In this document: positions 1-64,000 of the stretch, one piece after another
Position numbering within the stretch: position 1 is the stretch's first letter
How the letters are laid out: every line of letters begins with the position of its first letter
Assembly: GCF_003918875.1 (NCBI RefSeq)
Contig: NW_025765359.1
Location: forward strand, 620,001-684,000
DNA from: Haliotis rubra
Taxonomy: Eukaryota
DNA: 64,000 nt
Direction of reading: 5' to 3'
Notes under the pieces: generated by a model
The model's input: the letters and a program-made list of their open reading frames with translations, nothing else
Databases searched by the model: none
What the model was told of the DNA's origin: nothing
Translations under genes and position numbers: made by a program

Positions 1-3000
1 AGAATTATGTTCATAATCGACTCTCGATAACTGGCCAAAGAATTATCTTTGGCACCACGGGTTATTCCATCTTTTTGTATTCCGGAAGTTCATAGATCTT
101 TTGGATGGCATCATCATTTACTAATTATATCTTTAAGAACAAGGACTGAAAATCATTTCAGAATATTTTTAACCAAATGATTGCTCTAGTTTATTCATAA
201 TTCCAATCAGCCTCGCGCATTTGGAAATGTATCTTTAAAGTCAAAACCTATTCCCTTTGTGTATGCCCTGGTTTGGTAAAGAAAGGTCATCTTAGCGATA
301 CAACTAGCTTAGCAACACATTTATGTGCAACCATGGGGCAAGATCATCTTGACAATCCATAAAGGACACATTAAGGAACTGCAAGCATGTCTTGGAGGTG
401 TGGCTATACGTGTTGCTATGCATCATCAATCGTCTTCAAACACACCCACCGCAGACAACTACACTTCAGTACAGATGTTGAAAGGCGTGGGTACACCATC
501 ATGAATGTTTACAATCCATCTGCCATCGGTTTGTTGAACATTAAAGCCTCTCAAAATTACGAGAATGTTTTTAATTTAGTGGTTTTCTCCTCTGACGACT
601 GTTCATGGTGCAAGCCATTTCTACGAGGTAATCTCATTTTAAAAATCAAAGTTACGGAACATGAAAATATAAGAAGATGGCTGAAACCTTTCAAACCCAT
701 CCATCAATGCTGCTTTTTGTACCTCTGTGACGTAATTACGTCAAGACCTACCGCTATTATATCTCTGCTTGAGCTAACTTATTCTGCATATTTACATCTT
801 GTTCAGAAGTACACATAAGACATTATGAACCAGATCCAAGGTTTAATTTGTTAGCACTAAATATCCTCATTACCAAAATGTCTCTTAACTGCACTGTGTC
901 AGGGTCCTCCCTGAAAACACACTCTGGATACTGACCTGCCGTGACTTGTATATTATGTATCGAAGTATACCCATGTGTATGACTTAAGTGTTACCCTGAC
1001 ATAGCTTTAATGGCTTGCCTAATATCCTTATGGTGGCACATTTACACGATGGTGTTCTTTCTTTGAAGATAGAATTTGTTGCCAAGGTAACACAGACTGA
1101 ATGTTTGTTTTAAGCAAAGGAAAACAACTCAATCATTGAAATACCAAGTGCCAAGACAAGGGACTAAAATATGAAGGAAAGGATCGCCAATGTGTGTTCT
1201 TTGCCTGTCGCCATAAAAGATGAACTTTGTATTTGTGACGTCAGAAAACAGTCTCTTCGTCCAGCATCTACACTCGGATCTTTCACACACTCCGAAACAG
1301 ACGCCTCTTCAAGGTTTCCCTTAGTTCCCGTACGAGAATAGTGTCTTGGAAGAACCATCCTTCGTAGTTCAACCCTTCTGTTTTTAATCCAGTTCCTAAA
1401 GGTATACTTGCTATTTTCTTAGATTTGGATACCTTTGACTGTGGGTGTCATCCGCTCTTGCACTCTCATCTTGGATGTATTGCCAAACTGAAGCTACCTG
1501 TGATTACATAATGGGCTTTGTGATGAATGAAGCTACCCCTAGCCTGTCATCTTATTACTGGCGTAAAGTGTGAAATGTTAACGTAATTGGAGTATTGTGT
1601 TGCCAAGTGTTACACAGACGGATCTAAACTGGATGTATTCCGTACTATAGTTGTTAGACAAGAAGGTCATTTCTACTGGAGTTTGCCTCAGTGTTAAACA
1701 TACGGAATATTTCATCCAGTCAGCATCGCAGCTACACTGTAAGAAGATGTACCCACAAATCAAAATTCATCATGTTCAGGTAATGTCATCTTTCATTTAT
1801 GAACCTGCTTCTTTCAGGGTTGTTTTTATGCTTGAATTAATTGAAGCAGCAGAACAGGATTGTTGCCATGTTTCTCAATGGATGTGGACCACACTGAGGA
1901 TGTAGAAGACTTGGATACAGTAGCAGCTGACCAGTGAGGTGTACAGTCGTTGCCATTGCGATCAATCATCAACTTCTACATGGCCGTTGCTTAGCAATTT
2001 CATCGTGACATATTTAACTAATTTTTCTCAGGCACCTAGTTCTTTTTTCAGGTCAAATTTCATATGTCCACTCAGAGAATACTGTTGTTGAATGTTGAAT
2101 TTAGGTTGGTATTGTCCTTGAAAACCATCCCTTTAGCTTATGGAATCTTAAAATCAAGTTCTTGGGCCATCAGGTTCAGTTACCTTTTGTGTGTGGTATC
2201 ATCAGAGTATCACGTCATCAGGTGTTCATCCCTTCTGTGCACAGTGTCCTAAGACTTGGGCCTTTTGGCCATCGGGTTCACTTAACGTTTTCGTATGGTT
2301 TCCTCAGGCTAGGGCATTTGGGTCATCCGATAAGCATCCCTTTGTGCATGGCATCCTAAGACTAGGTCAAGCGGGCATTCCCTCTAGTTTGTGATCTACG
2401 CAAAACTGTACGTAATAGATATATCTGTATTTAGAATCTAGAATTACCTTGTAATATATTACAAACATACTTATGCTGAAAAATGAGAGAATTTTTGTTC
2501 TGAATTTTGAATCCTTGAGAACCTTCTTCAATCCCTGGGCCCATATATACATATACATATATAGCCATTGTTTTTGTTCCGAATAGTACTCATGCAAATC
2601 TCTTACAAAAAATTGAAATTAAAATAATCAAACCGAGATCAGTTAATATATTTATGAAAGTTCACAGTGGTTAAGGTAAGCTACAGTGCATAACAACATT
2701 GTTTGGAAACAGGTGCATTTGGTCCTGTGATAAACATTGCTATTCCTATATTACCCAGTGTAAAGGTAAATTTGTGGTACAAAAATTCTCATTCGCCATT
2801 TCAGTGCTCGGCATATAGCATTGTCAGGAATTTGAGCACCTGTGGATTGGCAACTGAGCAGAGAATGGGTTAATACTTCTGAGTAGAGCTCTTCCTTGGC
2901 CTCAGTGAGCCTCAGGGACAAAGCCACTTATTCCAGCAGTAATTTGATAGCATTTCCTCTTAATGGATCATAAATGTAATTTCTTGAAACAGCTAGGAGT

Positions 3001-6000
3001 AAGATAGCACCAGCCATATATGCTCTACTGTAGGTTTGGAACATGAGATGGTTCATTGCAGCTAGAAGGGCGTATACAGTCCCTGGCTAAACCTCTGATG
3101 AGGAAGACATATTCTTGTGTTCTAGAACAGTTTGGAAAATGGGTGTTCCAAAATAGTCTGTACTTCAGTCTTTCTCAGTACAAGTGACGCAGAACAGTAC
3201 CCAAGGAATGTGGTTCCATCTTACACTGGAACTATCTTTAGTTAATGCTTGAGTTCATCTCAGTTCCAATTACGTCTGACAGAAATGGCAGAAACATACC
3301 TTTAAAATGAGGACTTGCGTCATAATGAATTTAGTTGTTGATGTTAATCATGATTATTTGGAGTATTTGGCAAGGAGAATTTGGACATATTCTTCTATAT
3401 TTACCTCCCTGTCATTAACATATGCAAACATGCCAAGTGATATGCAACTTAGCAATGAAGAGTGCAAGGATAAGGAACAACCCAGTTTATGATGGGCTCT
3501 TTCAGTGATAAATGTAAATGATTTTCCCAAGTAGTAAATTATTGCTGAGTCAGGGATTTGTTTAGGTCATGTTGACCTAAGTGAAAAGTACATGTATACC
3601 CTGCCTACATGATGAATTAGAAAATTGTGACTGGTTATAAAATCAATACATAATAAATATGATACATCTAGTCTGAACCTGATTTCTTTTCTAAACCATC
3701 TTTCAGTAAATATTCACTCTTTGGTCATTTAATGCGTTTTTAGTTTAAATTAATATAATATTTACATATTATAAATTCTCATTTTAGTTGGGTGATTTCA
3801 AATAAGTATAGAAATGTATTCGCTGTGTCGCTGTATGTTTAATTTGCACACTGACATAAAATGATTTATGTTTGCACAAATATATCAAGCACATAGGGTG
3901 TTATCAAAAGTCTGCAAAACACTTTTAAGCCCAAACTTATCAGATATCTTCTTCAATATGCATACTTATTGGATCAATGTATTGGTTAATGAACAAAAAC
4001 TGATGTTATGACAGGGATTATTGGTCTGATTGATTTTTGTTACCACTGCAAACAAACAAAAACGCCAGAAAAAGCAATAGTATAGGAATCATGAAAAAAA
4101 GTCAACTTCCATAAATATTGGATCAATATTAGTAAGTGAAGCACGTACAATGGATCTCTAAATGTTCAGTTAGCTTTGGAATGTGTGAATTTCGATGTTA
4201 CATTGAACGAATTAAACACAAACTCATTGCCACTGAAAACCAAGCTCTTGTGGTGCAAAATGAGGAGTTGAAGAGTTGAGAAAAACATTTAAACCATTTA
4301 TTGGTTTTCAGCAACATTAAGTTTTGCTAATGACATGCAATGAATATGTATGAATGGCAACACTAATTAATATGGACATAATTAAGCTGGCGTTATAAGG
4401 AGGCCATGCGTGCATGTGTCTGTGGAGTCTGTTGCTGTTCTGGCTTGGCTTCAAGAATGTGGGCGCTTGTGGTCTCGATCAGACTATATCTGTCTTGCCT
4501 CCACATCACAAGTACGATTTCTTAACAAGGGAAACATGTGCTACCTTCCTGAAACCAAATTATTCTTGACATTATAGACCTGAAATGTACTTATGAACCT
4601 AACGAGGATGAATAATTGTTAAACTCTGCATACACAATTATATTGATGTAGCAACTGTGACGTTTTTGTTTGGTTACAGCATAAAACGGAATTTAATGAC
4701 AAAGCATCATTGACTATGTCAATGAATATTGATGCAAGTTTTTGTTGTGAAAGAACAAAGTTAGTGAAAAAACACAATTATTCCCATGATATTCAACTGT
4801 TATCATGATTGCTTACACTGTGAAATCCTACCAGCAAACATTCGTCAAAATCAGACTAATCATTTCCTCATGTTATAATTAGTTTAAAATGTTCAACCTT
4901 TATTTCTCTAAAAATAGGAATAGCTGAAAGCTTTATAGCGTTTTAACATTGTTTTAAAATCCTATGGCCAAGAAAAATTATTTTTAAGCTCTTGGGATTT
5001 GTTATGTTGAGAATGTTGTTTGTGAGATGGATGCTGGCTCAACAAGAAAGAAATCCCGGACCAATTAATTAGTCAAAACACACAAGCCTCTTCTGGCCTT
5101 TAACATTCACAGAAAAATCGTTTTTGATTACTTTTGCACTCATAGACTTCACTACCTTTAAGACATCCCATTCCAGAAACACAGCTCTATGCAACATATA
5201 AGCAAACAATGATACGATTTGGACTTGTGCCCAGCTGGGGTCCACAAAATTCATTTTACAGATATAATCAGTTCTTAAGAATATATTACCGCAGGTTTGT
5301 AGGAGACCAAAATGTCTGTGTCTCACAAAAACTTCACCAATCATGTCGATGCTCTAATCTCTGCATGGCAAAGTAGTCGATTTTCTCAGCAATGTTCTCC
5401 ACGCTGGTTATAGAGTCAACAAACCTAATGCTGCTTTCCTGCCAACTTCTTATAGGAGTATCAGTTACCAGCAGGTACCAGAAATATCTCGTATTTTCCA
5501 CACAACTCCCTTCACAAATACCAAGAGTGTTTGTCAAACTCTCCTGTTCCATACTACAGTTTTTTAAAGGTATAAAAATCCAAATGTCTATTATTATATC
5601 AAGCACTAAATGTGAAAGTTGAAACAAGATTGGTTTTGCTTGTGTAAAGCACAACAGAGATTGCAAGCGTGGGTTTTTCACATTAAATTCCATTGCCTGT
5701 CTTTAAATGCTTATGATTTTTAGTAAACTGGACCCTAGTTTTCCATGGTGCATATAAGCAGATAAGGAATTAAATCTTTCTAGCATGAATATCTCAGGTA
5801 CCAGTTCCAGTGAAGACAATTTGTTTTAAACTGGATAGGAGTCAAAATAAGCTTAGTCATGTTGGTAAAAGGAAAAAATCTTACAGATGTCATAATAATG
5901 TGTATTTTCATGGTGACACAAAATGAAATTATTTACAGTATTAAGTTTAAGTTTGTGAGAAAGACATAAATTGTATGTTTTTCTTTAAATACATGTCAAT

Positions 6001-6756
6001 ACCATGACTATCAAATGAAATCCATTTATCACAAGTTTCCACAAAGAGTGTCCATTGTCTAACTATTTTACTGTGGCAGTATTTTCTACTGTTCGTTTTT
6101 TATTACAGATTAACATGAAGTGTGGTAAGAATGAGCTTCATAATAATATTTTCAGCTTTTCATCATGATGCTACTCTTACAAACTTGCCCCTACAATATA
6201 TATTGCAATTGAAGGGATTATCATTTTCAATAACTTCACAAAACTAAGGGTAAATATGGACTGGGTAAAGAGGTACTGACTCTCTTTCTTAACTGTCCAA
6301 AGTGTGCTGGAAATATGTAATTGTCATCTGCCCTTAGTCAGGCTCAGAAATAAATGATCTGACTGGCTACCAGGTTGTAACATGTCATGGTATCCCAGTT
6401 GTGTAGACAGATGTTCATTATATCAATCACTGGATTGGCTTGTCCATGTTGATTATGTTCACACTGCTGCCATATAACTGAAATATTGCTGAGTGCAGTA
6501 CAACAATAAAAGAGTGATGTCACTGAAGAAAACAGTTTGTGGTTGTACTACAACGTGCTTTGATGATATCCTAAACAGGAAGATGACAGCAGGAGGATGT
6601 CTAAATCGGCAAAGGGGAAAAGCGATGGACCAATCCTGGCAGAGAAGCCTGGAAATGTTGTGGTACAAGAAGGTTAGTATGGCATTGAAAGAACTCATTT
6701 GACAGCACTGACCTGACAAAACAGTTGTAGAGTGATAGTAAATGTTTTCTCTACAA

Positions 6757-6891
6757 CTGACTGACTGACTGAGTTTGGATTTACGCCGCTTTTAGCAATA
6801 TTCCAGCAACATCATGGCGGGGGACACCAGAAATGGGCTTCACATATTGTACCCATGTGGGGATTCGAACCTGGGTCTTCGGCACCGCCCC
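6757..6891 (-). mobile_element. tRNA-derived SINE family A, internally deleted
   Basis: family core, (CAGT)n tail, flanking repeat GTTTTCTCTA. Confidence 0.85.
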
Positions 6892-7004
6892 GTTTTCTCT
6901 AAAAACTCAACCAGATAACATTTGCGGTTTTGGCTCAGTGGTATATTGAATAAAGAATTTAACATATGGGTATATCAAATAGTGAATATGACTGATGAAT
7001 ATGC

Positions 7005-7460
7005 TAAATAGTGAATTTGACAGATGGGTATATTGAATAGTGAATTGACAAAGGGGAATATGGACCAGTGAATGTGACAGATTGGTGTATTGAATAGTGA
7101 ATTTGACAGAGGGGAATATGGACTAGTGAATGTGACAAATTGGTGTATTGAATAGTGAATTTGACAGAGGGGAATTTGAACAAGTGAATGTGAGAGACTG
7201 GTATACTGAATAGTGAATTTGACAGAGGGGAATATGGACTAGTGAATGTGACAGATTGGTGTATTGAATAGTGAATTTGACAGAGGGGAAATTTGAACAA
7301 GTGAATGTGAGAGACTGGTATATTGAATAGTGAATTTAACAGAGGGGAATATGGACCAGTGAATGTGACCGATTGGTATATTGAATAGTGAATTTGAGAG
7401 AGGGGAATTTGGACCAGTGAATGTGACAGACTGGTATACTGAATAGTGAATTTGACAGAT
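7005..7460. repeat. minisatellite, ~58-60-bp unit
   Basis: TATTGAATAGTGAATTTGACAGAGGGGAATATGGACCAGTGAATGTGACAGATTGGTG, about 7-8 copies. Confidence 0.92.
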
Positions 7461-7676
7461 GAGTGTTTTCAATATTAATATTAACAAACAATACATGGAA
7501 TGGGCAATTTGACAAACTAATCAAGGGTGAATTTTACTGAATGGTATATTACAAAGGGAATTTTGACTGATGTGTGTCTTAAATATTTAATTTGACATTA
7601 CTGTTGGTACTTAATACTGCCAAAATATGTATATCGACGATATCTAGTCCCACACTGTATCGACCTTCTCACACAG

Positions 7677-7916
7677 GCAAGGATCTCAGGGTCCAGTTCA
7701 AGCTGGACCTTCAAGGGAAGCCCCCACCAAGTGTGCGTATATTCCGAGCAGGAAGAGAGGTGCGTGAAGACACAAGGACCAGCATTGTGGCAGAAAAGGG
7801 TAACTGTTATCTCGAGATCAAGAAGACTCGCATCCAGGATGAGGCTAAATACTCTGTTGTCCTGGAACAAAATGGGATGAAAACTGATGAGGCAACATTC
7901 AGTGTGTTCATTAAGG
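7677..7916 (+). CDS. unc-22: twitchin exon, Ig7 (GKDLRVQFKL...TFSVFIK)
   Basis: cacag|GC acceptor, G|gtaag donor, I-set motif DEAKYSV, phase 1-1. Confidence 0.9.
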
Positions 7917-10900
7917 GTAAGCTGTTTGACAAGTGATGTCATTACGTTGTTTGACAAGTGATGTCATTATGTTTGTTTGACAAGTGATGTCATTATGCTT
8001 GTGATGGCATTGTGTTCATTAAGGGTAAGCTGTGTGACAAGTGATGTCATTACATTTGTTTGACAAGTGATGTCATAATGTTTGTTAAGGGTAAGCTGTT
8101 TCACAAGTGATGTCAGTATATTTGTTATGGGCACCAGTAAGCTATTGTAAAATTGAGTCATTTATGGTCCCATTCATTACTGTGGCTTCAAGAGCATTAT
8201 AAACAGTGAGCATAAAGAATATATATGTTTTATCTGATTTATGTAAATTATATTCAAAGTAATCTGTTTTTGCAGATTATCAAGGCTGGTTTGAAGTTTA
8301 ATGTTTATAATATCAGGAGACATGCCTATTAGGATTCTATATGGCTGTGGACAAATCATGTCATTTCATTATGACAAAATATAAACAAAGTTTCTGAAAT
8401 GCTACAGTTTAAACACTTCTATCTTTATGAAGTAAACATGATTAATATGTTTTATTTTAGATCCCAAGGATTCAGCCCTGGATTTCCGGTCTCTGCTGAA
8501 ACACAGGTACTAGTCTAAAGGGAGTAACACTTTAGTGAGTGAGTGGGTGAGTTGAGATTTACGCTACTTTGAGCAATATTCCAGCAATATCATGGTGGGG
8601 GGTCACCAGAAATGGGCTTCACACATTGGGGAAATGAACCCGGACTTTTGGCGTGATGAGCAAACACTTTAACCACTAGGCTAACTCACCGCCCTGAATA
8701 ACACTTTAAGCTGTCCAACAAAGGCTTCCCCGATTAAATTTTTATGTCTTCAGCTTAGTGGTTAAAGTGTTCACAGGTTATGCCGAAGACCAGGTTTGAT
8801 TCCCCACATCTGTACAGTGTGCAAAACCCATTTCTGGTATCCCCTGCTATGATATTGCTGAAATAATGCTGAAAGCAGTGTAAAACTAAACTCATTCACT
8901 CACTATGCTTGTATGCTTCACCAAAGTGATAAACATTAAAGACCTGCCTTACATCAAAATTTTCTCGGGCAGTGTGGTAGCCTAGTGGTTAAAGCGTTCG
9001 CTCGTCACACTGAAGGCCCAGGTTTGATTCCCCACATGGGTACAATGTGTGAAGCCCATTTCTGGTGTCCCCCTCCGTGATATTGCTGGAATATTGCTAA
9101 AAGCGGCATAATACCATACTCAGTCAGTCAAAACCGCCTCCGTGGTGTAGTGGTTAGAGCGTCCGCCCGGAGAACGGAAGGTCGCGGGTTCGATCCCCGA
9201 CCGCGTCATACCAAAAGACGTTAAAATATGGTACTTGTTGGTCCCTGCCTGGCGCTCGGCATTAATGGGTACAACAAGGACTGGTCGGCTCGGAGTCAGT
9301 ATAATGTGTCTGAGTGGGGTATTCATGCTTCACTGCGACATGGTATCTCAGTGGGCTAGCACTATAAAACCAGCTTAAGTCTGGGCTAGTACAAGCAGCT
9401 GCACATACACATACACATGCATGCACGTCGTCATATGAGCGAAATATTCTCAAGTACGACGTTAAACCCAATTTCACCTCACCTCACCTCACCTCAGTCA
9501 GTCAAACCTTTCTGATACTGATTGTTCAAAATATGATGGCTCTTCCTATGAATCCTTTCAGGGACACGGGCAAGAAAGAGGAGGAGGATGACGGCGTCGA
9601 CTGGGGAAATCTCAAACCAGGTGAGTTCCGATACCTTCATGAACTCTCATGTCATGCAGTGATCAAAATGCACATCACATGTGTATAATTATCATCATAA
9701 GACACACAGACGTACTGTTGTTTCCCGGAAACATGGTTAAGATTTGTGTCTCACCATGCATCTTGTGACATACTTTACCTCTCGTGAACACCTGGTGTCA
9801 TCTGCTTTAAATCTTCCATCATACTTTCACAACTACTTTGCCTTTTGGACCCAGTTTAATCTGTTTCACCAGATAATTAAAAATGATTATTTTCCAAGAT
9901 TTCAAAGTGCTATCCAGAAGATTGGATTAAGTACTATCAATTCTAATTAACATTTGGAACACAAGATTTGAATTCTTTCTTTCCATTACAAGCATCTTTG
10001 AGTATCTATAACAATATTTTGCTTGCTTACCAATGCAAATTTCAGTTACTAATATCAGATAAAAGCTATAAGCCGTTGTAAAGAAACTCTTTAACAGTTT
10101 TAATATCACTGGATGTTCTTACTGTTTTATTATTCTTCCTTGCCAAAGTTATGATTAATGCCCACTGGTTTGGTATGTCACAAATTCATCATTGCACAAT
10201 ATGTGAGTATATATGTATATGTGCAGCCTTTGCCATGGACATCTCAAAGTTTTTCATTTCCATTTATGTCCTTAAATGTCACAAATGTTTTTGTACTTTC
10301 TCTGTTTATGTGTCTGTGCGTTCACAACAGTGTTCTTCATGTTCAACATAGTGTGTTCATGTTAAATACAATGTGTTCATGTTAAATACAATGTGTTCAT
10401 GTTAAATACAATGTGTTCATGTTAAATACAATATGGATGTTTGACACAAAGTGTTTTGTTCAACACAATGTGATGTTTGAGACAATGTGATTCATTTTCA
10501 ACACAATACGGATGCTTGACACAATGTGTTTATGCATAGCACAATATGAATATTTGACACAATTTGTTCATCTTCAAGACAATATGGATGCTTGACACAA
10601 TGTGTTTATGCATAGCACAGTATGAATATTCAAAATAATGTCTTCAACACAATATTGATGTTTGACACAATGTGTTTCATGCTCAACACAATATTAATGT
10701 TTGACACAATGTAAGTCATGCTCACGACACAATGCATTGCAGCATAATCCACATGATGCTATTCAACACTAAATATGCAACACGCTAATAGCTATCACAG
10801 AAATATTCATGCTTTTTGATTCAAATAAGCAAGTTTTGCGTGTACTGTTTCACCAATGCACAAAACTACATAATATTTCATTTGTCTTTTTCCTTTTTCC

Positions 10901-13900
10901 AGAGGAAGGTATTTATATGTCTGTCTGTCTGTATGTTTGTAGCTTATATGTCTGTTGATGTATTCAGTTAGCTGCGACATTAGCCAATATTTCTTTTCTA
11001 AACATGATAACACCTCTTGATAGCCCTATCTCTAACCATCTAAACCTCGACATTTCTGTGCACTATCTGGAATCTCATCTTGTTCTCAAATCTTTTTAAT
11101 CTGCTAAATATTCTTGACATCTCTCCTTAACAATGTTTACTAATGAATCTGATATTATGAATCTCATTTTCTCTTTACAAAAATATACAAATAATATTCT
11201 TGATTAGGAAAAACTGAATGCAATATCTTTCTTATATTTGAATAATTCATAAATTATACATCAATTTTTCAAAATCTATAATCATGAAGTTACAAGAAGT
11301 TGTAATTACACATTAATCACATTTACAAAATGTCACTCTAGTTCTAATTCTAACAGTGTTTTAATTAAAAATAATATTTCTCATCTTTTGAAAATAATAT
11401 TGAATGACTCTGTTATATACCTCCAATAAAACCTCCCTTCCAGCTATGATAAGCTTATTATGTATATGTACTGCAGCTGACCAGTTCTGTATATAATACA
11501 TGTCGTATATGTTGTTGTCTGTGTTGGTGGTGCTAATGGCAATATGCACTATACTGACTATTGTCACTTTGTGTCCATGTAACATACCAGTAACGGTTAC
11601 AATACCATGTTGCCAACGTTGATAGTAATTGTCAACAATTTTAATGTTACATTGTTACAATGTTGCCAACACTGATGATGGTGGATGGTCATGTTGCCAA
11701 CATTGATTTTAATAGTAATGGTTAATCTTTCTAACAAGATTGCCATATTGCCAAGATCGATTGCATTTTTTAAAGCCATAAACCTTCTTGAGTTTAAGTA
11801 GAAAGTTTAGAAAGACATAAAGTTGGCTTCATTTAGACTAGCTAATTTCAAAATCCTTGTCAGTATTCTCTACAATATTTTAATTCTAGTAACAACAGGG
11901 GCGGTGGGGTAGCCTAGTGGTTAAAGCGTTGGCTCGTCACACCGAAGACCCGGGTTCGAATCCCCACATGGATACAATGTGTGAAGCCCATTTCTGGTGT
12001 TCCCCCGCTGTGATGTTGCTGGAATATTGCTAAAAGCGGTGTAAAACTAACATCAGTCAGTCAGTCTAGTAACAACATTATAACAAATGGTACCATTAGA
12101 TCAGAGTGTGCCACTTCTTCATCAACACTCGATGTCACCACAATTTGATAATGATTCATAAATATATGACAACATTGGAATTGTTGGAATTTCTTTTGAT
12201 CATTAAAATGGTGACATGAAGTTATTTAAATCTCATAGTAACAGTCAGTGTCATACTGGCAATGATGTTGGCAACATCGGGTGGTAACCATATTTCATAT
12301 ATTTTTGTTTTGTTTTGTAATCTCATCATATCATTGTTGCGTTGTCCTTCTGTTCGCCATCTTAAAGTGTTTTCTGTTGGCCATCTTCATCCTTGTAGTA
12401 CTTACATTGAACAACAACATAGAACACTGACTGGGCCAGCCCTGTTATTTGTGATGATCCTTACTAAATCCTTGCATATGAAAAGGAACAGATGATGTCT
12501 GATAGTTATTTCAACTTCCTCAGTCTGTGACTACAATTATCTTCTCATTCACTTATGATTGAGAAAGGAAGATGGGCTCGACTAAAACTAGCTTTAGAAA
12601 ACCGATTATGTCCTTTTTGGAAAAATGACATAGAGGATTAATATCATGTTATCATAGTTTGTCCTAACTATTTGACATTTAGACGTTGCTACATACCTCT
12701 GGACGTATACAAGTCTCCAAACATGATGAAGTTTATAAATCTTTTACAAACCAAAGTTGAAGTATTAACCTTCAACCTAACCAAATTTGTTTATCACATA
12801 TTTCAGGTTATGCAAAACTATAATTTGAATTATCCATGAGTGTTATCTTCTTTCTAGTGCTGCCTTTTGTCACGAAAGGTCTTTGTAAATGTTGGCAATG
12901 CGCTTTTGAAACTATGTAAAAATGTATTTTGTCATATTGGCTGTTGGCCTATTAAAGAAATAAACGTATTGATTCTGTGACCTTAGCTTCTGGTCTGAAG
13001 CCCAAGTGTAGCAGAATTCTATTGATTCTTGTGAACTCGGAAAACCATAAACTTTAAGGAAAAGGATGCTTAGAAGTATAAGGTCACAGGTTTAGGGCAC
13101 AGACTGTTTCAATATTATTCAAGGTCAACCAGAAAAATGTAAGTTTGCTATTGACACAGCATTGAAAACAAAATTTACTATAGTCTTCTTACTTCATATC
13201 CTGATCAAACATCAGACATTCTTCTATTTTGAATAAAGCTTCTTAAAAAATCAATTATTTCTGCATCTGGTCTCCATCAAAAAAATTTTACCTGAATTTT
13301 GGGAAATATGATAGTAAAGATAATGGTTAAAAAACTAAAAGCTGCTGTTCAAAAAAGATTTACCAAAATATGTTCAACACTGATTTTTGCATTATCTGAT
13401 CTTATCGTTACACAACTGTTTTGTCCTTTACTCCAAATTGATCTATTTCGGCAGACAATCAAGACATATTGTGGTTATATTCAATTTGATATTTAAGAAT
13501 AACAATGCTGTTGTATTAAATATTTCACCTAAGACACATTTTGGAAAGAATTAGACAATACTTCCCTGTGCTCGCCAAAAAGTACTTTTTCTGATGACAG
13601 GACACATAAAAGACCTTGACCCCTTGACCACAGTGACCTTGACATATAGAAACATTTTTCGTCCTGCTATCATCCATCAATTAAACTAAACACTCATTCC
13701 TCCCATGACTTATTTATCAAATCAATTTGCATAATTCTTTTATCGTACCATCAGTCTAGATCTTCACATTCCATCCCATACCACTGTACATTCATTTAGA
13801 CTAGTATTAATAATTTTTATCCCATTTCAGTGATTTATTTATGCTGGTTCATTTGCAACAAAGTGCTTGACCATTTTGCTTTCATGACCTGAAAATATTG

Positions 13901-16900
13901 ACCAGTTATTGAACATATTATGTCACATATTGATGAAAAGTAAGAACTGAAATGTTTACATTTCACCGTTTCTCCATTAATTATGTCACTAAGCAGACTT
14001 GCACAATTGTAGCTCATTACAGAATTAGACTTGTAAGAAAGTCACTAGTTAATCTAGTACCCCATTAAACCAAGTATTTGAATTAGTACAATATCATTAT
14101 TTTCCCATTGAATCCATATCATTTTAGACAACAACCTCTTATAACATTGATACAGAGTTATACAGACAATAGTAAAGACAATAGTAAAGTATGTTTTATA
14201 TTTGGATATGTTTGAAACTTTACAAAGGTATATAGTCAGTTCTCAGGAAAACCTTTTTAGTCCTTTCTATATCAAATAGCAGTTGTACCTTTAATTATAA
14301 TTTGGATCGTCACTAACTGATGTAATTGTTCTCGGCTAGTGGACAAGAAGGGCCGGCGCTTGTCTCAGATCGAGATGATGAGGAAGGGGCTGAAGAAGGT
14401 GGAGAAGGCAGAAGGAAGTGACAGTGAGGAGGAGAAGGCAAGTAGTCAGATTGTTTGCAGTTTGGGATTCAGATTTGCTGTGGATCCAGACTTGTCATCC
14501 AAGCACAGATGCTTACAATTGGACCCTTAACATTCTTGCGGTATTTGTTGCCCTCCTCAAATAAACACAGCCATGTTTCATATGGTGTTGAATGAAGATA
14601 ACTGGTTAATTACATATCAATATGTGAAATTATTATTCAAATTGCTGAATACTAGTACATAAAATAGAATTTAGAATTGTACAGCATATCTGTTGGTCTT
14701 ATAGTAAGTTTTTTGGTTGTTCACAATTTTTTGCTTAAGTACAATTTGGAAAAAATAGTATGTTATTATAGATTTGTATTATATATTAATTAAAGAGTTG
14801 TCTATATCATGTTTATATTTTATTCAAACTGTATCAACCTCATGGATGTGACTTTCAGATGTTGAAGAAGGTGATAATGGTATAATAACTCCTGACAAAT
14901 TTAGCTCACCTGGTAAATATATTTTGCCATTAGCCATCATTTTGGTGAAATGCAATATTTGAGCCCCTTTTCTGTCTATATTTTGAAAGTTTGACAAGAT
15001 TGAACCCTCACACTTTAAAATATCCTAATTTGTCCCTGATAAAATTTATATTTAATATTGATTCCAATCTTGCTGTTTTAAGAAGATGACTCTGAAAAGT
15101 TTGAATTAATTGTAATATTGTTTAACCAGGAGAGCTACAGCTTTATATCAGTGACTACAATATTAAAAATGATAGATGAATTCACAAGTTGAGCAGTAAG
15201 GGCGGCATGCAAACTGTTCAACAAACTGGTTCCAGCTGAATCAATGATGGGAGCTTTGCCTTCATCTAATAATATATATCTCTCATACTAAGCAGATGTT
15301 GTAATGTTGCAAAGACCAGTATGTGCAATGGAATCATACTTGTCTAAAACTAATGATAACTTGAAAATAACGGTAATCATATTTTATGGCTCTTTTGTTT
15401 TCAAATGAGAAATACAAACTCATGCTAAATTATTTTTGTCCTATTCCCATTCTGCAAAGCAATCTTAGCAGTACAGTGATTGTAAGCCAATGTTAAAATA
15501 TAAAGTTACAATCGCCTTATTGCTGAGATGGTTCTGTGGAATGGGGCATTAGAAGACAGAAGCATTATTTAGCTGATGAAACTGTAAATTTTAGAATAGT
15601 TTTCTTCAAATTGATTAAATACCACAAGGTTAATTTAGCTTGTGATTTCCATCACTTGTCAGTGATAAAGCTTTTTCAGATTTGGTCTGAATAACATTCA
15701 AGGTTGATATATGACATAAAAGTTTGATTCCATTCCACAGAATTAACATGCTATATCACATTCCGTTTCTCTCTATGCAGTGCCATTAACATGTCTTATT
15801 TCTCAATATCCGTCATATTCCATTACTATTTCAGATTTTGGTTTATAATATTCATACTTGTGTCGTATATCTTCCCCTCACATTCCAGTTATGTGCCCAA
15901 TCCAAACTCCCATTTGTGGTACCATAACATATGCCTTTTTTAACCTTTCAATATTTTTCAGTTTTCAGTTGTACAATTTTACAATTTTAATTTTTCACTT
16001 GGTTTTCATGTGGTTTAATCACTGTGTTTTCATGTGCACATCACCCTTTATTTCAGTAAGAACTCACACTTTAGCAATGCTTTCACCTTTATTAAAAATC
16101 AGAATTCTTTTTTTGTTTTCTTCTACCGCTTTATTGTAAGAAACTATTATTTATCAAACAACATACCTACAACATATCCATGTTTATATATAATATTTTA
16201 ATACTCTTGTGCAACTTAATTCACTGATTTCTTTGTCAAAGAGATTATTAATATTCTATATTGCCCTTGCAAGCTGCATCAAAAGGGGAAAAGATTGAAA
16301 AAAATCATTTTGGAAAATTTGCATGGGTTTCAACTAGGCTGCCATGTTAGTGCGTACCCATCACCCATATGCTTCTGTGATTCTCGGCATCCTCAGGGGC
16401 GGTGGGGTATCCTAGTGGTTTAGCATTCGCTTGTCATCCTGAAGACCCGGGTTCAATTCCCCACATGGGTACAATGTGTGAGGCCCATTTCTGGTGTCCC
16501 CCGCAGTGACATTGCTGGACCACATGGGTACAATAAGTGAAGCCCATTTCTGGTGTCCCCCGCCGTGATATTGCTGGAATATTGCTAAAAGCGGCGTAAA
16601 ACCAAACTCAGGCAGTCAGACATTGCTGGAATATTGCTAAAAGCGGCATAAAACTAAACTCACTCACTCACTCACTCGGCATCCTCAGTTTTGATGCAGC
16701 TTGCCAATGATATCACTTCCCACACCAATAACACAAAGCTCCCAACATATTTTTGTTTTCTTTCAACTCTGAAAGGAGCGCTATGAAAGAGAAAGGTTCT
16801 CATACACTCGACGTGAAAAAGTGGAGCGGATAGAAGTATCAACTGAATATGCTGATCTAGACAAGGTTAAATCTAGACTAGGGCTACATGTTACATAGGC

Positions 16901-19900
16901 ATTTAGAAATGTTGGCTTTTCATGTTTTTAGCCCAATTTTGGTGTGTGATCATATGATACGTGTGTTAGTGTTCTCTTTTCCTAGAGTGCTTGGCCTAGT
17001 TGAAGGGCATACCTCTCTTTGGTGTGTGGCCTTGTTACAATATGTGCACTATCGTTTTGGCCCAAACATTTTTTCTTTCAGGAAGCCCTCATTTATGAGG
17101 GTTTCAGGAAACCTTCATTTATGAGGGTATACAAGATTCTTGAGCTCATGCTTTGAAGGATGTGTTGTTATTCAGTTCTAAGATGTAAAAGATGATCTTT
17201 GTTCTATGTGATCAAAAGATCAACACTGGGTATAGCGATCAAAATTCCTTTCATGAGAATCATTTGTTTCTTCAACTTTCTGTGTGTGAGCGAAAGAATC
17301 TTTGTATCGCCATCCTTAGGATTTAATGATGCTGATGTCTAAAAGGATGTCCCCAACCCTCAATTTTGAGGATGCAGCAATAGCTTTTCCCTCATCACTG
17401 ATGATCGTGACATTTTGAGGGATAATAGGGATGTAGTGTAGTAGATGCATTAGAACAGAAATATTTGTCATTTAGATCGTTTGTCTGTTTGTCTAAAATG
17501 TAAGCTTTTAGAAACAGCTAGAATCATCCTGTAGAGATTTTATAATTGATTCTTTTTCAGGATTTTGAAAAAAGTATTTGAAAACTATTTTTAAAAAGTA
17601 TTGAAATAACATTTTTTGTGATATAATGTAAGTAATTGTGCTGTTCATCATTCTGAATTTATGTAATTTCATTTGAATAATTTGAAAATATTCCTATAAT
17701 TTTAAAACAAACATTGCTGCCGCTGCTAAAAGATGCCCCTGCGCTTCTTGCATTTCAGGATAACTAGCTGAAGATCAGTCAAAATGAAATTTACTAACCC
17801 AGCTCGGAAGAGCACAAATATGCGTGATAATGAAGCGTAACCAGATTGTCTTGTTAATGTCAATAGCAGAAGGAATCGGCTCGCAGACAGTCAGTTGAGC
17901 TGGAGGCGCCCGTAAAGAAAGTTTCTGCTGAAAAGCTGGAAGCCCTCGAACAGCAGACGCGTAGGGCATCAATGCAAATGCGTAGGGCATCGTTAGCAGA
18001 ATGTATTCCTGATTGGCCTACGCTGTCAAAGCGACACGTCATTAAAGAGGTATAAACATATCGACAAAATAATTAACATATTTAGATACTCAAAAACTAA
18101 CAGTGTATTCATTTGGAGAAATTTCTACGATATATATATATATGTCAAGAAAGCTAACCTAACAACCCCTTTGCACCTATACACAAATTCACAGTCAAAG
18201 ACTAACTGAAGTTGATGTTGTCGGCTGTATTTATTTCATACTATGCTGTCGATGTCACCAGCTTATTCCACTCTGCACATATAGACCCTACTAACATATC
18301 TGTACACTTACTCCTTCATCAGGCCATCAGCTTCATCACCAAGATGCAGCAAGAGATGAAGAGATGCTTGTATAATAATGAGTCTCCATTGCTTTTGTAT
18401 GCTGGACATCGCACTCAAAGCATACAGAGTAAAGCAAAGTTCAGTCGAAGGCTTTGAGGATGAGATGGGTCAAGGGAAGTTCTCACAAGGTTGCAGAGTC
18501 GCGAAGTTCAAGGGGGAAGATTATATTAATGATAATGATAATAAGTATCCATTACTTTCATATGCTGGACTTCATGCTTAATGTATACTATGAAAAGGTA
18601 AATTTCAGTCAAAGGCTTTGAGGATGAGATGGTTCAAGGGAAATTCTCACAAGGTTCAAAATTGAAGGTCAAGGGGAAGATTGTTCAATTTATAGGCTGC
18701 AGTATAAGAGAAGGCTTCTTAACTTAAGGGTCAAGTTTAAATTTAGGCTCAAGAAATAGATTCTGAATGGGAAGATGGAGTTTAGGGTTGAAGAAGGTCA
18801 CAAAAATATAATGGAGCTGTTTGAAAGTTGCACCGATTGACAAAACAGACATGGGTTGATGCACTGATGTACTGGAAACCAATGAAGTTTTTTTAAAATC
18901 AGAGAGCTTGATGAAAGCTGACCACTTGCCACTCTGCTTACTGTGCTCATACTTCTTCTGACAAAGTCTCATATATTCTGCAATTGTTTCTTTACCAAAG
19001 GACGACTAATTTTGTCTGTTTCTTTGGATCAGTAAGTATCGGAAACAGCATGCAATGATAACCATTCATAATTATCTGAATGAAGCTGCCAAGGTTTATG
19101 AAGTGCGTAAAGGTTGTTGCATGAACAGATTGAACTGTGCATGGATGAATATGTTTTTATGATATATATTGTGAAAAAATATGTGCACGAAGAGTTATTT
19201 CCCTTGAAGGAACAGGAAGTTGTTTTGTGTACAAGGTAAGCAGGATCAGAGATACCAACCTTGCTGAGTACACTGTACTTGTAATACTCCATGACATCAA
19301 TAGTCTAAATACTCAAGGTACAGCAGCTCACCTTACTGAGTGGTTTAAAATTTTCACAATGTGCTAAGCCATCTAATTCATCTTGGAAATATAACTTCCG
19401 TATGATAAAAGTAGTTTTCAATGATATCATTTGATACTTTGAAAATTTTGATTGGAGAGGATATGAATCTGGAACAAGTTAATAATTTTTTAATTTAATG
19501 TTAAAACATGACTGCAAGTGTTTTGGACACTTGCTCACTTAATACCTTTAAAATATTGTATTCAACTTCTAATTGCCGTAGTTTGTGGTGTGTCCTTGGT
19601 GCAGGGTTGGTAACTCTGTGTCGCTCATGTTTGTATATGGAATATTTTACACGATTGAAATACTTTAGGAAAATGATTTTCAGTTTTAGAATGCATGTTG
19701 GTATATAGTTAGCTAGAACAAAGCTTTTTTATTGTAAACAATTACTTTCAGCTTCTATACCTTCTGGTTGTAGAAAGTATCGAATTCCTGATGCACAGAA
19801 TGTTGTCCTCAAGCACATGATAAATGAAATATTGCAAAATCTAAAACAGTCGAATCTCATTAAGTAGAAACCATGTAATTAGAAAAAATGAAAAGGGAGA

Positions 19901-22900
19901 TAAGATATGATGTTCATTGTTAATTGCATTGTATCATGGAAATTGATAAATATTTTATTGGTCCTTTGAGTCATTAATAATGGCAAGTTGATCACCAAAC
20001 CAGATGCAGTTATTTTATGCAAATGCTGACTGTGGTTAATGTGAGTACCTAGCATCTCATCTCTTATACAAACAAACACAAAGACATGTCCCTTATGTAA
20101 ATCATGATGATGATGATGAAGATGGTGATGATTTGGAGATTTGATATGGACTTTCCAACATAATGCGTATTTTTGTCATAAAGCGCACGTTAAATCTCCA
20201 AATCATCATCATCATCATATACATAAGGGACATGCCATGAGTTTGTGCATTATGTACATGAAAGACATCAGGGGTGGAAATAACTTTAAAATTGCTAGTG
20301 TACTCCGGAACAGTGGCACATGTAAAATCACTTGCCCTGATAATTATTCCACTATACCAGCCGTTTTCTCGTTGATTTAAACAACATAATTAACATTGGA
20401 AAGTCAACTGGACACCGGTACAGTGTGATATACAAATTTGCTTGCCCTACAGAAAAAAACACTTGACTCGGACGTCGGGCAATGGGTTATTTCCACCCCT
20501 GGACATGTCCCTCATGTACATGAATGACATGTCCCTTATGTACAATCTGATTTGTATCAGCTGCCTTTGGTGATAATCACTATCAGTGTGAGTCTCTTTG
20601 TAAATTGCTATTTCAAAAAGTTGTACACCCTTGTTTTAGATTACCCTTGGCTTGCAACTTATTGAGAGTCGACTGTCTCTTGTTTTTGTCATATCTAAAG
20701 AACCATAGCACAATCACAGTGATACCTTATTGGAGATTTCAGATATCAGTTTTAAATTAATTACATGTATTATTTTGAAATCACACTGATTAAATTAAAC
20801 ATCTTTTTTTCCCAAGATACAATGATATATATAGTGCTGAATTGTTAGGAATATCATGAATTAAATTCATCTGCTGTAATTTATATTCATAGTTTCTTAA
20901 ATCTTAAATGTTAAATATTTGGCATCACCAGAACACCGTAAGACATGTTATGATTTAGAAAACAGCATTCATGTTAAATACCTCCTCAATATTATTAGTT
21001 GAATTCAATTTTAACACAATAAACAGTAAAAACCTATTTCCCTGACAACAGGAGCCAGACAAGTTCTTAAAGGAGCTGGATGATGTCAAGTGTATTGAAG
21101 GAAAGGACCGCATTACCTTTTCGTGCGAGTTCTGCAAACCAAATGCCCAGGTGCGATGGTTCAAGAACAAGATGGATATTTTCCATGGCCACAAATACCA
21201 TTTGACAAATGACGATCATGAGTACAAGCTGGAGCTGTACAACGTGAAGCCAGAAGATGGTGGCAAGTACACATGTCAGTGTAACGACGTCACCACCTCA
21301 GGCTGGTTGTATGTGGAAGGTGAGAACTCTTACAAATATTTGTTGGTACTTCAAAGAACTAGTTGGAACAGTATTTCTCTAGTCATCAGCATTTGCAGCT
21401 AGTCCTGCCTAAATGAAGTAAAAATATTTTTAATTGTCAGTTTTATTCAGTTCAAATTTGTATTGAACTTGATGCATTGAGGTCTGAGTCGGAACCATAG
21501 CCCTTAGGAGCTAATTGTCGCCTAATTGAGGACTCACCACAGTTTAGTGGTCTTGGGCTAGCAGCCCAGAGTAAATTTTGAAAGTTGGTGAGGCTTTAAC
21601 TATTGACAGGCAGCACATTTGTATTTGTCTTATTAAAATTGTCATTGATTTTGAGTGAAAATTGTTAGATTAAAATCACACAAAAATCCTTAAACTACAA
21701 AAGCAACACAGCAGAGTTTGGCACTATAATCCAGAAAAAAAATAGCGAAAAGAATTGGGTTGGATGTTTTTCATATTTTTCACCTTTGAATTTATCCCAT
21801 CAGACACAAAAGACATTCATTACAGATTATGCTACACAAACTAACTCCAGAGGTACCGTCTGATCCTAGAATTTACACATTGCATGAGACTAAAATGTAC
21901 CGGTACACAGTTTATGCCCAGTGGAATCTGTTTCAACAGACATGAAGACAAGTCTTCCTCTGGCATTAATGTTTTATATTTGCCTAAGTAAACACCCAAT
22001 TAAACAAAGTGCAAAATGGTGATCAGAATATTAATGCTTTCTCTAAATCCAAGCATGTTACTAACAAAGGGAAATCAGTGTTCAGAGAGCTGCTTTCTGA
22101 TTGGCTAATTGTGATGTGACCTTGACCTTGCAGCCAAGGAGCCTGAGTACTACTTCACTCAGAAGCTGCCACAGCACCATGAGATCACCAGGAAGAAGGC
22201 TGGCATGTTGGGAGTGCTTCATCTCTGACCCCAGGGCCAGGGTCAAGTGGTACAAGGGAGATGAAGCACTGGAGGTAACATTCTTGAATACCACTAAAAA
22301 ATTTATGATGATAGTTTTGGTTGAAAAGGAATAATTCATTCAGATCACTTTCATAGTTTCAGTTTTATTGAAATATTTCTAAGTGCAGCATTAAACAGGA
22401 CTGACTGACTGCCTGAGTTTGGTTTTACGCCACTTTTAGCAGTATTCCAGCAACATCACGGCGGGGGACACCAGAAATGGGCTTCACACATTGTGCCCAT
22501 GTGGGGATTCGAACCCGGGTCTTCGGCGTGACGAGCCAACGCTTTAACCATTAGGCTACCCCACCGCCCCCATTAAACAGGAAACCATCAATATTTAAGA
22601 TAGTGCAATATGTCCAATGAATGATGAAAACGATCACTATTATTGACATTTAAGGGCATTCAAAACCATTATTGTGAGTGCAGTTTCGCTGATTTTTTTG
22701 ATTTGACAAAACTCTGATTTCATACCGATGAAATATTTGTAGCAAATTATGGCAACATCATAGTGGATATCTTTAAGCAATAATGATGAGAATGTGGTTC
22801 TCTTGTCCTGGTGATTTTCTGAAATAATGTCCAAATATGCAGGTAGCATCTCATCTACACAACAACACTTAAAGTTTGGTATGGCTGATTGGCATAAAAT

Positions 22901-25900
22901 GTATTTTCATATGGAGTGGATCCCATGGAGCTGGGGCAATGTGTTAACAACAGAATATGAAAAGACAACAAAAAAAGTGTTGACAACAGAACACTTGACT
23001 TGAAGCATTTTCGTCTGTTGCCATGATCAATAGTGAATAGAATTTTTTTTCACTAAATTGGGATAAATGTAAAATTATACTATCCATTGAGTAAGGAGTT
23101 TTATGCCCTAAGTGCAATCTTGGCTGAGAATGCCATGTTTTTGTTTTGTTTGTTGTGTAATGCTGCACTCAGCAATATTCCAGCTATTTTACAGAGGTTT
23201 GAACCTGGACTAGACAATTCAGTGATAAGGTGAGGTGAAATTGGGTTCAACGTCGTACTTGAGAATATTTCGCTCATATGACGACGTGCATGCGCGTGTA
23301 TGTGTATGTGCGGCTGTTTGTACTAGCGCAGACTGAAGCTGGTTTTATAGTGCCAGCCCACTGAGATACCATGCCGCAGTGAAGCATGAATACCCCACTC
23401 AGACACATTATACTGACTCCGAGCCGACCAGTCCTTGTTGTACCCATTAATGCCGAGCGCCAGGCAGGGACCAACAAGTACCATATTTTAACGTCTTTTG
23501 GTATGACGTGGTCGAGGATCGAACCCGCGACCTTCCACTCTCTGGGCGGACGCTCTAACCACTACACCAAGGAAGCAGTCTCTGAATTCATATTAGTGAG
23601 TGAGTCTAGTTTTACGCCACACTCAGCAATATTCCAGCTATTTTACAGAGGTTTGAACCTGGACTAGACAATTCAGTGATAAACATCATGAGCAATATCT
23701 ACACAGTTGGGATACCAAGAATGGGCTTCACACATAACATCCATTTTGGAATTAAACCTGTGTCTTTGTCATGACAGGCTAACACTTTAACCGCTACACC
23801 TCCCCTGAAATTTCAAAACAGTTAAAGACGATGAACTTACAAATATGTTTAATAATGAATTGTATACATAATATATCCTCTTTGATTTACACCTGATCAT
23901 GTCATAGTTTTAATACATTAATCATTTTATTATGTACATATACAACCATGACTAATTTGCCTATTTATTTACATTTATTAACATGATATTTACATATTTA
24001 CTATTCAGATAAAGGTAAGTACAATGTGAATATCTAGATGTCTAACCTCACACTGTTCACAATTTTATACACATGAACATGTTTTTCATTCACGTTTCTT
24101 ACTCATTTTTCTGTTCACCATCAAAGACTTGCAGTTGTTTCAACACAACACAGAATCTGTCACTGGTCATCTGTTTGGAAAGGTTATTGGAATCAAGCAT
24201 TCAATAATATTTTATCTTTTATATTTCTTGAAATACAGCAATTAAAGGATTTGACACAAAATTCAAATTCAAAATGCTTTTATCGTTTTATCAATTCTGA
24301 ACTCAGTGTTAAAAAAACGGATATTGGTTTCGTCAAGTACTACAACATTTTTGTCTTATATATTTGTTGTGGAATTTGGATGGTTCATTAAGATTGTTTT
24401 CATTCTAGTAGTATATTTTGACTGACAATAGCCTTTCCATTGAAGACCTCAACAATATGTTGTTTGTAATCCAGAACACTTCCTTGGGCAAGTAGGATTC
24501 ATTCACATATTAACCCAGTTCACATCTTGCACATGTCACAAAGATGTGTTGTTCCATCATTTCTGCAAACCTTGCACAATTTGATATTCCCAGATTAACT
24601 ATTGGGTGAATGAGTGAGAGAAACAAGCTGTTTTCTGCACCACTGTTTGCAATATCCCAGTGATATCCTACAGGATTATACAATGGTGTTAATGCATTGT
24701 AGCCATCACACAAGAGTCATTTTGTGAATGGTGAATGTTTTAACTTAATTATGCCAACTGAATTAGGAAAGGAGGTAAGATCAAGATCCACTGCCTGTTC
24801 CCCACATGCACAAATACAGATACAGTCACTTTAGTTTTTCTTCATGGCTTGACTTGGATGTTGTGAAATGATTCCTGGCAGTGCACAGTTTATGGACAAT
24901 GTTTTCCACACATCTGATATTGTCATTACCTCTTTAGGATCAATAGTTGACGTTTATGATCCTTCAATTTGTCTGATTATGTTTCCATCTGATTTTGATT
25001 CCATCCCTGATTTTGATTCAAACAGAATCAAGGCACAATGTTTCAGGAGACTCTTCAAGATTATGTGAGAGATGTGATGGTGTTTTTCTCCAAGATTGGT
25101 TCAAGCATTGACCATTAGTTTCCTTAAGTGGTAGATTTCTTCCTGACTGCGAGGAGCCATCAACTTTTTGTTTCTCCTCTTGTCAAAGCTGTTGAACCAT
25201 CTTGGCTGCCCATGAGCTCTTCTCTTCAACCTCTTCCTCTCATAGTCATCTGCTGACCCATGACCTTTATGCTTCCTGGCATGTTTATTCTTCTGTTTGA
25301 CTGATTCATAAGATGGAAAGAGCTTGGCAGGATAGGAGAAAGATCTTCCCTTAAGTCTGTCAAATAACCTTTCCTTCTCATTGAACATCTTCATGACAGG
25401 ATCCGACTCTGCTTTCTCTGGCTTGTATGGATAAGTCTGTTCAAAATCTTCCTTCCTCCTGTGCATCTGTCTTATGTCATCCTGCAGATCTTCATAATCC
25501 TCAACCTGTCGCGGTTGCAAGGCTGCAGAAGGATCAACAAAATGGTACCCTCTAGGAGCTCCAGCTCTTCTTCCTCCATGAGCAAATGTGGGACTGCTTC
25601 GACCAGTGTAGTACCATTGGAGGAATGTACCCACAGAAGCTAGGGCTCCTGAAGGAAGAGCCATCTCTTTCCACAGAAGCTGCTTAATGTCTCTAGCTTT
25701 CGGCTTGGGAGGTACCTTTACCTTAAGAAGGTAGTTGTCGTACAGGATGAAGAAGACATCACAGTACAGCCTCGGCCTGAGGAACAGAGAGGATTTGATT
25801 CCTATCCTGGTATCGAACACAGCCAGCTCATCTCCCTCATCAAACTCCTCACCAGCTAATGTTAGTTTGTAGTTTGAGAGAGACAGCCCTGACTTCATCT

Positions 25901-28900
25901 CTACTCGTTTCTTAAAGGCTGCCACTGTTTCCTGAGCATACGCATGCATCTTGTAGATGACATTCTGGGTTGTATGGATGAACACTGGATACTGAGTCAG
26001 TTTGAGGTTGACGTGAGTCCTGAGATCCTCCACAGCTGTGACTATTCTTTCTCTGTTTGAAAGTTTATAGTCACCCAAGTACATATCATACACAGAAGCA
26101 TTCGGGACACCGAGTTGTTCCAAGATGGCTTTCACTGATCGTACAGATCTCTTGGATGAAACTTTTAGGATCTCGGTCACATCATCACCCAGTTTGAATT
26201 TCAATGAGACTCCATACAAAACGTCCGGGTCAGCATTTGACAGACTTAAATCCATAGTGATAGCAGGTGTCCTGTATGTTTGTTTCTTAAGTGTTTCAGA
26301 AAAGTCCACCTCTTTGCCGCCTCTGAAGATGCGGATCAGATTCACGGATACTCCAATGATTCCATGCAGTTTTAGAGCAACTGTAGACCATCGGTCAAAC
26401 TGGGACACTTTGACTGTGTGAACTTTGCCTGCATCATCAGTAATTGGCATTTTCTGAACACTCAGTTTGTGGTACAGGCCAATGGTTGATAGTTTCAGCG
26501 TATCATTGTCATCTACTCGGTAGTATCCGAGGCAAGTGCTCCAGTTGACTACCTTCCGCTTGTGGTATAATACTAGAGTGTGTTTGGGTAGATACAGGTC
26601 AAATAGGGCCATGATGTCCGGTGTGTTCTTGGTCACTGTTCGTCGTAACACTGTCCAAATAACATTCATTCCAGTCATACACGGGTCCAGATACAAATGG
26701 TATGTGCTGCCCCAGAAAGTCTCAACATGGACTAACATATCATACAGTATATGCACCATGACAAAGATAGTTGAACTCTTTCCTATCCTATAGTTGAAAA
26801 GGTATTGCCTGTTTTCTAATGGCTGATCCTTGAACAATAAATCAAGTCTCTCCATGGCTAAGCCCCTTTCCTGTTGGAGTCGAAACTTCAACTGAAGAAC
26901 TGTCATAAATAATTCGACCTCCATCTCAAATTTCATGTTCAGCTGTTTGATTTCAATATTGACCTTCACCAACTCTTTTGGCATAATCAAGATGGCTGCC
27001 CCAGATTCCACCTTGTAGAACTGGGAGATGTCCATGGGATGGTTGGTTCCGGGTTTCAGCATCATCAACTTATGGATCCTTTGGTCGTACTGAAGAGTCT
27101 CCTTGGTCAGTCGTAGAATTGTTGACAGGTCATCACTGATGACCGGTGTGTACAGGTTGAGGGTATCTGGGTCTTTGTATGACCACATGACCAACTGCTG
27201 ACCCAGTACACCATCAAGGTCAAGGCCGTCCAACAATGAACTGTGGTACAGCCCGTCATCACTGTCATCATCTCTTTGTATTGCTTCCAGTTTCCTTTGT
27301 CTCTCTCTCCTCTTCTGTAACAAGTAGATTCATTGTTAACACAAGATGTCTAAATAATTGACTAATTGAAGAAACAGAAAATGAGAAGGGTTTCTTTGCA
27401 ATACAATTAACTCAGTTTCACTTTTTAATTTTTAAGCATTTTTTACCTGTCAGTTATTCTTTTGTTGGAAATTAAACAAAGATTGAAACACTTGATATGG
27501 TCTACAGATTAAAGTGTAAATAAAAAAAAATCACTGATATGCAGTTTCGTATAGGACCCAAGTGTTAACAATTTATCTTATACATTACAAAGTATGAGTA
27601 ATTTTGTATGCAGACCACAGAATATTATTGTACACAACCCAGTACAGAATTAAATACAACCCAAATAATGAGTCTTAACTTTCTGAGAAAAATATGAATT
27701 TTGTTTTAAACCAAATCAAACTTTCAAAGTGACTTACCCTCTCTTTCACCCTCCTTCCCCGTGGGTCTCGGAGCTCCAGTGGATTGTCATGATATATTCC
27801 GTACATTCTTGTTCAATCACAGCTGATTTCAGCTCAATGTCTTTCTTTCTAAATCCATAAAATGAAATCTTTTGAGATTATTCCATATCCTCACAACTGA
27901 CACTCACTTTCTCAATGAAATGATTTGAGAAATTGTCGTATGACAAGAAAGTGACTAGCTGTCGGCCATGTTTGCCTGTGTTGCTAATACAAACAGTGAG
28001 GTAGGGCCTGGCCGCACTTAAACTGGGTAGACACAAACATATACCAGCTCCTCACAGTCACCTAGCTGTCATTTCACCAGTGTGACGCTTCACTGCACCG
28101 ATCACTTTATCTTGATTTCAATACCAATAACGGAAAGCAAGCACACGTTTCAATGGCCTATTGACTTGGGGAGAATTGACACTGACGTAGGCTCACAAGT
28201 ATTTGCTTTGTTGGCGTTGCAATGAAAAGGTCATATGATCTTGTATATTAATGTACAAGCATTACTGCAACACAACGTGAATATATCTCCATTGGCTCGT
28301 CAGTGTGAGAGAAATATAGCTATTATCTTGTATAAGCCTATAGTGTGTAGTATGTTTAAGCTGTAAGATACACTGATCATTCATAGAGAAAGTCACATTA
28401 AAAATATAGGCAGCCATCGATAAAGGTTGCAATACTAACTATTTATATCAAATATTGCATTTATATCAATAATAAATTATTTATTATTCATATTTGTTAA
28501 AATAATATTGATGATTCATTTTCAAATTTTGACGATATATGTTACATGTTGATTATTATTAGTGTTTTTTAAATGAAAGTTTATGAAACTATTCATTGTA
28601 CTGATTTTCTGAGTCAGTCATTCAGTCAATGATTATTATTGATTATTTTTGATCCACTGATAAATATATCTTTGCTAATAAATATGATTGAAAATGGCCT
28701 GATGTAGCTATACAGGTAGAAAATGGTGAGATTATTGCACTTATGATCCTTTATCAATCTGAAGTTTTAACTGAAAATGTTCTGAAATTATATTTAAAAA
28801 TTCAATTATTTAACTAGAAAAACAAAGAATCAAAGAAATTGCTAAAAAAATATTTTACAAAATTAGGAATACATTTGAATACATTATGAAAATTACTGTG

Positions 28901-31900
28901 TATATGTTGAAACCAAGTTTATGTTCTATCTATAAGTTAATCTTCATAATTCACAAAAAATCAACATCAAAACCCATAATCATTGTCTTTCATATGTTGT
29001 GTTTAAGTAATTCATCTCAAGTAAAACTACAAGTTCCCACAACCATATGTCATCCTGTATTTAATATGTAACATGTTTGTTTTTCAGTACACCCCTGGTA
29101 TCTACGAGATCCAGAGGCGAGAAAACAGATGTATTCTCAAGTTCCCAGATGCTCAGTCCGACTTGGAGGGAGAGTACACTTGCCGTTGTGGAGACGCTAT
29201 CACTAGCTGCGATCTCTATGTGGAAGGTAAACTCTCATTGAGAAAGGCATCCTCAATTGTTTCCACTCTCTTAAAAAAACATCCATTTTTTTATTATGGG
29301 GCCAAGACTCAGGAACACATGAATTGACTTAGACCAGATCAGACTAAAAGACAATTATGATTTTGCTTTTGGATAGACTTATTTGATTTTTGTATTTACT
29401 AATTTTTGACGCATAATTCAGGTTAGTGATTCAAAGTAAATAAAATTATAATTTGAAAAGTGACTGAAAGTCAATAATGAAATGTCTTTCCGATAGACTT
29501 ATTTGTATTTTGATTTACCAATTTTTGTCCCAAACTTCAGGTAGTGGTTCAAAACAAATAAAATTACAATTTAAAATATGAAATATTGTCCTCTTAATTA
29601 GAAATAGGTAGAAGAAATTTCTGTTTTAAAGTTTTAAAGAAAAGTTTTGATATTTAGTTTTTATTGATAGTAAGAGTGAATGAGTTCTAATATTTGACAT
29701 TTTTCTGATAGGAATAAAACCCCAATATTTTGTATTAATGTTTTTCATTCCAATTTGTATTTTTGGAGTCAGTAGATTAGGAATGTATGTTCAATATGTA
29801 AATATCTGAAATATGTAAATATTAATATGATCATCGTATCAGAACCTGAGTGGGAGTTCATGAAGAAGCTGGAGGATGTAGAGGCTGTTGAACGTGAAAA
29901 GGCCATCTTCACATGCGATGTCAGCGACCCAGAGGCTGAAGTCAGCTGGTTCAAGGATGAGAAGGTAAGAGTTATCCCCCTTTCTCGCAAGGACATCTTT
30001 AATTACTTCAATAGGTTTCTTTGAGGTGCAAGGTCAGTTTTATTGTTTTCGTAAGATCTTTTCTGAGCCCATGGACCCTAACTCCCTCATGTGCTCCAGT
30101 GTAAATGCTAAACCTCAACACAGCAATATTTCATTCACTTCACAAATGAATATGCTCCATGTTTTAACAGCAATATAGCCATTGTCAACAGGTTGGTTAC
30201 TGGAGGTCCAACTCTATCCTGCTCTGAATTGTAAATGGGATTTTAAATATTTTAAAATAATACGGAAATTTAAATCTCACCTTGCACCTTTAATAATTTT
30301 CTACATGCAATTATAACCTGTCATCGATATTATTGAAACCTATCTGTGATATTTCATGATTATTTAATGTCACATCCTGCTGACATACACCAGACTCCTG
30401 GGCCTAGATTTTCGAAGCTTTCTTAGCGCTAAGATAGTCGTAAGTGCCATACATTAACATTAACTTATGACTATCTTAGCGCTAAGAGAGCTTTGAAAAT
30501 CTAGGCCCTGGTACTGAACCCTGAAGTAATATCTAACAAATAACACACCATGTAAAATTCAAAGTACTAAATCCTGTTCACTTGTATTAAAATATTAACA
30601 CATATTGTAACGTAACACATAATTGTCTGCATTATTTATGTTAAATTTGGATTTTTCATTTGAACTGAGTTATAATGTAGTGATTGTTGTACTTATTGTT
30701 TTATATTGTTGTGTTTGTTGTTGTACTAATTTTGTATTGTTGACTTAACGCCTAACAGACAGAGACTGGTGAAATTGTTACCATCAAGCTTAACACCGAG
30801 GAGGTATACCTGTAGTAACTTAGCTAAATTGTTTCAACTGAATAGTATAGTCTTTCCCACCTACTAGCACCCCATAACATTATCTCATACTCCCTATATC
30901 ATACATTGTTACATTTTGTACATAGCACCCTGTAGCACCCCATAATATCATCTCATAATATCTATACAATACTTTGTTACATCTTGTATATAGCACCCTA
31001 TACCACATACTAGGGCTGGCTATCTGAGGTGAGGTGAGGTGAAATTGGGTTTTACGTCGTGCTTGAGAATATTTCGCTCATATGACGACATGCATGCGTG
31101 TGTATGTGTATGTGCGGCTGCTTGTACTAGCCCAGACTTAAGCTGGTTTTATAGTGCTAGCCCACTGAGATACCATGCCGCTGTGAAGCATGAATACCCC
31201 CTTAGACACATTATACTGACTCCGAGCCAACCAGTCCTTGTTGTACCCATTAATGCCAAGCGCCAGGCAAGGACCAACAAGTACCATATTTTAACGTCTT
31301 TTGGTATGACGCAGTCGGGGATCGAACCCGCGACCTTCCGCTCTCCGGGCTGGCTATCTGAAGCTCACAGAGATCGAAAAGTATTATCTAAGTATCTATC
31401 GATTATTCTAAAGTGCCAGAGAAGTAAATTTGATAAAAACAGGAAAATATTCCCAAAGAAATCAAGATATTTTACACCATGGGTTAGTGATATGTTTATA
31501 TATATTCATGAGTTACCGATACCAACGAGCACAAGCATCCTGAACACACCGCAGAAGCAGCCTTTGAATAATATAAGATATAATGTGTGCACATTAAATC
31601 TTTATTTCATCTCAACAGTTTAAGTATGATATTATCATTGAAACAATTTCATGTTGATAATTGTTGCTAATTCTTTTCCATGGACCATATTTCTGATTAT
31701 CAAACCCTTTAGCCAGCCATGTCATATTCTCATCTCCATTATTACAACTTGTACCCTTTTTTTATTATACAGTAATGTTGATGTCATAGTCATGGTGAAA
31801 TCTCAGATACTATACCCAGAGACCATATAATACCCAAGAAAACTAAATCGTCTTGGGTAACCATGACATTATTTGTTTTAGATATGTCAATTTTTTTCTG

Positions 31901-34900
31901 AAGCTTTAAATACAGGTAATCAGTTTACTGAGATTCCACTATGACTTCACTATAGTATCAGTTCCTTTAGTCCTTCATTTTCCTTTCCTTTTCCTATCAC
32001 CATTAGTGGTATGCACTATTTGTAACTCTCCCCTATGTATGAGGATTACCTCCCTTTCCTAGTATCATTCATGGTGGTTCAATAAATGTGTGTTGATACA
32101 TTAAAGTTTGCCGAAAGAAAACTTAATATTTATGAACTAAAATACACATGTGAAATCCTAGAAAAGGAGTTCTCTCCCTTTTGAAATTCATATTTTGAAA
32201 AACAAATTTACAATTTGAAAAAGACAAAAATTATGCTCTTTGTGGCCCTAATGTTGCCACAAGATCATAAATTGGCACTTGTAAGCCTGTGTATATTATG
32301 TAGGTCTAATTTCCCAAGTACAGTTTAATTCTTACTGCATGTCAGTTTCTATATAATTCTTAACTTTAAAATTATGTTTCAGTTTCATATGTTCAGTTTT
32401 AATGACATTAACACAATCATTAATAAAGATTTACTTAATCTAACAGTACACTGCACGTTTCAGTTCTCTACTGTAAATTAACCAATCAATGATGCTGAAA
32501 AATTGAAGGTAGGTGTTTTACATACCTTTAACTTAGAGCTGACATTGACTTTTTTAATTTGACCTTCAGGAACTTAAAGCAGGTGGTAAATTCCTGTTTG
32601 AGAAGGATGGCTTGAAGCGCCGTCTGGTTGTGAAGAACTGCAGTATCAAGGACGATGCCAAATACAGCTGTCATATGCTCAACCAGTCCACATCAGCTGA
32701 TCTGTTTGTGTCTCGTAAGTGATTGTTTTAAGTGCTGTAAAGGATAATTGTACAATGCGCAATGTTGTTCAGTGCTCACATCATTGACGACTAGATTTTA
32801 TTGTTCAGGTTTGATGAGAGAGCTTCACAGCACCATCCTGGGCAAGAATCATACTTTAGAGAAAATTCTGTCCTCTTCCTTTTTGTCTTTTTTTCTTTGT
32901 TTGTTTGTTTTTGTCAAAATGTCATTGCAACTCATTGCATATAGTACTTCCCCTTTCCTGCAAGATCATTTATGATCATCTGTATGTGGTAAAATTTTAC
33001 CTCTGTCTCAATGCTTTCTTCCCTTTGGAGCTAGCAGGCCAGGGTAGGATTGATGTTTCTGGTCAATACAATGTTAACCTTAAGTCTGTATTCTTAGCTG
33101 ATGTCCGCTTCATGAAGAAGTTGGAGAACAAGACCGTGAAGGAGGGCGAGAACCTGGTCCTGGAATGCAAGGCAGCCAACCCTCACAAACACCCTGTCAA
33201 GTGGTTCAAGAATGGACAACCTATTGGAGATGATGTTAGGTCAGTATCAGAGTTGTCTGCCCTCTTTTCAGAGTTATCTCCCTTCAGTTAATGGAACGTA
33301 GGGTCATAGAAGAGAGAGAATTGATTTCTAAATTTGAATTTTAAATAGATGTTAACAGTTTTATATTTGTGCCCAAATATGGTCAATAAAGAATGTAAAA
33401 TACCAATAAACCTAATTTTGAAGCTTTGAGAAAGAATTTTGAAATTGAAAATAAGTGACATTCTCTAAGTAACAAAGCAGGGTTACTGATGTATTTTCTC
33501 ACTCGTCAGGATCGACATCACACAGAAGGGAGAATCCTTCAAGCTGACCATCAAGGGAGCCAAGCCAACAGATGAAGCTGAATACAAGCTTCAGATTGGT
33601 GAACGACCAACCAAGTCTCAGGTCACCGTTCAAGAACGTGAGTAGCAGAATGACTGAAATAACGAATGCAAAGGAATCATGTGGGCAGGAAACACATGTC
33701 TCATTCAGGGGCAATGGGGTAGTCTAGTGGTCAAAGCGTTCGCTCGTCATGCCAAGGACCAGGGTTCGATTGCCCAGATGGATACAATTTGTGAAGCCCA
33801 TTTCTGGTGTCCCCCGCCACGATCTTGCTGGAATATTGCTAAAAGTCGCCTTAAACGAAATTCATTCACTGGTTTAGTTGGCCCTAATGAAAAATAAGGT
33901 GAGAAGGGAAAAACATCACGAGACGCATTGTATTTACTCTAGCCGAATAAAAGTCATTTACCCACTCAGTCTGTCACTCAGTCAGTGTTCCATTCAGCTT
34001 GAATATTGGTCACATACAAACATAATTTAAGTCATTGTACATGGTGACAGCTAGGCTGGTGATAGTCATAGTGTAAATTTGACATCCACGTGGGACTATG
34101 ATCCATGTATTTGTGTCTTACAGAGCCCAAGCCTCCCAAGATTGACCCTAGTGCTATTCCCAAGGAGATCTTTGTGAAGAAAGGAGAAAGGATTGAACTT
34201 GACATTCCTTTCGTTGGTGAGTAGTGATGAGAGTACTGTAACATTGGTTATTGTCAGGAAAGTCAGCTAGGTGCTGCTTACGGCCACCATCAGTTTTGGA
34301 ACTCCTGGATCTTCACAGGGGTGCCACACTTCTCTTGATAGAGTTATACTCCAGATTGTTCCAAATTCTGAAATAATTGACCATTATTGTCTTTCAGTGG
34401 AGCTCCTAAAAACATAACTTTCTAACTAAAATTCAACTATTTCCCAGGCGCCCCTCTTCCAAGAGCACAATGGGCAAAGGATGGCCAGCCTCTTAGTGAA
34501 GCTGACCTTGACATTGAGACATCTAAGGCCACACCAAACTGATCATCCCAGATGCCCAGAGAACTGATACCGGAACATATGAGCTGTCCTTGACCAACGA
34601 GGCTGGTTCCGACAAGATCCCAGTCAAGATAACTGTTATGGGTAAATATATTCTATTTATTGACGTCATCCCCAAACTGTCAACTCATGAGACACATTAC
34701 TAAAACTGTTTCTTAAAGTTGATGGAAGTGACTTAAAGTCCATTAACCTAACTGACCCATGAATTTTTCATACTAAATGTGTCTTGCATTCTTCAGACAA
34801 GCCTGGCAAACCCAAAGGACCCCTGGATGTGACAGACATCTATGCCGATCGCTGTGCCCTGTTGTGGGACAAACCAAAAGATGATGGTGGCGCTCCTATC

Positions 34901-37900
34901 ACTCACTACTTGGTTGAGAAGATGGACTCTGCTACTGGTAAAATATTTGCTTTTGTGTTTGGTGTTGCTCTTACTTTACATACAAGAACAGAGGTCACAT
35001 ATGTACTTAGCGTACATTAGCAATTCCATTTTCCTTGATAGCAAAATGTATTTCATGCAAGAGTATCATCATCTTATTTCACCATCTTGAACCAACACAA
35101 AAGTAATGGTTGTCTATAGTCATGAATTTATTTGGCAGATTTTCTTAATTATACTTCCTGTCGGTTATCGTATGTCTTATTGACTTCAGGCAAATGGGAG
35201 CCAGTCTGTGAGACAGATGACCTTGAAGTTGATGTCAGTGACCTGACACCAGGTCACAAGTATCAGTTCCGTGTGGCCGCTGTCAACTCGGAAGGCGTCA
35301 GTGAATATTTACCATCAGACGGAGAAATCCTTGCCAAGGATCCATGGGGTATGTCCTTGATTGTTTTCAATGTCATTTTCCTGCTGAACAGATGGAGTAA
35401 TCTAAGATATACTCACTATCTCTGCAGGTGATCCAGTTTATCATCATGTTTAATACCAACATCCAAATGCACAAATCTCATTCATGGTGTTGCAAGAGCG
35501 ATGCTGTCGACATATTTATTCACACTGTATCAACATCTGCATCTATCTCTTCCAGATCCTTCCGATCCACCAGGAACTCCAGAAATCATTGATTACGACA
35601 AGGACTATGCCGAAATCAAGTTCGACCCACCCAAGAAAGATGGTGGCGCCCCCATCCAGAGTTACGCAGTTGAATACAGAGAGAAGGGAACAGAGGAATG
35701 GAAGAAGGTAAGTCCAACAGGGATGAAGCAAAGCTAGTTCATGAAGTCGAAGAAGAGTCACGTCAGGAACTCTCAGAAATCACTTCAGTTCTGATCCAAA
35801 TTGAAATGCACTAAAATGCAACTGTCCTGTCATGTTGTCCTCTATTGCCACAGGGTACTGACGTTCCCGGTTCAGCTGACACCGCAACTGTCGATGGCCT
35901 TAAGGAAGGCAAAGAATACGAGTTCCGAGTCAAGGCTAAGAACAAGGCCGGACTATCGGAGGGCAGTGAGTGCTCCGGACCTGTGGTCCTCAAGTCAAGG
36001 AGAGGTACTGCTGTTGCTGTTGTAGCTCTTATATCCTTTACATTTTCACATCTTATATCCTTTACAGCTCACACCTTATATCCTTTACATTTTCACACCT
36101 TATATCCTTTACAGTTCACACCTTATATCCTTTACATTTTCACACCTTATATCCTTTACAGTTCACACCTTATATCCTTTACAGTTCACACCTTATATCC
36201 TTTACAGTTCACACCTTATATCCTTTACAGTTCACACCTTATATCCTTTACAGTTCACACCTTATATTTACAGTTCACAAAATACCTGGGTTTTCAGAAT
36301 ATTGAGGTTATACTGATTTAATATGTATAATTGATGAACAAATTGTAGTTAAGTACATACTGCATGTTTTACCTTGACTCAGAAAAACAGTCACATTCTT
36401 TGAAAATTTAAAATTTAAAATCACTTCAAGGCATTAAAAGAAACTCAAATGCCACATAAAGATACACAATAACCACAATCAACAAATGCTTGTCTCTATA
36501 CTGTTTTGCGTTTCCTTGCAGTTAAGCCCGTATCAACCACCAGGATGTCACCAAGAAGATTCAGATTAAGGCCGGGCAGCCCTTCTCTATCCCTGTCACC
36601 TATATTGGCGAACCAGCACCCAAGGCAACATGGACTGTCAAGGGACTGGTACGTTTCTGCTGACATTAGAATCTTTCTGCAGAACCATGACAATACGATA
36701 TGACCTTCTGGATGAAACAACCTTTTGTCACGTTTGTTTCAACATTATTGTCCACTAACAAAATTATTTCCTGGCAATATTTTTACAATATTTTATATTT
36801 AATGTCCCAACTCATACAATGAAGAATCAAGATTTAACAACATTGATTTATGTGATTTATTGATTTATTCAAGCGATAAAGAAATATAGAAAATAAATAA
36901 ACAAGAATCCACATCAAAACAAATATGAATATATTTATTCAAGCAGTTATACAAAAGTATTTGTAATCCAGACGGCATATCGGCTTGTGATGGTTGAATG
37001 TTTCTGACAACACGCTTGATGCCCTTTCTGCAACTGCAGTGGACGTGTGTTGCCTACTGTTTTCCTATCTAAATATTTTGTTCTGTAAACGTGTTCCACG
37101 ATATAAGCCTGTATGGCCTATATATTCTGTTTTGTGTTGGAAACTTGTGTTTCCGTGTCTCATACATGTGCTATATATGTTTCCCTCCTTTCATGTTGAC
37201 AGAAGTGTCTGAATGCTGTTTTCAAAAATTTGACATTATATCACAGCATGTTAGAATATTGGGGGAGAAAGGTTATGTGATTAATACCATAGACGCTTAC
37301 CATTTGGAAATCTGCTCAATTCACTTTTTTAATTGAAAAATAATGTAAAATTCATGTTTTAAGAAACCATTACTATTTTGAGATTTGGCAACCTCGCTTT
37401 TGGAACCATTAAGGTAATTCTGCTTCACTTTTTTGAAAAGTTGTAAATTTTCATAAACAGGAATGGGAATATATTTTTTATTTTTGTAAAACTTTGAACT
37501 GTTGAAAGAACCTTGAGCATTTAAATTTTCCTGTTGCTTATATGGTATTGTTCAGTGATCAACCCATATATGTTTCCTGTGGGGTGGGCACTGGGTGTAC
37601 TTGTGACCACTGGGTGTATTCGTGACCACTGGGTGTATTCGTGACCACTGGGTGTATTCGTGACCACACAGAGTGTACTTGTGAGCACACAGTGAGTATT
37701 TGTGAGCGCACAGTGTGTTTGTGACCACAGATCACAGAAACTATTTTACCTGTCTTTTAATCATTGCTTCAAATCCCATCTTTTCATGCTGAATGTTCCA
37801 TCACGTTGTGTTGAAAATGTCCTGATTTCATGCTGGATATCTCATCTATCTGTGCCTTTTTGCCCAACAGGATGAACCGGTAAGTGTGGCTGTAACGTGT

Positions 37901-40900
37901 TACATATAAACATGATATAGCCTAGCTTAGAAATACATCTATAATCTGTCTAAACCTGTCTACATGTCTAGAATGTCTAAAGCCTGTCTATACGTGTTGT
38001 CTATTTGTGTTGTCCATAACGTGTCCGAATGTAATCTGTCTAAAACCTCTTTGTATGAGGATATGTTGTTTTAAACATGTTCTGTCCAGAGGTAACATTG
38101 TATTACTGTCTTCTGTTCAGAGGTAACTTTGTGTTACTGTGTTCTGTTCAGAAGTAACTTTGAGTTACTGTGTTCTGTTCAGAAGTAACTTTGTGTTACT
38201 GTGTTCTGTTCAGAAGTAACATTGTGTTACTGTGTTCTGTTCAGAAGTAACATTGTGTTACTGTGTTCCGTTCAGTGGTAACTTTGTGTTACTGTGTTCT
38301 GTCCAGAGGTAACATTGTGTTACTGTCTTCTGTTCAGAGGTAACATTGTGTTACTGTCTTCTGTTCAGAGGTAACATTGTGTTACTGTGTTCTGTTCAGA
38401 AGTAACTTTGAGTTACTGTCTTCTGTTCAGAGGTAACTTTGTGTTACTGTGTTCTGTTCAGAAGTAACTTTGTGTTACTGTGTTCTGTTCAGAGGTAACA
38501 TTGTTGTGTTACTGTCTTCATGTTCTAACCACTGACTTTCTTTACAGAGAACTTCTTCAAAGTGTGTAGACATACCCTTTCACAAACTGTCGGGAATAAT
38601 CTTCCTGTTACTTTGAAAATTTTGTACATTCTCTTTGACACAAAAACAACGCTGATCTCAAAGGACCGACTGCAATGTTTTAATTTGGTCGATAATTCAA
38701 AATGATTAGGAATTTTGTAGCAATCAAACGATCTGGGTTTTTTTGGCTGAGAGCACTGGAATGGTTTGACTGAAGACAACAATGTAGATGTAAAACAAAA
38801 CTGTACTCCAAAATAATCTTGAGGTTCGACACAAAGTGTCGATATCTTAATCTGAGCCAATACTGATAGCATGTAAAAACAATACAATCATATGAAGACA
38901 AATAACTTGAGAGTGGCCTTACCTGTCCGGTAAGCATTTCGGAGATGTGATTTTCAAATATTCACCATCCATCCAGATTAACTTTTGACTTCCAGGGCAT
39001 TTCGGAGATGTGATTTTCAAATATTCACCATCCATCCAGATTAACTTTTGAATTCCATCAAGTTGTTATTGTCCCTGACAGTGCAGGTCTACACACTTTA
39101 ACTATCTACAATCTTTCCTAGTCTTTCTAACCCCTCCTCCAGCCAGACTCTGGCTCAGTCTTACTGTCCTGAGTTGTCTGTAAACTTTCAGATGGGACCT
39201 CCTGGTTCTGTAAGTAACTTACACCATGACCCCCTCACTCACTCACCCAACATCACCCACCCTGCTCATCATGCAACCTTCATCACCCATGCCTCATCAC
39301 CTTCCACATCACCTCTGACCACAAGCTGGAGGGTTGAATGTTAATAATCCAAACAAATAAAGCATGACGTCTTGCTTTTGAATTATTCATATTCAACAGA
39401 AGTTGTTCGTTTTAAGCCTCACTACAGCTATGTGAAGGTTGGGTCAGTGCCAGTGTGAACTGTATAGACCTGATGATAAAGTCTTGGAGTGTTCGATGTT
39501 CATGAAGGTTCTGGTAATAACATTTTATGGTGTGAATAGCGACTTCTTTATTGCCACTTTTGTGACGTATTGGTGCAGATACAAATGCCATATTTATTCA
39601 ACAGTTAATCTAATCATTTGAGTTTATGGTCTGAAAACTGAATAGAATAAAAAAATCTAAAAGTATTTTCTTTGAATGTCTTGATGGTTGGCAGAGAGAT
39701 AAAACAAATTATTAACAAAAGTGTCACTTTGATGCTTTCTTTATTGAAAGATTAAGCATCTGAAACATATATTGATCTAATTGAGATATGGTATTTCAGT
39801 TTTTGTTTTGTATTCAGTAAATAGATAAGTGAACTAAGAAACTAGATATACGTCTGAAGTGGTAGTATCAACTCTGAACCATGTCACATATATATGAAGT
39901 GGCTGGGCATACCATTGCTTGTTATGACCTTGACCTTGCATGAGAAACAGACCTATGGTACACATAGCGCCAGGTTTCGGAAAAAGATGTTTTCTGTGTC
40001 TGGCCAAATCACAGAAACCTGCATAAAAGTTAGTGGACTTGTGAGGGTCGGGTTAGACGGTGCCAAATTCTCTAAAGTGATTCAACTAAAATAATAATAA
40101 CTACCATTCATTAACAGAGACCTATGCAGCACAAAGATCACTTTGAAGAATGAGGCAATACGAAGGTCCATTCCATGTTCCTGGTGTAAATTAGGTTACT
40201 ATCATCCATTAATGCAATACTGTTATCATGTACATTACATACTCCCCCTTTGAAAAATCTGAAATCTGATCTTGAAGAAAAGTGTCATCAGAAAAAGAGA
40301 TTATATATATTTCACATCGTCTTCAAGAATTATTCTGTGAGAAATTTGGATGCTCATCAAAAGAGGCAGACTGTGAATTGATGCTCAGCTGTTTACAACT
40401 GCATCACTTAAGACGGTGCTGTTTCTTCATCGTTTTTGACATATTCCTGTTGTCAGGCCATGCATTTCTAATCCTTGCTGTTCAGTAATGTTCAAGTTCT
40501 TGTTCTTTTAATCATTCAACTGGTATTCTTCACTTTCTGCTGTTTCGGTCAAGAAAGCTCTTCTTTCACATCAAGGCCATTTCTTGCTCTGTCGTGAACA
40601 ATGGTGAAAAACAATCACTTGTGTCTCATTCTTCCTCTACATGAAACATTATATTGATGTTGAACTGATAAGCATCATCCAAAAACTTTAAAATAGCAGC
40701 CTGCCCCGATACCTCCATCAGTTGAGAACATCAACCTATCTGTACCTGCCTGAAACCTACGACTGTAATCTTTGTATCATGGGGAAATTTTATCAGCATC
40801 TTCTTGCATCAGTGTCTTAGCTTAGTCCATGAATCGTCCTTCATGATGAACTTTGATCACTCTATCAATACCTGCCTCAAACCTACAATAGTAATCTTTG

Positions 40901-43900
40901 TATTCTGAGGAAACTTCATCAGTGTCTTCTTGCATCATCATCTTAGCTTAGCCCATGGATCATCCTTCTTGATGAACGTCATATTTTCACCAGTACCTTT
41001 GACCAACTTCAGATCAACCTTCTTCAGTTGGCCAATCTCAGAATGATACATCCCTTCCTAAACCCAGGCCCTCTCCATGTTCTCTCCAGAGGTGCCCTGC
41101 ATCATGGGCAATCCAAACATACATGTTTAATGAAACACTAGCTGTGTTTGATGTTAAACCTGTCAAACACTGAACTTGAACCACAATTATGATTCCATTT
41201 AGAAAATGGTCATATGTAACATATATTATATTTGGGATTACACTTTCTAAGTAAAGTACAGATTCTACTACTTTTGTTGGGTTGAGTCCCATCCGGGATT
41301 TGAACCCACACCCTCAGAGTCAGGTACCTAATCGCCAGCACAAAGGTCAGATGCCTAACCCCCTCAGTGGACGCCATGGTGACTGAGTGGGTTAGGTACC
41401 TGAATCTGAGGGTGTGGGTTCAAACCCAGCATGGGACTCAACCCAACACAAGTACTTGAATCTGTACTTTACTGAGAAAGTGTAACCCCAAATGTAACAT
41501 ATGTTACATTTATGATTGCATGATGTGTTGAATGAGGGATTATATATGGTCCCAGGGATTATGAATCAGGTTAAGCTGTTTCTATAATACATTAATTTTT
41601 GTTTAAAATATTAACTTTTTTGCAATAAACATCTTTCCAACTTAATTTGTACCAAATGCACACAATAGTTAGTGTCTAACTGTTGTTTTCTGGATGAACA
41701 CTGTATTGGTGTTTATTTCTTAATATCAGCTATTAAAACATTCCATGAAGATGTACTTATCAGGTATTAACTCACAGCACTATGTTTATTGACATATATC
41801 CTTTTGGATTTAACACATGTAACCTTTTGGATATAACATTTATAACGAAGGCAATATGACATATTGACATATTTAACATTTATATATAATGCCTATAACA
41901 TTGGGTATATAACATTATAACATTGGGAATATAACATTTATAACATTGGTATATAACATTTATAACATTGGGTATATAACATTTATAACATCAGACTACA
42001 TTTATAAACTGCAGATTAAAACATTTAACCTTGTGGATACATGTATAACATTTATAACACTGGGGATGTATTATGTATAATCTTTAGGATATTACATTTA
42101 TAACCTTTGGGATATAACACACACAATTTCTCTTTTTTCCACATACAATTAATATCAATGTACACATATTAAATATTTATTTCAATGGCTTTCTTGACAG
42201 CTTTTAAGGAGTTAAACATGTTTTATGAAGAAGTGTACATACAACGTTATCAATTACCTTATTAACTTGAAAGACTGTATTCTGTTTCCGGGCCCGGAAA
42301 ATCTTTGTCATAGATAAAGTTATAGAGGTGATGAGAGGAATTATTTGATGTCAGAATTATGAATTAGATTATCAAAAGTTGGTGTACAATTATATGACCA
42401 ATAGACAATGTTAATTGATATGTATGATCTTTGTGTTGAAGGTAGTCTATCCAAATGAGTTTTACTGGTGTTTATAATATGTTGTGTAATACTTGTAGGC
42501 TGGAACTGAGATTCCTCTCGAACCATCAGAGAAGGTGGCTATCAATAACGAGCCAAAGAAGTCGACTGTGGACAACAACAAAAGTGTCAGGAAGGACACG
42601 GGTCTCTACACCATTACTGTTGCCAACAAGCATGGCCAAGATACAGAAACAGTGGAAGTTGTTGTCCTTGGTGAGTGGTAACCTTCACCTAGGGGGGACA
42701 ACTCTGAAATCAGTACACTTTTTGATAAAAAGCAAAGGATACTCAGGGCATAAAAATGATTTGGTAATTTGTCAAATATTGAAGATTATATCACCTCTTC
42801 TTTCTATCTGGATCATATTTTTTGTATTATTATTTTATTATGATATTATCATAACACATTACCTTTACTTATATGTTAATATCCTCGACCCATTTCTCTT
42901 ATCAAAATCTTGGCACATAAGTTTCCTCACTTATGTATGGTCTTTGATTGCATAGGTAATTTTAGCATTGTGGAATTTGAATCAGACAAAAATGAACAAA
43001 ATGGCACCAAAAAATATATATCTGATAAATATACTGAATAATTGAGGATGCACTTCTTCTGATGGCGAATGAAAGGTGCTGTTAATCCTATCTGGTCTAG
43101 TCAATGGGATCCTAAAATCTGAAACCACAAATGCTTTTGTTCTTTAAATATAGAATTTCATCATCGACTGTATTCAAAAGTGTTAAAGTGCAAATCATAC
43201 TTTCATACTATATGAAGATATATGTTTCAACTGTTCTGTTACCCAGGTCCACCATCAAGACCATCTGGTCCACTGGCTGTCAAGGATGTAACCAAGGATA
43301 GCGCCACTTTGAGCTGGAAACCTCCCCCAGACGATGGCGGCAATGATATCACGTGAGTTGAGTACACTCTTGTCAAGAAGAAATAAAAGAATCATTTGAC
43401 ATTTCTATGAACACATCAATGCATAGATTGATTCTCATGATGCAGTCACTGAATTATCTGGTTTGGACTTGATTATTTACAGACTGTTGTCATATACAAC
43501 ACTCGTTATATTTTGAATGACACTTTCTCAGTAAAGTACAGATTCTTGTACTTTTTGGGGTTGAGTTCCATGCAGGATTCGAACCCTCTCAGAGTCAGGC
43601 ACCTAATCGCCAGCACACAAAGTCAGATGCCTAACCCCCTCAGTGGACGCCATGGTGGCTGAGTGGGTTAGGTACCTGAATCTGAGGGTGTGGGTTCAAA
43701 CCCAGCATGGGACTCAACCCAACAAAAGTACTTGAATCTGTACTTTACTGAGAAAATGTAACCCCAAATATAACATATGTTACATTTATGATTGCATGAT
43801 GTGTTGAATGAAGGATTATATATGGTCCCAGGGATTATGAATCAGGTTAAGCTGTTTCTATAATACATTAATTTTTGTTTAAAATATTAACTTTTTTGCA

Positions 43901-46900
43901 ATAAACATCTTTCCAACTTAATTTGTACCAAATGCACACAGTAGTTAGTGTCTAACTGTTGTTTTCTGGATGAACACTGTATTGGTGTTTATTTCTTAAT
44001 ATCAGCTATTAAAACATTCCATGAAGATGTACTTATCAGGTATTAACTCACAGCACTATGTTTATTGACATATATCCTTTTGGATTTAACACATGTAACC
44101 TTTTGGATATAACATTTATAACGAAGGCAATATGACATATTGACATATTTTAACATTTATATATAATGCCTATAACATTGGGTATATAACATTATAACAT
44201 TGGGAATATAACATTTATAACATTGGTATATAACATTTATAACATTGGGTATATAACATTTATAACATCAGACTACATTTATAAACTGCAGATTAAAACA
44301 TTTAACCTTGTGGATACATGTATAACATTTATAACACTGGGGATGTATTATGTATAATCTTTAGGATATTACATTTATAACCTTTGGGATATAACACACA
44401 CAATTTCTCTTTTTTCCACATACAATTAATATCAATGTACACATATTAAATATTTATTTCAATGGCTTTCTTGACAGCTTCTAAGGAGTTAAACATGTTT
44501 TATAAAGAAGTGTACATACAACGTTATCAATTACCTTATTAACTTGAAAGACTGTATTGTTTCCGGGCCGGAAAATCTTTAGATAGATAAAGTTATAGAG
44601 GTGATGAGAGGAATTATTTGATGTCAGAATTATGAATTAGATTATCAAAAGTTGGTGTACAATTATATGACCAATAGACAATGTCAATTGATATGTATGA
44701 TCTTCGTGTTGAAGGTAGTCTATCCAAATGAGTTTTACTGGTGTTTATAATATGTTGTGTAATACTTGTAGGCTGGAACTGAGATTCCTCTCGAACCATC
44801 AGAGAAGGTGGCTATCAATAACGAGCCAAAGAAGTCGACTGTGGACAACAACAAAAGTGTCAGGAAGGACACGGGTCTCTACACCATTACTGTTGCCAAC
44901 AAGCATGGCCAAGATACAGAAACAGTGGAAGTTGTTGTCCTTGGTGAGTGGTAACCTTCACCTAGGGGGGACAACTCTGAAATCAGTACACTTTTTGATA
45001 AAAAGCAAAGGATACTCAGGGCATAAAAATGATTTGGTAATTTGTCAAATATTGAAGATTATATCACCTCTTCTTTCTATCTGGATCATATTTTTTGTAT
45101 TATTATTTTATTATGATATTATCATAACACATTACCTTTACTTATATGTTAATATCCTCGACCCATTTCTCTTATCAAAATCTTGGCACATAAGTTTCCT
45201 CACTTATGTATGGTCTTTGATTGCATAGGTAATTTTAGCATTGTGGAATTTGAATCAGACAAAAAAATGAACAAAATGGCACCAAAAAATATATATCTGA
45301 TAAATATACTGAATAATTGAGGATGCACTTCTTCTGATGGCGAATGAAAGGTGCTGTTAATCCTATCTGGTCTAGTCAATGGGATCCTAAAATCTGAAAC
45401 CACAAATGCTTTTGTTCTTTAAATATAGAATTTCATCATCGACTGTATTCAAAAGTGTTAAAGTGCAAATCATACTTTCATACTATATGAACCGAAGATA
45501 TATGTTTCAACTGTTCTGTTACCCAGGTCCACCATCAAGACCATCTGGTCCATTGGCTGTCAAGGATGTAACCAAGGATAGCGCCACTTTGAGCTGGAAA
45601 CCTCCCCCAGACGATGGCGGCAATGATATCACGTGAGTTGAGTACACTCTTGTCAAGAAGAAATAAAAGAATCATTTGACATTTCTATGAACACATCAAT
45701 GCATAGATTGATTCTCATGATGCAGTCACTGAATTATCTGGTTTGGACTTGATTATTTACAGACTGTTGTCATATCATATACACACACTACAGATTCTTA
45801 TACTTTTTTGAATGACACTTTCTCAGTAAAAGTACAGATTCTTGTACAAAATGGAAGTTTTTGGGGTCAAGAGTTCCATGCAGGCTTCGAACCCTCTCAG
45901 AGTCAGGCACCTAATCGCCAGCACACAAAGTCAGCAATCTAGCCCACTCAGCCACTGCGGCTTATACAAAGTGGAAGTTTGACAAATGGTAGTCAAGACC
46001 ACATACTCTGTGTAGCCCTCATACAAGTGAAAATTGGCGGTTCCAATGGCCAAAGCTATGAATACACAAGGCAGTTTAGAGATATTGCTGATTGAGGCAT
46101 TAAACAACAAACAAAGCCCAAAAATTCATCTAAATGTTTATTTCTGTGCAGCAATTACCGTGTGGAGAAGTTTGACACGAAGAAGGGCAAGTGGGAGAAG
46201 GTTGCGGATGCAGTTGGAAAGAAGTGTGTTGTTCCAAAACTTCAAGAAGGCCATGAGTACAAGTTCCGCGTCATTGCCGAGAACCGCAATGGAGAGTCCG
46301 AACCCCTGGAGACTGAGGATCCCATCACAGCCAAGAATCCATTTGGTATGTGTTTTTAAATGTTAGGGTTTTTATTATATCTTAGATGTTACTATTGCCT
46401 GCATGGAATTTTGTGTCTGCAGGCGAAAATTTGTCCAAGAAATAGAGCGTCTGCCCAGAGCTGGGAAGTTTAGTGTTCTCTTGGCAAGAGATAGTTGAGC
46501 TAGTGTCATGCCTGGTTTTCAGCATTAAGGAGAAGTACTGGTCAGCTTGGGGTCAGTGTAACATGTTTGAAAGGATAGTGTCCAATTGAGCTAGCCGAAG
46601 TTTGCACTGTACAAACGACACACACGTGTATGTGCTCCTGTATCGGTGAAATAGTCTTTGACGTAACATTAAACCGCTTTTCACCTCGAACCTTGTATTT
46701 AATGACACTCTCGCTTTTCTTCCAGATGAACCTCTACCTCCTGGTCAGCCCCAGATCACAGACACTGACCGCAACCACATCGACATGAAGTGGGACCCTC
46801 CAGAGGACGATGGTGGTGCTCCTGTCACCAGCTACGACATCGAGAGGAAAGATCCCAAGTCTGGTCGCTGGGTCAAAATCAACAAGGCTCCAGTGGAGGC

Positions 46901-49900
46901 AAGTGTTATCTGGGGATACAATCTGGCAGCCAGGACATAAAACACGTCTCATGAGAACGTGCATTAGAGATCCGTGATCGAGCAGGCACAACATGACACG
47001 TTATGAAACATCAGTTTGTGAAATAGTCTGTCCAAGTGTGCAAATTAGCATTAAATGTTACTGGCCTTTTCAATTTTCAGAAGTTAGATACGAGGGTACT
47101 TTTCAGAAATTTTAATTTTAATTTCAAAGGTAATAAAGTAACCTGAAATTCTTGAATTTAATCAAATGTTAAGTTTTACTTCATTGAGAAGATATTATCA
47201 ATATCATAGCACTGATCGAATTCTGAATATGAATCTCCAGTTTAGTGTACAATCAAATTGTCAGAGTAGATGACCAAAATACTGCTCCTCACTCACATCT
47301 CAATATGTAACAACGTAAAGAGGGACATTTTAAATGAAGAAAGTTTCAGGAGAATGTCAGGGCTGAGTGAATTAACATGTTTTGTTCACTATAGTACTGA
47401 CAATGTATATATATGTTCATGTCCAGGGCAACACTTACAAAGATGACAAGGTGTCTGAAGGAAAGGAGTACGAGTACCGCGTCATCGCCCACAACGAGGC
47501 TGGAGGCTCTGCACCCAGCCACGCCTCTAAGCCAGCCATTGCCAAGCCTACCAAGGGTTAGTATCAGAAATGGGTGGTGGGGTAGTCTAGTGAAAAAATG
47601 ATGAACCAAAACTTGGTGGGTATCTCAAAATGCAAAAAGTAATTTAATCTTTGAAATATGAATACCTTTTAAGTGAAGTAGTAATGTGCATTATGGATGT
47701 TTCAGTTCTATTATTCTTGGCCAATGTTTTCAGGTATTCTGGAATTTAGTGTTGACGATATTTAACATCCATCCATCTGAATTCTTAAATATGTTGTGCC
47801 ACTACATAATGACCTGTATAAAACACATCCTTACAGAGGCACCCAAGGTGAGTCTGGACAATCTCTTCGGAGCCAAGGAGATCCGTGTCCGTGCTGGAGA
47901 ACCTCTGGACATTGCCCTGGGAATCAAGGGAGCACCTGCCCCAACTGTGGAATGGCTCCGGAATGGAAAGCCTGTTGGAGATAGAGTAAGTGCCCTGCAC
48001 CTGTTTCAAGAAATATGGTTTTGTAACCAGTTCAGATATCTTGTTCTTTGACTGTTTGCTGTGAAGGACTGCAGACATGCTGATAAAGGGATAAAGTGAG
48101 ACAATGACCTCATAATTCTTGCTGCTATAATGATAATAATAATGATCTGGCCCCGATTTCTCGAAACAAACTTAAGTTTTTACTCAAATTTCAAACTGAG
48201 TTTGACAATTTGAAACAGCTGAATTTTTAACTCAACTGCATTTTTTAAATGAAAAAGCCCAAACAACTTAAGTAATCCATCCACCAAACTCAAATTGTCT
48301 AGTATGTTTGAGTTTAATATCAATTTCAGTTCATTCTGCTAAATGCATTTTCTCTATTTGAGTAAAAACTCTAACTTAAGTCAAAACTCAGACTTAAGTT
48401 TCTTTCCAGAAATCGGGGCCTGGTTGTGTAATTTTGACATATTAAAGCTGATACATTTTTTCAAACAATTCTTGTGTATATTATTATAAATGTTTATATT
48501 TTAAAGCAATGGAAATATGTGATCAGAGTGAATAATGAACTTTATGTTTTCAAACTAAATATCAAAATAAATATTAGTTGCATATTAAACAATTTATGAA
48601 GTTATATTATGTTCTTTATCTTTGAAGTTAATACACACTCAATAATTCACAGTATCCATCATTCTGAAGCACTACTATCTTTGTATGCATATTTTCATTT
48701 ATGGGGCGGTGGGGTAGCACCAAAGACCCAGGTCCAATTCCCCCACAATATGTGAAACCCATTTCAGGTGCCCCTAACCATGACATTGCTGGGATATTGC
48801 TAAAGTAGACATAAAACTAAACTCACTCACTCATCTACAGGCAAGAATGACCAACAATGAAACTGAGGCCAAGCTGAACATTCCCCGTTCCGAGCGTGGT
48901 GACACCGGCAAGTACAGCATCAAGGTGAAGAACGCCCATGGAGAGGACGTCGCGGATGTCAACGTTGTTGTCCTGGACAAGCCAGCTGCACCTGACGGAC
49001 CTCTGGATGTTGCTGAGGTCACTGCTGAAACCTGCAGGCTGAAGTGGAAGCCACCAACAGACAACGGAGGCGCTGAGGTCACAGGTGGGTGCAGATATTG
49101 AACAGACTCAATCTTATCATGGAGAAATGTGTTTGGGCCAATATGCATGGAATATTGCCGTATATTACCGTAGATAAACCAGAATTTTGAGGACCATAAA
49201 TGCAGGGGTCGGCTTATCTATGGAACATACCATTTTGAGACTGATTTTAAGGGTCAAGTTATGGGGTTGGCTTATCTATGAGATCGGCTTATCTACGGTA
49301 ATATACGGTAATTGTTTGATCACTATTCTAGAAGTTGGTGAGTCAAAAAATGAAACATGCAACTTTATTGATGACAGTTTCTTGTTTATTGCATAGAGTG
49401 ACGTTTTGATATAAGAATAACGGTGTAAGAATGTACATCCCTCCTTCTCCCGCAGGGTACGTCATCGAGAAGTGTGAGGAGGGTAGCACTCTGTGGGAGA
49501 AAGTGCCCGGACTGCCTACAGGAACATCTCACCTGGTCAAGGGGCTCAAGGAGGGAAAGACATACCAGTTCCGTGTCAAGGCTGAGAACATCTATGGCAC
49601 TGGAGAACCTCTGGTTGGAAATAAGGTTCTTGCCAAGAATCCATTTGGTATGATACATATTGTTACCATTTTGATCATTATTTGGCCTTTTATGCGAAAC
49701 TGAATCTGTTTCGACAGAAAACCGAGACTGTTTATAAATACTCTGGTGTTGACATTTTGTATTTGCATTTTGCAAGGGAAAGATATTACCATTACTTTAT
49801 ATCTTCAAATAAATACAGGCTCTCATCACTGAATGCATAGTAAAATTTTGACATTACCTTTCTATCAATATGCAAAATAACAACTTAATCCAAGATTTTA

Positions 49901-52900
49901 ACTTTAGTGATGTCCGATAAATAAGGTCAAGGATACTTGTTATTTTTTTGTCATTTTTGTAGTTTAGCATATTGGATGTATTTCATCAAAAAAAAAATCA
50001 AATTGTTTCTGCAGACGCCCCAGATGCTCCCAGAGACCTTGCTATTGCCAAGTACGACAAGTTCTCCTGCACCTTGGAATGGAAGCCTCCATTGTCTGAT
50101 GGCGGCAACCCTGTCACAGGTAGGGAAACAGATCACCTGACACATGTGTTACATAATGGGCACGGTGGCCTTGATATATTACGTGCCATAATTCGCTATG
50201 CAGAGTTGCATCCCTTGTGTACACAAAACCTGTGATCATGTTCAAACCCCTGTCCACCACAATTCTAGGTTTTCTGTACCATACCCTACTGTAGTAAACA
50301 TTTGAGACACACATCATTCTAACTCTCCTCTCATATTAAGCTGACATGGATGATTTAACTGGAATAATGTTCAATTAGTGTTAAACCCATCTCACTCAGA
50401 TTATTTTGTTGAATTGATGTAATTGTCATACCATTTGAAAACACAATGAATATAGCAGAGTATAGATATATCTATACTTGATATGGATCCTGTCAACAAG
50501 TATTTAATTTGTGAGATACATGGATGGTAGGCTGTTATGGACTTGTTTCTTCTTTAAGTCAAATTTATTGAAGTTGCCTGTTCATAAAATGTGTTCCTCT
50601 TTGACAATCTATTGTTGTTTCTGTCTGTAGGCTACGCTGTCGAGAAGAGGGAACGTGGCCGTGACTGGATCAGGGCGAGCTCCTTCCCTGTCCCCGACAC
50701 TTCCTTCACTGTGCTCAACCTGAAGGAAGGCAGTGATGTGGAGTTCCGGGTTATGGCCGTGAATGAGGCCGGTCCAGGCAAACCCAGCAAGTCCACACCT
50801 TCTCACACCGTTCGGGATCCCATCTGTAAGTGGACTCACTCTCTCACTCTCATGGGAATAGTCTTGCGGTTAAAGTGTTTGCTTGTCATACCTAAGATTC
50901 AGATTCATTTCCTCATTTGGTTGTCATGTCGGAAGACAGATGTTAGTGTCCAACATTGTGATATGGCTCGAATATTGCTAAAACTAGTGTTAAATCTCAC
51001 TCACAAACCAAGTCTTCAGTTCAAAAAATTGGCAGAGCGTATGGACACCATCTTGTGCATAGTCTCCAAATTGATAACATATTTTCAAATACTATACATC
51101 TTCTCCCCCAGTCCCTGCCGGTTCGCCAACTCAGCCCAACGTGGACAAAATCACCAAGAACTCTGTTGGCCTGTCCTGGAACAAACCAACCAGCGATGGT
51201 GGCAGCAAACTCACAGGGTATGTTATTGAGAAGAAGAAGAAGGGTGAAGACGATTGGACGGAGTGTCTGACTCTTCCTGCTACCGCCACGCAGGGAACTG
51301 TGCCTAATCTGAAGGAGGGCGATGAATATTCATTCCGCATCCGGGCTGTGAATGGTGCCGGTCTTGGAGAACCCAGCAGGCCGACAAATGTGCTCACAAT
51401 TGAGGATCAACCAGGTAAAAAATGCCCACACACCATTCTGACCATTTTATGATACATTAATGGAGTAATGATGAGAATCTGTAGATTCCTGAACTGAATG
51501 CAACGAGCTCTGACGATTCATTATAAGTTTCTGATGTCATGATAATGGTTTACTACAGGGCAAATATTCAGATGCATCTATTTTAGTGTCACAGTTCAAT
51601 TTTGCTGAAGGTTAATCAGTCATGGTATTCATTTCATGCAGATTTTATACAGATTGTACAAATAAAATATTTCATTTTTTTTAAAGGATTTGTCTAATTT
51701 TTACAGTTTGATAATGTTCTTACCATAACAAATTAGTGTTTCTTTTAAGTATCAATAGACTTCTTTAGGATCCTATGTTGAATTGTATTGTTTAAATACA
51801 TTGTGCTTACTATTGATATGATTTATGCAATCAAACAATCTTCCTTCACAGAGAAGCCCAAGATGGATATGACTGGAGTGAGGGACATCACTGTCAAGGC
51901 TGGACAGGAATTCCAGATCAAGATCCCCTTCGTAGCCACGCCCAAACCCAAGGCTACATGGAAGCTTGGTGATGATGAGGTGGAGGAATCTGCTAGAACA
52001 ACATTCAAGGTGAGGGTCATTGGTTAGATCAAAGGGAAGTAACTTGTGTGCAAGAATAGAAGACCACTAGTAAATATATGAATTGCTTGGACTCATTATT
52101 TGGATGCTTAATGTAAATTGTACTGGATTGCAAAAGACAAAATGTAAGAAATTTGCTTTTTGGATATTTATGTATACATTTCAGTCTGCACTGAATGTTT
52201 TACTGGTGTAATTTTTCTGCATTGTTTATATACAATATATATTTGGTGTGTATGCGGTGTTTGTGTTTGTTGAAGAACATCTGTAGCAGTAGCAGTACAT
52301 AAAGTCATAGTGTAGGCCCGCCACTTCCCAACACCTGAATTCACCAAAATTTTGTTTAGTCACAGAGTCACTACCTTGTAGATTATAACAAATCTATGCA
52401 CAAAATAGATATGATTTTCTTAATGTTTTGAATTATCAATAGTGTGTTGTAATAAATATACCACATACTAAACATTATCTTCCAAATTTCATTCTTAAAC
52501 AGAATTCATTTTAACATGTATATGGACACATGTGATGTACCTGTATATTCACATATATGATATACCTGTATATTCACATCGTTGATCTATCAGTTAATTC
52601 ATATGTGTGATCTACCTATAAATCCATATTTGTGATTTACCTATTTATTCACATGTGTGATCTACCTGTATATTCACACCTGTGATCTACCTGTATTTTT
52701 ACCTGTCCACACCATTTCACCTACCTGCAGTACTGAGAGCACTTTGTTTTGCATGTGTCTAGATTCTAGATGGTAAAGGTCCCAAGGTCAGTTGTACAGC
52801 CATGGAATGAACGTATTCTGTATATGTTCTGAGTAGCTAGAACCAACACCTGGTGTCTTAATGAACATCATCTATATCATTAACATATCATACTTTCAGT

Positions 52901-55900
52901 TGAAAGGAAAAAAAGGATTTATCCAGGAAACACAGAAAAAGTACCTATGGTCTTATAGGAATGGTCATATCTTGAAAACTCTTGAAACGTTTACTTTGGT
53001 TAATGTGATGTTTGAACATGGTTAATTTTCACTTCTTTGAGCGGCATTATAGAAATTGGGAAGTACAATATTGACAAATTTGTGGATCACACTCACACTC
53101 ACAAAATAAAAGAAGTTGTTATCCATAAATTTGTCAGTATGGTTAATAATGAAATGAGAATTTTCACTGACGTTTTTTAAAAACATACAGCCAGAAATTG
53201 TTTTCTCATAAAATAAGGGGCAGTGGGGTAGTCTACTGGTTAAAGCGTTGGCTCATCACGCCGAAGACCCAGGTTTGATTCCCCACATGGGTACAATGAG
53301 TGAAGCCCATTTCTGGTGTCCCCCGCCGTGATGTTGCTGGAATATTGCTAAAAGAGGCGTAAAACCAAAACTCAGTCAGTCAGTCATAAAATATGGATAA
53401 GTCCTTTCAAACATTGTTTCAACTCATGTTGTCAGTTTTCTTATTTCTCCATCAAACAAATCACTTTGTAACTAACTCTTGTGTACACTGTGATCTAGAT
53501 ATTAGATATGTTATTCTTACATTGTTTGCATCTGAGATATAAGATAGTTTTTATTTTTCTGTTTGCGTATTTTCATATCAACTGCCAGGTAACAGAGAGT
53601 ATACATCCATGGTGATGCATTAACTATGGTATCACATGGGATGCCTACATTATATCACTCTCAAAATGGGTTGTGTTTTTGGCCTGAAGTTTACAGTGTT
53701 TGGGGAATTCTTTGTGCTCATGCGAGCCGTGCCAATTTACACTTGTCAGAGGGAACACAAACTATCAGGTCTAGACTACCAGTCGTCAGACTTCCATTTA
53801 TTTGGAAGAAACGGTGGCTGAGTGGGTTAGATCGCTGATTTTGTGTCTTGGTAATTTGGTTCCTCACTCTTAGAGTGATGGGACACAAACCCCCAGAGTA
53901 CTAGAATCAGTACTTTCTGAAAAAGTATAATCCTGAACATAACATATGCAATGTTTCAGCACAGTACCATTTATACTTTCTTTTGCCTGTCAGTTTACAT
54001 CCATCTTGAAGTATATGTTTCACGTAATTAAATATTTTGCTGTCTTATGACTAACAAGATGAAGTTAAAAAATCTTTTCCGATGTTGGTAATCAGGCCTG
54101 ACCAATTTAGTTTCAAGTTTATCATATGAACAATTCCAGTATGTTGTTACGTTCACACAGAGACCATATGGTTAAAACAAATTATCATAAAGTCCTTGTT
54201 TCAACAGGCTGTGGGCTCATGTGGCCAAGTAGCCTTACCACAATTCACTGTGCAGGGTTGCCTCCCTTTTATACAATGGGTTTTTTCTGTATCTACGAAA
54301 TGCTTGTTTCACTTCCTGATGATTGTCGGATAAAATTACACAAGAAATTAAATGGTCTGGCCTTGTCATGTAATCCTAATACGTTGATTTCATAGCAAAT
54401 GTTGTGATAAATATGATGCATGTAAGGTTGAAGAAGACGACAATTTCTCCATCATATAGCACTAACATCTCTGTTTTATATTGATATGGGGATTCTTATG
54501 TATACTCTGTTTNNNNNNNNNNNNNNNNNNNNNNNNNNNNNNNNNNNNNNNNNNNNNNNNNNNNNNNNNNNNNNNNNNNNNNNNNNNNNNNNNNNNNNNN
54601 NNNNNNNNNNNNNNNNNNNNNNNNNNNNNNNNNNNNNNNNNNNNNNNNNNNNNNNNNNNNNNNNNNNNNNNNNNNNNNNNNNNNNNNNNNNNNNNNNNNN
54701 NNNNNNNNNNNNNNNNNNNNNNNNNNNNNNNNNNNNNNNNNNNNNNNNNNNNNNNNNNNNNNNNNNNNNNNNNNNNNNCGTATTTACCATAAGAAGTACC
54801 CAAGGCACTTTTTTTATGAAGGGGACACCTAATAAAACCTTATACTGCAAGTTAAAATTTGTCTAATGTGTAAACTTTCCAACTTGGCATTTATTAAGCT
54901 GATGTACAGACAGGTCTGGAGGTTGACCAGAGGGATCCTACTGGAGCAGGGTTGTTACTATGGTCAATACGGTAGTGAGTGCTGGGTGACAATAATATCG
55001 AATGTGTCATTGTGACAACATGTAATTGTAGATGCGAGTGAAATCTTTGTAGAATCATATAAACCTATTTGTAGGTGTGAAATCACAGATACATAGTGTG
55101 TGAAGATAGAATCTTACCTAATAAGAGGTGTAGTTTGTGTATTCATGAATAGACATAATATGTGTGATCAAACTGACACTTTTAGGTGATATAGACAGAA
55201 ACTCATGGCAACAGTTTGTGACTTTTCTATTTGTCTCTAACATCACCAATAGGAGCACTTAATTGTGAAGCACTTAGTCAAGATGCACTAAGTTAAGATG
55301 CACTTAGTTGAGATGCATTTAGTCAAGAAACAAAGAAACAATCTTGAACTAATAGGCTAGCCATTTGTTGACAAAATTTAGATACCTATTGTCAAATATG
55401 GCTAGATTTTTACATATATTTAGAAAATTCAGTGTGTTCATTCTGACCTTCTAGCTCGGAGAAGATCTCGCTGTCCTGGCTGTTGCCAAGTCAAAGCGCG
55501 AAGATGCTGGCCGATACTCTCTGACCCTGAAGAATCCATCTGGATCAGAAACCGTGCTTCTCAATGTCAACGTCCTTGGTAAGTAGATGATGAAGCTGAG
55601 ATGCATAAAAGATTGTAAAAGGTTATTCCTTGAAGGCGTTTCTTTCATGTGATATAAATCAGAATTTCCATGTCACATCTTGCTATCATGTTGTTTGAAA
55701 ACTCATTTAATTCTTATTATCGTGTTCAATTATTTTTCCATACCATATTCTCTGTGATTGTGTGAAGTGCTTTGAAAATTAAGTCTGGTTGGTTCTTTTC
55801 AACCATAGAAGAGAGAATCGGCTTGGTTCAAATGAAGATATTTTTTATAATGGTTACTTAGTAATTACATACTCCTACAATGCTTGTTTCTTTCTGCTAA

Positions 55901-58900
55901 ACAATCTGCACCATATCCAAGAAAATACGTACTGTCATGTCTGGGGTGTATGTCAGGCTGTCTCACATTGAAACAAAGACAAGAGTGTTAGTTTTCACGT
56001 CATGTACTTGCTTCAGACAAACCCAAGCCTCCAAAGGGACCGATCACCGCATCAGAAATTGATGGTGAATCCATGACCTTGAACTGGCAAGCTCCCGTGG
56101 ACAGTGGCGGTGAGCCCATCGCCAACTACATCGTGGAGAAGCGCAAGGCCGGCAGCAACCGGTGGCAGAAGGTCAGCAAGCTTCGTGTCCAGCCCCAAGT
56201 GCACCGTCAGGAACCTGGAACCCGGGGAGAAGTACGAGTTCCGCATCATGGCTGAGAACTCTCAGGGCGTCAGTGAGCCACTTGAGACAGATGAAGCTAT
56301 TCTCTCCAAGCTGCCATTTGGTAAGAAGCATTTTCAAATATTGTGAAGTATACAAAAGAAACAGTGTAGCGTGGTTGTTGTTTAATGCCCAGTTTAATGG
56401 CAGCAGTCTGTAAATTCTTTAGTCTGGACCAGGCAATCCAGTGATAAAGAGTCAAGTAATATATTTTCTATGACAAAAATAGTCAGGTTTTAAGTATGTT
56501 TTTCTCAAGTCTTTTATACAATAAACTAATATTTATAACAAGCACACTTGCTGTCTAATTTATGCGTAAAACAAACAATAGTTGTAATGAATGGGGATAA
56601 TGATGTTCTCAAAATGTTTAAGTTCAATTTAAGGTCACTAATAGTCATTACACAAAATAATGCTTGTTTATATGGTTTTGTTCTAATCATCTTCATATGT
56701 TCATAGATCCCCCTTGAGCTCCCAGCTCCCCCAAGAGTATTGGAACCACCGAGGACTCCATCACCTTGTCATGGAACCCACCCAAGAGAGATGGTGGCGC
56801 CGAGATTCTTGGATACCAAGTGGAGAAGAGAGAAAAGGGAGATAACAAGTGGACCAAGTAAGTGGCGCCGATGGACAGTTACATGACCAAGTTCCTGACA
56901 GACAACTTCAGTGCTGTGCTTCTGCTATTGTCAGTTATTTATGAACCATGCAGTATGATATAAACCACAGAACATACAAAATTAATTCACCCAAACAAAT
57001 AATTATTAATTAGCTCATAGGTCTATGTTACATATAGGACTTATAACAGTTGTAGTGCTGAGATCACTCAATTTTGAGTCAACATTGTCAGTGTGGTTTG
57101 TTTTATCAAAAAGATCCATTTAATGAAAGGTTTGTGGAATGGGCTTTTATCAATGGTTCACAAGTTGAGGTTCAACGTTATCCATCACGTTCATCAGTTA
57201 TATTTGTTTGTTTGTTGTTTTATGCTGCACTCACCAATATTCCAGCTATATGGCAGCAGTCTGTAAATAATTGAGTCTGGACCATACTATCCAGTGATCA
57301 ACAACATAGGCATCGATCTACGCAATTGGGAACCGATGACATGTGTCAACCAAGTCAGCGAGCTTGACCACCAGACCCCGTTAGTCGCCTCTTACAACAA
57401 GCATGGGCTGCTGAAGATCAATTCTAACCTGATCTTCACGGGTTATAACAGCAAATAGATGACAGTAAATGTAGATTATGCCTATAACCAATGTATGCTT
57501 TGACATGGCCAGTATATTGTCACTGATTATTCTGACACTAACTGTGTTTGTTGTGTCTTGCAGGGCCAATGTGTCTGACATCAACGACACAGAATACACA
57601 GTCAAGGGTCTGCAAGACGGCAAGGACTACGAGTTCCGCGTGTGTGCCGTCAATGCCGCTGGGCCCGGAGAACACAGCGAGTGCTCCGATTCCATCAAGG
57701 CACAACCACCTCCAAGTAAGTCAGTATACTATAGAGATGAGACTTCTGCAGAATAAAGCCAGCTGCATCCTGATGATGTACGCATCTGATGCCTTCAGTG
57801 AAGATATACTGCCAGTAAAAAGACAGTATACACCATTCTAAATGCTGGCTAACATTTGGCGAAAGATGAATGGTTATTTGTTAGTTTTGCAGTTGATATG
57901 GTAGAATAGCTGCCTTCTACCCCTGAAATTTGCATGGGTTTAGTTCAACTGCTTCATTTGGGTAACCTTGAAATTTAAGTGTTTGTTTATTATGCCTCAA
58001 TCCATGTTCAAATCCCATCATGGTTTCAATGCTGGAAGCCCAAGTATGGTATCCTCTGCCATCAGATGGGTTGTATGTTTCTCAAAGTTCACTCCATTGC
58101 TGTTCCCTACTTCCGAGTTGGTGGGGTAGCCTAGTGGTTAAAGTGTTCACTTGTCATGCTGAAGACCCGGGTTGATTCCCCACATGGGTGAAGACTATTT
58201 CTGGTGTCACCAGAAATATTGTTGGAATATTGCTAAAAGCGGTATAGAATAAACTCACCCACCTTATTTCCAAGCCTTCGTGTGGTGTTTTCTCTATCAC
58301 TGTGGTGAAAGTGTGTCAAGTCATATTTTATGATGTTGTTCCCAGTGGCACCAAAGATCAACCGAGACTTTGCAATCCGTGACGTTGTAGCCAAGGTTGG
58401 AGAACCATTCAAGATATCCATTCCATTCAATGGCAGACCTATACCTACCGCCGCCTGGACTCAGGTCAGTCTCCTCAAACCTTCTTAATAAGAAGCAAAG
58501 ATTCTGGTGGAAAGAATAAATATAAAAGTGACGGAAGGACCAGTACAAATTCAAGTCCAAGACTGAAAAACTTTCACTTTTAACAAGCATTTTGTTTACT
58601 TGATGATTAGGCTAATGACATATCGGAATGATGATGATGATGATGATGATGATGACGATGATGATGATGATGTGTTGCAGGGAGGTCTCACAGTACATGA
58701 GACAGATCGTGTTAAGTTCAGGAACGACCCCACGGAGATCTTGTTGCTCAACAAGAAGGCCGAGAAGGGAGACACAGGCAAATACACCGTGTTGTTGACC
58801 AACGAGAAGGGAAGCGACTCCATCTCACTCAACGTCACTGTGTTCGGTAAGTTTGTCCCTAATACATACAGTAACCACATTCAGTTCTGACAGCTACCTG

Positions 58901-61900
58901 AATAACAGCAGGTTCTTATTATAACCCTGATATTAATAGTTCCAAATTGAGGTCCCTTGACTTAATTTTATAGCAGAATATCTCTGGGACCCCAGTATCC
59001 ATTTAATTTCAAATGTAAATTTGTTCAAAAGCAAACAAGATTTTTTCAAATAAGACATATCTCTGTATGCCAGTTAACTTCAAGTAGAAAGATGATGGCC
59101 AAAATAGTTGTCCTTTAATGGCTTTGTAGGTTGGCACATTGGATAGTGTACTAGCTCATCCAGCTTAAGACCTGGGTTTAATTCTTCCTTGATTAAAGTC
59201 CATGTTTTGTGTACTTCAAAGATATGGTTACCATAGTGATCATGTAAACAAACCATACACAAGACTCAGTGGATGTCTTGAGTAAAGATGCTATGTTTTT
59301 AACTGCTGCATACAAGACCTGTTGTGGCTCTTGACTGAGTATTATGTAGTGAACTGACTTTTTCTTCAGATGCTCCATGCAAACCTGAAGGACCCCTGGA
59401 CGTGTCAGAGGTCACACCAGACTCCTGCATTCTTAAATGGTCTCCACCAAAGGTGTGTGATGATGAAGCTTATTGAGATAGTTTGACAAATTTGAGTTTT
59501 ATTATTATTTGAAATTATGTTTTACTTGTTTCATTACACATTAAGGTCACCAATGAACATTTCATAACATCTTTATGGTTGGTGAATTGAAGCAAACATA
59601 TATGAAGTTTAGGAATAACATAAATGGTGAAAAATTATGGATGTCAACTTCTTTATTATGAGGAACACAACATTATGTAGTATATTCTTATTCCTTAATC
59701 ATGTGAACGATGAAATGTTGTTCCTCAATATAAAGAAGCTGACAATCATAAATTTACACTTATTTTGTGTATCAAAGACCTTTAGGATTAACTTTAGGAA
59801 ACTTTTGTACACAGAGGGGGTAGGTGACTAAAGTATAAGTCAGATTTACAATATCAATCTATTTTTTGGATGCTTGTCAAAGCACCTTTGATTTTATCCA
59901 AATTAAAAATATTCAAAGTTGAAAAATGAAAGAGAAGCATAATTCCATGTTTTTCTCTGGCACAGGAGGACGGCGGCAGCCCCATCAGCAACTACATCGT
60001 TGAGAAGCAGGACAAGAGGACGGGCAAGTGGGAACCAGTCACCAAGTTTGTCCGTGGAACCAGCTACGAGGTCATGGGTCTCACTGAAGGTCATGAGTAC
60101 AACTTCCGTGTGTCAGCTGAAAACGAACATGGCATCAGTGAGCCATTGGAGACGACCATGTCTGTCTGTGCTCAATACCCATACAGTGAGTAGAGTGGAT
60201 TGTTCATTTGTTGTTTCAGAATTGTCTGTCTGTGCCTAGTATCTGTAAGACAATTGTATGGGTTATTCGTCTATGGTACTTGTCTATTAGGCAAGTTTGG
60301 GGCGATGGGGTAGCCTAGTGGTTACAGCTTTGGCTCGTCACGCCGAAGACCCGGGGTTCAAATCCCCACATGGGCACAATGTGTGAAGCCCATTTCTGGT
60401 GTCCCCCGCCGTGATGTTGCTGGAATATTGCTAAAAGCGGCATAAAACCAAACTCAGTCAGTATTAGGCAAGTTCCTATTCATGGTGTTGTGTATATTAT
60501 TCATCCAGTGTGTAACGATGGCCTGTCTGTGCCAAGTACTTGTACAGAGATATCAATATTTAGTACCTTGGACTGTTCGACAATTTCTCTGGTTGTGACC
60601 TGCAAAACTGTGATCATATTTGTAGTTTCAAGAAGGGTTATATTCAAGCACTGTATATAAGTAACATATAAATAACAGCTATTTCAAACGAAATGCAAAG
60701 TTTTGCTGTCAACCAACATCAGTGACTATAATGACTGACATCACAAGTTGACAAAATGTCAGATATTCAACCCCATGTATAAGGTAGCCCCACTTTAAAA
60801 CCCAATAGTTCCAGAAATGAAAATCCGCCTTATGTATGGCAATATATGATAGCTATGTAGTGCAATGTGCGGGCTGTGCCTGAAAGTTACTAGCCCACAA
60901 AGGTATTCACTGGCCTGAAATTTGAATGTAGACACAAGTTTCATCCTTAAGCTGCTAATATAATGAACATTTTTATCAGGCCATAATCTTGCATGATGTA
61001 AAAGTGTATTATAACTTAATAAGTCGGGTAGAGTGATATACATGTATTTACAAAATGACCCCTTGAAAATTCACTAGCCAGTCGGGCCAGTGACTGTGGA
61101 TATTTACTGGCCCGACTGGATTTTTACTAACCACGGGCTAGCGGGACAGTGGCTATTTCGAACACTGATGTAGGGGCATGGCAACATATTCTTTTTCTAT
61201 ACAGTCCAAACATCTTCACCTTCCATCAGGATTTATCGGTTTTGAAACACTAAATAGGAAAGTAATTTCATCGTTATGTGTATTATTTCCAGCAACTCCC
61301 GATCCACCATCTACACCTGAGGTGCTGGATGTTGATGATGGCAGCGTCACTCTGTCCTGGGCTCGGCCCAAGAACGACGGAGGCAAGAAGATTCAAGGCT
61401 TCGTTATTGAGTACAAGGAGCCCAGCAGTGGCAGATGGAAGACCTACAACGATGCTCCCATCAAGGAAACCACAACAACATGTGAGTACACAGGGCTGGG
61501 GCACAGCGGGGTGGATCAGGGCAAGGGTGGGTGGGGCAGGGCACTAATCATGGTGCTTACAGAGCAGGGCATGGTTGTACAAGTAAATATTCTATCTTAG
61601 TCTAAAAAATATACTCCATCAAGGACTAATTTTTGATGATTGTGACATGTTTCCTTGCTTGCCTAGTGAACAAGACGTTTAACTTGACATTGATGTTGCT
61701 GATGTTGTTGTTGTTGATGTTGGTGATTGTGTCCCCAGTGGAAGGCCTAAAGAAGGATGCTGAGCTGGAGTTCCGTGTGAGGGCTAAGAACAGCGCCGGT
61801 CTTGGAGAGCCCAGCAGCTCGACAGGACCCGTCTTGATCAAACCAAAATACAGTGAGTGGACACCTAAATCCACAGAGCACCTTCCATGTTCTTTGATGC

Positions 61901-63926
61901 TTCACAGAGCACCTTCCATGTTCTGTGATGCTTCACAGAGAGTGGAAGGTCTCTCATCTCTCTTGTTCATAACCGCCTGGAGAGTGGTGGTGTAGTGGTT
62001 AGTCCGCCTGGGGAGTGGAAGGTCGATCCCGACCGCGGAAGGTGTAGTGGTTAGGCGTTCGAGAGTGGAAGACCGTTTGATCGACCGCGCCATACCAAAA
62101 GAGCGTTAAAATATGGTACTTGTTGGTCCCTGTCTGGCGCTCGGCATTAATGGGTACAATAAGGACTGGTCGGTTCGGAGTCAGTATAATGTGTCTGAGT
62201 GGGGTATTCATGCTTCACTGCGGCATGGTATCTCAGTGGGCTAGCACTATAAAACCAGCTTCAGTCTTGGCTAGTACAAGCAGCCGCACACATACACATA
62301 CACACGCATGCACGTCGTCATATGAGCGAAATATTCTCAAGCACGACGTAAAACCCAATTTCACCTCACCTCACCTCACCTCACCTCTTGTTCATATTTC
62401 TTATGACACCCATAGAATAGGTACACATCAACCCATGCTTGTATGTGACAACTAGATAATCCACAAAAATATCGGTGTCCTTTTATATTTCAGGGAGTCT
62501 CTCTCTCTCTGTCTTATAATGTCCACAGAGATGCAAGGTTAGAATTGGTCCCTAGCAACGTATGCTTGTTGAATAAGACAACCAAATGGACCAGGTTGTC
62601 AGGTCAATGATTCGGTTGAATCTGTGTCATAGTACCCCATTGTCATTTGACTTTGTTCATAATATGAACCATCTGACCTTGACAAGCAAACAACAAATAA
62701 TGAGCCCAATAAACAAGTCCTCCAAGGAGCTGTTCCTGTTGTCATGTACCCACATTCATAGGTCCGACTTCATTCCTGCTAATCTCACTTCCAGCCAAAC
62801 CATCAGTGCCAGGCGTGCCGTCCCCTGCTCATATCGGCAGAAGCTTCGTGGAGCTGAAATGGGACAAACCAAGATTGGACGGTGGCAGCAAGATCACAGG
62901 TAGGGGCAAAATGTGTATACTGACCACTGTCATTCAAAACGAAATAATCAATACTTTACCACCCTCAATAATTATTTAGTCGCAGGATTCATCAGGCTTA
63001 TTATGCCAACATGAAGCAAAAGGGTGAAAGTAAAAATACGGCAAATCAAGGCCCACTTGCTTTATCTTCTTCAATGATATGCCAAAACAGAGTGGGCAAA
63101 GTTAAAAGGGTGAAGATTAACAGAGCAAGGCAAGGTCCAACAAGCATTATTTCCTTCAATGATTGGGCGGTGGGGTAGTCTAGTGGTTAAAGCGTTGGCT
63201 CGTCACGTCGAAGACCCGGGTTCGAATCCCCACATGGGTACAATGAGTGAAGCCCATTTCTGGTGTCCCCCGCCGTGATATTGCTGGAATATTGCTAAAA
63301 GCGGTGTAAAACCATACTGAGTCAGTCAGTCAGTCAGTCAGTCCTTCAATGATACACAAAATCAGAGAGTGCAAAGCAGAAATACTAGAAAGTTTGGTGG
63401 TGGGTTTTTTTGGTTTATGTAGTTATATATTTTTTTTTTTAGTTTCCTAAATGAACCAAAATGTGAACTGCAAATGGAATGATGTTTTCCAAAAGATACA
63501 ATGTGTGTAGAGATATTGAGTTTTTCTACTTTGCAAACTTTTGGAATAATTTTCTTTCAAGTCCTCCTGAAGAAGCGGCTTACAAAACTAGCCTAATCAT
63601 ATGGCTTGTATACTTGTGACTCCAACTACCTGTTCTAGACAATGCTTCTCAGAGGTAACGTTAACACAATTAGTCCAATGCTCTGCTTCAGAATCCATAT
63701 CCACACGTCACATATTTTGTATTTCCAGGTTACATTGTCGAGAAGCGTGAGAAGGGCTCCACCTACTGGACAAAGGCCACAGACTACCCATGTATCGACA
63801 ATGAATACACTGTAGCCAACCTACCCGAGAACGCTGAGTTTGAGTTCCGAGTTATTGCTGTCAACGCAGCCGGAAAGAGTGAGCCAAGTTTGGAGTGTGC
63901 TCCAATCAAAATCAAGGAGAAAATTG
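7677..63926 (+). CDS. unc-22: Twitchin (UNC-22/projectin-family Ig/Fn3 giant muscle protein), internal multi-exon portion; 5' and 3' ends outside window
   Basis: ~45 exons join with consistent phases into I-set Ig and Fn3 domains in the order Ig-linker-Ig4-(IgFn2)2-IgFn3-IgFn2-IgFn3; the linker has DFRSLL and RRASLAECIPDWPTL, like the molluscan twitchin D1 site. Confidence 0.95.
7903..8115. repeat. tandem repeat spanning an exon-intron junction
   Basis: TTTGACAAGTGATGTCATTA units; TTAAGGGTAAGCTG occurs three times. Confidence 0.88.
8461..8506 (+). CDS. unc-22: twitchin exon, linker with DFRxxL motif (DPKDSALDFRSLLKHR)
   Basis: ttttag|AT, AG|gtact, phase 1-2 fits both neighbours. Confidence 0.9.
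8535..8694 (-). mobile_element. SINE family A
   Basis: reverse-strand core and (CACT)n tail; flanking TAACACTTTA repeat. Confidence 0.85.
8750..8903 (+). mobile_element. SINE family A, diverged
   Basis: A/B-box remnants, core CCCATTTCTGGT, tail ACTCATTCACTCAC. Confidence 0.8.
8967..9130 (+). mobile_element. SINE family A
   Basis: TAGCCTAGTGG A-box, B-box-like GGTTTGATTCC, family core. Confidence 0.88.
9133..9492 (+). mobile_element. tRNA-derived SINE family B (central domain resembles Meta/MESC-type SINEs), inserted in the tail of a family A copy
   Basis: tRNA head (TGGTGTAGTGG, GGTTCGATCCC), CATACCAAAAGACGTTAAAATATGGTAC core, (TCACC)n tail, TSD CTCAGTCAGTCAAA. Confidence 0.9.
9562..9620 (+). 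CDS. unc-22: twitchin exon, linker (DTGKKEEEDDGVDWGNLKP)
   Basis: tttcag|G, G|gtgagt, phase 2-1. Confidence 0.9.
10330..10735. repeat. minisatellite, ~20-bp unit, degenerating 3'
   Basis: CAATGTGTTCATGTTAAATA and TTGACACAATGTG variants. Confidence 0.88.
11898..12065 (+). mobile_element. SINE family A, full length
   Basis: A and B boxes, (CAGT)n tail, TSD CTAGTAACAACA. Confidence 0.92.
14340..14437 (+). CDS. unc-22: twitchin exon, linker with PKA motif RRLS (VDKKGRRLSQIEMMRKGLKKVEKAEGSDSEEEK); GC donor
   Basis: ctag|TG acceptor with upstream CACTAAC, AAG|gcaagt donor, phase 1-0. Confidence 0.85.
14859..14870 (+). CDS. unc-22: candidate 12-nt twitchin microexon (MLKK)
   Basis: actttcag|ATGTTGAAGAAG|gtgata in a phase-0 intron; weak donor. 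Confidence 0.3.
16396..16674 (+). mobile_element. compound SINE family A (one copy nested in or duplicated within another)
   Basis: core present twice, two tails, outer TSD CTCGGCATCCTCA. Confidence 0.88.
16776..16865 (+). CDS. unc-22: twitchin linker exon, probable cassette (ERYERERFSYTRREKVERIEVSTEYADLDK)
   Basis: pyrimidine tract + aag|GAG, AAG|gttaaa, 90 nt open, phase 0-0, charged protein-like composition. Confidence 0.7.
17867..18049 (+). CDS. unc-22: twitchin exon carrying the D1 PKA phosphorylation site (QKESARRQSVE...TRRASMQMRRASLAECIPDWPTLSKRHVIKE)
   Basis: 183 nt open, phase 0-0, tag/cag acceptor, GAG|gtataa; resembles the Mytilus D1 peptide (RRPSL..IPDWP, recalled); absent from the ORF track. 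Confidence 0.9.
20269..20501. mobile_element. MITE with 16-bp TIR and 5-bp TSD (hAT5-like)
   Basis: CAGGGGTGGAAATAAC...GTTATTTCCACCCCTG flanked by GACAT on both sides. Confidence 0.85.
21052..21319 (+). CDS. unc-22: twitchin exon, Ig8
   Basis: EPDKFLKELDDV...VRWFKN...EDGGKYTCQC...LYVE; cag|GAG, G|gtgag. Confidence 0.93.
22134..22274 (+). CDS. unc-22: twitchin exon, Ig9 N-half (+1 frameshift at 22210-22212)
   Basis: AKEPEYYFTQKLP...GML/ECFISDPRARVKWYKGDEALE; one extra G breaks the frame. Confidence 0.88.
22401..22570 (-). mobile_element. SINE family A, full length
   Basis: TSD CATTAAACAGGA, intact A/B boxes on the minus strand. Confidence 0.92.
23229..23579 (-). mobile_element. SINE family B
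   Basis: near-identical reverse complement of 9133-9492. Confidence 0.9.
24009..24014 (+). CDS. unc-22: candidate 6-nt twitchin microexon (IK)
   Basis: ttcag|ATAAAG|gtaagt, upstream ACTAAT and U-rich tract, phase-0 intron. Confidence 0.55.
25101..27314 (-). CDS. nested antisense gene, exon 2: protein with tandem divergent ubiquitin-like (beta-grasp) domains and basic C-terminal tail
   Basis: 737 open codons; ttacag|AAG acceptor; UBL motifs such as MTVLQLKFRLQQERGLAMERLDLLFKDQPLENRQYLFNYRIGKSSTIFV and ETVAAFKKRVEMKSGLSLSNYKLTLAGEEF. Confidence 0.88.
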   Translation of the reverse strand, partial: KRRERQRKLEAIQRDDDSDDGLYHSSLLDGLDLDGVLGQQLVMWSYKDPDTLNLYTPVISDDLSTILRLTKETLQYDQRIHKLMMLKPGTNHPMDISQFYKVESGAAILIMPKELVKVNIEIKQLNMKFEMEVELFMTVLQLKFRLQQERGLAMERLDLLFKDQPLENRQYLFNYRIGKSSTIFVMVHILYDMLVHVETFWGSTYHLYLDPCMTGMNVIWTVLRRTVTKNTPDIMALFDLYLPKHTLVLYHKRKVVNWSTCLGYYRVDDNDTLKLSTIGLYHKLSVQKMPITDDAGKVHTVKVSQFDRWSTVALKLHGIIGVSVNLIRIFRGGKEVDFSETLKKQTYRTPAITMDLSLSNADPDVLYGVSLKFKLGDDVTEILKVSSKRSVRSVKAILEQLGVPNASVYDMYLGDYKLSNRERIVTAVEDLRTHVNLKLTQYPVFIHTTQNVIYKMHAYAQETVAAFKKRVEMKSGLSLSNYKLTLAGEEFDEGDELAVFDTRIGIKSSLFLRPRLYCDVFFILYDNYLLKVKVPPKPKARDIKQLLWKEMALPSGALASVGTFLQWYYTGRSSPTFAHGGRRAGAPRGYHFVDPSAALQPRQVEDYEDLQDDIRQMHRRKEDFEQTYPYKPEKAESDPVMKMFNEKERLFDRLKGRSFSYPAKLFPSYESVKQKNKHARKHKGHGSADDYERKRLKRRAHGQPRWFNSFDKRRNKKLMAPRSQEEIYHLRKLMVNA
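27738..27806 (-). CDS. nested antisense gene, coding exon 1 (MYGIYHDNPLELRDPRGRRVKER)
   Basis: ATG preceded by in-frame TGA; AGG|gtaagt donor; phase 0 joins exon 2 in frame (760 aa total). Confidence 0.75.
29088..29226 (+). CDS. unc-22: twitchin exon, Ig9 C-half
   Basis: YTPGIYEIQ...DLEGEYTCRCG...LYVE; phase 0-1. Confidence 0.92.
29843..29964 (+). CDS. unc-22: twitchin exon, Ig10 N-half
   Basis: EPEWEFMKKLEDV...VSWFKDEK|gtaag; phase 1-0. Confidence 0.92.
30401..30507. mobile_element. palindromic MITE, PIF/Harbinger-like
   Basis: GGCCTAGATTTTC...GAAAATCTAGGCC, inverted arms of ~50 bp, TSD CTG. Confidence 0.8.
30759..30803 (+). CDS. unc-22: candidate 45-nt twitchin cassette exon (TETGEIVTIKLNTEE)
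   Basis: long GT/T tract, TACTAAT, ctaacag|ACA...GAG|gtatac; open, phase 0-0. Confidence 0.55.
31028..31346 (-). mobile_element. SINE family B, 5'-truncated
   Basis: family sequence, TSD GGGCTGGCTATCTGA. Confidence 0.9.
32570..32714 (+). CDS. unc-22: twitchin exon, Ig10 C-half
   Basis: ELKAGGKFLFEKDGLKRRLVVKNCSIKDDAKYSC...LFVS; phase 0-1. Confidence 0.92.
33098..33239 (+). CDS. unc-22: twitchin exon, Ig11 N-half
   Basis: PDVRFMKKLENKTV...VKWFKNGQPIGDDVR; phase 1-2. Confidence 0.92.
33510..33637 (+). CDS. unc-22: twitchin exon, Ig11 C-half
   Basis: IDITQKGESFKLTIKGAKPTDEAEYKL...VTVQE; phase 2-1. Confidence 0.92.
33708..33870 (+). mobile_element. SINE family A, diverged
   Basis: A/B boxes and core GAAGCCCATTTCTGGTGTCCCC. 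Confidence 0.82.
34124..34216 (+). CDS. unc-22: twitchin exon, Ig12 N-part
   Basis: QPKPPKIDPSAIPKEIFVKKGERIELDIPFV; phase 1-1. Confidence 0.92.
34448..34641 (+). CDS. unc-22: twitchin exon, Ig12 C-part (-1 frameshift near 34527)
   Basis: GAPLPRAQWAKDG...ETSK/HTKLIIPDAQRTDTGTYELSLTNEAGSD; one base missing. Confidence 0.88.
34797..34937 (+). CDS. unc-22: twitchin exon, Fn1 N-half
   Basis: DKPGKPKGPLDV...LLWDKPKDDGGAPITHYLVEK. Confidence 0.93.
35190..35348 (+). CDS. unc-22: twitchin exon, Fn1 C-half
   Basis: KWEPV...LTPGHKYQFRVAAVNSEGVSE...AKDPW. Confidence 0.93.
35556..35707 (+). CDS. unc-22: twitchin exon, Fn2 N-half
   Basis: DPSDPPGTPEIIDYDKD...DGGAPIQSYAVEYREKGTEEWKK. Confidence 0.93.
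35854..36004 (+). CDS. unc-22: twitchin exon, Fn2 C-half
   Basis: GTDVPG...GLKEGKEYEFRVKAKNKAGLSE. Confidence 0.93.
36028..36280. repeat. minisatellite, 23-24-bp unit
   Basis: CACCTTATATCCTTTACAGTTCA, about 11 copies. Confidence 0.93.
36522..36648 (+). CDS. unc-22: twitchin exon, Ig13 N-half (-1 frameshift at 36527-36529)
   Basis: VKP/RINHQDVTKKIQIKAGQPFSIPVTYIGEPAPKATWTVKGL if CCC is read as CCCC. Confidence 0.88.
37589..37730. repeat. minisatellite, 19-bp unit
   Basis: CACTGGGTGTATTCGTGAC repeats. Confidence 0.85.
37871..37879 (+). CDS. unc-22: candidate 9-nt twitchin microexon (DEP)
   Basis: tgtgcctttttgcccaacag|GATGAACCG|gtaagt; phase 0-0. Confidence 0.65.
38078..38520. repeat. minisatellite, ~30-bp unit
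   Basis: TGTTCAGAGGTAACATTGTGTTACTGTGTTC, about 14 copies. Confidence 0.93.
39192..39209 (+). CDS. unc-22: candidate 18-nt twitchin microexon (MGPPGS)
   Basis: ctttcag|ATGGGACCTCCTGGTTCT|gtaagt; phase 0-0; YCAY cluster downstream. Confidence 0.65.
39221..39325 (+). promoter_or_regulatory. dense YCAY cluster (candidate Nova/Pasilla splicing enhancer)
   Basis: about 15 TCAC/TCAT/CCAC/CCAT tetramers in ~105 nt directly after the 39192-39209 microexon donor. Confidence 0.55.
41205..41517. mobile_element. head-to-head inverted pair of tRNA-derived SINE family D
   Basis: GGCTGAGTGGGTTAG A-box-like and GGTTCAAACCC B-box; arms are reverse-complementary; related copies at ~43520-43790, ~45815-45960 (-) and ~53812-53950 (+). 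Confidence 0.75.
42499..42670 (+). CDS. unc-22: twitchin exon, Ig13 C-half (copy 1)
   Basis: AGTEIPLEPSEKVAI...RKDTGLYTITVANKHGQD...VVVL; phase 0-1. Confidence 0.9.
43247..43352 (+). CDS. unc-22: twitchin exon, Fn3 N-part (copy 1)
   Basis: GPPSRPSGPLAVKDVTKDSATLSWKPPPDDGGNDIT; phase 1-2. Confidence 0.9.
44772..44943 (+). CDS. unc-22: duplicated twitchin exon, Ig13 C-half (copy 2)
   Basis: identical to 42499-42670 with intact splice sites. Confidence 0.85.
45527..45632 (+). CDS. unc-22: duplicated twitchin exon, Fn3 N-part (copy 2)
   Basis: matches 43247-43352 apart from a synonymous CTG/TTG change. Confidence 0.85.
46152..46345 (+). CDS. unc-22: twitchin exon, Fn3 C-part
   Basis: NYRVEKFDTKKGKWEKV...HEYKFRVIAENRNGESEPLE...AKNPF; phase 2-1. 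Confidence 0.93.
46726..46898 (+). CDS. unc-22: twitchin exon, Fn4 N-half; GC donor
   Basis: DEPLPPGQPQITDTDRNHIDMKWDPPEDDGGAPVTSYDIER...APVE|gcaagt. Confidence 0.9.
47427..47556 (+). CDS. unc-22: twitchin exon, Fn4 C-half
   Basis: GNTYKDDKVSEGKEYEYRVIAHNEAGGSAPS; phase 0-1. Confidence 0.92.
47837..47985 (+). CDS. unc-22: twitchin exon, Ig14 N-half
   Basis: EAPKVSLDNLFGAKEIRVRAGEPLDI...PTVEWLRNG. Confidence 0.93.
48150..48419. mobile_element. MITE, PIF/Harbinger-like
   Basis: GCCCCGATTTCT..AAACTTAAGT / ACTTAAGTTT..AGAAATCGGGGC TIRs, TSD CTG. Confidence 0.8.
48703..48833 (+). mobile_element. SINE family A, diverged, abutting a twitchin 3' splice site
   Basis: GGGGCGGTGGGGTAGC head, (ACTC)n tail 7 nt before the exon. 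Confidence 0.82.
48841..49084 (+). CDS. unc-22: twitchin exon, Ig14 C-half + Fn5 N-part
   Basis: ARMTNNE...RGDTGKYSIKVKNAHGED...LDKPAAPDGPL...WKPPTDNGGAEVT. Confidence 0.93.
49158..49308. mobile_element. MITE, Tc1/mariner-superfamily-like
   Basis: 20-bp TIR CCGTATATTACCGTAGATAA...TTATCTACGGTAATATACGG followed by TA; internal GGCTTATCTA repeats. Confidence 0.8.
49456..49647 (+). CDS. unc-22: twitchin exon, Fn5 C-part
   Basis: YVIEKCEEG...GLKEGKTYQFRVKAENIYGTGEP...AKNPF. Confidence 0.93.
50015..50119 (+). CDS. unc-22: twitchin exon, Fn6 N-part
   Basis: DAPDAPRDL...LEWKPPLSDGGNPVT. Confidence 0.93.
50631..50825 (+). CDS. unc-22: twitchin exon, Fn6 C-part
   Basis: YAVEKRERGRDW...EFRVMAVNEAGPGKPS...RDPI. 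Confidence 0.93.
51112..51414 (+). CDS. unc-22: twitchin exon, Fn7
   Basis: FPAGSPTQPNVDKITKNSVGLSWNKPTSDGGSKLTGYVIEK...YSFRIRAVNGAGLGEPS. Confidence 0.93.
51852..52009 (+). CDS. unc-22: twitchin exon, Ig15 N-half
   Basis: EKPKMDMTGVRDITVKAGQEFQIKIPF...ATWKLG...RTTFK; phase 1-0. Confidence 0.93.
52525..52730. repeat. degenerate ~25-bp minisatellite
   Basis: CACATGTGTGATCTACCTGTATATT variants. Confidence 0.75.
52763..52786 (+). CDS. unc-22: candidate 24-nt twitchin microexon (ILDGKGPK)
   Basis: ttgttttgcatgtgtctag|ATTCTAGATGGTAAAGGTCCCAAG|gtcagt; phase 0-0. Confidence 0.55.
53217..53383 (+). mobile_element. SINE family A
   Basis: full length, TSD TCATAAAATA. Confidence 0.9.
54513..54778. 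other. assembly gap (266 N)
   Basis: run of N. Confidence 1.
55455..55578 (+). CDS. unc-22: twitchin exon, Ig15 C-half
   Basis: LGEDLAVLAVAKSKREDAGRYSLTLKNPSGSE...VNVL; phase 0-1. Confidence 0.92.
56017..56320 (+). CDS. unc-22: twitchin exon, Fn8 (+1 frameshift at 56178-56179)
   Basis: DKPKPPKGPI...WQKVS/SFVSSPKCTVRNLEPGEKYEFRIMAEN. Confidence 0.9.
56707..56857 (+). CDS. unc-22: twitchin exon, Fn9 N-half (in-frame TGA at 56715-56717)
   Basis: DPP*APSSPKSIGTTEDSITLSWNPPKRDGGAEILGYQVEKREKG; Gly expected at the stop. Confidence 0.88.
57203..57442 (-). mobile_element. SINE-like family C (3' tail related to family A, (AAAC)n end)
   Basis: related fragments at ~6350-6500, ~23140-23228, ~23600-23715, ~43410-43495, ~56370-56450 and ~62520-62700. 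Confidence 0.7.
57564..57715 (+). CDS. unc-22: twitchin exon, Fn9 C-half
   Basis: ANVSDINDTEYTVKGLQDGKDYEFRVCAVNAAGPGE. Confidence 0.93.
58116..58263 (+). mobile_element. SINE family A, diverged
   Basis: GTGGGGTAGCCTAGTGGTTAAAG head and GGAATATTGCTAAAAGCGG tail. Confidence 0.82.
58346..58464 (+). CDS. unc-22: twitchin exon, Ig16 N-half
   Basis: APKINRDFAIRDVVAKVGEPFKISIPFNGRPIPTAAWTQ. Confidence 0.92.
58627..58672. repeat. (GAT)n microsatellite just upstream of a 3' splice site
   Basis: about 15 GAT/GAC triplets followed by GTGTTGCAG. Confidence 0.95.
58681..58846 (+). CDS. unc-22: twitchin exon, Ig16 C-half
   Basis: GGLTVHETDRV...KGDTGKYTVLLTNEKGSDSISLNVTVF. Confidence 0.92.
59370..59452 (+). 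CDS. unc-22: twitchin exon, Fn10 N-part
   Basis: DAPCKPEGPLDVSEVTPDSCILKWSPPK; phase 1-0. Confidence 0.92.
59966..60185 (+). CDS. unc-22: twitchin exon, Fn10 C-part
   Basis: EDGGSPISNYIVEKQD...GLTEGHEYNFRVSAENEHGISEPLE. Confidence 0.93.
60299..60461 (+). mobile_element. SINE family A
   Basis: full length, TSD TATTAGGCAAGTT. Confidence 0.9.
61293..61481 (+). CDS. unc-22: twitchin exon, Fn11 N-part
   Basis: TPDPPSTPEVLDVDDGSVTLSWARPKNDGGKKIQGFVIEYK. Confidence 0.93.
61739..61852 (+). CDS. unc-22: twitchin exon, Fn11 C-part
   Basis: EGLKKDAELEFRVRAKNSAGLGEPS...IKPKY. Confidence 0.93.
61972..62384 (+). mobile_element. SINE family B with rearranged, duplicated 5' head
   Basis: family body, (TCACC)n tail, TSD CTCTTGTTCATA. 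Confidence 0.88.
62795..62899 (+). CDS. unc-22: twitchin exon, Fn12 N-part
   Basis: KPSVPGVPSPAHIGRSFVELKWDKPRLDGGSKIT. Confidence 0.92.
63164..63341 (+). mobile_element. SINE family A
   Basis: full length, (CAGT)n tail, TSD TCCTTCAATGAT. Confidence 0.92.
63729..63926 (+). CDS. unc-22: twitchin exon, Fn12 C-part
   Basis: YIVEKREKGSTYW...NLPENAEFEFRVIAVNAAGKSEPS. Confidence 0.93.
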
Positions 63927-64000
63927 GTATGTAAAATACACCTTCACTGGCTGAATGGTTGCTATTTCATTTGTGACATTCAATTTAGTCTTTGTCAGTA

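What the first reader, a model, noticed from the sequence alone, without database searches (positions are those of the whole stretch)
25101..27806. Nested antisense gene encoding a tandem ubiquitin-like-domain protein inside the intron that splits twitchin Ig9
Seen: an intact two-exon ORF (23 + 737 codons, canonical phase-0 GT-AG intron) on the minus strand of the 6.8-kb intron. By motif it has at least 5 head-to-tail beta-grasp/UBL units (starting VKVNIEIKQLN, MLVHVETFWG, QKMPITDDAG, VSLKFKLGDD, YPVFIHTTQN), probably a sixth at the N-terminus and a partial seventh, followed by a Lys/Arg-rich tail. No unit ends in Gly-Gly. Known: polyubiquitin has near-identical units, and ISG15/FAT10 are two-unit proteins with a terminal di-Gly. 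Inference: this is a non-cleavable, non-conjugatable multi-UBL scaffold that I do not recognise as a named family. Its function, and any link to sarcomere protein turnover, is unknown.
Basis: partly seen in the sequence, partly recalled or inferred. Interest (0 to 1): 0.85.

Follow-up and report, generated by a model that had tools for sequence, protein, structure and literature searches.

The report
Fossil polyubiquitin gene inside twitchin intron
A real, strongly conserved abalone gene lying backwards inside an intron of the giant muscle gene twitchin encodes seven ubiquitin-like units fused into one uncuttable chain; it belongs to an unstudied protein family that occupies this same intron in snails, bivalves and a group of unidentified animals.

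Summary
A 23 + 737 codon, two-exon minus-strand gene (CDS 27806..25101, GT-AG phase-0 intron) lies inside a 6,813-nt phase-0 intron (22275-29087) that splits an Ig domain of a giant Ig/fn3 (twitchin-like) gene. It equals RefSeq 'uncharacterized protein LOC124269082' of Haliotis rubra.

With a 41-species alignment, AlphaFold2 folds the 545-aa core confidently (pLDDT 90, pTM 0.86) into six complete beta-grasp units plus a truncated seventh. The core profile aligns serially, in register, with polyubiquitin over 494 columns (E 1.5e-30; shuffled controls score nothing). No unit junction carries Gly-Gly. Each unit is conserved in its own right; core dN/dS is 0.05-0.07.

New here: the family includes gastropods, bivalves and a divergent clade of unidentified animals. 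In all nine loci with enough flanking DNA the gene sits antisense in the same twitchin intron. Spliced mRNAs exist in a sacoglossan.

Best reading: an ancient polyubiquitin-type gene that lost its processing sites and became a rigid, non-conjugatable multi-UBL protein with a basic disordered tail. Its function and any link to muscle are untested.

The parts
27738..27806 (-). Coding exon 1 (Met1-Arg23) of the nested gene
   Evidence: ATG at 27806 with A at -3, 23 codons, then GTAAGT. tblastn of P0001 residues 1-23 is 100% identical. The N-terminus is conserved in Gigantopelta P0177.
27315..27737 (-). Intron 1 of the nested gene (423 nt, GT..AG, phase 0)
   Evidence: Sequence read. Lymnaea and Plakobranchus also have their first intron after codon 28 and 27 respectively.
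25101..27314 (-). Coding exon 2 (Lys24-Ala760 plus the stop codon at 25101-25103)
   Evidence: ORF listing; tblastn at 99.9% identity; identical to RefSeq-derived P0001.
26979..27194 (-). U0, N-terminal beta-grasp unit (residues 64-135)
   Evidence: AF2 topology b-b-a-b-b at pLDDT 85-94. In-register alignment with ubiquitin unit 1 in the serial polyUb alignment. Weak on its own: 27.9% probability against a single Ub, and PDB profile E 0.011.
26754..26969 (-). U1, canonical ubiquitin-like unit (residues 139-210)
   Evidence: Pfam PF00240 at 64.5 bits against a 25.4 cut-off. VIA Z 15, rmsd 1.0-1.1 A over 74 residues to ubiquitin. hhalign 98.7%. Translation checked.
26484..26738 (-). U2, UBL unit with a 14-residue extra helix and the near-invariant TFWG motif (residues 216-300)
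   Evidence: hhalign 90.7% to Ub and 95.5% to U1. AF2 strands and helices, with the extra helix at model 202-209. W224 is invariant in 41 sequences.
26250..26459 (-). U3, UBL unit (residues 309-378) with invariant D330 and near-invariant W332 and H340
   Evidence: hhalign 86.0% to Ub. The unit profile hits ubiquitin chains in register (profile 8-70 to Ub 3-66; di-Ub E about 1e-3). AF2 topology.
26001..26213 (-). U4, UBL unit (residues 391-461)
   Evidence: hhalign 95.2% to Ub and 96.6% to U1; AF2 topology.
25773..25994 (-). U5, UBL/UBX-like unit (residues 464-537)
   Evidence: hhalign 97.1% to Ub. VIA Z 12 to FAF1 UBX and Z 11 to TBK1 ULD over model 406-484. Pfam Ubiquitin_2 partial hit.
25605..25760 (-). 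U6, truncated seventh unit: beta-hairpin and helix, then a long C-terminal helix carrying invariant W590 (residues 542-593)
   Evidence: AF2: strands 487-493 and 496-502, helices 508-517 and 523-538, at pLDDT about 90. It aligns in register with Ub residues 1-48 only within the serial alignment. No stand-alone sequence support (0.6%; PDB hits are noise). Translation checked.
25104..25583 (-). Lys/Arg-rich disordered tail (residues 601-760; 38 K+R against 23 D+E; pI 10.05)
   Evidence: pLDDT below 50 in the first AF2 model; composition. Poorly alignable across the family except for short motifs.
22275..29087 (+). Host intron (6,813 nt, phase 0) of the twitchin-like gene; it contains the whole nested CDS
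   Evidence: Donor CTGGAG|GTAACA at 22274/22275 and acceptor TTTTTCAG|TAC at 29087/29088.
22212..22274 (+). Conserved end of the host exon that encodes the first half of the split Ig domain
   Evidence: ORF; 80-83% identical over 23-25 residues to Lymnaea and Plakobranchus exons at the equivalent position. No Pfam hit on its own.
29088..29226 (+). Host exon that encodes the second half of the split Ig domain
   Evidence: ORF; weak I-set match to profile positions 47-75; 41-62% identical to exons at the equivalent position in seven other loci.

Best explanation
This is a genuine, functional protein-coding gene (Haliotis rubra LOC124269082, 760 aa). It is not a chance ORF, a pseudogene or a transposon.

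The protein has three parts: a short N-terminal stretch containing an acidic cluster; a 545-residue core; and a 160-residue basic, disordered tail. The core is made of six complete ubiquitin-fold units and a seventh cut off after about 48 residues. The units are joined head to tail with the same spacing as in a polyubiquitin precursor.

Shown: the units have diverged from one another, each is conserved across species in its own right, and none ends in Gly-Gly. Structure prediction places them in one defined rigid assembly.

Inferred origin: an ancient polyubiquitin-type gene with at least seven repeats lost its processing sites and was fixed as a single-chain protein.

Inferred mechanism: deubiquitinases cannot cut it into monomers and it cannot be conjugated, so it acts as a whole. 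It would be a rigid multi-UBL platform whose individually constrained unit surfaces bind partners, with U1 (the most ubiquitin-like unit) the likeliest to engage ubiquitin/UBL receptors, and whose basic tail tethers it to an anionic partner or compartment.

The gene has sat antisense in the same phase-0, Ig-splitting intron of the twitchin-like gene since before gastropods and bivalves diverged. The default explanation for that permanence is entrapment inside an essential host gene, not a demonstrated functional link.
For: Reality and constraint:
- The ORF is 3.5 times longer than any other in the window; chance expectation is about 4e-16.
- It is identical to a RefSeq model.
- 41 full-length homologues have a core length fixed at 534-556 aa despite identities of only 17-59%.
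- dN/dS is 0.047 and 0.072 over 88 and 221 core codons between two sacoglossans.
- Uninterrupted ORFs on roughly 3-kb contigs from three SRA runs map as six exons onto the Plakobranchus genome, so they are spliced mRNAs.

Fold:
- Pfam ubiquitin in 41 of 41 members, with no other recurrent domain.
- AF2 mean pLDDT 90.2 and pTM 0.86, with six b-b-a-b-b units and a partial seventh.
- U1 matches ubiquitin at Z 15, rmsd about 1 A; U5 matches UBX at Z 12.
- Best Foldseek hits are linear tetra-ubiquitin (E 2.9e-22) and the USP7 five-UBL array.

Polyubiquitin register:
- Core profile against 8xUb: 99.85%, E 1.5e-30, 494 serial columns, with Ub-Met1 equivalents at the AF2 unit starts. The largest gaps are 14 and 7 residues.
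- Shuffled and reversed controls score 11-14 against 230.
- The original phmmer alignment runs straight across a Ub-Ub junction.

Not cleavable or conjugatable by sequence: no GG at junctions, and the protein ends in a basic tail.

Unit individuality: all units are equally conserved across species (majority fraction 0.43-0.50) but only 17-39% alike within one protein.

Nesting: the same host-exon order surrounds the gene in L001, L003-L008 and L012 as in the window.
Against: - Nothing here tests function. There is no expression data for Haliotis itself, no tissue information and no known partner.
- The rigid assembly rests on one AF2 model (pTM 0.86) whose coordinates I could not inspect, and no solved structure shares the arrangement (TM 0.12-0.20).
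- U0 and U6 have little stand-alone sequence support.
- A polyubiquitin origin is inferred from spacing and register. Serial duplication of some other UBL could give a similar pattern.
- Resistance to proteases is inferred only from the absence of Gly-Gly.
Confidence: 0.8

Rival explanations
1. The nesting is functional. The multi-UBL protein works with twitchin or the thick filament (for example in sarcomere protein turnover or catch regulation), and the shared locus gives co-regulation or antisense transcriptional coupling. That would be why the arrangement has been kept for so long.
For: The same intron, same orientation and same flanking exons are found in all nine loci with enough flank, spanning gastropods, bivalves and a clade only about 20% identical in protein sequence. 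The intron lies two Ig domains downstream of a D1-like linker exon with RRNS/RRMS motifs in L001.
Against: The gene is wholly intronic, so the mature mRNAs share no sequence. A gene inside an intron of an essential gene is hard to move, whatever its function. There is no tissue expression data, and nothing in the protein (only UBL units and a basic tail) points to muscle.
Confidence: 0.15
2. It is a mechanical or structural element rather than a binding platform: a chain of mechanically stable beta-grasp domains used as a rod or spring, anchored by the basic tail to the cytoskeleton or a filament.
For: Tandem compact domains with almost no linkers, and a core length fixed within 534-556 aa across the family. 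High pTM suggests a rigid body. The host gene is itself a tandem-domain filament protein.
Against: Each unit is individually conserved, including surface-type positions, which fits specific binding better than generic mechanics. There is no coiled coil, transmembrane segment or known filament-binding domain. This idea rests on analogy only.
Confidence: 0.07
3. It is still a precursor. It would be processed at non-Gly-Gly sites into free UBL modifiers or peptides.
For: The spacing is polyubiquitin-like, and a Met is kept at the first position of U2 in Haliotis.
Against: There is no GG at any junction in 41 species. Units differ from one another and the last one is truncated. The predicted inter-unit packing (pTM 0.86) argues for a single folded body. 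The junction residues vary between species.
Confidence: 0.03
4. It is a decaying polyubiquitin retrocopy or a transposon ORF that happens to remain open.
For: Single-exon ORFs in bivalve and clade-B loci look retrogene-like. Some databases label orthologues 'polyubiquitin'.
Against: dN/dS is 0.05-0.07. Orthologues sit at one fixed position in every species examined. Introns have been gained or kept in gastropods. There is no RT, transposase or integrase domain. The window holds one copy only.
Confidence: 0.01

Closest known systems
Polyubiquitin precursors (UBB/UBC type)
   Same: Ubiquitin-fold units joined head to tail with no spacer. The core profile aligns serially and in register with 6.6 ubiquitin repeats (E 1.5e-30). 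U1 keeps the equivalents of Ub Lys27 and Asp52 (K166 and N191, both invariant in the family) and hydrophobic residues at the Leu8/Ile44/Val70 positions (alignment).
   Different: The units are not near-identical (17-39% between units), and each is conserved individually. No Gly-Gly sits at the junctions, so there is no deubiquitinase processing site. U2 carries a 14-residue insert and the seventh unit is truncated. A 160-aa basic tail and a short N-terminal extension are added. The units are predicted to pack as one body.
ISG15 and FAT10 (two-UBL modifiers)
   Same: Tandem UBL domains in one uncleaved chain. ISG15 structures are among the Foldseek hits (E about 1e-9) and FAT10 domains appear in the VIA list (Z about 13).
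   Different: Those have two units and a free C-terminal Gly-Gly used for conjugation. This protein has about seven units, no terminal di-Gly and ends in a basic disordered tail.
USP7 C-terminal HUBL array (five UBLs)
   Same: A string of divergent, non-cleaved, non-conjugated UBL domains that act as a structural and binding module. Foldseek E 3e-16 over about 530 columns.
   Different: In USP7 the array is attached to a protease domain and a TRAF domain. Here the UBLs are the only folded domains. The global arrangement differs (TM 0.15, rmsd above 30 A). The spacing here is the polyubiquitin spacing.
Anciently conserved nested gene pairs (for example TIMP genes inside synapsin introns; from memory, not checked here)
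   Same: A small gene on the opposite strand, wholly inside an intron of a large host gene, kept there across very deep divergences.
   Different: The host and guest families are different. Here the guest family appears limited to molluscs plus unidentified taxa, and neither a regulatory nor a functional relation has been tested.

Membership tests
Ubiquitin family domain (Pfam PF00240, beta-grasp) | Sequence match above the curated Pfam threshold | tested here: met
   64.5 bits against a 25.4 cut-off for the window protein; 41 of 41 family members match.
Ubiquitin family domain (Pfam PF00240, beta-grasp) | Beta-grasp fold (b-b-a-b-b) that superposes on ubiquitin | tested here: met
   AF2 pLDDT 90 with six full units. 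U1 gives Z 15, rmsd 1.0-1.1 A over 74 residues; U5 gives Z 12 to UBX. U0, U2, U3 and U4 are judged from DSSP topology and profiles only.
Polyubiquitin precursor | Head-to-tail units without spacers, at the ubiquitin period | tested here: met
   Serial in-register alignment over 494 columns, with the largest gaps 14 and 7 residues; controls negative.
Polyubiquitin precursor | Near-identical repeat units | tested here: not met
   Units are 17-39% identical to one another within P0001.
Polyubiquitin precursor | Gly-Gly at the end of every unit for deubiquitinase processing | tested here: not met
   0 of 41 sequences at five junctions and 2 of 41 at U2/U3.
Conjugatable ubiquitin-like modifiers (ISG15, FAT10, NEDD8, SUMO type) | Exposed or exposable C-terminal di-Gly after the last UBL | tested here: not met
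   The last unit is truncated and followed by a helix and a 160-aa basic tail. The only GG dipeptides in P0001 are at residues 355 and 603, neither at a unit end.
USP7-type HUBL array | UBL array attached to a USP catalytic domain | tested here: not met
   No peptidase or other recurrent Pfam domain in 41 members.
Nested (intronic, antisense) gene | The whole CDS lies inside one intron of a host gene, on the opposite strand | tested here: met
   CDS 25101-27806 (-) lies inside host intron 22275-29087 (+). Annotated host genes span or flank the locus in Haliotis, Lymnaea and Pinctada.
Twitchin (host gene identity) | Giant Ig/FnIII protein of about 530 kDa with a C-terminal MLCK-like kinase and a phosphorylatable D1 linker | tested here: inconclusive
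   The host product is 4,994 aa in Haliotis. The Lymnaea and Pinctada hosts are rich in I-set and fn3. The flanking exons match I-set. An RRNS/RRMS linker-like exon lies upstream in L001. Size and architecture fit the description in PMC12040844. The kinase domain and a named homologue were not checked, and the 'Ig9' numbering is unverified.
Transposon or retroelement ORF | RT, integrase or transposase domain, or multiple dispersed copies | tested here: not met
   No such domain; a single locus in the window; one fixed orthologous position per species.

The most novel reading that the evidence does not exclude
A whole linear polyubiquitin chain was 'fossilised' in an ancestral lophotrochozoan into a single rigid seven-unit protein that deubiquitinases cannot dismantle. 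It would act as a permanent mimic or decoy of Met1-linked polyubiquitin, or as a dedicated adaptor, in muscle. In this reading its expression is mechanically tied to twitchin transcription because it has been kept inside twitchin's intron for functional reasons since before gastropods and bivalves split. That would add a previously unknown ubiquitin-like layer to thick-filament or catch-muscle biology.
Probability: 0.1. Interest if true: 0.85.

Novelty: new variant of a known kind. Interest (0 to 1): 0.6.

Why it matters
Tandem UBL proteins are known (polyubiquitin, ISG15, FAT10, the USP7 HUBL array). A free-standing, strongly constrained array of about seven UBL units is not among them: one that keeps the exact polyubiquitin spacing, has lost every processing site and is predicted to fold as one rigid body. 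No solved structure shares the arrangement.

It offers a natural example of how a modifier precursor can turn into a structural or binding protein. It may also be a natural deubiquitinase-proof analogue of linear polyubiquitin.

The nesting is an unusually clean case of deep microsynteny, with the same Ig-splitting intron used across gastropods, bivalves and a clade only about 20% identical. That makes it a useful marker for twitchin gene orthology, and a testable case of whether host and guest genes are co-regulated.

The practical caveat is that the gene model already exists in RefSeq as 'uncharacterized', and that its function is unknown.

Tried and rejected
- **First AF2 run.** With the 14-row gastropod alignment it gave an unusable model (pLDDT 45.6, pTM 0.25). 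It was replaced by the 41-row core alignment.
- **Literature.** Searches for six LOC identifiers, six protein or locus accessions, and assembly or run accessions found nothing relevant. A search on twitchin nested genes found nothing on this pair.
- **Identity of clade B.** The word-index search with the divergent subgroup returned only unnamed ENA and NCBI proteins. The source records (ERZ..., GCA_029979845.1, a 'CHAS20-1 ... The taxa remain unknown.
- **U6 profile against PDB.** It hit designed armadillo repeats (E 5e-5) with zero stretches passing on their own. I judge this to be repeat-inflated noise.
- **U0 and U6 against other units.** Profile-profile comparison gave no significant match, so they rest on the AF2 model and the serial register.
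- **Pfam on the first-half Ig exon alone.** No hit. Its identity rests on cross-species tblastn.
- **'Ig9' numbering.** The review read (PMC12040844) gives twitchin's overall architecture but not the position of D1.
- **Pseudogene, transposon and chance-ORF readings.** All rejected.
- **PP1-type RVxF reading of the clade-B 'VRFELP' motif, and a bipartite-NLS reading of the Haliotis tail.** I considered both from memory of the consensus patterns. Neither is conserved family-wide, so I do not rely on them.

Full report

Yes, in every detail.
- The minus strand carries a 740-codon open frame at 25101..27323. It is the longest open frame in the 64-kb window, at 742 sense codons against 213 for the runner-up. 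At the window's stop-codon frequency (0.058) about 4e-16 such frames are expected by chance.
- Upstream, an ATG at 27806 (A at -3) opens 23 codons that end at 27738 and are followed by GTAAGT. The acceptor TTGTTACAG|AAG puts the start of exon 2 at 27314, giving a 423-nt phase-0 GT-AG intron.
- The 23 + 737 = 760-aa product is identical to a database protein, 'uncharacterized protein LOC124269082 [Haliotis rubra]' (P0001). So the window is blacklip abalone (contig QXJH01000142.1 of GCA_003918875.1), and the gene model already exists in RefSeq.
- On the plus strand, a first-half Ig exon ends at 22274 (CTGGAG|GTAACA) and the second-half exon begins at 29088 (TTTTTCAG|TAC). The host intron is therefore 6,813 nt and phase 0, and it contains the whole nested CDS.
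- The neighbouring host exons match Pfam I-set.

**2. Is it a functional gene?**
- A word-index search found gastropod orthologues at 42-58% identity: Lymnaea, Bulinus, Biomphalaria, Candidula, Physella, Plakobranchus and Elysia.
- An exhaustive profile search added about 17 further full-length, single-stretch members.
- Named members now include Gigantopelta, Babylonia, Batillaria and Patella, and the bivalves Pinctada, Mercenaria and Mya.
- Across 41 members the core length varies only from 534 to 556 residues, while identity to the abalone protein falls to 17-20%.
- Between Plakobranchus genomic exons and an Elysia-like mRNA, Nei-Gojobori dN/dS is 0.047 (88 codons) and 0.072 (221 codons) at dS of about 1.1-1.2.
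- The Elysia-like protein P0011 is encoded without interruption on contigs of about 3 kb from three separate SRA runs, yet maps onto the Plakobranchus genome as six exon blocks. Those contigs are therefore spliced mRNAs. This is indirect evidence for transcription; I have no expression data for Haliotis itself.
- Gene structure varies: 2 coding exons in Haliotis, 4 in Lymnaea, 6 in Plakobranchus and essentially 1 in Pinctada and clade B. The first intron falls at an equivalent place in the three gastropods.

**3. What does it encode?**

Pfam finds the ubiquitin family above threshold (64.5 bits against a 25.4 cut-off). It does so in all 41 members, with no other recurrent domain.

A first AF2 run with 14 sequences failed (pLDDT 45.6). 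With the 41-row core alignment the model is confident: mean pLDDT 90.2 and pTM 0.86 over 545 residues.

DSSP on that model gives six complete b-b-a-b-(3-10)-b units and one partial unit. Model numbering is P0001 numbering minus 55.

| Unit | Model residues | Notes |
|---|---|---|
| U0 | 9-80 | |
| U1 | 84-155 | |
| U2 | 161-245 | extra helix at 202-209 |
| U3 | 254-323 | |
| U4 | 336-406 | |
| U5 | 409-482 | |
| U6 | 487-538 | beta-hairpin, helix, then a long helix |

Independent support, unit by unit:
- U1 superposes on ubiquitin at Z 15, rmsd 1.0-1.1 A over 74 residues. U5 superposes on FAF1-UBX at Z 12 and on TBK1-ULD at Z 11.
- Profile against a single ubiquitin gives U1 98.7%, U5 97.1%, U4 95.2%, U2 90.7% and U3 86.0%. 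U0 gives 27.9% but aligns in register. U6 gives 0.6%.
- The U3 profile hits ubiquitin chains in register in the PDB sequence search. U0 has one weak in-register hit. U6 returns only noise.

U0 and U6 therefore rest mainly on the confident AF2 topology and on the serial register described next.

**4. Polyubiquitin register**

The core profile aligns with an eight-repeat polyubiquitin as a single serial alignment of 494 columns (model 9-531 to Ub 1-504; probability 99.85%, E 1.5e-30).
- The ubiquitin Met1 equivalents fall at model positions 9, 84, 161, 252, 337 and 486. These are the AF2 unit starts.
- The only sizeable gaps are the 14-residue insert in U2 and a 7-residue insert between U3 and U4.
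- At default stringency the alignment still spans U0 to U6. Column-shuffled and reversed profiles score 11-14 against 230.
- The original phmmer alignment already ran straight across a Ub-Ub junction without a gap. From that alignment, the family-invariant K166 and N191 correspond to ubiquitin Lys27 and Asp52. From general knowledge these form a structural pair in ubiquitin.
- No junction carries Gly-Gly: 0 of 41 at five junctions and 2 of 41 at U2/U3. The only GG dipeptides in the abalone protein, at residues 355 and 603, are not at unit ends.
- Units are about equally conserved across species (majority fraction 0.43-0.50) but only 17-39% identical to each other within one protein.

My inference is that a polyubiquitin-type gene of at least seven repeats lost its processing sites, and that each repeat then specialised.

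**5. Overall shape**

Foldseek's best matches are linear tetra-ubiquitin (E 2.9e-22), the USP7 five-UBL HUBL array (3e-16) and ISG15. Query-normalised TM is only 0.12-0.20 and rmsd is large. The domains are UBLs, but no solved structure shares the arrangement. The high pTM implies fixed inter-unit packing rather than beads on a string. I could not inspect the coordinates, so I cannot describe the shape.

Flanking the core:
- a short N-terminal stretch containing an acidic cluster (DDDSDDG, residues 38-44);
- a 160-residue tail with 38 K+R against 23 D+E and pI 10.05.

**6. The nesting is ancient**

I took the four host exons around the abalone gene and ran tblastn against every fetched locus, each oriented with the UBL gene on the + strand. 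The host-strand order was always the same: previous-Ig second half, split-Ig first half, the UBL gene on the opposite strand, split-Ig second half, then next-Ig first half.

This holds in Lymnaea (L003), Plakobranchus (L004), Pinctada (L005) and the unnamed loci L001, L007 and L012. In L006 and L008 only the distal half-exon is missing, and it may lie beyond the 10-kb flank.

Annotated host genes agree:
- a 4,994-aa product spans the locus in Haliotis;
- a 3,958-aa I-set/fn3 protein spans it in Lymnaea;
- two Ig/fn3 models of 3,403 and 1,349 aa are broken exactly at the nested gene in Pinctada.

A maximum-likelihood tree recovers gastropods and bivalves as clades (100/99 each). It also shows a long-branched clade B of 16 unnamed sequences. 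Clade-B loci show the same nesting, and the window contains only one UBL gene, so the two clades are positional orthologues. I could not find out what animals clade B comes from.

From general knowledge, the gastropod-bivalve split is Cambrian, so the arrangement is of the order of half a billion years old.

**7. How it most likely works**

Shown: a constrained, single-chain array of six and a half UBL units with no processing or conjugation sites, plus a basic disordered tail.

Inferred: it acts as an intact, deubiquitinase-resistant platform. Its individually conserved unit surfaces bind partners, with U1 the most likely to engage ubiquitin/UBL receptors. Its tail tethers it to an anionic partner or compartment.

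I put about 0.9 on the identity and architecture and about 0.35 on this mechanism.

For the conserved position, the default explanation is entrapment, because a gene inside an intron of an essential host is hard to relocate. A functional link to twitchin or sarcomere turnover is possible (about 0.15) but has no direct support. A mechanical-rod role (about 0.07), a cryptic precursor role (about 0.03) and a pseudogene or transposon reading (about 0.01) are less likely.

**8. Comparison with what is known**

It works like, and probably descends from, polyubiquitin. It fails two defining features of a polyubiquitin precursor: identical units and Gly-Gly ends. It is not an ISG15/FAT10-type modifier because it has no terminal di-Gly. 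It is not a USP7-type array because it has no catalytic domain.

Databases call it 'uncharacterized', 'Ubiquitin-like domain-containing protein' or, wrongly, 'polyubiquitin'. No paper in the searchable library mentions any of the loci.

I class it as a new variant of a known kind, a free-standing fossilised poly-UBL family.

**9. Verdict**

The 'twitchin Ig9' label is only partly checked. The host's size and Ig/fn3 architecture fit twitchin as described in PMC12040844, and a D1-like RRNS/RRMS exon lies two Ig domains upstream in L001. I verified neither the domain numbering nor a named homologue.

Interest is 0.6. The architecture and the depth of the nesting are genuinely unusual and unpublished. 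Against that, the gene model is already in RefSeq, the UBL fold is commonplace, nested genes are expected to stay put, and the function is unknown.

Noticed in passing
window 23386-23667 (+) and 31039-31623 (+): Two ORFs in successive host introns share a long, nearly identical peptide (...PLRHIILTPS.PVLVVPINA.RQA.TNKYHILTSFGMT...). This looks like two copies of a repeat element (SINE or TE-like) in the same orientation. One copy lies in the same intron as the nested gene. It may be the element behind the scan's note on a SINE-mediated exon duplication at 41351-45934.
   Followed up: no
window 25233-25259 (-), P0001 residues 709-717: In an otherwise unalignable basic tail, a short motif is conserved among gastropods: GSADDYERK in Haliotis, RSADDYERH in Gigantopelta and R-H/Y-M-S-A-D/A in heterobranchs. 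It has the form of a basophilic-kinase site (R-x-x-S).
   Followed up: partly
L001 about 12600-12700 and other clade-B proteins (A3 columns about 1155-1170): Clade-B members share a C-terminal motif, K-K-(K/L)-x-V-R-F-E-x-P, which is absent from gastropod and bivalve members. From memory it loosely resembles a PP1-docking RVxF motif; this was not tested.
   Followed up: no
L003 (Lymnaea) 17552-17620 and 17133-17204, minus strand: The first-half exon of the split Ig domain gives two tblastn hits about 400 nt apart (83% and 71% identity to the abalone exon). This suggests a tandemly duplicated, possibly mutually exclusive, exon just upstream of the nested gene.
   Followed up: no
L005 (Pinctada imbricata GCA_033119305.1): The host Ig/fn3 gene is annotated as two separate models (3,403 aa and 1,349 aa) that break exactly at the nested UBL gene. 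This is probably an annotation artefact caused by the nested gene.
   Followed up: no
P0008 (Plakobranchus ocellatus), P0009 (Elysia marginata): Orthologues are named 'polyubiquitin-c' and 'polyubiquitin' in public records. That is a mis-annotation, because they lack identical units and Gly-Gly ends.
   Followed up: yes
L001 17341-17529 (minus strand): Upstream of the Ig exons, an ORF holds ...QRRNSMANRRMSL..., two basophilic-kinase (PKA-type) consensus sites. It resembles the D1 regulatory linker of molluscan twitchin and sits in the same relative position as the window's linker region noted by the scan at 8461-18049.
   Followed up: no
window 27878-27886 (-) and 27829-27858 (-): Two very short upstream ORFs (ATG-GAA-TAA, and a 9-codon ORF) lie within 80 nt upstream of the nested gene's start codon. 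They matter only if the 5' UTR extends that far.
   Followed up: no
L007 16977-18272 (+): A reverse-transcriptase ORF (RVT_1) lies in the same host intron as the UBL gene in this clade-B locus, between the UBL gene and the upstream Ig exon. It shows that the intron also accumulates retroelements.
   Followed up: no

What the first reader, a model, noticed from the sequence alone, without database searches (positions are those of the whole stretch)
24009..52786. Candidate microexon programme that edits loops of individual twitchin Ig domains
Seen: downstream of Ig8, the four longest introns (6.8, 2.6, 5.9 and 3.4 kb; the others are under ~1.5 kb) are all phase 0 and all split an Ig domain after its conserved Trp strand. 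Each contains a short stop-free segment whose length is a multiple of 3, bounded by AG and a GT donor: IK (24009-24014), TETGEIVTIKLNTEE (30759-30803), DEP (37871-37879) plus MGPPGS (39192-39209), and ILDGKGPK (52763-52786). Known: regulated microexons typically lie in long introns and insert into surface loops of modular domains. Inference: combinatorial splicing tunes binding or mechanics of Ig9, Ig10, Ig13 and Ig15 between muscle types. Gene predictors would probably miss all five.
Basis: partly seen in the sequence, partly recalled or inferred. Interest (0 to 1): 0.85.

Follow-up and report, generated by a model that had tools for sequence, protein, structure and literature searches.

The report
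Alternative mini-exons in abalone twitchin
Three of the five tiny in-frame islands are real alternative exons of an abalone twitchin (giant muscle protein) gene that add 6-15 residues inside single Ig domains, and they are already annotated in a sister species; the two smallest (6 and 9 bases) remain unproven.

Summary
The window holds part of a Haliotis (abalone) twitchin gene on the + strand.

Bare AG...GT in-frame islands are common: 641 occur in these four introns.

Three candidates match cassette exons in the NCBI RefSeq isoforms X1-X10 of Haliotis cracherodii twitchin. These are TETGEIVTIKLNTEE (Ig10), MGPPGS (Ig13) and ILDGKGPK (Ig15; ILDGKGHK there). Each is present in some isoforms and skipped in others.

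- The Ig13 exon has a positional counterpart, VVGPGTG, annotated as alternative in Gigantopelta aegis. I found that exon in a related snail's genomic DNA.
- The Ig10 exon has a clear 57-nt homologue in that snail's otherwise unalignable intron.
- IK (6 nt) and DEP (9 nt) appear in no isoform or orthologue. They are nevertheless the two best splice-site pairs of 3491 in these introns (0.12 in-frame pairs that strong expected by chance).

So alternative exons inserting into Ig domains are real for three of five. "Predictors would miss all five" is wrong. Muscle-type tuning is untested. The kind is known (for example the NCAM VASE exon) and these exons are already in public annotation.

The parts
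22134..22274 (+). Ig9 first-half exon (ends ...VKWYKGDEALE); carries a 1-nt frameshift near 22208
24009..24014 (+). Candidate 6-nt microexon IK. Unverified.
   Evidence: Second-best AG..GT pair of 3491. Absent from all H. cracherodii isoforms and orthologues. No counterpart in the corresponding interval of the related snail.
25104..27329 (-). Nested antisense ORF with a ubiquitin domain inside the Ig9 intron. It accounts for part of that intron's length.
   Evidence: Pfam PF00240, 64 bits. Conserved in the same intron of the related snail at L001:15631-17244.
29088..29226 (+). Ig9 second-half exon
29843..29964 (+). Ig10 first-half exon (ends ...SWFKDEK)
30759..30803 (+). 45-nt alternative cassette exon TETGEIVTIKLNTEE, inserted in Ig10 between strands C and C'
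   Evidence: Identical peptide in H. cracherodii isoforms X1, X2, X4 and X6-X10; absent from X3 and X5. tblastn hit at 30756-30803. 57-nt homologue in the related snail at L004:3534-3590.
32570..32714 (+). Ig10 second-half exon
36522..36648 (+). Ig13 first-half exon; an apparent 1-nt deletion in the C run at 36527-36529
37871..37879 (+). Candidate 9-nt microexon DEP. Unverified.
   Evidence: Best AG..GT pair of 3491. Absent from all isoforms. No counterpart in the related snail. Other molluscs carry acidic inserts at this junction.
39192..39209 (+). 18-nt alternative cassette exon MGPPGS, inserted six residues after the Trp of Ig13
   Evidence: Identical peptide in eight of ten H. cracherodii isoforms; absent from X1 and X5. 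Positional counterpart VVGPGTG is alternative in G. aegis and present as ag|21 nt|gtaagt at L003:6742-6762.
42499..42670 (+). Ig13 second-half exon (a duplicate copy lies at 44772-44943)
51852..52009 (+). Ig15 first-part exon (ends ...ARTTFK)
52763..52786 (+). 24-nt alternative cassette exon ILDGKGPK, inserted in Ig15 after strand D
   Evidence: ILDGKGHK at the same junction in nine of ten H. cracherodii isoforms; absent from X2. Predicted structure.
55455..55578 (+). Ig15 second-part exon

Best explanation
The window is part of an abalone twitchin gene. Three of its long phase-0 introns, each of which splits an I-set Ig domain, carry a small alternative cassette exon: 45 nt in Ig10, 18 nt in Ig13 and 24 nt in Ig15. 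Inclusion keeps the reading frame and adds 15, 6 or 8 residues inside one Ig domain, leaving the rest of the domain unchanged.

In predicted models:
- The conserved core of the Ig10 insert (IVTIK) forms an extra edge strand next to strand C.
- The Ig15 insert lengthens strand D and the D-E loop.

Shown here: the exons exist, they are included or skipped in a congener's annotated isoforms, and two of them are conserved in position or sequence in a distant gastropod.

Inferred only: that inclusion alters partner binding or domain mechanics, and that it differs between muscle types.

IK (6 nt) and DEP (9 nt) are unusually strong splice-site pairs with no transcript or orthologue support. I put DEP at about 0.45 and IK at about 0.3 of being real exons.
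For: - Window exons are 86-100% identical to H. cracherodii twitchin isoform X4.
- Among RefSeq isoforms X1-X10 (XP_071104531-541), the only small indels in this region are TETGEIVTIKLNTEE, MGPPGS and ILDGKGH(K). They sit at exactly the Ig10, Ig13 and Ig15 junctions, and each is present in some isoforms and absent in others.
- G. aegis isoforms carry an alternative VVGPGTG at the same Ig13 junction. In a related snail's DNA this exon is ag|21 nt|gtaagt and is the top in-frame splice pair of its intron, which serves as a positive control for the scoring.
- That snail's Ig10 intron holds ag|57 nt|gtacct encoding SEDGKIVTIRLDKYECTEE. Its similarity score to the abalone peptide is 38 against a next-best of 16.
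- Domains are I-set with or without inserts. AlphaFold2 models have mean pLDDT 80.5 and 85.6.
- DEP and IK rank 1 and 2 of 3491 pairs. In-frame pairs that strong have an expectation of 0.12, and P(2 or more) is about 0.003 under an order-3 Markov null. None occur on the antisense strand or in the other introns.
Against: - RefSeq isoforms are computed models, and I could not inspect the RNA-seq evidence behind them.
- No transcript data for the window's own species were available.
- The three confirmed exons have ordinary splice scores (in-frame ranks 6, 11 and 26 of 641).
- ILDGKGPK has no counterpart outside Haliotis.
- In oysters the Ig10 intron is only about 138 nt and has no cassette.
- IK and DEP are absent from every isoform and orthologue and have no counterpart in the related snail.
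- The threshold behind the P value was chosen after seeing the data.
- Model confidence over the inserts is only moderate (10-residue block means 68-79).
Confidence: 0.85

Rival explanations
1. All five islands, DEP and IK included, are real regulated microexons. The 6-nt and 9-nt exons were simply missed by read aligners and by the annotation pipeline.
For: DEP and IK have the strongest splice-site pairs in 18.7 kb of intron and both keep the frame. The same scoring puts a known annotated microexon first in the related snail's intron. Other molluscs have inserts at the same junctions: RKIIRENPDK at Ig9 in oysters, and acidic D/E-rich inserts at Ig13 in oysters, Nucella and Elysia crispata.
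Against: Neither is present in any of the 10 H. cracherodii, 5 G. aegis or 7 Octopus bimaculoides isoforms, or in other mollusc models. There is no conserved counterpart in the related snail's introns. The oyster Ig9 insert has no homologue in the abalone intron.
Confidence: 0.15
2. IK and DEP are chance pseudo-exons or decoy splice sites that are never, or only negligibly, spliced into mRNA. Only the three annotated cassettes are functional.
For: 641 frame-preserving islands exist by chance. One equally strong pair, not in frame, occurs on the antisense strand. There is no isoform or orthologue support.
Against: Two in-frame pairs scoring 18 or more against 0.12 expected.
Confidence: 0.4
3. 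All five are chance islands, and the long introns are long only because of repeats, a nested gene and a duplication.
For: The Ig9 intron holds a conserved nested antisense gene. Islands are abundant. The three confirmed exons have middling splice scores.
Against: Identical peptides appear in a congener's isoforms at the same junctions. The Ig10 exon is conserved in an otherwise unalignable intron of a distant gastropod. An Ig13 cassette is annotated independently in G. aegis.
Confidence: 0.02

Closest known systems
RefSeq twitchin-like isoforms X1-X10 of Haliotis cracherodii (XP_071104531 to XP_071104541)
   Same: The same gene in a congener, with identical or near-identical cassette peptides at the same three Ig junctions, included in some isoforms and skipped in others.
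   Different: A different Haliotis species or assembly (86-100% identity per exon). These are computed models without published description. They contain neither IK nor DEP.
NCAM VASE exon: a 30-bp alternative exon that adds 10 residues to the fourth Ig domain (PMC2116347, PMC2120034)
   Same: A small frame-preserving cassette exon inside one Ig domain that changes the domain's predicted loop structure. With its insert, Ig10's Pfam V-set score rises from 14 to 26 bits while its I-set score falls from 56 to 44. The VASE paper's abstract describes a constant-like to variable-like shift.
   Different: NCAM is a cell-surface adhesion protein of vertebrates and is not homologous. The functional effect on neurite outgrowth was shown experimentally there; nothing is shown here. 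The Ig10 model still matches sarcomeric I-set domains best.
Conserved neuronal microexon programme of vertebrates (3-27 nt exons regulated by Srrm3/Srrm4; PMC12626424)
   Same: Very short frame-preserving exons in long introns, with deep conservation for some.
   Different: The tissue here is presumably muscle and the regulator is unknown. Two of the three confirmed exons fall in the 3-27 nt class; the 45-nt one does not. No regulatory motif was tested functionally.
Alternative splicing of titin-family muscle proteins (titin, projectin; PMC2120353 for projectin isoforms)
   Same: Muscle-type isoforms of giant Ig/Fn3 proteins produced from one gene.
   Different: From my own knowledge, the known cases mostly add or remove whole domains or PEVK-type units rather than a few residues inside a single Ig domain.

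Membership tests
Alternative cassette microexon | Short length that keeps the reading frame (multiple of 3, no stop) | tested here: met
   Lengths of 6, 45, 9, 18 and 24 nt, all stop-free in phase 0. The 45-nt exon exceeds the strict 27-30 nt definition.
Alternative cassette microexon | Canonical AG acceptor and GT donor of usable strength | tested here: met
   Scored with a matrix built from 35 real introns of this gene. DEP and IK are very strong; MGPPGS and ILDG are moderate; TETG is weak but within the range of real sites.
Alternative cassette microexon | Present in some mRNAs and skipped in others | tested here: inconclusive
   Met at annotation level in a congener for TETG, MGPPGS and ILDG. 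Read-level evidence was not available. Not met for IK or DEP.
Alternative cassette microexon | Conservation of the exon in related species | tested here: met
   TETG and MGPPGS peptides are identical in H. cracherodii, and ILDG differs at one residue. A TETG homologue lies in the related snail's genome. An Ig13 cassette is present in G. aegis and in that snail. Not met for IK or DEP.
Alternative cassette microexon | Tissue- or stage-regulated inclusion | not testable with these tools
   No RNA-seq data were accessible.
Twitchin (titin-family giant kinase of invertebrate muscle) | Colinear Ig/Fn3 architecture orthologous to named twitchins | tested here: met
   Colinear tblastn chains to Sinanodonta, Dreissena and Haliotis twitchin. 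The kinase domain lies outside the window.
I-set immunoglobulin domain (PF07679) | Profile match above the curated cut-off, and an I-set fold | tested here: met
   I-set scores of 32-56 bits against a cut-off of 23.7 for Ig9, Ig10, Ig13 and Ig15. Best structural matches are MyBP-C, titin and obscurin Ig domains.

The most novel reading that the evidence does not exclude
DEP and IK are true 9-nt and 6-nt microexons that annotation pipelines miss. Abalone twitchin would then carry a five-exon programme, partly shared across molluscs, that remodels individual Ig domains between muscle types. That would include giving Ig10 an extra edge strand, and so tune thick-filament or actin tethering in catch-like versus phasic muscle.
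Probability: 0.12. Interest if true: 0.6.

Novelty: already known. Interest (0 to 1): 0.3.

Why it matters
Twitchin tethers thick and thin filaments in molluscan catch muscle. Small alternative inserts inside individual Ig domains are a plausible but unstudied way to vary its binding surfaces between muscles. I found no paper on this in two literature searches.

The exons themselves are already in public annotation, so the added value is modest:
- The Ig10 cassette has a conserved homologue in a distant gastropod, where it is not annotated.
- The Ig13 junction is an insertion hot spot across molluscs.
- Two extra candidates are now defined well enough to test.

Tried and rejected
- A whole-library search with the 60-aa D1 linker exon returned mostly short fragments. 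Only the Sinanodonta partial protein was useful.
- DNA for the Dreissena, Sinanodonta and H. cracherodii twitchin loci could not be fetched: either not on record or the gene range was too long. IK and DEP could therefore not be checked in another Haliotis genome.
- A search with the Ig9-Ig10 region for transcript fragments gave few hits. Most were genomic read-throughs.
- No homologue of the oyster RKIIRENPDK insert, the Dreissena GTGQCDT insert or the other Ig13 inserts was found in the abalone introns.
- None of the five candidates lies in a repeat family shared with other parts of the window. TETG and ILDG showed only short local self-matches in adjacent intron.
- Counts of short RNA-binding motifs are descriptive only: 17 YCAY downstream of MGPPGS against 4.4 background, and a TGT-rich stretch downstream of DEP.
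- The idea that the Ig10 insert converts the domain to a V-set fold is only hinted at by Pfam. The structure search still favours I-set domains.
- A recursive-splicing reading of IK (AAAG|GTAAGT) was considered but not testable.
Full report
**What is in the window.** The + strand carries a chain of Ig and Fn3 exons, plus a linker exon with RRAS motifs.
- Partial twitchins from Sinanodonta woodiana and Dreissena polymorpha align colinearly from about 7.6 kb to the end of the window.
- RefSeq twitchin-like isoform X4 of Haliotis cracherodii matches the window's exons at 86-100% identity. The window is therefore an abalone twitchin gene, from a species or assembly other than that RefSeq record.

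**Check of the observation.**
- The five segments are as described: AG before, GT after, multiples of three, no stop, and the stated peptides.
- Junction refinement against the Dreissena protein gives four phase-0 introns: 22275-29087 (6813 nt), 29965-32569 (2605 nt), 36649-42498 (5850 nt) and 52010-55454 (3445 nt).
- Three of them split the Ig domain 6-8 residues after the conserved Trp. The Ig15 intron lies 16 residues after it.
- Ig14 and Ig16 have short introns (855 and 216 nt) at the equivalent position.
- A further intron of about 2.8 kb holds the second copy of a tandem duplication.

**Is the pattern beyond chance?** Not on its own. These introns hold 3491 AG..GT pairs of 3-60 nt, and 641 of them preserve the frame without a stop.
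- I built donor and acceptor matrices from 35 real introns of this gene.
- DEP and IK are the two best pairs of all 3491. MGPPGS, ILDG and TETG rank 6th, 11th and 26th among the 641 in-frame islands.
- In order-3 Markov simulations, in-frame pairs as strong as DEP and IK have an expectation of 0.12, and two or more occur in 0.3% of runs.
- The antisense strand and the gene's other introns have none.
- The threshold was set after seeing the data, so this is supportive rather than decisive.

**Evidence from relatives.** A region-restricted search with the Dreissena protein returned RefSeq twitchins of oysters, abalone, Gigantopelta and octopus.
- H. cracherodii isoform X3 has MGPPGS at the Ig13 junction and ILDGKGHK at the Ig15 junction.
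- The cluster holds all ten isoforms, XP_071104531 to XP_071104541.

| Cassette | Junction | Absent from |
|---|---|---|
| TETGEIVTIKLNTEE | Ig10 | X3, X5 |
| MGPPGS | Ig13 | X1, X5 |
| ILDGKGH(K) | Ig15 | X2 |

- No isoform has IK or DEP.
- These isoforms are computed models and I could not see their read support.

**Independent support from a distant gastropod.** Gigantopelta aegis isoforms differ by a VVGPGTG cassette at the same Ig13 junction.
- An ENA contig from a close relative of that snail (88-98% protein identity) gave four overlapping loci, L001-L004.
- The VVGPGTG exon is ag|21 nt|gtaagt at L003:6742-6762. It is the best in-frame pair of its intron under the abalone matrices, a positive control for the scoring.
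- In the 4.9-kb Ig10 intron of that snail, L004:3534-3590 is ag|57 nt|gtacct and encodes SEDGKIVTIRLDKYECTEE.
- That peptide shares E, G, IVTI, L and the terminal TEE with the abalone exon. Its similarity score is 38, against 16 for the next-best window in the locus.
- The rest of these introns does not align, apart from a nested gene.
- That exon is not in the G. aegis RefSeq isoforms.
- No counterpart of IK, DEP or ILDGKGPK was found in the snail.

**Other molluscs.**
- Oysters carry a 10-residue insert, RKIIRENPDK, at the Ig9 junction. It is present in Magallana gigas and C. angulata isoforms and absent in Saccostrea.
- The Dreissena model has GTGQCDT at the Ig10 junction.
- The Ig13 junction carries inserts of 6-13 residues in oysters, Nucella and Elysia crispata.
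- The oyster Ig10 intron is only about 138 nt.
- Inserts at these intron positions recur across molluscs, but their sequences are mostly lineage-specific.

**Where the inserts sit.** All four domains are I-set by Pfam.
- Ig10 with its insert (AlphaFold2, mean pLDDT 80.5): residues IVTIK of the insert form a strand beside strand C, and the constitutive ELKA segment becomes a low-confidence loop. IVTI is also the part conserved in the snail exon.
- With the insert, the I-set score falls from 56 to 44 bits and the V-set score rises from 14 to 26 bits. The model still matches MyBP-C, titin and obscurin I-set domains best.
- Ig15 with its insert (mean pLDDT 85.6): the insert extends strand D by two residues and enlarges the D-E loop.

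**Comparison with what is known.** Small alternative exons inside Ig domains are a known kind; NCAM VASE is the classic case.
- Two searches found no paper on twitchin microexons.
- The three exons are nonetheless in public RefSeq records.

**Verdict.**
- The functional claim is untested.
- The statement about gene predictors is wrong.

Noticed in passing
window ~22208, ~34527, 36527-36529, ~56168: Four coding exons need a 1-nt correction in a short homopolymer run to stay in frame with the H. cracherodii protein. These are probably assembly indel errors, at roughly one per 2 kb of coding sequence, so intron sequence is likely affected too.
   Followed up: partly
window 41226-43626 and 43506-45934: A 2.4-kb tandem duplication at 96.9% identity carries the Ig13 second-half exon and the next Fn3 first-half exon. 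Splicing all four copies would break the frame. It may be a real recent duplication or two haplotypes assembled in tandem.
   Followed up: partly
window 25104-27329 (-) and L001:15631-17244 (-): A nested antisense gene with a ubiquitin domain sits in the Ig9 intron of both the abalone and the Gigantopelta-like snail (63% DNA identity over 1.5 kb). A further 79-nt block of 77% identity lies at 27732-27810.
   Followed up: partly
L004:3534-3590: A conserved 57-nt in-frame exon in the Ig10 intron of the Gigantopelta-like snail, homologous to the abalone TETG exon. It is not present in any G. aegis RefSeq isoform.
   Followed up: yes
window 14438: A GC donor (AAG|GCAAGT) ends the linker exon 14339-14437. 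It is supported by contiguous alignment to H. cracherodii. A second possible GC donor lies at 46899.
   Followed up: partly
window 17867-18049: H. cracherodii isoform X6 lacks 31 residues of this D1-linker exon, including one RRAS motif. The PKA-site region may therefore also be alternatively spliced.
   Followed up: no
window 39210-39409: There are 17 YCAY motifs in the 200 nt downstream of the MGPPGS exon, against 4.4 expected from the intron background.
   Followed up: no
window ~38090-38494: A tandem array with a period of about 31 nt in the Ig13 intron, seen as repeated AG..GT pairs at regular spacing.
   Followed up: no
oyster proteins P0168-P0172: Oyster twitchin isoforms also differ by small inserts elsewhere: EEKKT in the PEVK-like region, GADKK and GKS between C-terminal Ig domains, and RKIIRENPDK inside Ig9.
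   Followed up: partly

Follow-up and report, generated by a model that had tools for sequence, protein, structure and literature searches.

Host gene and microexon

The window analysed here, the whole stretch of 64,000 nt, carries on its plus strand a run of exons that encode halves of Ig and fn3 domains and belong to a twitchin/titin-like giant gene, colinear with twitchin-like loci of other molluscs. All features described below lie on this strand unless another is given. One I-set Ig domain of the gene, whose neighbouring exons are fn3 according to Pfam, is split by an intron of 5,850 nt just past the conserved strand-C tryptophan. The upstream exon (36527-36648), recognized from its translation, its Pfam I-set match and RNA contigs that end or join exactly at 36648, encodes the first half of the domain and ends in phase 0 after the residues WTVKGL; the intron that follows opens with gtacgt at 36649. 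The second half is encoded by the downstream exon (42499-42670), which is entered in phase 0 (AGTEIPLEP...) and was placed by translation, Pfam and RNA contigs starting or joining at 42499. The former corresponds to Pfam I-set positions 6-38 with 17.4 bits, below the cut-off for that half alone, and the latter to positions 39-90 with 27.6 bits, above the cut-off of 23.7. A second copy of the downstream exon, 97.5% identical, is found at 44772-44943.

Within the host intron, between introns of 2.5 and 3.3 kb, lies a coding microexon of 18 nt and phase 0 (39192-39209), which encodes the peptide MGPPGS and was established by its match to an RNA contig, by its being a unique string in the window and by its phase-0 neighbours. 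The sequence reads aaactttcag/ATGGGACCTCCTGGTTCT/gtaagtaac. The exon is thus no longer than 30 nt, a multiple of three in length and flanked by AG and GT, and the reading frame of the adjoining exons runs through it without a stop codon. As read directly from the sequence, its 5' splice site (39210-39215) is GTAAGT, the full consensus on the intron side, and its 3' splice region (39150-39191) consists of a moderate polypyrimidine tract (12 pyrimidines in 20 nt), a putative branch site (cttac) some 28 nt upstream and the acceptor tttcag. No UGC motif occurs in the last 40 nt before this acceptor. On the general layout of the I-set fold, the insertion point of MGPPGS is taken to be the junction of strands C and C'. 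The microexon adds six residues, rich in Gly and Pro, to one twitchin-like I-set Ig domain at this junction. The initial annotation had already proposed a Gly/Pro-rich insert in an Ig domain, and this proposal holds: the peptide is in frame, lies within an I-set domain and is present in mRNA, as described below.

Transcripts carrying the microexon

The transcript sample consisted of four small runs, judged to be RNA-like from their holding only the exonic share of words. Their sequences are de Bruijn contigs rather than reads, and such contigs can hide minor forms. When placed on 36576-42575, the runs left the introns uncovered except at a SINE-like repeat, and gave long contigs on the flanking exons, which run on into further twitchin exons. 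In run X3, one contig joins 36648 to 42499 (GT..AG, 5850 nt skipped) with 18 letters between the two ends. These letters are identical to 39192-39209 at 17 of 18 positions, the sole change, CCT to CCG, being synonymous. In run X2, which comes from a separate sample of the same study, a contig places 36576-36647 and 42499-42575 19 letters apart. Since the X3 contig carries the 17/18 match between 36648 and 42499, the exon is used, and we regard it as virtually certain that the microexon is real and part of mRNA. An exon that is never included had been named beforehand as an outcome that would tell against the microexon; inclusion is what the X3 contig records.

It is conceivable that the 18 letters in the transcripts derive from elsewhere, be it from a paralogue, from a different locus or from an error of assembly, and that 39192-39209 is a chance look-alike of paired splice sites. 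Such an origin would be in line with the single letter that differs from the window and with the nature of the runs, which are only guessed to be RNA and consist of de Bruijn contigs rather than reads. It is nevertheless very improbable, given that the 18-mer occurs once in the window and that no 17/18 match is expected by chance. Moreover, the matching string is flanked by AG and GT, is in frame and sits precisely between the exon ends at 36648 and 42499; the insert is seen in two runs of separate samples, and the genome holds this region only once.

In a further run, X1, the upstream contig ends exactly at 36648 and the downstream contig begins 9 letters before 42499, immediately past the base of the microexon that is polymorphic. 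The break within the microexon would be explained by an allele bubble, and that at 36648 by some alternative continuation; the stop at 36648 suggests a branch in the assembly graph. No exon-skipping junction, in which 36648 would be joined to 42499 without the insert, was found at the contig level in the four runs, and the microexon may be constitutive in the sampled tissues.

A YCAY-rich block downstream of the microexon

The microexon is followed by a G-poor, UCAY-rich block (39224-39322), which spans +15 to +113 downstream of the exon and starts 15 nt past the donor. Motif statistics, its single-copy state, the lack of a tandem array and its predicted unpaired structure make it a candidate intronic splicing enhancer. 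Sixteen overlapping YCAY tetramers fall within one 115-nt frame, 11 of them UCAY, and this frame is the maximum of the window on the plus strand (mean 2.3, next best 9). Base composition in the 116 nt beyond the microexon is 45% C, 28% A, 21% T and 7% G, against a G+C content of about 37% in the 2-kb bins around it. A dense, C-rich YCAY cluster after ttcag/exon/gtaagt, as first noted from the sequence, is therefore borne out by the count of 16 in 115 nt and the C content of 45%. On the minus strand, an equal YCAY maximum near 58600-58712 corresponds to a (GAT)n run.

As a genome background, we scored 200 kb from 17 other contigs of the same genome on both strands. In this sample, at least 16 YCAY per 115 nt were reached only by a (TCAC)n microsatellite, and the best non-tandem frames held 12-13. 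Scoring against the genome, which the initial annotation had proposed as a check, thus leaves a microsatellite as the only equal of the block in 200 kb. Tandem Repeats Finder (score 30) reported no tandem array at 39210-39325, in agreement with the earlier description of the cluster as non-tandem. In a genome-wide copy search, which skips very common words, both 39150-39350 and 38540-39191 matched only themselves in the 1.38-Gb genome. Descent of the block from a dispersed repeat or transposon, an origin that, combined with a lack of conservation, had been raised at the outset as one that would undermine the proposal, was rejected on the strength of this single copy.

Part of the YCAY count reflects base composition. 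Shuffles of single bases gave 6.1 +/- 2.0 YCAY, and none of 5000 reached 16 (P<0.0002), while dinucleotide shuffles gave an expectation of 10.6 +/- 1.8 against the 16 observed (P about 0.002-0.004). About two thirds of the count is due to composition, which is G-poor and CA-rich, and the remainder is motif-specific. The share of 10.6 in 16 that composition alone yields is also what would be seen if the block were neutral, a decayed product of (TCAC)n/(CATCACC)n slippage or of local duplication next to a real exon that is recognized constitutively through GTAAGT and an adequate acceptor. The internal repetition of the block fits such a history. It holds three TCAC units, four copies of CATCACC and one pair of 21-nt direct repeats, 76% alike and 30 nt apart, and because three TCAC units are present, the block could be a decayed slippage product or other decayed repeat. 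The genome, furthermore, has (TCAC)n microsatellites with the same or higher YCAY counts. Against neutrality stands the position of the block: it is the sole such cluster on the gene's strand within 64 kb, and it adjoins a verified 18-nt exon, starting 15 nt from its donor, where by our estimate only about 0.5% of the window lies this close downstream of a microexon candidate. UCAY is also enriched past the dinucleotide content, with 11 copies observed against 4.3 in dinucleotide shuffles (z = 4.5), which makes it the most enriched among the motifs tested. Taken with the observations on isoforms and on other molluscs given below, we place a neutral block on the unlikely side, as a possibility to be reckoned with.

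Other motifs in the block bear on which protein might read it. CAUC or CACC occur 12 times against 7.2 expected (z = 2.55), singly with P 0.09 and 0.08 in dinucleotide shuffles, and the heptamer CATCACC has four copies against 0.25 expected. No CATCACC clusters were found by other exons within the window. Motifs of the CA-repeat type are rarer than in the shuffles (z = -2.1), and C-triplets are about as frequent as expected (z = 0.2). Readers of the hnRNP L type (CA repeats) and of the PCBP/hnRNP K type (CCC) were rejected, as their motifs are not enriched over dinucleotide shuffles. The block contains no Fox sites (GCAUG) and few YGCY and PTB motifs. A second YCAY cluster is missing from the 3' end of the downstream intron, whose last 200 nt hold a single YCAY, and this speaks against the Nova reading.

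These counts would also suit a functional enhancer read by a binder of single-stranded RNA other than Nova, for which a Y-box (cold-shock domain) protein is the leading candidate and an SRSF3-like protein (CAUC) a weaker one. Y-box proteins are abundant in many tissues, muscle among them, and the fourfold CAUCACC as well as the joint excess of CAUC and CACC would be accounted for. According to a study of YB-1, CAUC and CACC are YB-1 motifs that stimulate exon inclusion (PMC3458536). UCAY is, on the other hand, more enriched than CAUC/CACC (z = 4.5 against 2.55), neither CAUC nor CACC is significant singly, and the YB-1 action described in that study is exonic and directed at the upstream acceptor (PMC3458536), whereas the motifs here are in the downstream intron. 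We therefore consider a reader of this kind unlikely.

In predicted folds, the block is wholly unpaired in both the minimum-energy and the centroid structure. The same two structures contain a predicted helix of 8 bp, with its 5' arm at 39136-39143 and its 3' arm at 39327-39334, which closes one loop around the microexon and the YCAY block. This helix is weak and may be due to chance.

Orthologous introns and further candidate microexons

Protein-word searches for close relatives retrieved nothing with the downstream exon or with the open frame that runs from the microexon through the cluster, and with the preceding fn3 exon they retrieved one unrelated fragment of 70% (P0130). A library-wide search with the downstream exon found no near-identical twitchin; it returned single-exon mollusc gene calls and distant titin-like giants. 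Starting from such single-exon calls, we compared three orthologous mollusc loci, L053, L054 and L058. L060 was left out of the intron comparison, having no upstream exon within 10 kb, as were L052, L055, L059 and L062, which are too short to span the intron. The exons of the three loci are colinear with the window, with 55-80% protein identity and the same phase-0 intron.

Nucleotide alignment of the abalone intron with that of L053 recovered exons only. In the orthologous introns of L053, L054 and L058, which come from distant species and do not align, no non-tandem YCAY cluster was found; the frame with 11 YCAY in L054 corresponds to a microsatellite, (CA)n/(TCAC)n. Nor was a string coding for GPPG found in these three introns. 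The absence of the cluster there is compatible with a neutral block and weakens the idea of Nova control, but it falls short of refuting it, the species being too distant for conservation of introns to be expected.

Each of the three introns does hold a strong candidate microexon of 18 nt, tctag/GAY CYK RAS ACR GGN RWA/gtaaga, with the peptides DPDTGV, DLDTGK and DLKTGK. At a fourth locus, L062, tctag/GAT... is followed by a donor 15 nt on. Applied to the 200 kb of abalone background, the rule that recovers these candidates yields none of 18 nt, and the conserved candidate of these molluscs is therefore not a product of chance. It has in common with the MGPPGS exon only its length, its phase and the Gly at position 5.

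The abalone intron contains a second candidate microexon, of 9 nt (37871-37879; cag/.../gtaagt), which encodes DEP and is the only candidate that passes a strict splice-site rule. It is absent from the RNA contigs, and the insert of 18 letters in X3 leaves no room for it. This candidate shares with the 18-nt candidates of the other molluscs a start with an Asp codon, and its flanks show a weak similarity to those in L053, L054 and L058. On these likenesses in sequence, it may be the orthologue of their conserved microexon. The MGPPGS exon would then be either a diverged orthologue or a second, lineage-specific microexon with a flank of its own, and we lean towards the second.

A candidate enhancer of Nova/Pasilla type

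Recognition of the microexon is most likely helped by the block downstream of its donor, because the exon is too short to hold enhancers of its own and has introns of 2.5 and 3.3 kb on its two sides. As a rule, very small exons set in introns of kilobase length depend on enhancers in their flanks, which also counts against a neutral block. An example is provided by the Agrin gene of Ciona, in which the inclusion of two microexons, of 6 and 5 codons, depends on clustered YCAY in the intron that follows (PMC12445529). Against Nova as the reader we count that twitchin belongs to muscle, whereas Nova of vertebrates acts mainly in neurons. Nova binds clustered YCAY, its binding just downstream of an exon enhances inclusion, and this map is common to Pasilla of Drosophila (PMC3165201). 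The initial annotation had read the cluster as such a Nova/Pasilla signature of inclusion, and its position just downstream of the exon agrees with the map (PMC3165201).

A Nova/Pasilla orthologue is encoded in the abalone genome, at about 3.070-3.075 Mb of G000:C2190, where three KH hits fall within 5 kb. Its KH1 and KH2 best match human Nova-1 (2ANN), with 68.9 and 83.5 bits, compared with 38 and 61 bits for PCBP2; IGF2BP and hnRNP K are also far below Nova-1, and a separate orthologue of hnRNP K is located on C2345.

In the mechanism that we propose, KH-domain proteins would load on the repeated UCAY cores of the block and, once loaded, would favour splicing at the neighbouring 5' splice site and excision of the downstream intron. 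Both the enhancer activity of the block and the identity of its reader are inferred here. The skipped form was not seen in the four runs, which speaks against the Nova reading and is equally what a neutral block next to a constitutive exon would produce. Considering all of this, the reading we favour is that the block acts as an intronic splicing enhancer of the Nova/Pasilla type, a statement that we put forward tentatively and, taken as a whole, with less than even confidence.

In its broadest form, the proposal would be that the positional splicing code of Nova/Pasilla works in a muscle gene of a lophotrochozoan, and that a lineage-specific Gly/Pro insert of six residues in the C-C' loop arose in abalone along with a YCAY enhancer dedicated to it, next to an older microexon starting with Asp that other molluscs retain. 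The insert would then be a tunable, possibly muscle-type-specific cassette that modulates the docking of twitchin on the thick or thin filament. We offer this broad form as speculation, and judge it decidedly unlikely to hold in full.

A microexon with a YCAY cluster downstream is a known arrangement; here its host is a giant protein of molluscan muscle, and the insert goes into a loop of an Ig domain. Twitchin controls the catch state and the relaxation rate of molluscan muscle. To our knowledge, almost nothing is known about isoform variation within its Ig domains, and a verified microexon that edits a loop provides a concrete site for the study of such isoforms. If the block is a working enhancer of Nova type, the Nova/Pasilla map would come to include Lophotrochozoa and a structural gene outside the nervous system. 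The other molluscs point to a conserved microexon of greater age in the same place within the Ig domain, which suggests that this loop is a functional hot spot.

Comparison with known systems

The neural microexon programme of SRRM4/eMIC comprises exons of 30 nt or less and a multiple of three in length, which insert residues into surface loops and have a UGC close to the acceptor. The abalone exon resembles them in its size, in being a multiple of three and in adding residues to a loop on the surface of a folded domain. It differs in having no UGC at the acceptor, in belonging to a muscle gene and in that its conspicuous element is downstream rather than upstream. We know of no Nova target described in Lophotrochozoa. 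With respect to the Nova/Pasilla map, a further site near the branch point of the downstream intron accompanies half of such Nova exons (PMC3165201), and the abalone exon has none.

The repeat unit of the block, CAUCACC, present four times, amounts to two overlapped YB-1 motifs (PMC3458536). The YB-1 sites described in that study lie in exons and serve weak polypyrimidine tracts upstream (PMC3458536), whereas the abalone motifs are intronic and downstream, with none in the exon.

Among the closest likenesses are the Z exons of Agrin (Z6/Z5 in Ciona, Z8/Z11 in mammals), which, like the abalone exon, are tiny, in frame and insert a short loop peptide (PMC12445529). Ciona Z6 has 6 codons, as does the abalone exon, and the intron just downstream carries 18 YCAY in Ciona (PMC12445529), compared with 16 in abalone. 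Agrin Z has two YCAY clusters, and mutation of YCAY shows that they are required for Nova-driven inclusion (PMC12445529); the abalone exon has one cluster. The Agrin Z exons are neuron-specific cassettes with proven skipping and Nova dependence (PMC12445529), whereas the abalone exon belongs to the gene of a giant muscle protein of a mollusc and was seen in its included form only in the four runs.

A second candidate microexon and its possible counterparts in other molluscs

The orthologous twitchin intron of other molluscs contains a conserved, phase-0 candidate microexon of 18 nt (L053:6651-6668, L054:5445-5462, L058:3650-3667 and L062:922-936). Its shared form, GAY CYK RAS ACR GGN RWA between tctag and gtaaga, gives the peptides DPDTGV, DLDTGK and DLKTGK, and the same search rule retrieved no 18-nt candidates of such form in 200 kb of background. 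The 3' flank of these candidates is U- and G-rich, not YCAY-rich. In abalone, a candidate 9-nt microexon encoding DEP (37871-37879; GATGAACCG between cag and gtaagt) lies in the same intron as the 18-nt microexon, and its flanks are weakly similar to those of the candidate conserved in other molluscs. This 9-nt candidate is absent from the contig of the RNA run X3 that bears the 18-nt exon.

Repeats and duplication

Two tandem arrays were observed within the abalone intron: 13.8 copies of a 31-nt unit with 92% matches (38078-38504), about 200 nt 3' of the 9-nt candidate exon, and two copies of a 63-nt unit that are 98% alike (38934-39057), 135 nt 5' of the 18-nt microexon. The region of the 63-nt pair is single copy in the genome. 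In all four runs, RNA contig depth over a further intronic repeat (41195-41520) reaches the thousands, and numerous contig variants and loose ends occur there; in this the repeat behaves as a SINE-type family with abundant transcription would.

The downstream Ig half-exon is present twice (42499-42670 and 44772-44943) within a tandem duplication of about 2.3 kb with 97.5% identity (41313-43626 and 43588-45934). This arrangement could reflect either genuine duplication or the tandem assembly of two haplotypes; of the two copies, the stretch used for RNA contig placement took in the first only.

Elsewhere in the window, the maximum of minus-strand YCAY comes from a (GAT)n run (58600-58712), which is a plain microsatellite. 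The run lies directly 5' of an Ig half-exon and would encode poly-Asp if translated. A stretch of 266 Ns (54513-54778) is either an assembly gap or masked sequence.

KH-domain genes

The abalone genome encodes a Nova/Pasilla orthologue with three KH matches within 5 kb (G000:C2190:3070011-3074940; loci L042 and L030). KH1 and KH2 of this orthologue find their best match in human Nova-1. A KH exon on a second contig (G000:C2345:455579-455746; locus L022) scores best, at 74.7 bits, against hnRNP K, in its third KH domain.
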